Shown here: in pieces, positions 1 to 64,000 of the stretch
Layout: the number at the start of each line of letters is the position of its first letter
Numbering within the stretch: the first letter of the stretch is position 1
Assembly (NCBI GenBank): GCA_002269645.1
Contig: NIVC01000011.1
Location: 248,001 to 312,000 of the forward strand
Direction of reading: 5' to 3'
DNA: 64,000 nucleotides
DNA from: Macrostomum lignano
Taxonomy: Eukaryota
The notes under the pieces: generated by a model
The model's input: the letters and a program-made list of their open reading frames with translations, nothing else
The model's database searches: none
Told to the model about the DNA's origin: nothing
Translations under genes and position numbers: made by a program

Positions 1-189
1 TATAAGAACATAGCTGTTCATAGCATGATATCACTATGCATACACATTTGAAAAAAGCACCAATTTTTTACTAAAAGTGTAGTACAAATTTACACAGGTT
101 CAAACAGACGCGAGGTAATTATATAAAAAATATCAATTAAGAAAATAAAATGGACGCCTTGGCCCTTGGTGAATCCACGACACTTTCTG

Positions 190-850
190 GGAGGGCAGCA
201 GTGGCCCAGCAACTGAGGATCTGAGAGGGTAGCGGTGGTTCAACAACTGAGGATCTGGGAGGCTGGTGGCCTAGCAACTGAGAATCTGGGAGGCTTGTGG
301 CCTAACAACTGAGTATCTGGGAAGCTGGTTGCCTAGCAATTGAGGATCTGGGAGGCTGGTGGCCTAGCAACTGAGGATCTGGGAGGCTGGCCGAGCAACT
401 GACACTCTGGGAGGCTGGCCTAGCAACTGACACTCTGGGAGGCTGGCCTAGCAACTGACACTCTGGGAGGCTGGCCTAGCAACTGACACTCTGGGAGGCT
501 GGCCTAGCAACTGACACTCTGGGAGGCTGGCCTAGCAACTGACACTCTGGGAGGCTGGCCCAGCAATTGAGGTTGTGGGAGGCTGGCCCAGCAACTGAGG
601 ATCTGGGAGGCTGGCCCAGCAACTGAGGATCTGGGAGGCTGGCCTAGCAACTGAGGATGTGGGAGGCTGGCCTAGCAACTGAGGATGTGGGAGGCTGGCC
701 CAGCAACTGAGGATGTGGGAGGCTGGCCCAGCAACTGAGGATGTGGGAGGCTGGCCCTGCAACCGGCACTCTGGAAGGCTGGCCCAGCAACCGGCACTCT
801 GGGAGGCTGGCCCAGCAACCGGCACTCTGGGAGGCTGGCCCAGCAACTGA
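190..850. repeat. 28-bp minisatellite (unit ~CTGGGAGGCTGGCCTAGCAACTGACACT)
   Basis: Period of 28 read directly (TAGCAACTGA at 421 and 449). Copies degenerate toward the left end. Lies downstream of the TUBGCP6 stop. Confidence 0.95.
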
Positions 851-1007
851 TGATCTGACAGCAGGATCCAAGTCTTACAAATCTAACAGACTGGCGGATA
901 GTTGGTCCAAACCAGTCACTTTCTAATCCGCGTTATCAAAGTGCACAGAACAAACGCAAAGGAAACAAAACTTTTAAATGTTATTTCATTGTGGAGTCAT
1001 CGGACAC

Positions 1008-4000
1008 TCAAGCCATTGGCAAATTGCTGTTAGCCAAACAGTAGTAGCCATTGAAGTCCAACCGAAGCACCAATTCGTCCAGATGAGCCGCTCTGTCCCG
1101 CAGTCTGGCCAGCAACCCGAACAGAAATCTGAGTGGGGGAAATTAATCATTTTAATTATAGGTAGGATTGGGGCGGTAGCTTTGTGTGATCATCCATGAT
1201 CTCGTGATCTCATCTAGAGAGACAATCTCATGATTTCATCTAGCGAGACAATGTCATGACCTCATCTAGAGAGACAATCTCATGATCTCATCTAGCGAGA
1301 CAATGTCATGATCTCATCTAGCGAGACAATGTCATGACCTCATCTAGAGAGACAATCTCATGATCTCATCTAGCGAGACAATGTCATGATCTCATCTATC
1401 TAGTGAGACAATCTCATGATCTCATCTAGTGAGACAATCTCATGATCTAATCTATCTAGCAAGACAATCTCATGATTTCATCTATCTAGCGAGATAATCG
1501 CATGATCTTATCTATCTAGCGAGACAATCTCATGATTTCATCGATCTAGCAAGACAATCTCATGATCTCATCAATCTAGCAAAACAATCTCATGATCTCA
1601 TCTAGCGAGACAATCTCATGATCTCATCTATCTAGCAAACTAATCTCATGATTTCATCTATCTAGCAAACTAATATCATGATCTCATCTATCTAGCGAGA
1701 CAATCTCATGATCTCATCGATCTAGCAAGACAATCTCATGATCTCATCAATCTAGCAAAACAATCTCATGATCTCATCTAGCGAGACAATCTCATGATCT
1801 CATCTATCTAGCAAACTAATCTCATGATTTCATCTATCTAGCAAACTAATATCATGATCTCATCTATCTAGCGAGACAATCTCATGATCTCATCGATCTA
1901 GCAAGACAATCTCATGATCTCATCAATCTAGCAAAACAATCTCATGTAGTATAATATAAATAAGAAACAGTCACCAACCTAGCATTCTGCCGGAACATAT
2001 CGCGACACTTAGCCAGAGCCTCAAACTGCGGATGCACCATTGCTGCCCCACTAGCGTCGCCATTCTCAGTCCAAGCGTAAGCCCGATAGAGTCTACAGAA
2101 CCGCTCGGCTAGCGACATCATCAACAGAGCGTGCTTCAGCAGACGCTCGCCGCCAGGCTCCAACAGGCAGCGCTGCAGACACCGACGAAGGAAACGGTCG
2201 TGACACGCTCTGACAGCTTCAAGATCGGCTGCATCATTCAACTCAACAGACAGTCGAGTCCAGCAGACGTCCAATGTCTGATGACAGGCATAGGAGCCAA
2301 GAGCTTTGACAGCGTGCTCAAATTCGTGACGCCACAGCTGTAAACAGCGAGCCTGTTGATTGCTAATCAAACCATGGACAAGAGTATCGCGTCTCAGTTG
2401 AGTGAACAAGTTGCTCAAACGACCAAGCGCTAGACTCTGACGTAATAACAGCCGCATTAGTCTGGCGTAACGATTAATAGCGCTGTCTGTTAATATTAGA
2501 TTTGCCGGCCAACCTGATTCGTAGTTAAAACTGATGGAATCAAATGGACTGGCAGTACTAATGCTGCTACTATCATCAGTAGGCTGTACAGAATCTGCCG
2601 CCTCATCAACTATGGTTCCAAATGTAAAATAGGAAGCGGTTGATAAAGGCGATGCTTGAGTGTTCCGCTCGTCGCCAAGTTCAGCGTCTCGAACTGTTTC
2701 CTAGAAATGAATTAATAATCATTAATTAAACAACTGCTTTAACCCCACAGCCTTGATACTGCTTATAAAATTTCGGATCTTCTTCAATTGCTTATAACTC
2801 TACTGTTGTCAGTGTGGTCAGTAAAGTTCCTACATTTTAACCCTGGAGCGAAAAAGGAAGCGTTCTACAACTTTACAAACGTTCTACTTTAATTTCATTT
2901 CAAAGCGTTACATTTTATAAATTTTATCGCGTATAACTTCGTTAATTTCATTTAAAATCTAAGCTTGTCCTTACAGAAAAGGACAGAAAAATCGTTGTTT
3001 TTTATCATCATATCATCATCGCACTTCAAGGCAGCCTTTTCAACATAGTCTTCACTTGTAGCAACATACTTCTCCCATCTCGGCAATCAAATCAAAATAG
3101 AATTATCTAATTTCAGCTAATTTCTTTTTGCTTTAGAAGTGATTAAAAGGATTAGAATTGCATTAAATAATCTAACTTTTAATTCAGATCTTGTTATTTT
3201 TTTAGCATGTTGTCAACCACAAGACCTTCCTTCGTTAAACATTGAAAGATCTGCATGGACTATCATTTCTATATTTGGCTAGATTAATGAGGTCCCACAG
3301 ATTATCGATCCATTCTCCACATGTTTAGAAACCTCGATTAGAAGATCTTTCGAGTTATTTGGTTAATTTTTCGCACCAAGGACCAAGAACTAATTAAATA
3401 ATCTTCACCTCAGCCAGCCGTAAGCATTTAGCCAGGGCATCAGCTCCGCAGGCTGACTCCGCCTCCGCTGTAGCCAGCTCAATAAAAGTCTGCGCAAATC
3501 TGCCGTCAGCCAGAAAACAGAAGCGTCGCAATCGACGAAGATGGCGTAACAGACCGCCGTTAGACTCGTAGAGTAGCTGCGTAACCAATGCGGAATTGAT
3601 GATACTGGCTTGAACTTGCAACGGCGTCCATAACGACTTGGAAGCAAGCGTTGCTATGGACAGACGTTCTATAGCGTCTGTAGCAACGGTAGTAGCAGAA
3701 TCTGCTTCAGACTGACCGGATTCGCTGTGTCGAGGCATAGCTAATAAATTAGTAATGGGCGATTGATCGCAGAGTTGTTGAAATGCCAGCATCACGGACA
3801 ATGTCCTATCGCTGGAGTCAGTTGTTTTCGAAGTCAACGCTGCCGATGGAGATGGAACTTTGACTAGAGCAAATTGATTATTTGTATCAAGCTCTGCATC
3901 ATCAGCTTCCTCCTCGCCAATCAGCATAGTGAGTTCAGCTTCTACATCCTCTTGAGCAGACATGACCTCCTCTTTGTCGGCCTCTTTGTCTATCAGCTTC

Positions 4001-7000
4001 TCCGGCTTTAATTTTGATGCAGCTTCGCGTTCGTGACCTTTCTTAGAGAATTTCGTTGCTGCGCCACTTTGATCGCTAGGATGGCCGTATTGATTGCGCC
4101 AACGACTGGCCAGCCGTTCTCTGGCTCGACTTTCTACATCGGCGCTGTCTTGCCCAGATTCTCGACTAGCCGATTGCTTGTGCCCGAGGTTGATCTGGCG
4201 AAATCGGTCCAGCTGTTGCGATTCCGGCAGCATCGATAGCGGCGACGGAGGTGGAGAAAAAGATGAACGCTGCTTCACAGCGGATGCCTTAGCCGCAACG
4301 TCAGTGGATTCGTCTTTAGCAGCGGCAACTTCAAAGGGTTTGACCTCGATAGCGGAATCATTAGAGGATTTGATTTCTTGAACGACAGCATGATGTTTAG
4401 TCTCAGAGGCGGAAACATCAAATGGCTTTTCTTTAGTAGCGGCAACATCAGACGGTTTGACCTCACTAGCGGCAACATCAGACGGTTTGACCTCACCAGC
4501 GGCAACATTAGACGGTTTGATCTCACCAGCGGCAACATCAGACAGTTTGAACTCACTAGCGGCAACATCAGACGGTTTAGCCTCACTAGCGGCAACATCA
4601 GACGGTTTGACCTCACTAGCGGCAACATCAGACGGTTTGACCTCACTAGCGGCAACATCAGACGGTTTGGCTTCACTAGCGGCAACATCAGACGGTTTGA
4701 CCTCACTAGCGGCAACATCAGACGGTTTGACCTCACTAGCGGCAACATCAGACGGTTTGGCTTCACTAGCGGCAACATCAGACGGTTTGGCTTCACTAGC
4801 GGCAACATCAGACGGTTTGGCTTCACTAGCGGTAACATCAGAAGGAGCAAACTGCGAAATATCATCAGCGGCAACATCAAAGGGCTGGCTTGCAATAACT
4901 GACAGAGGCTCATCCACAGAGGAAGGCGCTTGGTCCAAAGAGACCATCGGATTAGCATTCGTGGCATCAATCATTTCCTGCTTCCATCGAGCTTCATCAG
5001 CGGCTAACCGAGCAACTCTTCGCTGGTCCCAACGCCGTCTCTGAAGACGCCATAAGGCGCGCAATTCGCGCTTAGCAGCTTCATTGGTGAGCCGAGCATA
5101 GCCAGCAAGCAGCTCCTGGCGGACCCGGTCTTCGAGGTCGCGTCGCTCGCGCTCCACAGCGGCCAGGGCGCGTTCGGTCTCGGCGGCTTCGGCTGCCGCG
5201 GTGTCAGCTTTGGCTTGACGAGCTCTAAAAATTATTTTATAGCGAGAATAAATTTAACTTTTGGCGTGGCATGATTGGTTTTAAATATTACTAGACTAGT
5301 GGCTTACGCAATACTCTGAGCAGCCCTGATTTTCTATGAAAATATCAGAAACAATCAAATATCGATGTCTATGGACAAAAGACCATTGATTCAGTGTAAA
5401 TCAATAGTGCAGGAGGCCATAGACAAATTGGTGCATAGAAAGAGTCTAAGCGCCCTTGACTCCGCTGACTAAGTCTAATTTTACCATAGACATTCTCAGT
5501 GGGCAGTAAAACGCGGTTACGCGCGTAGGCTGACTACAGCAGACACGAACTGAATCCCCCCTGCCGGCCATATTATTAAATGAAAAGGCGTCCTGGAGTG
5601 CAACGACAGCGTCGGATTTAACCATAGACAGCGTGCTTCAATGACACGAAATACGTGCGCGTCGACATAATTGACCTAACTATTTCACAGCAATGGTAGA
5701 TTATATAGTATGCAACTGAGTTGAATAATGGCCAAAACACGAGTGCGCGTAGCGCACTGTACCGCAGTGCCATTGTCATTATTCCACACCGCATGCTACG
5801 CGCACTCGTGTTTTGGCCATTATTCAACTCAGTTGCATACTATACAAGTGCATTGTATTTATCCTTTTACCCAGCGCTCAGTCATTATTCCACACTTTTT
5901 GCGGTCATTATTAACACTCTTTGTCGCCGTCATTATTCCACACTTTTTATCATGCTTCAATTGGCTGTTTTAAGAGTTATTTTACCCATAGACAACTGAG
6001 TTGTGTGTCTTAGTTTGACCATAGACACACTGTGATGAGTGTTGATTTTGCTTGCGTCTTGCAAGAAATCAGGAAAGCGAGTAGTGCGAGAAAAAGCTAT
6101 TTGTCTTGTCAAACAACTTTGGCTGGTGCATCTTTCAAATGGTAAGGTCGGTATCTATACTTGAGCACCTGTATTTCTCTTTTATAGAAAACATTTAAAA
6201 TAGACCCACTCCTTTTGCGGTGCCAAATAATCAGGCTAAAGTGTCGAGCATCTTTGGGAGCTGCGGCTTTGAGAACCGTATGTTTTACTTTGGGTGACAA
6301 ATTGATTTTCACATTGTCAAATTTCGACTATAAAGTGATAAACTGCACTACCTGTGACATTTATCATGAACTCTTTTCGCGTAGCTGGTAGTACTTTATT
6401 TTTATTTGTTTTTCCCTTTTTGTTCATTTACTCCTTGCTGTTCTGTATTTATTAATCAAAATACTGTGCGATGGATTTTTTCAATCCAAATGTCCATGGT
6501 AAATATTAAAACTGTGGAATAATGACCAAAATATTTTGTTAGTGCGTCTGGGTATAAGACTATAAGTATAATTACAATGGTAGATTGTAACATTGTAAGC
6601 ATTGTATTTATACTTTCACTCAGCGCGCAGTCATTATTCCACACTTTTGCGGCCATTATTCCACACTTTTTTCGCTGTCATTATTCCACACTTTCTTCCT
6701 GACCATAGACTAAACGTTGCTCGCTATGTTGTCTGCAGAGGTTACATGGACCATAGACAGAAAACTTGCAATATGGATGTCCATTTCTTATCACTCTTGA
6801 CATATTAAGGGACGCGTTTTTGTAGCTTCGAAGTGCCTGCGCTTATCAATTGGAAAAATTTTCTCCGGTCGACGCACTCAATGGTATCAAGATGGACGAG
6901 CTGCAACTTTTGTCGGAGATAAGTATGCATGGAGAACATCACGATGACCAGGCCCTGAGTGATTTCATTAAGTGGCTTGAGAACGATCATGCCACTGAAG

Positions 7001-10000
7001 AACTGCCCGAACTTCCGGAGGTGGCGGGCGACGACATGGACCTGAGTTCGAGAATGGATGGTGTAGAAATTCAGTCACTGCCAAAGTCAACGGTGGACCA
7101 GATGAATCGGCATGGGCAGGCTTTCGTGAAGTTTCTCTCTGAGACAACCGAGGAGTCGCCTGTGACGATGGAAGTGTGGAAGCTGAATGAGTACTTGCGT
7201 TATTATTATTTCGGTCTGCAGAGGACGAACGGTGAAAAGTATTCGTCATCAAGTCTTGTGTGCATTAGAGCTGGGATACACCGGTACTTTAACCTAATTC
7301 TGAAGCGCTCTATCAACTTCATTGGCGGAGAAGAGTTTGCGAGCTCCAATCGCATGCTAAGAGTGAAGGTGAGGGAACTCCACAATGCTGGAGGCGCTAC
7401 CAAGCAATTTGAGGCTATCGAGGAAGCTGATCTAACAAAGTTGCGAGCATATTTCGATGGAAGTACCGCTGAGAAGTTGCAGGATGAGGTATTGTTCATT
7501 ATGTACGTTTTTGGAGAGCGTGGACAAGAGCACATGCCGGCACTGAAGGCAGCAAGCAGTCTGTTGACGAAGGTGGATGCTGATGGCAGACCCTATATGT
7601 CGTTTCTAATACTGCCTACGAAGAATCAAAATTCCGATCCTACGCGTTGTAAGGACGACAGCCCGAAGCAAGCTGGAAAGCAGCGGGACCTGGTAAATAA
7701 ATACATTTCGCTGCTCCCATCGGATCGCAAGGACGACTGCTTGTTCCAAAGAGCACTACCGAATGACAAGACAACGGGTTGTCTGCGTTTCTCATCTCAG
7801 CAGGTACGAGGCATCAATTGGTTCACCTCATTCATTGATGAAACGGCTTAGCAAGCAGTGCAGTCTATCTTGAGAGTATACAAATCATTGGATACGGGTG
7901 ACGCGAATCGCGGACTTGTACGAGACTGGCCATGGAATGAACGATATCATGTGCATCACCGGTCAGAAGAGCGACAAAACGGTGCGCCGATATCTATCAA
8001 GGAAGCGCGACCGCCAGTTTTTGAAGCGTCGACGGCTGTAAGCGGGGCCTTAGAGCGTCCTATCGAGGTGCCCAAGCAATCGAACGGCGTAAACATGCCG
8101 TGCATTGAGACAGGTGTCGACGGTATCTCACCTGTCGAAGTCAAGCCGGCTAATGAAGTGCAACTTTCAAGTGGTAAGTTTATGAGTAACTAAATGAATG
8201 TCTATTTATCAGAAAATGTTTGTCGGTGAATAAATGTTCCTTTGGTGTAAAAACAGTTTCGCTTTAAATTATTGCAGTGATGAACACCCAGGCACATGTG
8301 TCTCGTATTTTCGAAAATTGCCGCTTTGAAAACTGCACATTTAATTTTGGGGGTAAGTAATAGGCGTCTTTTACATCTGCAGTAACGTTGATAGACAGTG
8401 ACATTTAATTGCTCCTGTTCTGGTTTTGTGTTCACGTTTATTTAATGCATGGATGAATGCAGCTTTTAGTACATGTTTTTCTTGTTTGACACAGTTTTGG
8501 CCATAGACTACTAGCCGTGAGGCCCTGATATCTTTTCAGTTATACGAATTCTCGTATTTGAATCCGTTGCTTATTGGTTAAAATATACTGATTGACTCTT
8601 TTGTCTATGGAAAGTTCCAAAAGTGTGGAATATTGGCCTAAATGAAACTTCATTGCGTCTGAAGGAAAGTATAAGTACCATGCTTGTTTATACTATAGAA
8701 GCATGCGACAATGTACCGTTTTGCGTGGGGCAACGCTCCGTAACGTTTCCGCACGTTTCTATGGTAAAAACAAACATGTTGGAACAGCGAACTCATTAGT
8801 CCATGGCTCTCTAACTTATTATCTTAGCTCCGCTTTCTTCTCTTACAGTTCACCAACAAGTTTTAGCCCAGGACTTACTGAAAAACCCAGGACTCGGAAC
8901 TTAAACTTAGTAGGAATTTTTTCAAGGTCCACCTGATCGAAAGCATTCTCTATGGTAAAAAGTATCTAACTAATTAGTGTAACACTAACTAATAAAGGTC
9001 AGCAGTATGGCTGATTTTAGAATGGTACAAATTCCTACCAAGTTTAAGTTCTGAGTTTTTCAGTAGTCCTTGGTTGTAGCGCTTTGTAACGCTTCTGTCT
9101 ATGGTCGAAAGAGACAATTCATCGAGAGGGAAACTCAATCTCTACGGCTGTTTATTTAATTAGAAACGAACGAGTGTCTAATGAGGCTCTAGCTTACTAA
9201 GGGCATGTCAACTTAAGCTAATAAAGTGGAGTCCCTAATTATCCCCTTGCTTGTTCTCTCCTATCCCAGGTCCAATTTTTGTCACTTTTTTGCCAAATCC
9301 AGCTTACTGGTGTCACTGTGAGCAGAATGACGCATCATTTGTGTATATAGGTTACTCGGGCTTCACTTTATGAACTTAAAGCGAACTTAAACAGCAACCC
9401 ACCTCTCAGCTTCGCGTTTCAACGCCTCCACCTGTTCCCGCTTCGCTTTCAACTCCGCCCGACGCCGTTCTCCAATTGCCGCTTGCATCGCTTCAAATTC
9501 GCGCGCCGATGCTTCGCGCGCAGCCGCGGCTAAAGAGCGCAAAGTTTCAGCGCGTTGCCTCTCAGCAACAGCGCGTCGCCTTCTAGCCGACCATTCAGCC
9601 TGACGCGCCTCGGCTAGCCGCCTGTCCGAAGCCTGAGCAACCAGCTCCAGATCGGCTATGGAATGACGCAGAGCTAACGGCATTGCAGCCGCAGACGTAG
9701 CTCCATCGGCAGTTGTCACTATCAACAGCGGATGCTTGGGCGCCAACAATCGCAACAAATTAACCGACTTGCCGCAGAAGAACAATTTAGTAGAGGCATC
9801 GGCTGGCAATAGTGGCCAACGCTTCTGTTGTTGCCTTAAACTGTAGGCATAGCGCCAGTAGCCAACGCTGCGCTGACTGGCATAGTCAGGATTGCATACT
9901 ACTGGGAACTCGGCCGAGTCGTTAGTAGTATATAAATTATTAGCATCTAGCCAAGGATTAGAAGCATCGGCCGCATTAGCTAATCCAGTGTGAACCCAGT

Positions 10001-13000
10001 CGTGCAGTCGACGCAAATACGGCCGGCTGGACTCTGTCAGGAAATGAGTCAGTAAAAGTCTTTCAAACTGACAAGCTCCAAGAGGTGACGCGCCGGCAAG
10101 GGCAGCTTCCAGTCGGTTTAGCAGTTTCATGCCTCCACTAATAAACTTATCAAACTCGGAGGAGTCTCCGCTAGGGCAGCAGAGTTGATAAACTAGCTCC
10201 ACTTGTTGGCAGAGTGGACGCATTCTGACCACTAGTTGAATTGGTCCGCAACTGGGACTGTAGGCTGACAGCACTAATGATTCGTGCAGATTTAAGTAGC
10301 TCTCTAAGCAGCCTAGGAAGGCCGAGGCGATCTGCGGAAAATTTTAGATCCTCATTTTCAGGACTTGTTGAGATTAGTTCTATAGGTTTGATGATACTGA
10401 TAACTGAGATGGGACTTGGATACCTGAGATGGGACTTTGATACTTGAGATGGGACTCGGATACCTGAGATGGGACTCGGATACCTGAGATGGGACTTTGA
10501 TACTTGAGATGGGACTCGGATACCTGAGATGGGACTCGGATACCTGAGATGGGACTTTGATACTTGAGATGGGACTCGGATACCTGAGATGGACTTAGAT
10601 ACTTGGATGGGACTTGAATACCTGAGATGGGACTTTGATACTTGAGATGGGACTCGGATACCTGAGATGGACTTAGATACTTGGATGGGACTTGAATACC
10701 TGAGATGGGACTTTGATACTTGAGATGGGACTTGGATACCTGAGATGGGACTCGGATAACTAAGATGGGACTCGGATACCTGAGATGGACTTAGATACTT
10801 GAGATGGGACCTAGATACCTGAGATGGGATTTAGATACTTAGATGGGACTAAGATACTTGAGATAGGACTCGGATACCTAAGATGGGACATAGATACTTG
10901 AGAAGATGGGATTTTGGCACCTTAGAGACTTTGGTGGATCTGAGAACATGTTCACTCCTCAAATACAATCCAGATGGTTTCACATTTAATAAATCAATCT
11001 TCAAAAACCAAATGTCACCTGTCCAACATCGGTCATTCTCCGTCCCACAGTCAGCAGGTGTCTCAGCTTGCGTATCTGACCGCCAGCCACCAGCAGCGGC
11101 CGCAACAGGCGAGCCAGCGATTCAGATGTACAACCTTCGATAGCCAATCCAGCCCGAACCGTCAGCTCAGCAGAATCTGAGTCATCCCGATTCGATGACA
11201 ATGGAAAACAGACAGACGCTAAACCAATCATTAGGGCTTGAGCATCTAAGCAGAGTTTCTCGCGCGATACTCTGCTATTAACTGGTGGATTTGGTGGCCG
11301 ATCTGCAGCAGCCAGGGCGATATCCAATGCCGCTGGACCGGCCTCAGTCAGGTAGGGCAGCTCAGGCGGCACAGGGCGACCTCTGTGAAGCCAGCTGTAC
11401 GCTAGCGGCTCGCTTGATGGCGGTATTACAGCAGCTTCCTCGTCGTCATGGTAACCGTCGCTAACGCTAAGCTGCGGAGATAATTGTTCAACGCCGCCGA
11501 TGCCCGCAGCACCACCGCCTGTTGAACCAGTGTAGCCATCGTCTGGCGATATCGGGCCTGCCAATTGTTGACTGTTGCCATGGCGACGGTGTCTACGCTG
11601 CCATACTGAAGCGCTGTTGTTTCTATTAACTCGGTCTCTCTGCGCGTGACAAACAGTTGACGATAGAAAGCCTCAGATTTATATAGAAATTGCATTGGAA
11701 ACTAAGCCTAAAAATAGTACAAGGTCCAGATAGTTAATACTACTCGTACTTCTACTAAGAACTTAAAACCCGATTTCTACTACTTCGGCTAGTAGCTTAA
11801 AATCCTATTTATACTGCGAGTACTTCTGATAGTAGCTTAAACACGATTTAGCTCGTATACTACTTCTGCAACTAAATTAAAACCTGAATTATACTACTTC
11901 AGTAAGTAGCTTAAAACCTGATTTGTACTACTTCTGCTAGTAGCTTAAAACCCGAATTATAATTACTTAGCTACTTATTACTTAGAAAGCTACTTATTTT
12001 CTAAGTAGCTTAAAAACTCGAATTATACTACTTCTGTGAGTAGCTTAACACCAAAATCATACTGCTTTGCAACTAGATTAGCGTCCGACTTTTTAAACTA
12101 CTGCTAGTAGCTTAAAAATCAAAATTAATACTACTTTTGTGAGTAGCTTAAAACCCAAATTATTCTAATTAACTTCGCAGTAGATTAAAACTCGAATTAT
12201 ACTACTTAACTTCGCAGTAGATTAAAACCCAAATTATACTACTTAACTTCGCAGTAGATTAAAACTGGAATTATACTACTTTGCAAGAAATTAAAATCTG
12301 ATTCTGACTATTTGTGCAAGTACCATAAAATCTGAATTATACTACTTAGGAAGTAGCGAAAGTTGCAGAAGTCTGCAAACTCCACGTTTACAGATTTACT
12401 CAAAGTTTGTCAGCACTCACAACTGCACCAGTCTCAGACCAGTCGTCCACGCTAGCAGCGTCCAGCGATTCGCCAATGCTGCCACCGTAGGTGCCACCAA
12501 GGCCTCCAATAGCGTTCCAAATCGCAGTCAGTCCAACACCAGGCTGCTGGTGAAACAGAGCAGTATCTGGCAATATCAAATCTGGACTGGAAAATCCCAC
12601 TGAAACCTCGACATCCATGGAACGATCTTCTTCTTGTTCATCGCCAGACAAGCCGCCATAATCATCTTTCAGACTGCCGATTGCAGTTGACATCAAAGAA
12701 GCCGATTCAAAGCATTCAATAGGATACTGGCGATAATCAATAGAATGACTGTTTAATTTAACATGCTGTTGCATTGGAAGTCCTTGACTTCTACCGTTCT
12801 TACTAGCATTAGTAGTAGTATCAGCCATTGAAAGCAGAAATTTCAAAGCCGATGTTGCAGAATCTGTTGTTGACAAAGACGATGCTAGTATAAAATCTGA
12901 TAGTGATTCGATTTTATTGCAAATCCGTTGAATTCTATCGCTGCCGCCGCAATCTTTTAAACGTAATTGCATTACGTAATCAGAAATTGCCAGCCGAATA

Positions 13001-13284
13001 CTAGCGTCCTTATCGGTCCGTTGTGATGAAGCCCAAGCTATACTAGGATTGCAGCAGTGCGGCCCAGGCTGACGGCTCAGCAAGGCATTGTAAGCGATTT
13101 GGCGAAATTTTCGTTGCAATAATGCAATTGAATTAGCTGTAGTATCGTTTGGCAATAAATTTGACGTATAGAAATTGATCAGACGTTCAAGGTGAGAAAT
13201 CTCTGTCGGCTTCGGAGCCAAGGGCGCCGCCGAAGGCGCTCCCATGGCAACCGTTGGCTGACCGGGCCGACCGGTGGCAGCCAT
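1008..13284 (-). CDS. TUBGCP6: Gamma-tubulin complex component 6 (GCP6), 6 exons, ~1690 aa
   Basis: Exons 13284-12421, 11639-11019, 10331-9403, 5224-3409, 2700-1979, 1128-1008. All introns are GT-AG with consistent phases (total 5073 nt). GCP6-type motifs: PYLTEAG; FNYESGWPANLILTD; LQLWRHEFEHAVKAL; HPQF...LDELVLRLDFNGYY. A large low-complexity insertion sits between the GRIP1 and GRIP2 regions. The exon 2 acceptor (11640) is the least certain boundary. Confidence 0.92.
1195..1945. repeat. 26/30-bp minisatellite (CTCATGATCTCATCTA[TCTA]GCGAGACAAT) filling TUBGCP6 intron 5
   Basis: Tandem units visible throughout; occupies about 750 of the 850 bp intron (1129-1978). Confidence 0.95.
4410..4870 (-). 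repeat. Coding 30-bp repeat encoding ~15 x (A/V)KPSDVAASE in the GCP6 insertion domain
   Basis: In frame within exon 4 (ORF 3394..5157). Period 30 nt, with degenerate copies at both flanks. Confidence 0.95.
5704..5844. repeat. Perfect 50-bp inverted repeat (arms 5704-5753 and 5795-5844, 41-bp spacer)
   Basis: Arm 2 is the exact reverse complement of arm 1. This explains the mirror ORFs starting MNNGQNTSARS on both strands. Confidence 0.95.
6140..6297 (+). pseudogene. 3' remnant of a second Crypton-like recombinase gene
   Basis: Reads NQAKVSSIFGSCGFENRMFYFG* (TGA 6295-6297), homologous to TQAHVSRIFENCRFENCTFNFGGK* at 8280-8360. Preceded by a donor-like GTAAG and an acceptor-like TTTTATAG. 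Confidence 0.6.
6850..8360 (+). pseudogene. Crypton-type tyrosine recombinase (DUF3504-like), decayed, with one intron
   Basis: ORF 6850-7851 has RTNGEKYSSSSLVCIRAGIHRY and FGERGQE (catalytic Arg). A frameshift leads to LMKRLSKQCSLS*EYTNHWIRVT...ITGQKSDKTVRRY (H-x-x-R at 7886-7897; Tyr 7991-7993). After a second frameshift and a GT-AG intron (8174-8277) the gene ends FENCRFENCTFNFGGK*. Flanked by direct CCATAGACTA repeats (6703-6712, 8501-8510). Confidence 0.85.
8870..9070. repeat. Imperfect inverted repeat (arms 8870-8919, 9029-9070) with a near-central TTAGTGT-A-ACACTAA hairpin
   Basis: The reverse complement of 9029-9070 matches 8870-8919 apart from small indels. The inner hairpin is at 8974-8988. 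Confidence 0.8.
10405..10925. repeat. 19/20-bp minisatellite (GAGATGGGACTCGGATACCT) in TUBGCP6 intron 2
   Basis: Tandem units read directly. Confidence 0.95.
11750..12360. repeat. Degenerate ~34-bp tandem repeat (TACTACTTC..TAGTAGCTTAAAACCCGAATTA) in TUBGCP6 intron 1
   Basis: AACCTG/AACCCG recurs at 11881, 11915 and 11949. Confidence 0.8.
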
Positions 13285-13405
13285 GAAGAAATTAAATATA
13301 AAAATGAGCAAAATAAGCTTATGATACTACTGCACACTCGCTGAGCATTTTAATAAATAATAATATCAACCTATTTGATGACAATACCGTTACTAAATTA
13401 TTCCT

Positions 13406-14165
13406 ATATCTACCCAGACACCCTGGTATCTACCCAGACACCCTGGTATCTACCCAGACACCCTGGTATCTACCCAGACACCCTGGTATCTACCCAGACA
13501 TCCTGGTATCTACTCAGACACCACGGTATCTACCCAGACACTTCAGTATCTACACAGACACTCCAGTATCTACCCGGACATTCCAGTATCTACCCAGACA
13601 CCCTGGTATTTACCCAGACACTCCAGTATCTACCTAGACACTCCAGTATCTACCCAGACAGTCCAGTATCTACCCAGACACTCCAGTATCTACCCAGACA
13701 CTCCAGTATCTACCCAGACACTCCATTATCTACCCAGACACTCCAGTATCTACTCAGACACTCCAGTATCTACCCAGACACTCCAGTATCTACCCAGACA
13801 GTCCAGTATCTACCCAGACAGTCCAGTATCTACCCAGACACTCCAGTATCTACCCAGACACTCCATTATCTACCCAGACAGTCCAGTATCTACCCAGACA
13901 CTCCAGTATCTACCCAGACAGTCCAGTATCTACCCAGACAGTCCAGTATCTACCCAGACACTCCATTATCTACCCAGACAGTCCAGTATCTACCCAGACA
14001 CTCCAGTATCTACCCAGACAGTCCAGTATCTACCCAGACAGTCCAGTATCTACCCAGACATTTCAGTATCTACCCAGACATTCCAGTGTCTACCCAGACA
14101 CTACAGTATCTACTCAGACACCACGGTATCTACCCACACACCCACTATCTACTGGACACCCCAGC
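13406..14165. repeat. 20-bp minisatellite (TACCCAGACACTCCAGTATC) just upstream of the TUBGCP6 ATG
   Basis: Exact 20-nt period across many lines. The 281-aa ORF over it is a repeat artefact. Confidence 0.95.
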
Positions 14166-14976
14166 ACTTACCCACAAATGCTGTAATTATTACTTACTAA
14201 CGAGTTACTATATAACTTGAGGGACTACCATACCTTATAGTGAACAAGTCAATAGCAGGTACACCTTTTTGACAAAAAAATAACAACTTTTTTCGGATAA
14301 AATTTGTTTAACCAAGCTTGTGTTTACACGCTGAATTGACATCAAAGTAACGCGTTAAAATTTAAAAATTCTTAGATTTCCAGGACAAAAAAACTTTTTT
14401 GCATTAAGTTCGCTTTCTCCAAACATTTGACAATAGAAAATCTGAATAAATATTGAACGATTTTTAAATAGAAAATTGATAAGGACAAATTACACGCTGG
14501 ATTTTATAACATTTTTCAGCAAAGCGTTAGGGAAATATTAGTGTATTCCCAACACAGTCACAAACAAGGACTACTAAATAGACTTGGACTGGAGATACAG
14601 AACTACTTTAATGAGGATAATACGTACAAAAATCTGATTTTTAGTAATCTATGTTTTATTTAGAACAAACTCACCAGTCCAGGCATCATTTAGTTGTCCC
14701 TGTAAGCAAGGAAACTGGTTAAAAAAGGTTGCAACAAAAAAATAGTGACAGAAAGCTAAAGATGAAACGATAGAACTGGAATATAATAGTAGGTAGTATT
14801 ATTATAATAGATACAACAATATATACTAATGTAATTATTGAGGCAGAAATTTACAAAGAAAAAATTGAAAATTTCGCTTTCAATGAAATTTAAAAAAGAA
14901 ACAAATTTCCTCATGATTTTAATAAGTAGTATGACGCAGATTCTATTATTTTTTAAATGATTTTTTCCCATCAAGA

Positions 14977-15215
14977 GGGGTTGTAGCCTAGTGGTTAGAG
15001 CGTCGGACTCTCGACTGAAAGGTCGGGGGTTCGATTCTCGACCCTCAACTCGGAACAATTCGTGTCCTTGAGAAAGACACTTAACTAAAATGGGTGCCAG
15101 CATTAGCTGGGGTAATTGAGGGTGTGTGGCGACCCCCCCCCTCCCCCCAGTCCTTGGACTGAACAGCTGGCCCAATTAGGGAAGGTGTAATCAATTATAA
15201 TTATAATTTATTATT
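14977..15215 (+). mobile_element. tRNA-derived CORE-SINE, copy 1 (internal deletion in the CORE)
   Basis: A box TAGCCTAGTGG and B box GGTTCGATTC, then GTGTCCTTGAGAAAGACACTTAACT-AAAATGGG (CORE-like with about 27 nt missing) and an AT-rich tail. Homologous to the other three copies. Confidence 0.85.
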
Positions 15216-15379
15216 ATCAAAAATTATCACAACAAAAACTACAGCGAGATTAAAGATTTATTGTTTGTTGTTATTTTGTAGTGCGAAAAAAAATTGTTGA
15301 CAGAAAAGTGAAGCTTAGTCAGTTTATTCAAATCGCCACTTCCAGCTTTCCAATCCAGGTGTCTATTATAGCGTCGCAT

Positions 15380-18300
15380 TCAGGTGAAATCCCGATCGGG
15401 GAACATCACTGGAGCCAGCAGAGTCCAAGCGTAAATGAAGATGCACAGCCAGCTTGAAGCGATTTTAATCCAAACAGACGCGTAGTTGGACTGCAGAGTC
15501 TGCAGGTTGGAGCTGGGCATGAACCAGTTAGTCAGCGTCATCATTACATACAGCGAGGCCATCGCGAACATGACATGGAAAGCGGTGTAAGAATAAGTCG
15601 TGCCGTCTTCTTCATCGTCCACAACTGCCTGACCGCCGCTCTCAGCGCCTCCGCCCGTGCCGCCGCCAAGGTCCGTGTCGGCGATGGTGGTTGATTCGCT
15701 CTGTGAAAATTGAAATATTTCAATTTGAAATACAATATGAAACTGTACCCAGGCCAAGACGCATCCTAGAGTCACCGAGTTGTGTTTTAAAACACAAGAG
15801 TTAAAGAAATCACAAGAGTCGATAGAGCCAACAGAGAGTTGCTTGCAACGACTTTTTAGCGATTTTTTTGTCACTGATTTGCCTCTTTCCGTTTATGTAC
15901 ATGTCTATGGGCATTGGGCGAGACCAAATCTGCTGCTGCCAAATGGCAATTCTCCACTTGTCGGCTCAACTTATCAAATTGGCTTATCAAATCAATATTG
16001 GATTCAATACTTGGTTTTGAGCAAAGATCATATATACACAAGATAGGCCACTCATTAACCACTTATGTGGCCATAGAAGCTAATGTAAAAAAATTTGCAA
16101 CTCGCGACAGCGCAAAAATCAACTACTGAACTCAATTTCGTCAGTAGTCTCTGCAGTGCATGCATCATTCTTAGTTTGATTGAGTAGCTTTTTATTTAAT
16201 TCATCAAAAGTTCTATTAAATTCTCAAAAAATAGCGTCTATGTCCCTAAGCTACTGAACTCGAATTTATAAGCAACCCATGTCGGCTTTTTCGCACAAGT
16301 GACGAAAAACAGCGGTCGCACTTTTCATATTAACGCCATACAAAAGTGGCCTATCTAGGGAATATAAGATCTATGTTTTTGAGTGTTACAATAGGCATTT
16401 TATCATAGACGATGCATGCTACACATGCTTCTATCGAAAAATGCTTGAAACTTGATTTAACACACTCAAGACCCTGTTAGCTTATTCTACTGGTTATAAA
16501 ATGTGCATTTAGAAATCTTCTAAAGTTTTAAAAGGCGACAGTTAAAAATACTCCTACCAGTACAAATTAGATCATACATTAACACTTATTTTACACGGTT
16601 TCATAAAGTTTTCTGTTAAATTTGTTAACATTTTTTAATTCTACATTGTTATTAAAACGAAGCAATGTTTTCTCTAAGTATTATTTCATTTTTTATTATC
16701 GATGTGCTCTATTTGTTATATGGGTGAATTTTTTAAATATTAAATTTATTTAGAGAGAAAATTCATTAAGTGACACAGAGAGAAAACAGCATATCAAAGG
16801 CATAGAAATGCTGCAGCTTTTGAAATGTGAAATTTGATTTTTTGAAAAACATCCTTCGACGCTAAGTTTACCTGTTCACTTCTTGTCTGCAAGGCAAAAG
16901 TAATTAAATACGTTATGGAATGGCGTTTCTTAAATTAAATATGATACTGTTGACTAAAATGGCTCTTCTAATTATAATGGTAATGGAGGTTAAAAGTAAT
17001 GTTAAACCAACATAACTCTACCAATTAAATGGCACTTTGCCTATCAAAATGGCATTTTCACTATTAAAATGGCACTTTGACTATCAAAATGGCGCTCTGA
17101 CTATCAAAATGGCACTTTTACTATCAAAATGGCACTTTGACTATCAAAATGGCGCTGACTATCAAAATGGCACTTTGACTATCAAAATGGCACTTTGACT
17201 ATCAAAATGGCACTTTGACATTCAAAACGGCACTTGGACTATCAAAATGGCGCTTTGACTGTCAAAATGGCACTTTGACTATCAAAATGGCGCTCTGACT
17301 ATCAAAATGGCGCTCTGACTATCAAAATGGCGCTCTGACTATCAAAATGGCATTTTCACTATTAAAATGGAACTTTGACTATCAAAATGGCACTTTGACT
17401 ATCAAAATGGCATTTTCACTAATAAAATGGCACTTTGACTATCAAAATGGCGCTCGGACTATCAAAATGGAACTTTGACATTCAAAGGGGCACTTTGACT
17501 ATCAAAACGGCACTTTGACTATCAAAATGGCGCTTTGACTATCAAAATGGCGCTCTGACTATCAAAATGGCGCTTTGACTATCAAAATGGCACTTTGACT
17601 ATCAAAATGGAACTTTGACTATCAAAATGGAACTTTGACTATCAAAATGGCGCTCTGACTATCAAAATGGCGCTCTGACTATCAAAATGGCACTTTTACT
17701 ATCAAAATGGCACTTTGACTATCAAAATGGCGCTCTGACTATCAAAATGGCAGTTTCACCATTAAAATGGCACTTTGACTATCAAAATGGCATTTTCACT
17801 ATTAAAATGATACTTTGACTATCAAAATGGCACTTTGACATTCAAAGGGACACTTTGACTATCAAAACGGCACTTTGACTATCAAAATGGCGCTTTGACT
17901 ATCAAAATGGCGCTCTGACTATCAAAATGGCGCTTTGACTATCAAAATGGCACTTTGACTATCAAAATGGCGCTCTGACTATTAAAATGGCGCTCTGACT
18001 ATCAAAATGGCACTTTGACTATCAAAATGGCGCTTTAACGATAAAAATGGCGCTTTGACAATCAAAATGGCACTTTGACTATCAAAATGCCGCTCTGACT
18101 ATCAAAATGGCACTTTGACTTTCAAAACGGCACTTTGACTATCCAAATGGCTTTTAACTACCAAAATGGCACTTCGCCTATTATATGACACTGGATCATA
18201 ATAGCGTATTTTTAAAATAACATCAATGGTTAGATCATAAAACAGAAAAACATGTCACAAAGACACCAACACTCACCTGGAGACCGAGTTTGCCAACATT

Positions 18301-20727
18301 GCTATGGGCAGCAGTCCGGATCGAAGAATAGATCACCAAGATAAGGAAGATTGCCAGACTGACACCTGTCTCCCAGTTAAATTGGGCAACCACAGAGTCC
18401 CCGGTAACGGGCGGAGCGGCCGTAGTTGTTGAACCACTAGACGAGGTTGGAGGAACCATCGTGTAGTTAACCATCTCCAGAGTGGGATTGCAGGCTTTCT
18501 CAGGCACAGAGGTGACGGCGGACCAGGTCAGGTACATCACGTACAGGCTGATTAGGCCGCTCTGCAGGATGCCCGATCGCTGGTGGTCCTGCGGACGGTG
18601 ACGTCAATGAAAGAAAAGCTAAATTGTAGTTAAGCTTCTTAAAATTATTTTTATATAATCATGAGGGTTGCTATGTAAATCCTAGAGGTACATAACTGTT
18701 GCTATGGAAACCCTAGAGGTACATGATTGTTGCTAAGGAAATCCTAGAGGTACATGACTGTTGCTATGGAAACCCTAGAGGTACATGATTGTTGCTAAGG
18801 AAATCCTAGAGGTACATGACTGTTGCTATGTAAATCCTAGAGGTACATGTACATGATTGTTGCTATGGAAATCCTAGAGGTACATGACTGTTGCTATGGA
18901 AATCCTAGAGGTACATGATTGTTGCTATGGAAATCCTAGAGGTACATGACTGTTGCCATGGAAATCCTAGAGGTACATGACTGTTGCTATGGAAATCCTA
19001 GGGGTACATGACTGTTGCTATGGAAATCCTAGAGGTACATCACGGTTGCTATGGGAGTCCTAGAGTACATGACTGTTGCTATGGAAATCCTAGAGGTATA
19101 TGACTGTTGCTATGGGAGTTATAGACGTACATCACGGTTGCTATGGGAGTCCTAGAAGTATATTACGGTTGCTATAGTAGTCCTAGAAGCACATCACGGT
19201 TGCTATAGGAGTCCTAGAAGTACATCACGGTTGCTATAGGAGTCCTAGAAGTACATCACGGTTGCTATGAGTCCTTTGAGTTAAAAAATAAACAATAATA
19301 AAACTCTTACCTGAACTTTAGGCAGCACAGACAGGCCGGTAACCAAGATGCACAAAATCAAGTTAACAGACACAAACGCTTTGCTCATGTGACAGCTGGC
19401 ATCGCTAGCATAAAACACGTACAGCAGAATGGTGAGAGCCAAAGCCAGCACAAAGAACAGAATGCTGAAGATCAGCAAGCCAATATAGTAGCAGCGATTC
19501 TCGCTCTCCTCGTACGACTTGGTCCAGGCCTCGTTCCAGCAGTGCGCGAAATCAATAAGCAGCACTAGCTGGATCAGGATGAACAGAAAGCCGCCAATCA
19601 TGCCGATCACCATCCAGACGTTGATGAAAGCCGATTCCGCTGGGATAAAAAACGCCCCAACCCACAGGCCAATTAGAATTAGAAGCTTAAAAAACCAGAA
19701 GCCGTTTTGAATTTTAGATCGAGGATCTTTCGAGCTTTCCACCTAAAAGGTAGCATGATATGTTACAACAAGTAAGAAAATCATATTTAAAGGATATCCC
19801 AAAAGTAATCCTAAAAAAGGTAAATCCCACCACAACAGGTTAATCAATAAAATGAAAAATTCCACAGGAAAGAGAAATACCATAAAGGAAATCCCATAAG
19901 AAAAATCCCATGTAGGATAAGGAAATACGATAATAAAAATAAATCCCGCAGGAAAGGGAAATCCCAAACGTAAGGGAAATCCCACAGGAAAGGTAAATCC
20001 CACAGGTAAAGGAAATTCCAGAGATAAGAGAAATCCCACAGGAAAGGGAAATCCCACAAGAAAGGTAAATCTCACAGGAAAGGGAAATCCTACAAGGGAA
20101 ATCCCACAGGAAAGGGGAATCCTACAAAAAGGGAAATCCCACAGGAAAGGGAAATCTCACAGGAAAGGGAAATCACGCAGGAAAGGGAAATCACGCAGGA
20201 AAGGGAAATCCCGCAGGAAAGGGAAATCCCGCAGGAAAGGGAAATCTCACAGGAAAGGAAAATCCCGCAGGAAAGGGAAATCCCACAGGAATTTCTTCAG
20301 CTTTAAGGCAAAGGAAGCTTAAGTTAAAACTAAAATAGTAAACTATAAAAAGATGCAAAATTCAACAACTGACCTTTATCATCAGGAGTGCAAAGAGCAC
20401 AAAGAAGCAGGTCATGCCAAAGGCCACCCTGTACACGGCTCCATAGCCAATGACCAGGTAGCATTTGAATCCCGAATAGATTTTGGTGTCAATCTGCCCA
20501 ATCTGAGTGTCAATTTTGTAGTTGTCGCATAAAGCTGGTATTTTTTGCAGCGTTTTGTCTAGGTCAGGAATAAGCATGATGCAGCACAGAGCGGCTCCTA
20601 ATAGAAAAATCAAGGAGTACATAATTCTACTTGAGGTGCTGCTTTTGCACGAAGGCAAACAAGTGCAGCAAAGAGAAGCAGCTGAACTGCAGAAGCAGCA
20701 AGCAATGGCACTGATGCAGCAGCCCAT
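15380..20727 (-). CDS. SERINC: Serine incorporator (SERINC/TDE family) multipass membrane protein, 4 exons, 472 aa
   Basis: Exons 20727-20374, 19742-19311, 18588-18277, 15700-15380, all phase-0 GT-AG. Motifs: N-terminal Cys-rich MGCCISAIACCFCSSA; IQNGFWFFK; LIDFAHCWNEAW; SGILQSGLISLYVMYLTWSA; YSYTAFHVMFAMASLYVMMTLTNW; C-terminal PDRDFT. The paralogue number cannot be assigned. Confidence 0.95.
16041..16356. mobile_element. Candidate MITE with 12-bp terminal inverted repeats (AGATAGGCCACT)
   Basis: 16041-16052 is the reverse complement of 16345-16356. No TSD resolved. Confidence 0.35.
17030..18180. repeat. 20-bp minisatellite (ATCAAAATGGCACTTTGACT) in SERINC intron 3
   Basis: Exact 20-nt period, about 55 units. 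Confidence 0.95.
18665..19275. repeat. 31-bp minisatellite (GTTGCTATGGAAATCCTAGAGGTACATGACT) in SERINC intron 2
   Basis: GAAATCCTAG recurs at 18961 and 18992. Confidence 0.95.
19880..20290. repeat. 18-bp purine-rich minisatellite (AGGAAAGGGAAATCCCAC) in SERINC intron 1
   Basis: Period 18 (20161, 20179). Degenerate toward the left. Confidence 0.9.
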
Positions 20728-23700
20728 TGTTTTCTTATGAAGATTCTTCTAATTTAGATCAGTAAGTATATGGATTTAAGAAATTTGTATTGTTTTGTTG
20801 ATTCTCTTCAAGAGTCATGCATGAAAATATAAATATTATTAGTTAAGTTTTGCATTGCCTAAAAAACATTATAGGCCCAAATTTTCCGGATAGCAAATTA
20901 ATTAATGGCTACTGTAACAAAAAAGATATTAAGTCAAATTGACATACCAAACTAACATGCTAAATGAGATACACATAGATTTACTTACTAGATACAGTTT
21001 TTAGAGGCAAAGGAATCTGTGCATTCTGGTGCAATGTACTATAAGCATTAAACTTTCAGAAAATATTTGAATACTTGGTACTAGAAATTATGTGCACAAG
21101 TTTAAATAGCACAAAAATCCTGCATACACATTACATACAATGAGTCAATGACCATGGCATTGCATTGCAAAAGAAAATTGTCTGGTCTGTACCACTGTAG
21201 ACAAAAATGGCTGGTTGTAAGTGGACAGGTAAATGGCCAAAAAAGTATCTACTAGTGGCAGAATGTTATACACTTTTGTTCACTCATAGTCTACTTACAA
21301 CTGGCCACTTCTTTTCTACTTACTTGTCTAATTTTCATTTACAATACATGTTAGTTGGACTTTAAAATCCTCACAAACTGTCACATTATATCTGATTGAG
21401 TGAGATTTGGGCATGTAAAAATGTTTTATTAAGCAATGTCTGCTTTTATCATGAGCAACAAATGCAAAAATGCTGCAAGCAAAACAATATAGTTGAATTC
21501 AAAGAATCAATGGTTTGCTTGTTTTTGCATTTTTGGAGTCTTGAAATTCATTTTGTATTAGGTTTAAAAATTTTGCCTTAATGTATCATTTTTATATTTG
21601 ACACAAATTTGTCTTATGTTATGGTCACTGATTCTATACATTTAAATTTTTACTAGAAATGCACACATTAAGTGCACATCAAGTATTTGTAAGCATACAT
21701 ATAATATATCTAGGATTTTATACAAAAATTATATCCTACTCTAGAAACCAAATGCACAGGGCATTGTTAAGGTATCTATTAAATCAATTTAAAAAACTAA
21801 AAAATAGATAGAAACAAATATTGCTTTTTGCTTGTGTCTACCTAAAAACACAAAAATCAAATATACACTGTTCAAAAGCACAAGAATTGTTTTATAGAGA
21901 AGCAATAAATTGTTAAAAGGTATATAATAAAATGGCATTTAATATTATAGCAGGTATATCTTGGACCTGTACCTTGGAGGGTGACCCCTTGGTAATTTTT
22001 GCTAGACCCTTAATGAGCATCTATGCATTTAAAAAAATTATTTCAATCATACATGCACAACCTTGGGAATCACTTGGCCACTTCTATTGGCAACACACAC
22101 ATGTAAGTTGCTATTGGCTGAGAGTAGTCACATGACTACTATTCCATCCAATAGTGACTTGCATAATGCAAAAGCATTTGCAATGCAAATGCAAAAGCAT
22201 AATTTATGGCACATGACCAAGATAGCCATACACCAAGATGGCCACAGATCTAAATATCTAAATTAAATAAAATAATAATAAGTATAGGTCTATATATTTC
22301 ATTCATTTCCATTTTCCTATTAGTAATAATTAGAAAGATAGATGCTAAAATAGAATTATATTACATTATAATCATTCCCTTTGTTTTTAGGCCTAGCTTT
22401 TATTTTGGCTTGACCTATATATGTTTATTTACTAAATAAAGCAAGTAGCCAAGCATAAAATAAATACCTAGTTGCATTTTTATCTCATTTTTGCATAGCA
22501 TTATTATTAGCAATGGTTTCTTAATAAACTAATAATATATTTAATATATATGGCCTTATGGGAATAAATTGGCACAGAAACTAAAAAGATTCATATTTTT
22601 ATATTATGATTAATTGGTTTCAAATCTATTTATTGTATCAATATTTATAAATATGATTGATTAAAACAAAATATTGCATGACTATCAAACTATGATAATA
22701 AAACAATAGCTATTAAGTTGCTAATTATTGTTAGAGAGAAAGCAGATATAATAGAGATTTAATGTTGTGGCTATGGCCATCTTGGTGTGTGGCCATCTTG
22801 GTCTTACACCTAATTTATATATACTTTTTAGCTTTTACATTAACTAGGTTTATAAATATATTATTATCAAAACTTTATGGCATATTTCAAAACTGTTTGT
22901 TTTTACTTGTTTTTTGCTATTTTGTTTTTATTGCTTGTTTTTTTTACAATTTGTTTGGTTGGTTATGATTAAAATTATCATATTTATTATTTTTAATGCT
23001 TTTTTAATTTTAGAGTATTGCCTATTGCATTGGGCATTGCATACTATATTATGTCTACTTTGCTTTTTAAATGCAAAATGTATAGATAAATGACTGTTCA
23101 TAAGCTTTTGTGTCTTAATTCTAGCCTACTGTAAAATAGTAGGCCTTTAGTAGGGCCTAATGCGAAGTTGCCTATAATTTTATAAATGTATAAATGAGTG
23201 TAACAGACAAACTGCTACATAAAAATATAGTGCACTTAAAATTGTGTACCGTGAAGTTGCTTTCTTACCAAATATTTGGAATAAGCACTACACTTCCTTT
23301 AAAATTTCAGCTCATTTTATTTTTAGTTAGGCCTAGTGTTATATTATAGCATCGCAGATCAAGACTAAAAATATCACCTAGGCAGCCCGCAGCTAGGCTA
23401 TGCCTATATGTTTCTGCTTTTATGGTGCAGTAAACATAATGATGTTTTAAAAATAAGTACAAGAATGCAAGTGAAGCTACACAGAGGATAAAATTCAGCT
23501 ATCATTTTGTAACAGTGACCCCAGTAGAGCCGTACAGTACAGTGCAATACAGGTAATACACTAAATACAGGTAACAGGACATGAATCATATTTCAGATTT
23601 GGAATGATTTTAAATTATTTTATTGTACACAAATATTAGAAAAACTTTTCTAACTAACTATCTAATTTTCTATTCTTTACTGCTCAGCTTTGTCTTTTAT

Positions 23701-24255
23701 TTTGTGTGCTACACGTATACGCAGTAAGCAAAACGCTGCAAATGTTTTTTATATTTTTTTTTTTTTTTTTAAGAGAATTTGGCTCAGGCAATTAGCCTGT
23801 TTGGCCAATATATTATAGAGCTATGTATTTGGAATTTTCGAATATAGAAGTTTATAAAGACGATTTGACGACGATTTGCTGCAGTTATTGTAAAAGATAA
23901 AGTATTTGAAAGCGCGCCAGAATTTTTACGGTATTTTTAGACGAAAAGTGACGACTAACAACTAACAACGAGTATAAATATTAATACAAAAATGAGTACA
24001 AATTACGAGGTATAGCTTTAATTGCGAGATTACTTTGGTAAGCGAGTTTGTAAAAAAAAAATGTAGTATTTTTGAAAGCGCGTGATATTTCAAAGCGTGA
24101 AAAACGAACATAAACAATACTTCGAAAGAATTTTACTTTTAACGAATAACGACGATTTAAATATAGGAAATTAAAAAAAGACAGTAAATGAATAAACAAC
24201 TGAAAAGCGGATTTGTTACACTGCTGATGTATCTGATTCAGTTTGTTTAACTGTT

Positions 24256-24600
24256 TTAGCTATTCATGACTTCATATATTTTAGCTACACCAGTGAGCTC
24301 TTTTCTGACTCTTTTTTCATTAGTAGCATATCCTATCTTGTGTATTTGATTGCTATTTAAGAGGTATTGACAGAAGTATTTTTTCCTGATCTCTTCAGTT
24401 TGTGGACATTCGGTCAAGTAGTGTAGAATGTCAGAACCATTTCGCGCTCCACACATTTTACATGGTTCTTGAGAAAAAAAGTTGGGTGTAATCTCGCATT
24501 TCAGTTTTAGGAGGGTTGTTAAGAATTTTTTGTTTCTAAATGTACATGGAAAGAAATCTGAAAGGTCGGGCCTGCAGGTTTTTTTGTAGAGATAGGCGTT
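24256..24600 (-). mobile_element. 3' fragment of a non-LTR retrotransposon ORF2 (C-terminal CCHC zinc knuckle)
   Basis: Open frame ...LTTLLKLKCEITPNFFSQEPCKMCGARNGSDILHYLTECPQTEEIRKKY: a C-x2-C-x9-H-x4-C motif followed by the typical R..Y. Confidence 0.6.
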
Positions 24601-25479
24601 TTTGTAGAGTTTAATATGTTGCTGATTCTCTAGCTTTTATAATGCGGAGAGTAAAAGTATTTCGCAATTAATTTAAATTTTTCTTTTACAATGCGGAGAG
24701 TCCGGACCGTTGACTGTCCATATAAATATTTAAAAGGAAACCGAAATCAACATAGGTTGAATGGAAGGACGCATTTTTCACAAAAAAATGTGCATCTTTA
24801 GGTTTATTTGAACAACTGAATAGGTTGCGAATGAATAAATAATGATATTAGTGTAAAATTGAATCATGCAATAATATTGTAATTACAATGTACATAAATT
24901 TATAGTCCGCGTAACCGATAGGCAGGTCGTCCAGGGACGAGCGGTTGGGGTTGCAGCCAACTGCACAGAATTTGCAGCCTGTGCCCCCTCTTAGAACACA
25001 CGGAGAACGTGATCAGCGCCACTGTTGAAGTTAAATGTTAAGGCTGGCCGGGACAGATTTAATGTCAGCGCTTCGATCTATAGAATCTAAGGTTTAGATC
25101 GAGTCAAAATGAGCAATGGTCAATGACTTTTGAAGTGTTCTCCATGTTTACAATTAGAAGCAATTATTGCATTCTATAAGAGGTGGTTTGGATTGCTAAC
25201 CATTTGAGCCTGTGCTTTCTGGTTCTAGATAGTGTGCAGGGTGCCTTTCACCACATGTAGGATGGATGCTCTGATCATTTGAGCAGTTGAATTGGTAAAT
25301 GACACCAGCACGTAAAACACAGCGACAACCAACCAACCAACTTGACTTTAAACAACCAACAATGTTTCCTGCTTTAGCAGTACGAAAGACAATGCGGATT
25401 TTGCAATTGAGGGATTTTTTAAATAACAAAACAATAGTAAGAATTACGTATTTAAAAACTCCTAACATCTTCAATTCAG

Positions 25480-25900
25480 TTGCCAGAGAAAACCTGAAGG
25501 TGCGCCTGTTTCGCGCGGCCGTAGACCCGATTCTCATGTACGGATTGGAGGCTGTGCCGCTGACCGAGTCGCGAGAGTGAGGCCCTACACGCGCTCTATA
25601 AGCCGCGATCGCTGCTGCGCTAATGGCCGTATGCACCACCCCGGTGCACCTGCCGAGCAACGCTCAATGGCCCGCGCTAGAGCTCCGCCTCTGAGTGCTA
25701 CCCTGCGCCGGCGCCGTCAGGTGCTGCTGGCCGCCACTGTCCAGGGACCCTGGGCCGTGGTGCGCCCGTCCCACTGGCCCTGGCCCTGCTGCACCGGCCA
25801 ACCGAGCGATTGCGCCACCGCAAGCCCGCACTGCAACTCTCTGACTGACTGCCTCATCGCTGACTTTCAGGCGCTTGCACTAACCCCTCAGGTTGCTGCT
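25480..25900 (+). mobile_element. Decayed RTE-like LINE reverse-transcriptase C-terminal fragment
   Basis: LKVRLFRAAVDPILMYGLEAVPLT, then frameshifted PPLSATLRRRRQ and LLHRPTER segments that match RTE-clade post-RT motifs. Confidence 0.65.
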
Positions 25901-25984
25901 GTCTGTCCCCCCCACCTGTTCTGCAAGCACGTGCACGCATGCAGGGGTCTCCGGCTCTCTGCGTTCTAAAACGAGCGTATATAT

Positions 25985-26320
25985 TGTGTGATTGGCTGGT
26001 GAATCTATTTGGGCAAGTCTGTGATTGTCTGGTGAATCTAAGGCTAGTCTGTGATTGTCTGGTGAATCTAGGGCTAGACTGTGATTGTCTGGTGAATCTA
26101 AGGCTAGTCTGTGATTGGATGGTGAATCTAAGGCTAGTCTGTGATTGGCTGGTGAATCTAAGGCGAGTCTGTGATTGGCTGGTGAATCTAAGGCGAGTCT
26201 GTGATTGGCTGGTGAATCTAAGGCGAGTATTTGATTGGCTGGTGAATCTAAGGCTAGTCTGTGATTGTCTGGTGAATCTAAGGCAAGTCTGTGATTGTCT
26301 GGTGAATCTATGGCTTGTCT
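25985..26320. repeat. 30-bp minisatellite (GTGATTGTCTGGTGAATCTAAGGCTAGTCT)
   Basis: Exact 30-nt period, about 11 units. Confidence 0.95.
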
Positions 26321-29300
26321 GTGAATGATGAGGACGCACTTTTTTCCAAACTTCACGCTCATGCACATGGGCTCCAAACTTACTAGCCTACTAACAACAG
26401 GCTATGGGCATTTTTTCTTCCCTTTATGTAATTTTCCTAGAATTCATACTAGTTATATGATTTTGCCTAGATTATGTAAGATTCTAAGATTTTAAGTTGT
26501 AAGATTAAAGCGGGATTGCCTAGATTTTGCCCTAGATGACTTGTAGTTATCATAACATACAATAGGTGCGGCTTTTGGGTCAAAAATCATTGCTTTCGAG
26601 CTGGTCTGACAGCCACCTGCGCCTCACTCAATGCTGAGACTGGCGCCAGATGGTCTGAGAGGATGCGGGCGGTAGCTTTTTTCTCATCATTTTGACAGGC
26701 CATCAAGATTTATGAGGTCAGAGCCTATTGTTCGTGTTTACTCAAGCGTGTGACAGCTTTGACAGCTATGCGTTTTACCCCTAAAAGTACGCTGGGATTA
26801 GCGATTAGCGATTTCTCTTAATTATCTTCACTTTCTGCCTAATAAGAGCTTTCTAATGTATATTTTTTCATTAATTTTTGTCATTCCTACGCGAAAGGTA
26901 ATAAATCATTATGTAGCGATTTTGAGTGATTTATGACCGCACCTGTCGTATTTTTATGGCCCCGAGGGAACTGATAGGATCTTCTGGTCACGTGAGTTTG
27001 GGTGACAACAAGCTCAGCCAATTAGAAAATTTGACGTGCGTTATAACAAATCGGCTCAGCCAATCAGCGTCAAGGTGTTCCATTATAACAAATTGCGGTC
27101 CAGTTGGCGGCTATTTAAACAGGTGTTTTTGGCCCGCTTGGACTCAACCTCCTGCTCCGCCTCCTGGGACTTTGGCCTAACTTAAACCTCCCGGAGCTCG
27201 ACCGTCGTCTCTTGATCCCCGGATCGCGACTCCCCCATCATCATCAAGGACGAATCCCCCCGGTCGTCAGCAGCGAACATCAAGATTAAGAACATCACCT
27301 GCTAGCTATCTGCAAAGATTGTGACATCAGCATCATCCCAGGCCTACAGCTGCGAAGCACTAAGCCGATTCGGTCACTGTGGATTACCTGGTCTCCGGCT
27401 GTTGAGTTTCTGATTGGTTGGGTGAGAGGCTACCTAGACTTGCTTGATTGGGTGATTCCTTACCTGTCCCCTATTTCAGTAGCTGAATTAGGCGCACACT
27501 TTCGCTCACTTTGTTCAGAGTGCTGTTGCTGAGGCAGAAGTCATTCAATAATACTGCCAGTAGTCGAAACTCCAATTCAGTCTGAAGTGTGAAGTGAACT
27601 AAGGAGAAGGTTAAATCTGACAGTTATTTTTATCGGTTTTATTTCTTTGTTCGCCGATGGCTCAGATGAGTAGCTAAGCTAGTAGGCGCCGGTTACAGTG
27701 GACCAATGGCAAGGCGGTTCTCAGTCGACCAATCTATCAAATCAGTGAGCAAAATTGCCAATAGTGCAAAATCGGCGCCAGAGATGTACTCTGTGCACTC
27801 TAGGTTCGCCAAGCGGCTCGGGTAATGAATCATGCGGTCTCTGAAGTTCGAGTTAGTCTATCATCAGCGCTATGAGAGGCTAGTTGGCGCGTTGAAGGCC
27901 AAAAGTACAATTCTTCGTATTTAGCAATGTAATAGTACATGTAGCTACCCCATAGTCTCGCCACCGCAGAATCCCCTGCACAAGTCCCCTCTGTACCTGC
28001 ATGGCCAATGCGATCTAGTCCCAGCAGTGTCCCTTAACATCGGCTATGACTTCGAGATTGACAGCAAAAAGACACTAGTTGGCAGGTAAGTGCTAAGCCC
28101 CCTCTAGTCGGAAGCCCGATTTCGAAAGTTCCGGTTTGGTGAGCCAGGGCGCACGGGCTGGTGGCAGCGAGTTAGTTAATCTGCGGATTAGCTGATCTGT
28201 ACCTTCAAAATTCTCCCTGCTTGTCTCTCGCTGTTCCTCTCTTAGCTATAGGACCTAGACTGCTCGCCACACGATCAAGCTACCATGGGGCTGACCATCT
28301 GACAGGAGTGGGGGGCCAGGACTCTAATTGATTTATTTCTGAGCCTGAGGCCCGAAGGCTTTCCGAAAGGGGCCGAAAAGGCCGAAACTCATCAATAGAT
28401 TACTCTGGTGAATATCTCTGCTACCGAAAAAGTGTTTGCAAGACACTTTGGTGGAAAATTCACCTTTTATTCACGGAAGCTTTCTCAAAAAAGAAGAAAT
28501 TGACAACCACCCAACCACCGATTTTGTCGAGCACGCGAGCCAGAGAGCGTAGCTGATGATTGACAGATTAACAGAAAGTTTGTTAGGATTTTTCCTCAGC
28601 TGCATGAAAGCCAAACCGTTGTTTAAATATCAGAGGGAGAGTGCTTTTGTTTGAAACCACAGCTCTAACAATAGTTTTACGTTTCTACTCCAATCGTGTT
28701 GTCTACAAGACAGGCCTAAAACTTAAAAAACCTTCAAAGCGGAGAGTTATGTTTCTTTAGCGACAGTTGCTTTATAAATGGATGCGGGTGTTGTATGTGG
28801 TTTAAATTTAGCAAGAACTAAACCCAAAAAGTGTGTCAATAGCCAGTAAAAGGTAAAAAAGCTTTTAGAAAGCTGCTGTCGCTCTGTTTTTTTTCAGTTG
28901 AGTGCTCGAGCGTAAAGCGAAAAGCAGAAGATTGAGCAGTAGAAAATTAAAAATGTACTGTTATCCGATCGAGCAGGTTGTAATTGTGAACTTCTTTCCT
29001 TTGTTAAAAGTTTCTGTGGAAAATCGATTTCATTTCACGTTATTGAAGTGTATGGAAACAGAATACAAATTTACATGTATCAGTAATGCTTGATTAGATT
29101 TCAACAGTTACTGTATGTCCCTTTTGAATTTATTTGAATTAAAAACTGGCAACAGGTGAGAATGTGAAGGTCATAGCTTCCACAGATGATTTTCCTGTCT
29201 CTTCAAGATCAACTTTTTAACTATAAAATAGGTAGCCATGGGAAATTACTGACTTTGAAAAAAATCGTCAGGCGCCACAATAACGTCAAGCACTATTGGA

Positions 29301-29624
29301 AGTGAATATCTATTAGAAAAGACAGCTAAGACTTAATAAGAAAATTCCTACATTCGCAGACAGAGCTAGCCTCAATAAATAGTTTAGAATAAACATTTTG
29401 GTATATAACGGAATACAGAAAAGTCAATAATTGTATAATAAATTTCATTTAAGATAGAAATTAGTAAGATTACAGCTCTGCGCCCATATGTCAATTAAAG
29501 AGACGCCTATAACGACCATCAAGAAAAATGACGGTCTTTTAGAATGCATAACTAGGACTAGTAAATAGATATGTTCACAAATCACTTTGCGATAAAAATG
29601 TAGCGTTTCAAAAAGCTCAAATAG

Positions 29625-30370
29625 CTACACGCTGAACTTGACCCAGTCGGCGCTCGTCTCGATCTCCGCCTCCACCTGAGCGTCGGTGAACAGCAGCAGG
29701 CGGCAGGCTCTCAGCTTGCTGTTGTACAGCACGTGTCTGCAGTTGCCTGAGTTGATGGCAGCCGCCATGCACTGCAGCGAGTTGGCCACCGGCTGCAGGT
29801 CAGAGTAGCAGTACTCAGTGCTGGCGTGGTAGCTGGTCTGCTTGAACCGAGTCAGCTTCCACGAGGCAGCAGTTGGCAGCGGCTGAGCGGCACTCGGAGT
29901 CCACTCGCAAGCGAATCCGAGTGAGCGAGAACAATAGAAATTTCCCATTTTTCCATAGGATAAATGCAGTACGCAGTTTTCTCCGGTTCCTCCGTTTGGC
30001 TAAGTTGAAGCACCCCTAGTGAGTCATTCAGCGGCATGACGCCGTTGCCGTTGACCAACTGCCAGCCCGATCGGCTCGAAGATCTCTCGTCAGCCAAGTC
30101 GGTCACTCCAAACCAGATGTGGCAGCTGCTGCAGGCGAAACTGGGCATGCTGCTGAGCAGCTGCAGAGAGCTGTACGAGTTGAGCAGCTCGCCTCCGATC
30201 ATGGCGCACTGCCGGTTGGCCTCGCACCAGCTGAAGCTCCTCACCTTGTTCACGAATATGCATTTTCCGGCTTCAAGGCTGAATGGCGAGGGGCACAGCT
30301 GGGCCAGGGCTGGCTGCTGCTGGCTGTCCAGAAAGGCGAGAAGGAACACCATGAGGGGCTTGGACTCCAT
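29625..30370 (-). pseudogene. C-type lectin + PAN/apple-like gene, copy A (frameshift + nonsense)
   Basis: Split into ORFs 29852..30394 and 29625..29948. Against copy E it has a 1-nt deletion near 30013-30019 and a GAG>TAG change (30000-30002) at the E of the EPN motif. Confidence 0.85.
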
Positions 30371-30532
30371 GACAAGCCCACGCATAATAATCACAGGCTG
30401 TAGCCAGATCTTTAATTCGCAGTCGGCTTTTTATACGTGTGTATGAGCTTTGTTATAAAAGGTTTTTGATGGTATTGTCTTAACTCTACTCTCATTAGAC
30501 CTGCTAGGATTTGAAATCTTAGCAACGCTGCA

Positions 30533-30807
30533 CAGGGGCGGGATTTAGGCGGCGGGGGCGGGGGACTGCCGCCCACCCCCCGACCCATTGAGGCTGGCGG
30601 TGATGACGCCCCTGAATAAAGCCAATAGAGGTTCTCACGCCCTCGATTTGCTCAGAATGGCGCCCCTCTGTTGCGTATTATGGCGCCCCTCTATTGTGTA
30701 TCATGGCGCCCCTCTATCGTGTATTATGACGCCCCTCTATTGTGTATTATGGCGCCCCTCTATTGTGTATTATGGCGCCCCTCTATTGTGTATTATGACG
30801 CCCCTAG
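30533..30807. repeat. MITE-like end (CAGGGGCG...CGCCCCTG, 30533-30614) followed by a 23-bp minisatellite (GGCGCCCCTCTATTGTGTATTAT)
   Basis: 8-bp inverted termini; period 23 (30751, 30774). No TSD found. Confidence 0.6.
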
Positions 30808-30971
30808 TCTTACCAACATTTGTTACAAGTATAATTATAAAGCTTACTTTCAGACTTTTCACGTTTGGCATAAAATGTTATAATTTCAACAAAAAGCAAA
30901 GGAAAAAGAGGGAAGTTCTACCTGGCCTGGTGCGAGGCCAATGGCGCGAGATGATCGAATGTCGAGGGGAT

Positions 30972-31150
30972 GCTTTCACAAGCTTTCACAAGCTTTCACA
31001 AGCTTTCACAGGCTTTCACAAGCCTTCACAAGCTTTCACAAGCTTTCATAAGCCTTCACAAGCTTTCACAAGCTTTCATATGCCTTCACAAGCTTTCACA
31101 AGCTTTCACAAGCTTTCATAAGCCTTCACAAGCTTTCACAAGCTTTCACA
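30972..31150. repeat. 10-bp tandem repeat (AGCTTTCACA)
   Basis: Direct reading. Confidence 0.95.
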
Positions 31151-31466
31151 ACATCGAAAAGCAAATTATTTCACTAGGTAAAAATTTGAAATGTCGAAAA
31201 CTTAAATTAAGCTACTAAAGAAATTTCGAGCTTGTAAAGGAAGGTGCCATCGACGTAGTGAAAAATTTCGATTTCGTGAAACCCCCCTCCCCATGTCGAG
31301 CTGTCAAACTCGAATAACTATCTCGCCTGTAGTGACTGTGATGTGTTTAACTCGAAGTTAGCGGTGTGGTCTGATTTGGTTTGACTGACATCTGAATTTG
31401 TGCCGCTAATATAGTAGCTACTTGCATAGCTCGTATCGCTTTTTTGTAAACTTAGATCTGGTCGAA

Positions 31467-32020
31467 CAGAGAGTGCTAGCCAGAGAATGCTAGCCAGAGA
31501 ATGCTAGTCAGAGAATGCTAGCCAGAGAATGCTAGTCAGAGAATGCTAGTCAGAGAATGCTAGTCAGAGAATGCTAGTCAGAGAATGCTAGCCAGAGAAT
31601 GCTAGCCAGAGAATGCTAGCCAGAGAATGCTAATCAGAGAATGCTAGTCAGAGAATGCTAGCCAGAGAATGCTAGCCAGAGAATGCTAATCAGAGAATGC
31701 TAGCCAGAGAATGCTAGCCAGAGAATGCTAATCAGAGAATGCTAGTCAGAGAATGCTAGCCAGAGAATGCTAGTCAGAGAATGCTAGTCAGAGAATGCTA
31801 GCCAGAGAATGCTAGTCAGAGAATGCTAGTCAGAGAATGCTAGTCAGAGAATGCTAGTCAGAGAATGCTAGCCAGAGAATGCTAGTCAGAGAATGCTAGT
31901 CAGAGAATGCTAGCCAGAGAATGCTAGTCAGAGAATGCTAGTCAGAGAATGCTAGCCAGAGAATGCTAGTCAGAGAATGCTAGTCAGAGAATGCTAGCCA
32001 GAGAATGCTAACCAGAGAAT
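31467..32020. repeat. 14-bp minisatellite (GCTAGTCAGAGAAT)
   Basis: Period 14 (31811, 31825), about 39 units. Confidence 0.95.
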
Positions 32021-32450
32021 TTTATTGTTGAAAAAGGAAAAAATGAAAACTAGCTGTGAAGACTGCATGACGACTGTTTTTTCGGAAAGATTCGCTTCAA
32101 GTCTGTTGACAAACATTTTATGTTTTAACTGCAATTTTTTAGTTCAGTCCTACCCCATAATCTATAGGAAAGCAAATAGCTTAGCATTTCTGTGCGCTTT
32201 ATCTTGGGCTTTGTCGGTCGCAATTCGGAGATCAAAGAAATGCTATTTACGATTTAAATGGATCGTAAAATCTTGTTTTATTTGCTTTAAAATACATTTC
32301 AACGAATTTCTCCGCTTGGAGAAGAATCTGATTCGACTTCAATATTACAACGGTACTAAATATATACAATTAAAATGTTGAAAGAACCCGAATAAAATTG
32401 TATAAGTTATGATGTTTAAAGTTTTTAATGTGCTACTGATGCTACCGGTA

Positions 32451-34195
32451 CCGTGTGCGCAAAAGGTATCCGGACAAAATCTTGTTGGCTTTGCTTTCCG
32501 AGAGTTTGACATACTCCGGGAATTTAAAGCATCATTTGTATAATATGTCTATGGCCCAACTTCTGCCTGGAATTTTAACCCTGATATGCAAAATGGACTC
32601 ATGCTGTTCATCCTTTTATTTCGAAAGCTTCGTTTTCAATCCGCGGATTTGCCATCCCAAGTTGTCACAAAATGGCAAGCTATTCCTTGGATCTCAAGAA
32701 GCGTGTCGCTACCGACTTGACTTCTGGAATGAGCGTGCGAATGTGTGCTGAGAAGTACTCAGTAGGGAAGAGCACCGTCGGTGATTGGAAGAAGCTGCTG
32801 GATTCTGGCGACAGCCTGGAACCGAAGGAGAAATCGGGACGGCCGCGGACAGTCCGGACACCAGACTTCATGGCCAACCTCGAAGCCAAGCGGGCAGAAG
32901 ACCCAACGAAGACGATGAGGCAAATTGCCCGAGAGGAAGGAGTGCATGAGAGCAATGTCCGCAATGCATTTCGGGAGATGGGCGTCAGGAGCTTCGTGCA
33001 GAGGGAGATCCCCATGCTGAACGCGGATCAGCTGGGGCTTCGGGTTCAACGGTCACGGAGGCTCCTGAATGACCTCAAGGCCTCTCCCGGAGTTGAAGTC
33101 ATCTTCTTCACGGATGAAAAGAACTTCACGCAGACACCCTACCGGAATCGCAGCTCTTCGCGCGTGCTGGCCAGGAGCAGTGAGGAGCGGGACGCCTTCA
33201 ACTCGCCACAGATTAAGCACCCGGCAACCATCATGGTCTTCGGCCTCGTCGCTTCTGATGGCAAGAAAATGCAGCCAATATTTTTTGACAAGGGGTACCG
33301 ACTGAATGGAGACGGGTACCTTGATGTGCTCCAGAAAGTGCTGCACTGGATTCGCAGTAACTATCCTGACAGGGTGCGGCCGGATGGCAGTTTTGCAGAT
33401 GGCTGGAACTTTCGCTTCCAGCAGGACTCTGCTCCAGCACACACTCGCAATGACGTGCAGGCCTGGCTCAGCGCTCACTTCGGGCGCAAGCGCGTCTGGC
33501 TGAAGGAGGACTGGCCAGCCTACTCACCGGATCTAAATCCCCTGGATTTTTCGATCTGGAACCAGGTTGACAAGCGGGCCTGCAGAAGCTTCCACACGTC
33601 CCTGGACTCGCTGAGATCTGCCATTCATGAGGCTTGGGAATCAGAGCTGACTCCGGAATATCTGGTGAGATGCTGCAAAGCGTTTCGTGGTCGTCTTGAG
33701 AAGGTGATTGCCCAAGGAGGTTCTCCAATCGTGGATTAAATCGAGTCTGGCATGCAGAGCCGCTTGTTGGAACCATTTGAGCAGCACATTTCAGCAAGTG
33801 GGCCAGGTGATTGATTCGAGGAAGTCTGACGATCTTGAACTCTGTTAGAAAAAGCGACCGCTTCTTTAAATTAAGTTTCACTTTTGTTGCTCAATGCCCG
33901 CGTTACGTTTCTCTTGTTCGCATTTTAGAAAAAAATCGTTTTTACGTTGTTAAATCGAACACGAGCTTGAAATTTCGCGATTTACGTCATCTACCTTTAA
34001 TTAAGCCATTATCACCTTTCCAGGTGAAAATAGACCGACCTGTTGCATTGGCCACTTTGCTGAAAAACGAGCTACGACAATTTGTTGCATTAAATTGCGA
34101 TGTGAAAATTCATTGATTTTGGGTACAACACGTGCATATTTATCTGTCCTTCTCTGCAACACATGCAAGTGTCCGGATACTTTTTGCGTACCCGA
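32451..34195 (+). mobile_element. Full-length Tc1/mariner-superfamily DNA transposon (maT-like), 1745 bp
   Basis: 26-bp TIRs at 32451-32476 (CCGTGTGCGCAAAAGGTATCCGGACA) and 34170-34195 (22/26 match). Flanked by TA at 32449-50 and 34196-97. Confidence 0.92.
32672..33739 (+). CDS. Tc1/mariner transposase, intact 355 aa, DD39D spacing
   Basis: N-terminal HTH region with SGRPRT; catalytic motifs FTDEKNF, FQQDSAPAH and WPAYSPDLNPLD. There are 39 residues between the 2nd and 3rd Asp. Confidence 0.95.
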   Translation: MASYSLDLKKRVATDLTSGMSVRMCAEKYSVGKSTVGDWKKLLDSGDSLEPKEKSGRPRTVRTPDFMANLEAKRAEDPTKTMRQIAREEGVHESNVRNAFREMGVRSFVQREIPMLNADQLGLRVQRSRRLLNDLKASPGVEVIFFTDEKNFTQTPYRNRSSSRVLARSSEERDAFNSPQIKHPATIMVFGLVASDGKKMQPIFFDKGYRLNGDGYLDVLQKVLHWIRSNYPDRVRPDGSFADGWNFRFQQDSAPAHTRNDVQAWLSAHFGRKRVWLKEDWPAYSPDLNPLDFSIWNQVDKRACRSFHTSLDSLRSAIHEAWESELTPEYLVRCCKAFRGRLEKVIAQGGSPIVD

Positions 34196-35521
34196 TACTT
34201 CCACAAATTTCGAAAGTAGCATCATAACAAATCTTCAAAGTCAAATGTTGAAAGCAAGACAAAGCGTTTTTCTCCATCGTGAACCAGGGGCTTTCTTTCT
34301 CTTGCTTTCGGGAGTTTCCAGACTCGTCTGCTTTAGTAAAGACAATTTTGCCAAGTCAGTTAAGAAAGCTACGTGTACTTAGATGATAGATATCTAAAAA
34401 TAATAAAACGAGTTAAACGCTTTTTCGCTAGCCCACAAAAGCAGAGCAAAATCAGAAGAGCGAAGCATAAGATAAGCTAGATTTCGATACTGCTCGAAAA
34501 AGGAGAAGTTGGAATCTAATCAACACAAAAGCAAAAAGAACTAGAATAATAAACTAAATGCAGGGAAAATGACGTCAAATGCTATAAAAATTGATAAAAG
34601 TTGGTAATTTTCAAGTGTTTTATTTCCCTGTGTTGGGATTTTGATAATCATGTATGTCGAAAACAGCTGTTATTAAAATGGTCTATTTCGAAAATATTAT
34701 TTTCATCCAAACTATGTTTTTCATTGTCAGCAACTCCATCATCTGGCAGGCAAAGTCCACCCGCAAGCAGAACCGAAAAGTTCATTCATTCAATGTTGCA
34801 TCTGCATAATCAGACACATTAGATAGAGCAAATGTGTCTTTCCAGACTCTCCAATTTCAATCTATGGAGCACGGATAGTCACAGAGTTTTATGTTCCGAT
34901 GGAAAATAGATTCAACTAATTAGAAGTGTATTGTTTCAGAGTAAATAGCATAGGAAAAGTCATAAATAGCTGGGCTCAGTTATAGAACATTACTTGAAGG
35001 TATATATATGCCTCAAGTCCAGAGGAGACAATCATATGCGCTTGTGACAGCCAAAGTTCGCGAAGGTAGCAAACCAAAATAAGAGGACAAAAATCCCTCG
35101 AGCAAAACACACCTTGAACGAAATTCCGAGCGCTCAAGTATTAACAGAAAAAAGCTGGCGATCGATCGATGAGCGTTCGAAATTTTACGAGTACTTCTAC
35201 GAAGAACAAATTAGTGATGATCAGATCTGGCATTGAATAAAATTTGTGATTGCGCATTGCTCAAATCGGTACAGAAAGAGATACAGAAAAGTAACAGAAT
35301 ACAGAAAGTAAAAAAAAAATTCACTATCAAACTTTCGCGACAATACACCAATTAGAGAGACGCTTAGAGAGAGAATAACCGTGTCTTGAAATTTAATGAT
35401 GAGGACACTGAGTAGGTAAGAAGAAACAGACAATTTAAATTTTACTCGAATACGTGGTTTAAAATGTTTACCACAGAATCTGTTCACAATTCACTTTGTA
35501 ATAAAAAACATATCAAAAATC

Positions 35522-35905
35522 TCAATACACGCTGAACTTGACCCAGTCGGCGCTCGTCTCGATCTCCGCCTCCACCTGAGCGTCGGTGAACAGCAGCAGG
35601 CGGCAGGCTCTCAGCTTGCTGTTGTACAGCACGTGTCTGCAGTTGCCGGAATTGAAAGCTGACATGACACAAGCCAGCTCGGAGTGAACATTGGTCAGGT
35701 CAGAGTAGCAGTACTCAGTGCTGGCATGGTAGCTGGTCCGCTTGAACGGAGTCAGTTCAAAATTCAGATGCGTCTGAGAAGTCCTCGGCTTCGACTCGCA
35801 AGCAAATCCGAGTGAGCGAGGACAGAAGTAGTTTCCGATTTTTCCATGCGACAAATGTATTATGCAGTTTTCACCGGTGCCTCCATTTAGCTCAGTTGAA
35901 GCACC
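35522..35905 (-). pseudogene. 5'-truncated C-type lectin + PAN gene, copy B (near-identical to the 3' half of copy E)
   Basis: Matches 52626-53009 with few substitutions. Homology stops abruptly after GAAGCACC (35905), where the shared upstream block begins. No signal peptide or CTLD N-half. Confidence 0.85.
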
Positions 35906-37519
35906 GGGCTTTGGGCTGCTAGGACCAACCAGCTGTCAGGGACTTGAACTCTCCCAGAGAAAATTTTCCATCTGCTGAGCTCCTGACTATTCAAGCATTG
36001 CTGAAGACGACTTCAGCGACAAGTAAGTCGCTGGTATCACGGTAGAATGCGCCTTTTGGAAAACTTCTCTATAGAGTTGGAATATTCCCGGCATAAGCCG
36101 ATCGTAAAAATGCATTGCGAATTTAAAAAAAGCGAAGAAAAGAGTTGAATGCTGGCTCAGCAAGCAGCAATTGCCCGAGCAATAGCGACATTCGAACATT
36201 CGCTAGTTGGCTGCTTATAATTAGTAACAGAGAGAAACTTGATCCGTGAACTGTTGTTCGACCAGACAAATAACACAAGCATGATAGAATTTTGTTAACA
36301 GAATAAGCAGATTAGACTTATAACTCTCCTATAGAGCCGTATGTACGAGCTTAGTACTGGATGGAGTAACTATTGACTAGAAACAGCCATTCATGGATCT
36401 CAGAGTCCAGTAGAGTGCGTGACAACCACAGGGACGTCATATTTTCACCTGCAGGCAATGCCGCTTCTCCAGTGTATTTGTTACGGCGTCGCTGTAATTA
36501 ATCGAATAGATCGGATCGCGAGCGAACTCTTTATTTTGTGAGCAAAATCTAGTCCTGTACTTTATCTTTGTCATCTTACTGCTGCTTGGCGCATGACAAA
36601 AGATTTATCCCCCTCTTTTGATTTCCTTTTCCTTCTTGATTCCTCTCAACCGAGCCCGCTTCCTTCCCTACTTTTTACTGAATTTTTAGGGCCCACGCAC
36701 CTAGCCCTCTGTCATCACCATGCTGAGCCAATTTGTACACTTTCTTATGGCCAAAGCTGAGAAGGAAAAAATGCACGAGCATATTAGACTGGAGCTGCTG
36801 ATCACAGTAGAGAGCTACCTTACCATGACGAAGTCTTTTCGCCCACGCAAATATCCACGCACTTTTTCTTATTTTTTGCTGCACTAAACCGTGAAACAAT
36901 GCTCCAAGCAAGACAATGAAAAACCATCGTCATTGTTCTCCGTCGCGGAGACTTTGAGCGCCTTGCCTTGTTTTCTTGGCTTCTAACTGACTTCTACAAG
37001 GTTTTGAGAGAAGTAGCTAAAACACTAATTCACTGACGATGGCTAAAAGCGAAAATCATACTGGCGTTTAGGCTGTAGAAGGAATAAGAATGCAGCTGAC
37101 GATACTAAAACTCTTTGGGAGCTAAACGAATGATTGGGTGGTTGCTGCAAGAATAAGGCAGTAAATTTTTCGCTTTTTACGTTCGTCATTGTAAAATATT
37201 TTTTTTCTAAATGAAGTCCGAGACAAGAATTTGTAAATGTGGGACAAGACTTTTTTAACTACGACACTACCAAAGAATGCCAATCCAATTTAATAGCAGT
37301 GTCAGCTAATCAGGTAGTTAGGCCTGTAAAAGAAGGCTTGCAATGTTTATTTTTTAAAAAGCTCTTTTTATGCTTTGGGAAACAAAGCGTTTGCACTAGA
37401 TCACTTACAGACAGTCTAAAAGAGGGGAATTTACATTTCACAGAAAGCCTAAGTTAAGTTTACCAGAGGGGAATGTATACAAAAAATAAAATTAAAAAGC
37501 ATATGCAGCTTAGAATTTC

Positions 37520-37748
37520 AACTGATGTCCTTTCTCGCTAATAAGGCAGAGTGCCAATTGCCGTGGATCCTCGATTTCATCGTGTACTCTGGCAGAAGCA
37601 GAGGTGGAGAGTCCAGGCGGAGGTGAAATCTATGTCGAGAGGGACCAGAGCCCGACAGATCCAGTCCTGTGCGCCAACATCGCCCGATAAGCGTACCTAA
37701 ACTGCTGAACGTTCGGATTGTTATTAAAACCACCTCTCTGACGAATCT
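37520..37748 (-). pseudogene. Fragment of a P-element/THAP9-like transposase
   Basis: Reads [26 protein letters not shown], which matches the conserved IRxRGGxNNNPxxxQFxxAY C-terminal motif of P-superfamily transposases. Confidence 0.7.
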
Positions 37749-38720
<972 letters not shown>

Positions 38721-39904
38721 ACGAGCGTAGACCCCATTTGACAGCCTATTTTGTTTGATTTTTGTGTTTTGTTATCGCGTGACGCTCATTGATAAAGCTG
38801 ACCAGTCAAAGCCCACCAGAGAGCTATACCGTTCCACAATGAGACTCAGCATCCTTGCTAAAACGAGTTATGAGCTATTAATTAAAATTCAAGAAATCAA
38901 CACGAGACATGTAAAAGCAATTTTGAAGATTCAACACTGTATACAGTTGCTACAGATTTCATTTCAGTCACGTTGCATACATAATCCAATGGTTCATAGA
39001 GCAAATGTGACTATTTAATCTATGGAGCGTCGGTAGTCAGAATTACGAGCTATTAATACAAATGACGAAGTCATGAGTCTCAAGCGTAAATTAGCATGCT
39101 AGAATTTTATTCGAAAAATCATAGATTCAGCCAAGTAGAAGCGTATTTTTGCAGTGTTAATAGCATAAGAAAAGTAATAAATAGCTGTGCTCATTTATAG
39201 AGCAATAAAGTATATATATGCCTCAATTCCAGAGGAGATATAACCATAAGCGCTAGTGGTAAAGCTCGTAAAGTAAATAAAGCAAAATAAGAGGACAAAT
39301 TTCTCGAACAAATTACTCTATTCTATTCTAGGATATTCCAAGTGCACACGTCATAACAGAAATAGTAATAGAAGCAATAGTAATAATAAAAGTATTAGTA
39401 GTAGTAATAGTAATATTAAAAGAACCCGTAATAAGCTAGCAAGGGATGACCGTCCGAAAGTTTACTCGCACTCCTATCCTATAAAGGAAAAATCGCTCAG
39501 GAAACTATAGCTCGTTACTACGCAACGAAGTAAGAAGATTTCAAGCTAGAAAAGCGACAGATAGAAATTAATTGTGAATAGCTCTTGCATTGATTAAAAT
39601 TGTCAATTGCGTACGAGCGTATATCTCGAATCGGTGCATAAACATAGAAAAATACAGAGTTCATAAGTTCGAAAAAATATATAAATATTGAAATTTCGAG
39701 ACAATATACCAATTGGAGAGACGCTTTATAACGATAATTAGGAAAAATGATATAAGCCTTTTAAAGCGCACACCTTTAAGGCTGCTGAATACGTCAGAAG
39801 ATACAGAAAAAAGTAACGTTTTTTTGCTCGAATAGATAGTTTAAAATTTTACCACAGAATCTGTTCACAATTCACTTTGCATAAAAAACTCCGTCTCAAA
39901 AACG

Positions 39905-40025
39905 CTAAGTCCGCTTAGAAGAAGCAAAATCAGATTGTAACTCAGGGGGCGTAGCATTTCACTAGCAAGCAATTCCTTTCTCATCTGCGCATTGATCTTT
40001 GCCGAAATTTCCTTTCCGATAAAAC
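39905..40025 (-). pseudogene. Degenerate relic of a D-type lectin gene segment
   Basis: AAATCAGATTGTAACTCAGGGGGCGTAGCATTTCACTAGCAAGCAATTCC...GCGCATTGATCTTTGCCGAAATTTCC aligns with copy D 47917-48005 (AAATCAGATTGTGACTCAGGGGACGTAGCAATCCACTCGCAAGCGAATCC...GCGCATTGACTATTGCCAAATTTTCC). Confidence 0.7.
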
Positions 40026-40043
40026 AGTGGCGTCTCGAAAAGC

Positions 40044-40793
40044 TCAGTACACGCTGAACTTGACCCAGTCGACGCTCGTCTCGATCTCCTCCTCCACCTG
40101 AGCGTCGGTGAACAGCAGCAGGCGGCAGGCTCTCAGCTTGCTGTTGTACAGCACGTGTCTGCAGCTGCCCGATCTCATGGCAGCCGCTGCACAGTTCATT
40201 GCGTTATCAACCTGCAGCAGGTCAGAGTAGCAGTACTCAGAGCTGGCATGGTAGCTGGTCCGCTTGAACGGAGTTCGCTTCCACGAGGCAGACTTTGGCA
40301 ATGGCTGAGCGGCACTCGGAGTCCACTCGCAAGCGTATCCAAGTGAACGAGAGCAAAAGTGATTTCCGATTTTTCCATACGACCAATGTATTAGGCAGTT
40401 TTCCTCCGTGCCTCCGTTTGGCTCATGTGAAACACCCCACAGTGAGTTGTTTAGCGGCATTTCGCCGTTGCCGTTGACCAACTGCCAGCCCGATTTGCTC
40501 GAAGACCTCTCGTCAGCCAAGTCGGTCACTCCAAACCAAATTCGGCAGCTACAGCTGGCGAAACTCGGCATGCTGCTGAGCAGCTGCAGAGAGCTGTACG
40601 AGTTGAGCAGCTCGCCTCCGATCATGGCGCACTGCCGGTTGGCCTCGCACCAATTGATGCTGTTCACCTTGTTCACGAATATGCACTTCCCGGCCTCAAG
40701 GCTGAACGGCGAGGGGCACAGCTGGGCCAGGGCTGACAGCAGCTGGTTGGTAAATGTGCTCAGAAAAACAAACTTATACGAGCCGTAATTCAT
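40044..40793 (-). CDS. Secreted C-type lectin + PAN/apple-like domain protein, copy C (249 aa)
   Basis: Single exon with ATG at 40793 and a signal-like N-terminus. CTLD motifs WCEANRQC, WFGVTD, EPN, ENC. C-terminal Cys-containing PAN-like domain (CRHVLYNSKLRACRL). Confidence 0.85.
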   Translation of the reverse strand: MNYGSYKFVFLSTFTNQLLSALAQLCPSPFSLEAGKCIFVNKVNSINWCEANRQCAMIGGELLNSYSSLQLLSSMPSFASCSCRIWFGVTDLADERSSSKSGWQLVNGNGEMPLNNSLWGVSHEPNGGTEENCLIHWSYGKIGNHFCSRSLGYACEWTPSAAQPLPKSASWKRTPFKRTSYHASSEYCYSDLLQVDNAMNCAAAAMRSGSCRHVLYNSKLRACRLLLFTDAQVEEEIETSVDWVKFSVY

Positions 40794-40959
40794 ATCTGCT
40801 AAAATTTTCAAAAGTGTAATACAGTCAATATGGTTGTAAAATTTTCAGGTTTTGCCAAGACCTGGTCAGATGCGCTCTTTCTTATTTGCATCCTGCATTT
40901 CACATTTTTGACGAAAATTTAAAGTCTGAATTTAGTAATGACTTACGGCTTTCTCCCTC

Positions 40960-40966
40960 ATTGGTC
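40960..40966 (-). promoter_or_regulatory. Conserved GACCAAT (CCAAT-box) upstream of lectin copies
   Basis: ATTGGTC on the + strand lies 143-174 nt upstream of the ATG in copies C (40960), D (48560) and E (53537), and also in the gene-less upstream block (44219). Confidence 0.45.
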
Positions 40967-42257
40967 GAAAACACTGGGAATGGTATACACTCCTGCATGG
41001 TTTGTCTATCGCTATTTTTGCATGAGTTATGAGCTTTAACTCCAGCTATAGGCATGAAGACTTCATTCATGCAGTTAAATTCAGCATGGGCACCAACCAA
41101 GGTTAGAGAAAAATCCCATCAAAATTTGAAACTGAGTCACTTTTGTAGAAAATATAGCATCCTGCTTTGGGCTGCTGGGAGTAACCAGCTGACAGGGACT
41201 TGAACTCTCCCAGGGGAAATTTTCCGTCTGTTGGGCTCCTGACTATTCAAGCATTTCTGAAGACGATTTTAGCGACAAGTAAGTTGTTGGGATCACGGAA
41301 GAATGCGCTTTCTAATTTATTGGAAAACCTCTCTATAGACTTGGAATCTTTCCGGGATAAGCCGATCGTAAAAATGCATTGCGTATGAAAAAAAGCGAGG
41401 AAAAAAGTTGAACTGCTGGCTCAGCAATCCGCAGTCGTCCCAAATAAGTTTTCGAGCATTAGTTAGTTGGCTGCTTAGTAACTGAGATACGAACTTGATC
41501 TGCCAGCTTTTCGATCTGACAAATGGCATGAGTTTTGGAAGCGTTTTTCTATTGAGCTGAAGTGTTTGGAACTCAGTTAGTCAAGAGTTATCATGGATCT
41601 CAAAGTTTAGGAGAGTTCATGGCAACCATGCCATGTGAGTTTGCCTACAAACGAGTAGAAGGTAAGTATAGTATTTTCTGTTGGCTTCTGGCTGAGATGG
41701 ACTGAAATGGACTTTTGGCAATGCTGCTTGTCCAGTGCATTTTTTTACGTCGTCGCCGCATTTAATCTGCACCTCCATAAAAAGTGCACCACTCGAAAAT
41801 CGTGTGCAAACTCTTCTTTTGAGCAAAATGTTGTTGTGTACTTCATCTTTTTCAACTTACTGTTTGGCGCACGATCAAGGTTTTATCCTCCTCTTTTGCT
41901 TTCCGCTTGCTTCCCTACTCTTTACTGAATTTTTGCGGACCACGTGCGCAAGCAGTCGGCCCTTTGTCAGCATAGTGCTGAGCCAATTAGAAGACTTTAT
42001 TATGGCCAAAGCTTAGAAGGATAAGATGCACAATCATATTAGACTGTGGTACTGCTGTTCATAGTACGGGCTAGAGAGATCGCTACCACATAGAAACTTT
42101 TCATGACGAAAAAGTCATTTCACTCACGCAAAAATCCACTTTTGAAAAAAAATTTTTTTTTTTCTGCGCTGCTCGCTAAACCGTGACGGTGAGACAATGC
42201 TGCAAGCAAGACAATGAAAATCCTTCGTCATTGTTCTCCATTTATTCTCCATTGTTT

Positions 42258-42553
42258 CATAGGCGTAGGAACGTTTCAAAAAGTGGGGGGGGCAGGGGCC
42301 ATCTTTTAGCAAAGGACTAGGGAATCCAATTACCCCAAAAAATTCCCTAATCCCTGGGGGAGGGTTTTTTGGAAGACATGTCGCTTATGATGTCAATGAC
42401 ATTTTTAAAGTTCATGCGAAGTAGCCAAAACCCAAAAAAAGAGTAAAAACTAAGTGAAAAGACTACATTTTGCATTTAAAATGTGGAGGGGCCAGATACC
42501 ATTACTGCCCCCCCCCACTTTATGGCCCCACTGCCCCCCCTCCTACGCCTATG
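42258..42553. mobile_element. MITE, 296 bp, 13-bp TIR CATAGGCGTAGGA
   Basis: Perfect TIRs at 42258-42270 and 42541-42553. Absent from the paralogous blocks at ~36930 and ~46920. TSD not resolved. Confidence 0.75.
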
Positions 42554-45500
42554 GTTCTCTGCGCCTTGTTTTTTTGGCTTCTAGCTGACTTCTACAAGGT
42601 TTTGAGAGAAGTAGCAGAAGCAAGAATTTAACGTTTCGATTTATAATGTCGAATTAAAAGGAATGAGAATGCAGCTGACGATACTAAAACTTTTGTGAGC
42701 TAAACGAATGATTGGGTGGTTGCTCCAAGAATATGGCAGTAAATTTTTCGCTTTTTACTTTCGACTGTAACGATGTAGATTTATTTATATTTATAAGTTT
42801 TGACTTTTATAGGTAGAGATATAGTGTATTTGTTATTATCTATTTTTTATTTGTATTAAATTTTGATTATTACCTTGATTATTACCTTTGTTTTACTGTA
42901 TGGTTCCAAGAATTTGTATGGTATTTAAACCGCGGGTAGAATTTAATTGTGTACTTCTCTTCTCTCTCCTGTTTTTCCCGTCGTTTTGCACCGCCTCCTG
43001 ATTGGTGCATGTATTTCTATTAGTAATAGTCTTTGTTATTCCTTAGTTAATGCCAAGTTTAATTATATAGATTGTCAAGGTTTCGAATCGTGAAGTAAAA
43101 ATAAATATACGAGTATAATTAGCCGTCTGAACGCGAACTATTTAAATAAACCGCTATACGACATTGTAAAATATTTTTTTGTTCTGAAGTCCGAAGCAAA
43201 ACTTTGTGAATACGCCGAATGTGTAATTTCGACAAACCAAGAAATGCCAGGATATCAGTGTCTGCTAATCAGGTAGTTAGGCCAGTTAGAGAAGTCTTGT
43301 AGTGGTAATTTTAAAAAGCTCTTTTTATGTTTTGGGAAACGATTTCCTGAATCGATTACACTAGACTACTTACAGACAGTTGAAATAGGGGCATTTACAT
43401 TTCACAGACAGCCTAATTAGGTATAGAAATAAAAACATTGGTGAGGTAAAAGCATAAATAAAAGCAGCATTTGTGTTGCATAAACGAAATCTCGGAAGTA
43501 AAAATAGAGATAAAAAAGCAGATGTAAAAAAGCAAGTGTATAAAAATTGGATTGTAACAGAAGATATATTTTTAACAGCGAATCATCAAGACGGAAGCCA
43601 ATCACAAGTGAAAAACACACTGCACTGCATTTTTAAATACTGCCTGTACTGCATGAAAAACTGCTGGGTCCTGGGCACCCCTGCCTTATCCAGCACTCGC
43701 TATTCGTTAGTGTATTCGTTAGTACGCTCGTATAGTTTTGTTTAGTCTAGCAATTTGTTTGAATAGTGCGCTAACAGACGGCTGATGGGAAGAACAAGGG
43801 GAGAGGGAGTCGAAGAAGCAGAGGAAGAAAGAACTTTTATAATGATAGCGAGAGAGGAGGCAATAAGTCGCTGGTTGTGCTAACGCTGAAATTTTGGGGT
43901 CGTTAACTTAGCTAGCCTAGGGCGGGTTGTGGGTTGTTGGTTGTCCATTGACTTGTCGCCTTTTCAGGCTGTCCCACAGGAGTTTCAGCACTGGAGGGCG
44001 ATTGCGGGCAGCTCTAGGGAGCCAGCCTACGCCCAGGGCGCGGATCTTATTGGCCATCATGGGCATGGCCGCCAGCTCATGCAGGTGGGCCACTTGGGTG
44101 TAACTGGGGGCCAAGACCTGGTGGAAGATACACTCTTTCTTATTTGCATCCTGCATTTCACATTTCTGACGTAAATTTTCAAGTCTGAATTTAGAAATGA
44201 CTTACTACTTGCTCTCTCATTGGTCGAAACACCAAGAATGTCATGCGACTCTTGCATCAAGACCCGAGCAGGTTTTTCTAGGAGCTATGTTTTTGCATGA
44301 GTTTTGTGCTGTTATTCTAGTAAGAGTGAATATAGTATCTCGCTTTGGGCTACCAGATAACAGGGACTTGAACTCTCCCAGGGAAAATTTTCCATCTGCT
44401 GGGCCCCTGTCTATTCAAGCATTTCTGAAGACAACTTCAGCGACAAGTAAGTCGCTGGGATCACGGAAGAATGCACTTTCTAATTTATTGGAAAACCTCT
44501 CTATAGACTTGGAATCTTTCCGGGATAAGCCGATCGTAAAAATGCATTGAGAATGAAAAAAAGCGAAGAAAAGAGTTGAACAGCCGGCTGAGTGTTGCCC
44601 ACGAAATTTTCGAGTATTAGTTAGTTGGCTGCTTAGTAACTAAAGTGACAAACTCGATCTGTCAAATTTTGACCTGACAAACAGCACAAGAATGAGATAA
44701 TTTTGTTAACAGAATAAGCAGATTTGGATTATGACTGCTAAAGAGCCGGATTTAGTACTGGATGGAGTAACTATTGACTAGAAACGTCTTTTTGGCTGCG
44801 TAGCACAGTTTGCGAAGCGTTTTGTTACAGAGCTGTGTTAGGAACTGTTAGTCGTCCAACAGTTATCACAGATCTTTGAGTCTAATAGAGTTCTTTACAA
44901 CCATGAAGTAGACACAATAACCAGTTTGTGTCTACTAACCAGTAGAAATTAAGCGGTATTTTCTGTAGGCTTCGGGTAGAGAGGTAGAAATTATCTTTAA
45001 CTTAATGTAGAGAATTATTAAAACCATGCCGTAATGAGCTACTTAAAGTAATACTCTAGGAAAGTATATTTTAATCTGCAACCTAGAGTCACGTGCAAAT
45101 AGTTACTCAGAATACCACGTAGGACCAATGTTTGTTTGATCGAGGAACAGAATTTTAGCAGCTGTATTTGCTCAATTCCATATAAGGTAATGCTCAAACA
45201 TGCATGACCGCTTAATCAAACATGTATGACCAGTAAATATCCGATCCAAACCGGCTATCCCCAAAATTTTGCTATAAATATAAGTGAAAATCCGAGTAGA
45301 AAATTCTGACTTAGAGCGGTCTTAAAGAAGACTCTGGGGAAGAAGAAAGGAGACCAATCTCTGAGGGACGATACTTGTCCAATTGGTAAGCGTTTACAGG
45401 ATTTAGTTCTTTGTTGCTAGCGTTTAGTAAGTTGATTAATTGAGTTAACGAGAGCGGTTTATGGTCGATAAATCTGCGAAAGGCCTCCTTGTTTCCTAGG

Positions 45501-47670
45501 ATATTTATCCTAGATGATTTGCTGATTAATTTGAGTTATCCGTTACGTTTCGGACATAACGAAGATGCCCTTCCGGAGGACCTATTGCAGAACTCAGAAA
45601 ATTCACTTGTTTATTAGGGCGCACGTTCTATCGTTAATTCCGAGCTCGAGGACCGTCAAGACTTCTGATTCGCTCTTGTTTTGGTCGGACCCACAGATAA
45701 AAGTCAAGGATTCCCGGAAGTAACGAGTCACCTAAGTCAAACCAAGGGTTCTAAAAGCTATACTCAAGGATCCGCTGCAGTAAGAGTTATTTGATATGCC
45801 CAGGCACAGTTGTTCTCCAGTGTCTAGAAGTGGGAGTTTTCGAGGGGCTGATCACCACTCTTAAACTCTTCAGTGAACCTCCATAAAATGAGGAGGTTCC
45901 TTCATAAAAAAGCATTACTCGAATCGTTAATGAGCTCTTTATTTTGTGAGCAAAATCTAGCCGTGTACTTCATCCTCATCATCTTACTACTGAACTATTT
46001 AGGGTTTGGGGGGTTTAGTCTTCGTCCGTGAAGTACGAACGTATTTGCACCTAATTTGTGCTTCATCTCTTCGATCGGAAGCCTTCTCTTAGTAAGCGTA
46101 CGTAGTTGCTGCCATCAGTTACGAGCGTACTTCGGGTCCGTCAGTATCCGCTGCGGTGAGGATCCCGTCGGAACGAAATATAAAAGAGGAGCGAACACAG
46201 CACTTCAGGCGGATTTGCGATTTCAGACTAATAGTCAGCAGATCCTGCCGGGCTCAGTGGGTGGTTTGGGAGGGCAGTGTTATCCTCTGGGAGTCTGGGT
46301 TGAAGATGATCACTTGATCCAGACATTTTTAGATTTGAAAATTCATGCACTCGCTAGGAACTTAGAGGAATGGCACTTATAGCCTGGTGAACTCTATTGC
46401 GCCAGAGCAGGAAAGATCTCGCGTGACACGGTATCTATTTTTAGCAACTGACGTCAATGCTTGGCTTTAAGAAGGCAAGGGGATCCCCGGGCACGTGATT
46501 TCAATATAAGCACACAAGGCCAGCTGTACAGTAAGGGACTGTGAGACGACAGAGCTTTGTCATGTGACTTGACTTAGCCCGATTCCCTCTCTACTCTGTA
46601 CTGCATTTTTGCAGCCCACGCACTTAGCAATCGGTCTCTGCAGTCGGCTAAGCATCACTGTGCTTAGCCAATAGCCAATTAGTACACAGTACACTTTTTT
46701 ATGCCCAAAGTTGAGAAGTAAAAAATGCACAAGCATATTAGCTCTTAAGTATTGCTATCCACGGAAGAGAGCTACCACAATTAAAACCTTTTATGATGAA
46801 TAAATCATTTCGCTCATGCGAAAATCCACCTTCGTGACAAAAAACTTTTTCTCATTTTTCTCTGCGCTAAACCGAGAAACAATGCTACAAAGCAAGACAA
46901 TGAAAAACCCTCGTCATTGTTCTCCGTCGCGGAGACTTTGAGCGCCTTGCCTTATTTTCTTGGCTTCTATTCTAACTGACTTCTACAAGGTTTTGAGAGA
47001 AGTAGCTAAAACACTAATTCACTGACGATGGCTAAAAGCGTACGGCTATGAGTATGACGCTGACGTACACTGGAACTTTCAAGAGGTATCGAATGATTTG
47101 TTGTTAGCTGCTACAAATAACTTATAATATTTGCAATAAGGCCCAAGATATCAGTGTTCTTTTGCGTTTCAAGTATTGTGTTTCATAACTACTTTTTCCC
47201 TGTAAAGTCCTAAGCAAGACTTTTTGAATAAAGCAGAATTGAAGGTGTGATTCAATTTTTTGATGCGTTGGAATTACGTGAATACGATGACTTTTTTAAC
47301 TGCAGGTACGACCATAACAGAAATCAACAAAAGTAAAAAGCTTCGAATATCAAATGATGTGCTTTCTATACGTTTATATTGACATTTCGGCAACGAAATC
47401 TGCTGTCAGTAGCGTCAAATAAAATCTGCGTTACCCCTTCTTAAGCTATATGCCCTACTACAATATGCATATACAAATTCATATATTCAGTATACTTTAA
47501 TAGACTAGATCGTACAGAAATTCTCGATATTATGTTAGTTTTGTATAGTTGAAATTCAGGAGACCAAAGTATGTTTGGATCTGTTTGTCTTCGAACACTT
47601 GAAATTTACTTATTAAAATTGTAGCAATGTTATTTGCTACATTGAGATGTACTGCAAGATTTCGTCTTGC

Positions 47671-48417
47671 TCAAAACACGCTGAACTTGACCCAGTCGGC
47701 GCTCGTCTCGATCATCTCCTCCACCTGAGCGTCGGTGAACAGCAGCAGGCGGCAGGCTCTCAGCTTGCTGTTGTACAGCACGTGTCTGCAGTTGCCCGAT
47801 CTCATGGCAGCCGCTGCACAGTTCATTGCGTTGCCAACCTGCAGCAGGTCAGAGTAGCAGTACTCAGTGCTGGCATGGTAGCTGGTACGCATGAACGGAG
47901 TTCGCTTCCACGAGGCGAAATCAGATTGTGACTCAGGGGACGTAGCAATCCACTCGCAAGCGAATCCATACTTAGCCGCGCATTGACTATTGCCAAATTT
48001 TCCATAGGACAAATGCACTATGCAGTTCTCAATGGTGTCTCTGTTTGGCTCAGATGAAAAACCCCACAGTGAGTTATCTAGTGGCATGATGCCGTTGCCG
48101 TTGATCATCTGCCAGCCAGACTTGCTCGAGAATCTCTCGTCGGCCAAGTCGGTCACTCCAAACCAAATTCGGCAGTTATTGCAGTTGAAACTCGGCATGC
48201 TGCTGAGCAGCTGCAGAGAGCTGTACGAGTTGAGCAGCTCGCCTCCGATCATGGCGCACTGCCGGTTGGCCTCGCACCAGCTGACTTTGTTCACCTTGTT
48301 CACGAATATGCACCTTCCGGCCTCAAGGCTGAACGGCGAGGGGCACAGCTGGGCCAGGGCTGGCAGCAGCTGGCTGTTAAGAACGCCCTGAAAAATCAGC
48401 AGATAATTCAACAACAT
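47671..48417 (-). CDS. Secreted C-type lectin + PAN/apple-like domain protein, copy D (248 aa)
   Basis: Single exon with ATG at 48417. Same architecture as copy C; loop reads EPNRDTIENC. Confidence 0.85.
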   Translation of the reverse strand: MLLNYLLIFQGVLNSQLLPALAQLCPSPFSLEAGRCIFVNKVNKVSWCEANRQCAMIGGELLNSYSSLQLLSSMPSFNCNNCRIWFGVTDLADERFSSKSGWQMINGNGIMPLDNSLWGFSSEPNRDTIENCIVHLSYGKFGNSQCAAKYGFACEWIATSPESQSDFASWKRTPFMRTSYHASTEYCYSDLLQVGNAMNCAAAAMRSGNCRHVLYNSKLRACRLLLFTDAQVEEMIETSADWVKFSVF

Positions 48418-49384
48418 TGAGTCGATGCTGTGAGCGTGACTGATTCGATTTTTACCTAGAAGGTGTTTAAAGGATTCAACTATTTTCAAGCACGTTCCAT
48501 TTTGTACCTTTTTGCAGCGCCATGAATCATAAATTTCTGGGTTGCTGCTTCTGCTTCCTATTGGTCAATAATGCTAAAGCAACATCAAGCGCTACTTCTG
48601 GGTAATAGTCATAGAAGTCTATTAGGTTTGCAAAATCTAATTTTTAAATGGCCGGCTTCAGAATGAAACATGGAGCTAAAATATTCTGGGAACTCACAAA
48701 TTGGGAGTTTATTAGGGAATTTATGCTAGGGAATTTATCTACCGTGACTCAAAATAAGCTGCTATGCGAGTTCATCTACTAACGAGTAAAAGTAGTACGT
48801 CGCGTAAAGAAGTTTTTTCATGGGTATGGTATGGCTCTAGGAGCGTATTGTCAATGTACTTCTTAATTAATGAGGAATTGCCTAGTGTCTGAGTCATGCT
48901 ACTGCAGTGGCGGTCTACCTGAAACAGTCGTTGCACTAACTAAGGAATCTGCTTTTTTGGGAGAATGTTTGATGAGAATGAAAAGCTTTCTCATTATTCT
49001 ACGAGCGTACATTGAGGAAGTCTTCGGCTATTCTTTTCTTTTCTTTGTGAATTTGCATCGCAGATGCAGCTACGATCTTAGATTGCTTTATTGAAGAGAG
49101 CTTTTCTGTGAGACTTACGAATACTAAAAGGTAAAAGTTGGCTCAGCTCACCCATAGGTAAAAAACAAAGGCTTCTTTAGGCGCTTGCTTATACTACTCG
49201 TATACACAAATATACGATTGTACATGTGTAAAATAAGGTTACTCATAACTCAATTAATACATGTAGATTCGAATGATCTAAGAGGCAAGAGGCAAGTAAG
49301 AGGCAGCATAGAATCAATAATTTTTTTAATAAACTACATGTAGCTCCTCCTATAATTAGGCCCTCTCCTACAATTAGCCTTGCC

Positions 49385-50068
49385 ATCTCAGCATTCCCCC
49401 GTGAGCCTTGTCATTTCAGCATTCCCCCGTAAGCCTTGACATCACAGCATTCCCCCGTGAGCCTTGACATCTCAGCATTCCCCCGTAAGACTTGACATCA
49501 CAGCAATACCCCCCAAAAGCCTTGACATCTCAGCAATTTCCCCCAACCAAAGACTTGACATCTCAGCAATTTCCCCCAACCAAAGACTTGACATCTCAGC
49601 AATTTCCCCCAACAAAAGCCTTGACATCTCAGCAATTTCCCCCAACCAAAGACTTGACATCTCAGCAATTTCCCCCAACAAAAGCCTTGACATCTCAGCA
49701 ATTTCCCCCAACAAAAGCCTTGACATCTCAGCAATTTCCCCCAACAAAAGCCTTGACATCTCAGCAATTTCCCCCAACCAAAGACTTGACATCTCAGCAA
49801 TTTCCCCCAACCAAAGCCTTGACATCTCAGCAATTTCCCCCAACAAAAGCCTTGACATCTCAGCAATTTCCCCCAACCAAAGACTTGACATCTCAGCAAT
49901 TTCCCCCAACCAAAGACTTGACATCTCAGCAATTTCCCCCAACCAAAGACTTGACATCTCAGCAATTTCCCCCAACCAAAGACTTGACATCTCAGCAATT
50001 TCCCCCAACCAAAGACTTGACATCTCAGCAATTTCCCCCAACAAAAGCCTTGACATCCCAGCATCTTG
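49385..50068. repeat. 33-bp minisatellite (CTTGACATCTCAGCAATTTCCCCCAACCAAAGA), preceded by shorter ~29-bp variants
   Basis: Period 33 (49801, 49834). Related inverted units occur at ~50565-50670. Confidence 0.95.
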
Positions 50069-50930
50069 ACTTCCTGGAAAAAAAGTATACCCAATATAAA
50101 TTTTTGTATTCTCCACAAGCCATACGTGGCCTGGTCTGTATACCAGCAGTTGACACCCACGCAGATTTATACAGAAATGTAGAAAAATGTGTGCAAATTT
50201 CTGTAAGATTCATTTTTCCCATCTGAACTTAGGTTACGTTTCAGTGTTTGAGCAATATTCAGATCCGGTTGTGAAACTCAAATAAGATATCTATATGTAG
50301 CAGTTAGTATTTGCAAGAGTTTGCCTCCGGCACCGGTGGGACGCTTAAAAATAGAAGGATCTGTCTTATATTGAAATTTATGCAACAAATTAGTTTGTTA
50401 AATCGGCCTATTAATTGATTATTCACTCTTCATCCTTTAAGGGCTTGATATTCTGCTAAGTTCTCTGATATTTCGTATAGTCCTGTTTTCTAACTAAATC
50501 GACGTCTTCAATAGTTCCATGGATTCGTTTCCTGAACTGCACTGGTACCTAGCAAAATGCTGTGGCTCATGGGGGGGGGGTGGCTGAGACGTCAAGACTC
50601 ATGAGGGGATTGCTGAAATGCTGTGGCTCATAAGGGGGGTTGCTGAGATGCCAGATACTGAGATGGAAGCTGTTGGTGTTGGCCAAGCATCTAATAGAGA
50701 GTTAGGGTTAAGCTATAACTTAAAGGGAGGCTTTAGTTCTAAAGCTCAAAGGGATGCTGATATATTAGGCTTTTTGGGCTTTTGCTTTTTTTGCGTTAAA
50801 CATCATATTTGTCTTGAGAAATAAACAATAGGGACTGTACAAGATCAAAACGTACATGTAGTTAATTAATAAAGTATTTCTTTTTCTGTTGTCGTCCAAA
50901 CAGGGGCCGCAGATTGCTTGTGTTTGTTAA

Positions 50931-51248
50931 TAATAATCATAATTGATTACACCTGACCTAATTGGGCCAGATGTGCAACCGACAGCTCAGCCGCAGCTAT
51001 TGCGCAGCTCATCTGCGTACGGCTGCGTACGGCTGTTCAGTCCAAGGACTGGGGGGGGGGGGGTCGCCACACACATCTTCAATTACCCCAGCCAATGCTG
51101 GCACTAATTTTACAGCTGAGTGAACTGAAGCAATGCAGAGTTAAGTGTCTTGCTCAAGGACACAAATTGCTCCAGTGGGATCAGGAATCGAACCCCCGAC
51201 CTTCAAGTCGTGAGTCAGACGCTCTAACCACTAGGCTACAACCCCTTA
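50931..51248 (-). mobile_element. tRNA-derived CORE-SINE, copy 2 (full length, with TSD)
   Basis: tRNA-like head with A/B boxes, a CORE-like segment (reverse complement of GTGTCCTTGAGCAAGACACTTAACTC...CTGTAAAA) and a TAA-rich tail. 14-bp TSD CTTGTGTTTG(T/C)TAA at 50917-50930 and 51249-51262. Confidence 0.92.
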
Positions 51249-52625
51249 CTTGTGTTTGCTAACAAGTACGCAGGTATTTGATAAAACATTTTAATTGATT
51301 CCTGTACTTGTCTCATTCACACAAGCCTTTTGCCACTGTCATAAACCTCTGGACCAGTCCGAACTACGCGAAGATCTCATTTTTTCCTAATGAGTTTCTA
51401 CCGTAATCTTTAGTAGGTTGATCAAACCTCATTCAAAGATCAGATGTAGCTTTCTGCCGATAGTCAGTCAGGGCGGCTGTACATCCGCGCGCTTGTTTGA
51501 GCTCAGGAGACAGAGGAATGGGAAGAATTGACGTAGCACTGGTTATGGGATCGGGACGGTTTCGGCAGATGCAACCCTTCCACTTGAATTGTGAGGGATG
51601 TCTGTCCCGTGGAGCGAATTTTCAAACCCAGCAGGGTTCTTTATCTTCTTCAACTTTTCAGTACACTGCATATGTATTGAATCTCAGTGCGCGCTTGCAA
51701 GATTTGGGCCGGGGAGACTCTCTTTTCCCTCATCATTCTCTGCTGCACTTCTACGGACAACAAGCTTGCCTACAAGGAACTACTTCCTACTGCCATTGTT
51801 CTCACTAGACTCCAGTGCATAAGCTGACAGCACTATTGTTTACTAAAGCCACTTCACTGGCAGCTTCGGCTAAAGCATTAATAAATCATTGAGCTCACAC
51901 GGAAACCAGCCTGTTTGAGAAAACTCTTGTTTAAAGTCTAAGGATCTAAAGGCAATTAAAAACTTCGCCATTGTTGTCCGTCGCCGGGAATTTTCTTGCC
52001 TTCTTGCCAACTGCATAGACTTTTTACTAAAAGGAGTTTTAGTACATTGTAAAGGAATAATTGAAGGCCGTTAACTAAAGCCGAAAAGCATCCTGGACGT
52101 GTGGGCGTTGCAAGAACAGAGAAAGGAAAGTTGAGAACTGACGTTCTTAAAGCTTAGGATCGTTTACTGATGTATGCTGAAACTTTTGCTGAGTGAACCA
52201 ATGATTCTGCAGATAAAATAAAACGAATATAGTTTAGAATGCATGGAAGACACTTGTAAACGTTTGAATGCAGCGCAAGTATTTTAATGACTGACAGTCT
52301 ATTAAAGGTATAATTTCCTCCACATCGATGCGACCCTGGTTATCACGGTCTGTCATTTTAAGTAATTCTTAAGAAAAAGCAAAAAGCGGCGCTCGGGTCT
52401 CAATGATAGATGAATGATAGAAAATCACCTTTGTATATTGCTCGAAGAAAAAAGCAAAAAAGAAGAAAACGAGTATACTTTTGAATAGTTTTTCCGTGTA
52501 TATAGCTTAGGATTCGAAGGTTGTATTACAGATAACAAGTTTGCGTTTTTAGTTTTTATCGTTTCTCAGGATTAAAGTAATATTTCTTCGATATGATATC
52601 GGCATCAACTGACATCACGCAATTC

Positions 52626-53363
52626 TCAATACACGCTGAACTTGACCCAGTCGGCGCTCGTCTCGATCTCCGCCTCCACCTGAGCGTCGGTGAACAGCAG
52701 CAGGCGGCAGGCTCTCAGCTTGCTGTTGTACAGCACGTGTCTGCAGTTGCCAGAATTGAAAGCTGACATGACACAAGCCAGCTCGGAATGAACATTGGTC
52801 AGGTCAGAGTAGCAGTACTCAGTGCTGGCATGGTAGCTGGTCCGCTTGAACGGAGTCAGTTCAAAATTCAGATGCGTCTGAGAAGTCCTCGGCTTCCACT
52901 CGCAAGCAAATCCGAGTGAGCGAGGACAAAAGTAGTTTCCGATTTTTCCATGCGACAAATGTATTACGCAGTTTTCGCCGGTGCCTCCGTTTGGCTCAGT
53001 TGAAGCACCCCACAGTGAGTTATCTAGCGGCATGACGCCGTTGTCTTTGACCATCAGCCAGCCCGATCGGCTCGAAGACCTCTCATCAGCCAAGTCGGTC
53101 ACTCCAAACCAGATGTGGCAGCTGCTGCAGGCGAAACTCGGCATGCTGCTGAGCAGCTGCAGAGAGCTGTACGAGTTGAGCAGCTCGCCTCCGATCATGG
53201 CGCACTGCCGGTTGGCCTCGCACCAGCTGACTCTGTTCACCTTGTTCACGAATATGCATTTTCCCGCCTCAAGGCTGAACGGCGCGGGGCACAGCTGGGC
53301 CAGGGCTGGCAGCAACTGGTGGCTGATAATTCCTTGAAGAAGGAGCACGAAATTAAATTTCAT
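52626..53363 (-). CDS. Secreted C-type lectin + PAN/apple-like domain protein, copy E (245 aa)
   Basis: Single exon with ATG at 53363; signal peptide MKFNFVLLLQGIISHQLLPALA; loop reads EPNGGTGENC. Confidence 0.88.
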   Translation of the reverse strand: MKFNFVLLLQGIISHQLLPALAQLCPAPFSLEAGKCIFVNKVNRVSWCEANRQCAMIGGELLNSYSSLQLLSSMPSFACSSCHIWFGVTDLADERSSSRSGWLMVKDNGVMPLDNSLWGASTEPNGGTGENCVIHLSHGKIGNYFCPRSLGFACEWKPRTSQTHLNFELTPFKRTSYHASTEYCYSDLTNVHSELACVMSAFNSGNCRHVLYNSKLRACRLLLFTDAQVEAEIETSADWVKFSVY

Positions 53364-54545
53364 GATTTTAACAGAATTATTGTTTGTTTTTGTGAGTATT
53401 ACTCTCAGACTCAAGGTTAATAGTATCTTAGATTTAATTTCGAACAATGCCGAAATTTCTGATCATGTTTCCTCCGCAAAAAATCCTATATATGTTTCAG
53501 CAACCAGTAGTTCTCTGTGAGCTGTGTCGTGCTCTCATTGGTCAAAAGGCAAGTATGAAGGATTGAGCTGCATCTACAAACGGATGGCTCAGACTTTTGG
53601 TAACCTTTTGGGCTGAAATTTTTACGAGTTACCGCTTAGTTGCTATCCCAATGAGTTATAGAGATTTTCTAAATCGGATTTCAGCTAATAGGCTTCTCAA
53701 CTACGAAATAACGACCGACTCACCGCCCACCAGTTCTGGTAATCAATCTATGGCGTAATATGAGACCTTGAAGAAAACCATTCTCTCTTTTCATTGAATG
53801 AAAAAATTAAAGGAATCAGTTATTAGTGTCATGTTGAAGATTAATAATATGAATTTGTTTTAAACTGTGGAAAACTTCAATCCATCAGATAGACGGGTAG
53901 TCTGCTATCTGTTTCTGAATCGGTTCGACGCTTCCAATTCACTGATTTCAGAGGGCAAGCGTAATAACTTATTGACTTTTGCAGCGTTAGCAGTTTGATA
54001 TTTTTTCGTTGCTAGCTAGCTGGGTTGTAAAATCCAGTTTATTTTGGTTCTGTTGTCAACTTGCAGCACGGAATCATTGTAGTTTATCCTTATGTACGGT
54101 TAGCTACTGTAACACCATTAAGATTGTTCGAAATGAAGTTCGGTGGGGTCTCAGTTCAAGATCTGGAATCGAAAAGGTTGCATTTCTATCAAAACTGTTT
54201 GACTATCGGATAGACATTAAATGTGCGTGTGATTAGCTAATTAAATTGTTTGTGGGTTACCTGGTTATTTAAACACCAGAGGTACCAATCCTCTCATACC
54301 GACCGATACAGTCAAAATTCGATCATCATACTCGAGTGGGAGATTTTGTAAGAACAAGTCAGTAGCTGTCTCAATCTAGTCCAAACTTAAATTCGAAAGT
54401 ATAGAGTTCAACCAAACATTGCTTTTTCTATTTTAGTTTCGACACTTCGGGGTAAGTTCGGGTTTCGGGTTCGAAATCCCTGGAAGATCTTCGAGATCGG
54501 GGTTTAATTAAATATCGTTATTAATCCCCAATAAACAGTCAAAAG

Positions 54546-55858
54546 CAGAGGCGTCGCCACCGGGGGGACAGGGGGACATGTCCATCAATGTTATGTCTTG
54601 CCACCCTACCTTGTGTCCCGTAGTGTAAATCAAAAATTTTAATTCCGGGCGCCAAAATCCAATTGGATTCCTATGGCCGCCCACATAGGTAACCCCCAGA
54701 TTTTATAAGCCAAATTTTATACATAAAACTGTCATGGTGAATAAGTGAGCAAGTGCACTGATTCAGAGATTCGGGGTCAGAAGAATGCGCTCCTGTTCTT
54801 TGAGGTCTTCCTCTTCCTGGCCCTAGGTTCGAGGTCTGCGGTGCCAAAATGAGTGCCTGCAGCGCCAAAATGAGTGCCTGCGGCGCCAAAATGAGTGCTT
54901 GTTGTGCCAAAATGAGCGCCTGTTGTGCCAAAATGAGTGCCTGCGGCGCCAAAATGAGTGCCTGCAGCGCCAAAATGAGTGCCTGCGGCGCCAAAATGAG
55001 TGCCTGCAGCGCCAAAATGAGTGCCTGCAGCGCCAAAATGAGTGCCTGCGGCGCCAAAATGAGTGCCTGCGGCGCCAAAATGAGTGCCTGCGGCGCCAAA
55101 ATGAGTGCCTGCGGCGCCAAAATTAGTACCTGCGGCGTCAAAATGAGTGCCTGCGGCGCCAAAATGAGTGCCTGCGGCGCCAAAATGAGTGCCTGCGGCG
55201 CCAAAATTAGTACCTGCGGCGTCAAAATGAGTGAATGCGGCGCTAACATGAGTGCCTGCAGCGCCAAAATGAGTGCCTGTAGTGCCAAAATAAGTGCCTG
55301 TTGTGCCAAAATAAGTGCCTGTTGTGCCAAAATGAGTGCCTGTTGTGCCAAAATGAGTGCTTGTTGTGCCAAAATGAGCGCCTGTTGTGCCAAAATGAGT
55401 GCCTGTTGTGCCAAAATGAGTGCTTGTTGTGCCAAAATGAGCGCCTGTTGTGCCAAAATGAGTGCCTGCGGCGCCAAAATGAGTGCCTGCGGCGCCAAAA
55501 TGAGTGCCTGCGGCGCCAAAATTAGTACCTGCGGCGTCAAAATGAGTGAATGCGGCGCTAACATGAGTGCCTGCAGCGCCAAAATGAGTGCCTGTAGTGC
55601 CAAAATGAGTGCCTGTAGTGCCAAAATAAGTGCCTGTTGTGCCAAAATAAGTGCCTGTTGTGCCAAAATGAGTGCCTGTTGTGCCAAAATGAGTGCTTGT
55701 TGTGCCAAAATGAGCGCCTGTTGTGCCAAATTGAGTGCCTGCGGCGCCAGAATGAGTGGTAACAACACTGATTCCCAATGTACATGTAGGAATTCAGTAA
55801 TGTACATGTGGAATCCTTGGCTTCGTCCCCCACAATAAAACACATGGCAACGCCCCTG
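54546..55858. mobile_element. Non-autonomous hAT-superfamily element, 1313 bp
   Basis: 14-bp TIRs CAGAGGCGTCGCCA / TGGCAACGCCCCTG (2 mismatches) and a perfect 8-bp TSD GTCAAAAG (54538-54545, 55859-55866). Confidence 0.9.
54843..55752. repeat. 21-bp minisatellite (GCCAAAATGAGTGCCTGCGGC) inside the hAT element
   Basis: Period 21, about 43 units. The long ORFs over it are artefacts. Confidence 0.95.
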
Positions 55859-56387
55859 GTCAAAAGCACAGCGCTTGGTGACTGCAGCTTGGCTGCAGCA
55901 GCCATGCCAGTCATAGCTTAGAACACCAAGTTTGGAGGGAAACTCAAAAGAAACCAAAGCTGAAGTTCAGAAAATTACTTTGCATCAAACACGAAATATC
56001 ATGTCGACAAATTTTATTGAACATTCAGTTGGTTTTATTAACAACGAGCTCATTTTCAGCTTTCTAAAACTTATAAATAGATTTAGAAATTTAAGTCTAA
56101 CTCTAAATGAGGAATAACCAGCGTTGTACCAAAAATCGACCTAGGGAAAATCAGTAGGACCCTAAGGATTTTAATTATTGCCCAGTCAAAGTGGTTCATG
56201 GAAAGGAATTGTACATTTCGATAATATTAATTCACAGCTTTTACTTTTTCGTTTCTATTCTGCCATTACTGCGTTAATTATAAATTTAACAAAATAGGCT
56301 GCTTCTTTAGAAAAAACGCGAAAGTTTGCTAGATCTCAGCACACTACTTATTGGTTAAGTGAGTTCACACCATCTTCTAAAAATTGC

Positions 56388-57131
56388 TCAAAACACGCTG
56401 AACTTGACCCAGTCGGCGCTCGTCTCGATCTCCGCCTCCACCTGAGCGTCGGTGAACAGCAGCAGGCGGCAGGCTCTCAGCTTGCTGTTGTACAGCACGT
56501 GTCTGCAGCTGCCAGAGTTGAAAGCTGACATGACACAAGCCAGCTCGGAGTGAACATTGGTCAGGTCAGAGTAGCAGTACTCAGTGCTGGCATGGTAGCT
56601 GGTCCGCTTGAACGGAGTTAGCGTCCACTTCATTGGCGACGAGACAGCACTTGAATTGAACTCGCAGACGAAGCCACGGGGAATTGAGCACGGGTTGTTT
56701 CCCAGCTTGCCTGCGCCACTCCCAGCAGTCTGAAGCATGCAGTTCTCTAAAACTCCCCTATTCGGCTCAGTAGATGCCACCCAGATGGAGTCATTCAGCG
56801 GAACAATGTCATTGCTGGTGATTATCTGCCAGCCTGATCTGCTCGAGCCTCTCTCATCGGCCAAGTCGGTCACTCCAAGCCACAGGCGGCAGTCGCAGTT
56901 CATGCTCGGCATGCTTCCAAGCAGGTACAGAGAGCTGTACGAGTTGAGCAGCTCGCCTCCGATCATGGCGCACTGCCGGTTGGCCTCGCACCAGCTGAAG
57001 CTCTGAGCGGTGTTAACGAACACGCACTTGCCGGCCTCGATGTTGAACGGGGCTGGGCACTGGGCCCACACCGACAGCAGCTGGGCGCTCAAGGTGCTAA
57101 TAAACAAAATTAATCTCAGTTCAGATCCCAT
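56388..57131 (-). CDS. Secreted C-type lectin + PAN/apple-like domain protein, copy F (247 aa)
   Basis: ATG at 57131; signal peptide MGSELRLILFISTLSAQLLSVWA; most divergent CTLD (EPNRGVLENC, GSGAG insertion). The PAN part is nearly identical to copy E. Confidence 0.88.
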   Translation of the reverse strand: MGSELRLILFISTLSAQLLSVWAQCPAPFNIEAGKCVFVNTAQSFSWCEANRQCAMIGGELLNSYSSLYLLGSMPSMNCDCRLWLGVTDLADERGSSRSGWQIITSNDIVPLNDSIWVASTEPNRGVLENCMLQTAGSGAGKLGNNPCSIPRGFVCEFNSSAVSSPMKWTLTPFKRTSYHASTEYCYSDLTNVHSELACVMSAFNSGSCRHVLYNSKLRACRLLLFTDAQVEAEIETSADWVKFSVF

Positions 57132-57814
57132 CGGCTTGGTTTGGCTTTAGTTGACGCTTCTCGGAGGCACGAAGTTCTATCAAGTTAGCAGAATCTCATG
57201 CAGGCAGAAAACTTGCTTTTTAAAAAAAGACTTGGGAAACTGTTAGCGCATTGTGAGAGCTAAGACTCTGTCACTGTTACCCAATTAAATTGTTACAAAC
57301 TTCCTCGCTAGACAGACAAGCGGACCCAGGAACAGGTTGCCATTGTTTGTAGCTCTAATTAGCAATGCTTGTTGGCTGCGAAAAAAAGCTTTTGCTCATT
57401 ATTTCCGTCTAGCTTTCCTCTGTCTTGAAGAGCAAACACTTTAGCAAAAATGGCCCAGCTGTTTTCGACTGACTGTTTCAGAAGGAGGGCTACCTGAAAT
57501 AAGCGCGCATTTTAAATCTACCAAACCAATGAAATCGATAGTTCATGCCTGTTTGTCAAACATTTATTTTAATTTTTTTATTCTGAAAACTTAACCTTTT
57601 CTTGTATCCAAGGCAATAATTTTAATTATTATGCCCCAGTGCTTACCTAGAAAATATTTATTTAATTTTTACAGCACTGCACGTAAAACTACGCAGCTAG
57701 TTATAGTAGTTTACTATAAGTAGTATCGCCGGAATTCGTTTTAGTGTTCAACAAGGGAAAGTCATACAGTAATCATTTCGATTGTTCAGTCGCATGAAAG
57801 AGCGTCAATTCCTC

Positions 57815-61159
<3,345 letters not shown>

Positions 61160-61437
61160 TTTAGGATTGTATTCAATAGCTGGCTTGAACAAATGGCTTA
61201 CCGTGGGCCTACCAGCGACCAGCCTTATGTTTCAGTTGATATTATACCACTTATCTCTGCAATCTGAAACCGTGTCTCTTACAGTGTCAGCTTACTATTG
61301 GCTTGGATTTACAAAAGCTTTTTAGCGGTCTACTACTGACAGTATTCGAAATAGAATTTTTAATTATAATTTTCAAATACAAAAATAGCAATAAAATAAG
61401 TTGTGTAGTTGTGTGTAATTCGCGAGCTAGCCTAATC

Positions 61438-61439
<2 letters not shown>

Positions 61440-61507
<68 letters not shown>
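61440..61507. repeat. (GA)n microsatellite ~280 bp upstream of the DSL-gene ATG
   Basis: Direct reading. Confidence 0.98.
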
Positions 61508-61509
<2 letters not shown>

Positions 61510-63811
61510 TCATGCAGTCAGGCGTCAACGGTGGTTTCGAACTAGCTTTTTCCTACTTAAGGGTGAACACACTATGGCTACTATTTACTATTCAGAAAAT
61601 GTCACCTTTGAATCGCTTGTATAGAACGTCCCGAAGGAAGCACTTTATGCCCTGTTCAGAATATTTTTGCTTTACACGCGATAACATCCAAGTGCCTTAT
61701 ACTAGCAAGTTGTAAGTTTTTTGTTGTAAGCTAAATGTTCGACTATACTCTATTTATCCTGATGCAAGTAGCCAATTTCGCGATGCGTGTAGCTAGCTAC
61801 CCTCACAGTCATACGCACGACATATATATAATCATAGAGCCTTTGCCGCTTCTTAAAATTTGTTGGTCTGATTAAAGGGGAACTGATTAAAGGTTGCAAA
61901 ATACGTCATTACTTCGAGAATCTTCTTTTATAAGTTTCCCCACATTGGCGCTAAGTATCGTTTCATTCGTACGAGCTATCTCGCTACTCGTCAGTAGGCT
62001 AACAAGCGTACAGATTCAAATATTCAAAAATGGAATTTAGGGGCATAGAGAGGAACATTTGACTATAAAAAATCAGTCCTAAGCGAGTTGTTCACCCGGC
62101 AAAATGCATTAGGAAAATAAAAAAAAACTGTCCCATCGTCTCATTGACCCAGCAGTGCATGCTTTTAGTGTGAGCCGCTGTCAATGGGGGATATCTATCC
62201 CATGCTTTGGTCAAGATTACTCCGTCCTCTAATCTCGATCAGTGTTCTCAAAGCTTCGTCCAAAATATGTTTTCCCACCAGGTGCATACATAAAAGCGAC
62301 CTCATATTTTCATTTGTAAAAAAATCTGCTGAACAAACTTAACGTACTAATGACATATTGCAGTAACTCTACAAAGGAACATTGTGAATCACGTAGTGCC
62401 CAACTAACTGAGACATCTCTTTACAAATACGCTTAAGTGCAGTTGTTTGAGCGGAGAGCTCTGCTTTGTCAAAAAAACCCCAAGGTCTCCCCTGCCATCA
62501 GCATTCCTCTGATTATTTTCGTGGCTGTAGGTCTCAAGCTGGCTCCGTGAAACACGCAGTTTACTCAGTTGGTGCAGGCTGCTGATTTTTTTGCGCTCAC
62601 AGTGCGGTCAAGTGGTCGACACGATAGCGTGACAGAGTTGTGACAGGCGTCACTCAATCACTTTATTTAACCTGTTGAGTCCATTTAGAATTGGGGCTTG
62701 CACTGCATTAAACTGAAGTATGTGTCATGCGCAACTTTGCCCGTGTAATGTCTTCTATAAGATCCTTTCTATATTGTGGCACAATGGCTCTTCTCGCCTT
62801 TTAATCAAACAAACTGAGAATAGAAGAGTTTTACTTTTTTTAAACGACGCGGATTCTACAAATGTACTTTCCCTTGAAAGTGTCATTCAGTTGTGCTTCG
62901 CTTTATTTCCACCAATATATAAGAGCGGCTGTGCCATATGTGGCATATTGCAAATATAAAAATTGTATTCATCTGTATGTTACAATTATACACAGGCTAT
63001 ACAACATATCTAACAGTAAATTTAAATTGTCAAGTGCAATTGTCAGAGTCACGTATTCTTCTAAAAGAAACAATAGTGAGTTAGCAAGTACCCGTATATT
63101 AATAATATTGCATTCAGAGTTTCTGTAGGCTATAGCATTTAACGCACTAATCAATCAATTATGACTAAAATTCGTTGATAAAGGTAAACTTTCCGTTATT
63201 CGATCCAGTGTTCGCGCACTGACTAGAGATAGCAATTAATTTATATTAATTATTAACAAAACATAATTAAAAAAATATTTCATTTTCCTGCAACAGTGCA
63301 TTGAATTTCGCTCTAACAGCAGCATTGACAACAAGAAAGCATCTAAACAATTATTACTATAAAATCAAGCCGAAGATCGCGCTCAACAACAAATTCTATA
63401 TACACAGATCAGAGATTGAATGTCTGTTGTTTTTTATACATAACTTTATAAACATTATTCAATAACCATATAATTGAAAAATTGGGTCAATTAGGGGACA
63501 AACAGTGTTGGAAAGAAACGGCAATGATATTTTATTTTCCTAATCAATGTAACCTGTACTATCCAGTATGATTCGCGTATAAATATGGACATGCAGTAAT
63601 ACGACTTTAAGCGTTACTTGTACATGTACAGGGCGCAGAAAGAATCATCGACTCGCATTTACTCGATAGAACTCGAATGCTAACAAACTGGCCTGTTTAT
63701 GAACATCTGAGCACAAGATTTTATAGTGTACAATCTTCGACAAGCAACAGACAAGACTACGGCAAATGCATCGTCGAAGCTGTACTGTGTTTTAAAATTG
63801 CAGTTCTTTGC

Positions 63812-64000
63812 TTAGATCATTGTCCCACCAACGGCGGATGCTGCGGGCTTTGGTTTGAACACCGCATGCTGTTGCTGCTGCTGTTGTTGTTGTTTTTGCT
63901 GTCGCAGATCCTCCATGGAGCCGCCGCGTCCAGAATCGTCAACGCTGGCATCTTCCTCGGAGTGTCGGCGCTCGTGCAGGCAGAGGGTGGCACCGCCGCC
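63812..64000 (-). CDS. 3' end of an unidentified gene running off the window (poly-Q, ends ...AVGGTMI*)
   Basis: 63 open codons from the window edge to TAA (63812-63814): GGGATLCLHERRHSEEDASVDDSGRGGSMEDLRQQKQQQQQQQQHAVFKPKPAASAVGGTMI*. GC-rich coding-like composition, followed by an AT-rich 3' region. Confidence 0.6.
   Translation of the reverse strand, partial: GGGATLCLHERRHSEEDASVDDSGRGGSMEDLRQQKQQQQQQQQHAVFKPKPAASAVGGTMI

Follow-up and report, generated by a model that had tools for sequence, protein, structure and literature searches.

The window analysed here, a 64,000-nucleotide stretch of a Macrostomum lignano contig, contains a lectin array of six neighbouring copies, A to F, every one of them on the minus strand. 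The array comprises four intact genes (C, D, E and F), a full-length pseudogene (A), a truncated pseudogene (B) and a relic fragment. The encoded products are small proteins of about 245 amino acids, with a signal peptide followed by a C-type-lectin domain (CTLD) and a PAN/apple domain, and their closest named relatives are from Macrostomum lignano. Copies C (40044–40793), D (47671–48417) and E (52626–53363) are intact single-exon open reading frames. More specifically, C has a plausible signal peptide and matches the Lectin_C (E=7e-5) and PAN_1 (E=0.0099) profiles, D matches the same two profiles (E=9e-4 and E=0.0093, respectively), and E matches Lectin_C (E=1e-4), with an AF2 model at a pLDDT of 80.7 that gives Foldseek matches to CTLDs. 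Copy F (56388–57131), likewise intact, combines a CTLD of an older lineage with a PAN domain of the E/B type, as judged from segment divergence. Proteins of about 240 amino acids in public assemblies share the architecture (signal peptide, CTLD, PAN) and the cysteine pattern of the array; among 25 aligned members, 21 match Lectin_C and 16 match PAN_1, but they are just 22–31% identical to the array proteins (window copies and the relatives P0001 and P0002 excluded). Taken at the level of the family, domain profiles, structural matches and these relatives support the secreted CTLD+PAN architecture that had been proposed from the sequence.

The non-functional pieces are of three kinds. Pseudogene A (29625–30370) retains signal peptide, CTLD and PAN domain, with three lesions: a 1-nt deletion at 30016/30017, an in-frame TAG at 30000–30002 in place of the Glu codon of the EPN motif, and a 5-nt insertion at the end, before the ancestral stop. 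Copy B (35522–35905), delimited by tblastn and blastn, is a 5'-truncated remnant that begins shortly before the EPN position (ELN in this copy) and continues to the stop; its homology to the other copies stops at 35905, giving way to a repeat that recurs at 41156 and 44329. The relic (39908–40012, minus strand) is a piece of the variable CTLD/linker segment of the D type: its 105 nt are 78% identical to CDS nt 409–513 of D (47899–48003), and it matches no other copy. It lies 3' of C, 31 nt from the stop, and is followed by a second copy of the start of the 3'-UTR.

The original prediction had singled out two constant blocks, and both are confirmed with zero mismatches. Block 1, identical in all five full-length copies including pseudogene A, encodes WCEANRQCAMIGGELLNSYSSL, corresponding to CTLD helix alpha1/beta2; the 66-nt string CAGAGAGCTGTACGAG...CTCGCACCA starts on the plus strand at the first position of each of the intervals 30164–30229 (A), 40587–40652 (C), 48214–48279 (D), 53160–53225 (E) and 56928–56993 (F). 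Block 2, identical in all six copies, encodes CRHVLYNSKLRACRLLLFTDAQVE, the PAN core. The 73-nt string CTCCACCTGAGCG...GTGTCTGCAG starts on the plus strand at 29670, 35570, 40092, 47719, 52674 and 56436 in A to F, and identity runs one base further, giving 74-nt blocks at 29669–29742 (A), 35569–35642 (B), 40091–40164 (C), 47718–47791 (D), 52673–52746 (E) and 56435–56508 (F). The strings first quoted are exact in sequence but antisense in orientation, the genes lying on the minus strand. Two further stretches are near-constant: a 44-nt tail ending at the stop and a 57-nt segment, S4, which encodes TPFKRTSYHASTEYCYSDL with pairwise distances of 0–0.09 and a proportion of synonymous differences (pS) of 0.06; it lies at 52800–52856 in E and, on the same strand, at 29796–29852 (A), 35696–35752 (B), 40218–40274 (C), 47845–47901 (D) and 56562–56618 (F). 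When the columns of the five-copy alignment, 34% of which are variable, were shuffled 20,000 times, the longest invariant run was 14 nt on average and 36 nt at most, compared to the observed 74 and 66 nt. Of the degenerate codons at which the five copies agree on the amino acid, 0 of 43 are variable within the blocks and 32 of 82 elsewhere (Fisher p=1.5e-7). These block data describe one haplotype of one genome.

Between the blocks, the EPN loop/beta3-beta4 region and the linker are heavily diverged, as had been noted, and 18 consecutive codons of the PAN domain fall in the same range of pairwise nucleotide distances (0.17–0.53). The first of these variable parts, S3 plus linker (EPN loop, beta3-beta5 and inter-domain linker), occupies 52857–52997 in E, with minus-strand equivalents at 29853–30002 (A), 35753–35893 (B), 40275–40424 (C), 47902–48051 (D) and 56619–56768 (F). 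Its distances are 0.17–0.50 (0.04 for the pair B–E), with pS of 0.50–0.66, a non-synonymous proportion (pN) of 0.27–0.36 and a G+C content at third codon positions (GC3) of about 0.5. The second, S5, the PAN helix, lies at 52749–52799 in E and, also on the minus strand, at 29745–29795 (A), 35645–35695 (B), 40167–40217 (C), 47794–47844 (D) and 56511–56561 (F). It comes in three cassette types, B/E/F, C/D and A: the first is 51–53% diverged from the others, A differs from C/D by 32–36%, and copies within a type differ by at most 6%. The label 'hypervariable' does not fit these segments, where pN/pS is 0.3–0.77 and pS is near-saturated; such values suggest old segments evolving under purifying or relaxed selection, rather than fast-diversifying ones. 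The variable modules may have a biological role of their own. Because pN/pS is below 1 in all segments of the gene, the suggestion of a diversified recognition system, be it immune, adhesive or self/non-self, is speculation.

Synonymous divergence, compared by segment, is strongly non-uniform along the gene, as the proposal of gene conversion had called for: pS is 0 in both constant blocks, 0.28–0.36 in the remaining N-terminal CTLD and 0.48–0.66 in the EPN loop, linker and PAN helix. GC3 is 0.88–1.0 in the constant parts and 0.39–0.61 both in the variable parts and in neighbouring genes, and it correlates negatively with diversity (rho=-0.74, p=2e-6). A search for conversion tracts, using a Sawyer-type permutation test restricted to polymorphic sites, detected mosaicism (global P=0.0002), with the pairs E–F (P=0.0002), C–D (0.003) and D–E (0.004) standing out. 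Nearest neighbours switch along the gene at block 1, at about nt 430–450 and at S4. These switches, at or near blocks, fit the idea that the constant blocks act as recombination anchors between which modules are exchanged.

The noncoding flanks were said to diverge right after the stop. This is not universal: between copies the flanks are either unalignable or just 68–81% identical, with A, B and C sharing similarity in their 3' flanks. The 3' flank of B (34906–35509) is homologous to 39121–39889, 3' of C and the relic (68–74% identity), and its 5' flank (35900–37462) is homologous, in collinear pieces of 68–81% identity, to 41156–43425 upstream of C and to 44329–47040. The flanks of B are therefore collinear with the C unit, and those of E are unrelated to them; yet the coding remnant of B is 80% identical to C and 97.7% identical to E. 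This B/E tract (35517–35905, minus strand; partner 52621–53009) spans 389 nt with 9 differences, and similarity to E is lost 5 nt beyond the stop. Because the flanks are not homogenised, unequal crossover, the other homogenising process first suggested, is disfavoured. Pseudogene A carries 21 private substitutions in the 546 nt that lie outside the blocks; the 140 nt of block sequence, for which 5.4 would be expected, have 0. Comparison of the sequences thus supports the participation of pseudogenes A and B in homogenisation.

Silent pieces adjoining expressed-looking genes, tract ends at constant blocks and the mere 9 nt separating B and E could also point to programmed diversification, with A, B and the relic 3' of C serving as donor cassettes copied between the blocks at a high rate, in the germline or somatically. 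We regard this as exceedingly improbable, since the non-functional pieces number only three and the cassette types three or four, nothing points to an unusual rate, to somatic variants or to dedicated machinery, and ordinary conversion over evolutionary time accounts fully for the pattern.

Copy F places the array in a longer history. In segments S1–S3 it is 27–50% diverged in nucleotides from A–E, while from S4 to the tail it differs from E and B by 0–6%; the corresponding PAN-domain tract (56379–56621, minus strand), common to F, B (35515–35755) and E, is 97.1% identical over 243 nt, compared to 29–50% divergence upstream of it, and the Sawyer-type test for the pair E–F gives P=0.0002. We compared the array with one homologous nucleotide sequence from elsewhere, L001, on an independent contig of another assembly. 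Over S1–S3, A–E are as far from F (27–50%) as they are from L001, and derived residues and indels of F are common to L001 and the M. lignano protein P0004. Derived positions of F are shared with L001/P0004 versus array neighbours in ratios of 7 to 1 in S1, 6 to 2 in S2 and 8 to 3 in S3, and of 0 to 4 in block 1 and 0 to 3 in S4. Judging from flank divergence and this comparison, the paralogues are old. It is accordingly very unlikely that they are recent duplicates whose variable segments owe a rapid divergence to local hypermutation or to strong positive selection. Such an origin would suit the sharp contrast between constant and variable parts, and also the location of the variable parts, which fall on a surface helix of the PAN domain and on the EPN loop and beta3-beta4, the canonical ligand site of CTLDs, but variable-part pS is itself high, pN/pS stays under 1 throughout, the flanks are far apart, and the variable segments of F keep derived states of outside homologues and are therefore old, not newly scrambled.

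L001 differs from the array at 13 of 66 nt in block 1 and at 8 of 74 nt in block 2, showing that their nucleotide sequence is not fixed. In a relative-rate test against L001, assuming that block 1 diverges in proportion to its flanks, 10–12 differences between F and A–E are expected in block 1 and 0 are observed (P about 1e-5); for block 2, 4.5–8.2 differences of F are expected (P 0.01–0.0003). These results bear on a rival reading, which we consider improbable: that no conversion took place and purifying selection acting directly on the nucleotides froze the blocks, be it for an mRNA structure, a target of small RNAs, a regulatory element within the exon or extreme codon-usage selection. Relative to L001, pS is also reduced in the blocks (0.23–0.38 versus 0.73–0.86 in variable parts), L001 and the array share identical stretches of 28–32 nt, and the block-encoded peptides are highly conserved across species. 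The reduced block pS implies a contribution from constraint on nucleotides or codon usage, or from conversion in the L001 lineage as well; and because the protein sequence of the C-terminal 35 residues is near-invariant across species, purifying selection accounts for part of block 2. The C-terminal PAN core is almost invariant in the array, L001 and M. lignano, whereas it is variable in the more distant relatives of the same architecture. Nucleotide selection, however, does not explain why L001 differs in both blocks, synonymous sites included, when the equally diverged F shows 0 differences, why the blocks are intact in pseudogenes A and B, or how mosaic tracts outside the blocks and the discordance between flanks and coding sequence of B arose. 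Also counting against it, neither block forms an unusually stable fold (z = -1.4, -0.3, -0.45) and no Rfam match falls within the lectin genes.

Paralogous arrays are prone to assembly and polishing errors, in which reads mis-mapped between paralogues pull conserved stretches to one consensus. That the identical blocks arose in this way is extremely unlikely: they sit within copy-specific sequence, L001 has raised conservation and GC3 at the same places, and neither the GC3 gradient nor tracts of 240–390 nt with few private differences resemble consensus polishing.

Most likely, then, the array consists of old paralogues under regional interlocus gene conversion, seeded in structurally constrained cores and probably GC-biased. 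The homogenisation by conversion first proposed is supported by the non-uniform synonymous divergence, the mosaic tracts, the block matches of F and the involvement of pseudogenes A and B. We infer conversion over nucleotide-level selection and, tentatively at most, the directions of transfer, from six array sequences. Short non-reciprocal transfers would repeatedly overwrite the segments encoding helix alpha1/beta2 of the CTLD, the first strand of the PAN domain, and the stretch from the PAN core to the C-terminus, and would thereby keep them identical, synonymous sites included. Occasional longer tracts may carry whole modules: a PAN domain would have passed between E/B and F, and another between C and D, and E and B would share a transferred 3' half of the gene. 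The EPN loop, beta3-beta5, linker and PAN helix in between would be too diverged for frequent conversion and so would keep the old paralogue divergence. Such a system could sustain itself, high identity allowing conversion and conversion renewing identity, in a loop probably seeded by protein-level constraint on the cores, and GC-biased repair has probably driven third codon positions of the cores to about 90% G+C.

Regional conversion with raised GC3 has been published for fugu protocadherin clusters, and homogenisation of protocadherin variable exons in fugu, zebrafish and human is lineage-specific (PMC1852091). As in the lectin array, tandem paralogues are near-identical in one coding part, including synonymous sites, and diverged in another, with GC3 significantly raised in the homogenised part. 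In contrast, homogenisation in protocadherins covers a long 3' stretch of large exons (EC4-EC6/cytoplasmic) within subclusters of many genes, whereas the six lectin copies have variable modules interspersed with several short blocks of 66, 57 and about 118 nt, and belong to a different protein family and a different animal phylum.

Histones, hsp70 and globins undergo concerted evolution with GC-biased gene conversion, paralogues within a genome being more alike than orthologues between species. They resemble the array in enriched GC3 and flanks that are not homogenised, but are usually homogenised over the whole coding region, while the array is patchy, with diverged ligand-site modules. Sea urchin Sp185/333 (SpTransformer) and snail FREP genes are clustered, secreted and recognition-type, with a mosaic 'element' structure and conserved ends, and recombination among members has been proposed. 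Both are large, highly polymorphic, immune-inducible families with evidence that they diversify beyond germline copies, unlike the array with its pN/pS below 1. The Ly49/KLR and CLEC receptor clusters of vertebrates and the snake-venom C-type lectin-like proteins also involve tandem CTLD genes, in which the scaffold is conserved and the binding loops vary, and for which gene conversion and birth-and-death evolution are reported; their products are membrane receptors of type II or venom heterodimers, encoded by multi-exon genes and without a PAN domain, and we know of no alternating identical blocks of the present kind in them. Regional gene conversion is a well-known process, and what is new is the protein family in which it is found.

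The lectin family has six copies (A to F), all encoded by the minus strand; the strings in the original prediction are thus antisense to the genes. Each copy is built as a single open reading frame (ORF) of about 245 codons, encoding a signal peptide, a C-type lectin-like domain (CTLD), a short linker and a C-terminal four-cysteine domain. Four copies are intact, namely C (40044-40793), D (47671-48417), E (52626-53363) and F (56388-57131). Copy A (29625-30370) is a pseudogene with a 1-nt deletion (30016/30017), a TAG at 30000-30002 replacing the Glu codon of the EPN motif and a 5-nt terminal insertion, and copy B (35522-35905) has lost its 5' half. A search across the 64-kb window for additional lectin copies returned none beyond A to F and a 105-nt relic of a D-type variable CTLD/linker segment (39908-40012), 31 nt downstream of the C stop codon. 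In the region 3' of gene C (39880-40043), 31 nt of 3' UTR precede the relic and the start of the UTR recurs after it, an order that looks like the leftover of an internally deleted older copy fused to gene C through illegitimate recombination.

The original prediction described a 66-nt string identical in the five full-length copies and a 73-nt string identical in all six. We recovered the first with 0 mismatches at 30164, 40587, 48214, 53160 and 56928 (A, C, D, E and F, respectively; hereafter block 1) and the second with 0 mismatches at 29670, 35570, 40092, 47719, 52674 and 56436. Identity of the latter runs one base longer in the six copies, giving a 74-nt block (block 2). When the five full-length copies are aligned by codon, 34% of columns are variable; over 20,000 column shuffles, the longest invariant run averages 14 nt and never exceeds 36 nt, compared to the observed 74 and 66 nt. 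The observation is real and statistically strong. Two additional stretches are near-constant, namely 57 nt encoding TPFKRTSYHASTEYCYSDL and the final 44 nt to the stop codon. Block 1 is also crossed, in each full-length copy, by a plus-strand antisense ORF of 89-136 aa (30036-30446, 40408-40788, 48020-48391, 52981-53337 and 56737-57006). We do not regard these ORFs as genes, the simplest view being that they are a by-product of the GC3-rich sense frame.

Synonymous divergence was expressed as Nei-Gojobori proportions (pS), averaged over the ten pairs among A, C, D, E and F. Rather than being uniform, it is strongly heterogeneous along the gene: pS is 0 in block 1 and 0 in block 2 versus 0.28-0.66 elsewhere, with 0.28-0.36 in the remaining N-terminal CTLD, 0.66 in the EPN loop/beta3-beta4, 0.50 in the linker and 0.48 in the PAN helix segment (S5). 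The near-constant segment S4 and the tail, that is the coding end, have values of 0.06 and 0.04. Even among codons whose amino acid is invariant, none of 43 varies in the blocks versus 32 of 82 elsewhere (Fisher p=1.5e-7).

Such identity could reflect either gene conversion or nucleotide-level constraint on the blocks themselves. An outside reference is provided by L001, a 967-bp metagenome contig (ENA ERZ27315224, contig k141_2599464) with 62% identity to the array. L001 is an F-type homologue encoding the whole mature protein; its positions 1-260 hold a stop codon and no in-frame ATG at the expected signal-peptide start, which may be due to an intron, a pseudogene or an assembly error. Relative to the array, L001 differs at 13 of 66 nt in block 1 and 8 of 74 nt in block 2, synonymous sites included, so the blocks are not frozen. 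With the divergence of the adjacent variable segments as the yardstick, 10-12 differences are expected between F and A-E in block 1 and 0 are observed (Poisson P ~1e-5); for block 2, the most diverged pairs give expectations of 4.5-8.2 (P 0.01-0.0003). Pseudogene A has 21 substitutions of its own across the 546 nt that lie outside the blocks; within the 140 nt of the blocks it has 0, against an expectation of 5.4. Measured against L001, pS is nonetheless lower in the blocks (0.23-0.38) than in the variable parts (0.73-0.86). This difference agrees with conversion having occurred in the ancestor or in each of the two lineages, and some nucleotide-level constraint or codon-usage effect may be partly behind it. 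Reading the blocks as RNA elements was rejected in view of ordinary folding (z = -1.4, -0.3 and -0.45 against shuffles) together with the absence of any Rfam match within the lectin genes. An assembly or polishing artefact, which would produce identical blocks by collapsing copies onto one consensus, is unlikely because L001, from a separate assembly, repeats both the conservation and the GC3 pattern, and because the tracts hold a few private differences.

Conversion-type tracts are detected directly. A Sawyer-type permutation test on condensed fragments gives a global P=0.0002, with significant pairs E-F (0.0002), C-D (0.003) and D-E (0.004); because it is restricted to polymorphic sites, the test is insensitive to rate differences. 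The closest relatives change from segment to segment: D-E in S1 and A-E in S2 (both N-terminal CTLD), A-C and B-E in S3 (the EPN loop and beta3-beta5), and C-D as well as B/E/F in S5. On a sliding map, the nearest neighbour of E is D until block 1, next A and next B, and nearest-neighbour switch points fall at block 1, at nt ~430-450 and in S4. S5 exists as three cassette types, with B/E/F 51-53% from the others, A 32-36% from C/D, and at most 6% divergence within a type.

Pseudogene B is the clearest case of transfer. On both sides, B is flanked by sequence collinear with the C unit (34906-35509 with 39121-39889, and 35900-37462 with 41156-43425). The coding remnant of B, in contrast, has 97.7% identity to E (9 differences in 389 nt) but only 80% to C. 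The likeness between B and E ends 5 nt beyond the stop codon, and the flanks of E are unrelated to those of B. Similarly, F and B have a PAN module in common at 97.1% over 243 nt, and across the B-E and B-F pairs identity is lost 5-9 nt beyond the stop. Because the flanks did not move with the tracts, the data favour non-reciprocal conversion over unequal crossover, the other homogenizing process put forward in the original prediction, which we reject on account of these near-identical tracts without common flanks.

The flanks of D, E and F are unalignable within 5-10 nt of the stop, and those flanks that can be aligned (the 3' sides of A/B/C and both sides of the B and C units) are 68-81% identical. 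Across the CTLD, block 1 excepted, F and A-E differ by 27-50%, and L001 is just as distant from A-E. Judged by these distances, the lectin copies are old. Derived residues and indels place F with L001 and the M. lignano protein P0004 in S1 (7 vs 1), S2 (6 vs 2) and S3 (8 vs 3), which makes it appear that the three belong to one lineage, while in block 1 (0 vs 4) and S4 (0 vs 3) F has the array-specific states, as do A-E. An F lineage bearing array-type block states suggests that the constant blocks of F were overwritten by its neighbours. It seems likely that L001 and P0004 derive from other species, in which case the F lineage predates species splits. Compared segment by segment with the nucleotide sequence of L001 and with two M. 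lignano proteins, F shows within-genome likeness exceeding orthologue likeness in the converted parts only.

Base composition follows the same division. GC3 reaches 0.88-1.0 in block 1, block 2 and the tail and 0.74-0.84 in S4, compared to 0.39-0.6 in S3 and S5 and 0.39-0.61 in the neighbouring genes of the window. The more the copies differ from one another, the lower their GC3 (rho=-0.74, p=2e-6). GC-biased gene conversion is credited with leaving such a pattern. Fugu protocadherin clusters hold paralogues whose 3' regions are >99% identical, have raised GC3 and adjoin diverged 5' regions, and the GC3 rise was used as an argument for regional conversion (PMC1852091). The array resembles these clusters in having raised GC3 in homogenized parts beside diverged parts. 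Regional concerted evolution with GC-biased conversion is an already known phenomenon. Among the papers covered by our search, we found nothing on this lectin family, on gene conversion in Macrostomum lectins or on the phenomenon in the phylum; a sand-fly saliva paper naming both terms was discarded as its subject is Yellow proteins, not lectins. Together, pS heterogeneity, the mosaic test, the discordance between flanks and coding sequence and GC3 support the proposal that gene conversion is anchored on the constant blocks.

We next consider what these genes encode. Against Lectin_C (PF00059), C and E score 24.0 and 23.3 bits, over the 22.6 cut-off, with F (21.9) and D (20.4) slightly under. 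PAN_1 matches C, D and E at 15-16 bits (E ~0.01), under its 21.4 cut-off, and F is without match. Across 25 aligned family members, Lectin_C is found in 21 (best E=1.1e-11) and PAN_1 in 16 (best E=4.8e-7). An AF2 model of copy E based on this 25-sequence alignment has a pLDDT of 80.7 and a pTM of 0.75, compared to a pLDDT of only 40.7 with a shallow 6-sequence alignment. Foldseek aligns the former in the PDB to the CTLDs of DC-SIGN, mincle, LOX-1, CD23 and MGL (E ~1e-7, target TM 0.65-0.79). Both the profile scores and the predicted fold place the proteins in the CTLD superfamily. In the C-terminal domain, four cysteines (C184, C197, C207 and C219) are kept in the alignment, and the model predicts a strand-helix-strand-strand-helix-strand order for residues 185-244. 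Copies C, D, E and F all have the EPN motif, which reads TAG-P-N with the in-frame stop in A and is ELN in B. The WND motif of beta4 (Ca2+ site 2) is absent from the array, the aligned site being G-N-(Y/H/S/N/F) before Cys, and relatives read x-D at this position. With WND missing, carbohydrate binding by the intact copies is plausible, not assured.

The closest named relatives are M. lignano P0002 (50% identity) and P0004. In several M. lignano gene models, probably chimeras of annotation, the lectin-family part is joined to an unrelated protein: P0004 contains a sodium/solute symporter, and P0003, P0009 and P0029 contain a globin. The middle of block 1 is also missing from P0004. No independent DNA records were found for P0002, P0004 or the window proteins E and F. 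More broadly, an exhaustive profile search identifies 709 relatives at E<=0.001, many of them ~240 aa long and matched end to end. They include a broad unnamed family combining signal peptide, CTLD and PAN domain in ~240 aa (P0008-P0137, from Logan/ENA/JGI assemblies), whose C-terminus is conserved as ...C(V/A)xFYFN...C(R/L)x(V/L)LYTDA...GWxKF. A scan of metagenome contigs from JGI using the family alignment yielded 165 pattern matches, of which 0 were confirmed as relatives.

The array is embedded in repeat-rich DNA. A gene-less copy of the C-upstream region occupies 44110-47040 (40854-41035 matches 44110-44310, 41151-41523 matches 44329-44681, with more pieces to 47040); the same repeat adjoins the truncation point of B at 35900 and marks a seventh unit that has been lost or, alternatively, a repeat family whose members share one end. 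Between A and B lies an apparently intact Tc1/mariner-type element (32448-34198) with a plus-strand transposase ORF of 355 aa (32672-33739) matching DDE_3 and HTH_Tnp_IS630, bounded by 29-nt inverted repeats (32448-32476 and 34170-34198) that are 86% complementary. A dispersed repeat with a tRNA-like core, probably a tRNA-derived SINE, occurs at 50928-51248, 58162-58407 and 59024-59321, and also in ORFs 14756-15175 and 57815-58369. It contains a minus-strand Rfam tRNA match of 29.9 bits (51176-51245), where ARAGORN calls no tRNA, and the spurious ORFs at two of the repeat sites have the motif PQLPQLMLAPIL in common. Mini- and microsatellites are plentiful, with 13 arrays scoring >=300 and periods of 4-176 nt (from 17 TRF rows, some of which are the same array). 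Four arrays lie between lectin genes (31467-32020, 37888-38339, 49487-50063 and 54836-55758); as satellites also occur outside the lectin array, they are a genome trait, not lectin-specific. Upstream are two multi-exon minus-strand neighbours, 1942-13311 and 15380-19742. The large one, possibly encoding a gamma-tubulin-complex-like protein as guessed from ORF translations, contains an in-frame 30-nt repeat (4437-4842) of PSDVAASE(A/V)K units. The second neighbour encodes a serine incorporator (SERINC); its best database match, from an annelid, is only 55% identical, and the search with its exon returned no Macrostomum sequence.

How identity arises and persists may be explained as follows. Block 1 encodes CTLD helix alpha1/beta2, S4 the first PAN strand, and block 2 with the tail the PAN core, whose 35 residues are nearly invariant, M. 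lignano included. Protein-level constraint would keep these core stretches similar enough for homology-dependent repair to take one copy as template for another. Every conversion would bring back identity and make the next one easier, and the diverged modules between blocks would curb tract extension and now and then be carried whole. Both this self-reinforcing loop and the direction of transfer are what we infer from the pattern.

The original prediction further proposed a diversified recognition system (immune, adhesive or self/non-self). The sequences give no evidence for this reading: the window holds four intact genes with three or four module types, and pN/pS is <1 everywhere (0.3-0.77, closest pairs included; with six sequences there is no power for site-level tests). 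In the closest pairs, pN/pS is 0.115/0.351 for A-C in the 123-177 segment (S3 and linker) and 0.027/0.094 for B-E. The dN/dS>1 on binding sites expected of FREP/Sp185/333/VLR-like families is seen in none of the variable segments, whose divergence looks old and shaped by purifying or relaxed selection, not by rapid diversification. We also considered a programmed cassette exchange, in which the blocks serve as recombination anchors and the silent A, B and relic sequences as donors copied into expressed genes, whether somatically or in the germline at a high rate. Were it true, individuals or cells would differ in their combinations of CTLD-loop and PAN-helix modules, and the array would be an invertebrate analogue of pseudogene-templated receptor diversification. 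Nothing in the data requires such a system, and we regard it as highly improbable. A diversity-generating retroelement, a bacterial and phage system acting on the CTLD fold, was considered unlikely since the locus is eukaryotic and the neighbouring genes have introns. On present evidence, the array does not reveal a new diversification mechanism.

What the array offers is a clean, compact case of patchy concerted evolution, in which 750-bp single-exon genes alternate identical GC3-rich blocks with old diverged modules and pseudogenes participate in the exchange among copies. Whole-gene trees of this lectin family will mislead, and orthology needs to be established segment by segment. For flatworm biology, the array defines a family of secreted CTLD-PAN proteins that is specific to the lineage and combines a near-invariant C-terminal PAN core with exchangeable ligand-side modules; gut, mucus, adhesion or reproduction are its candidate roles.
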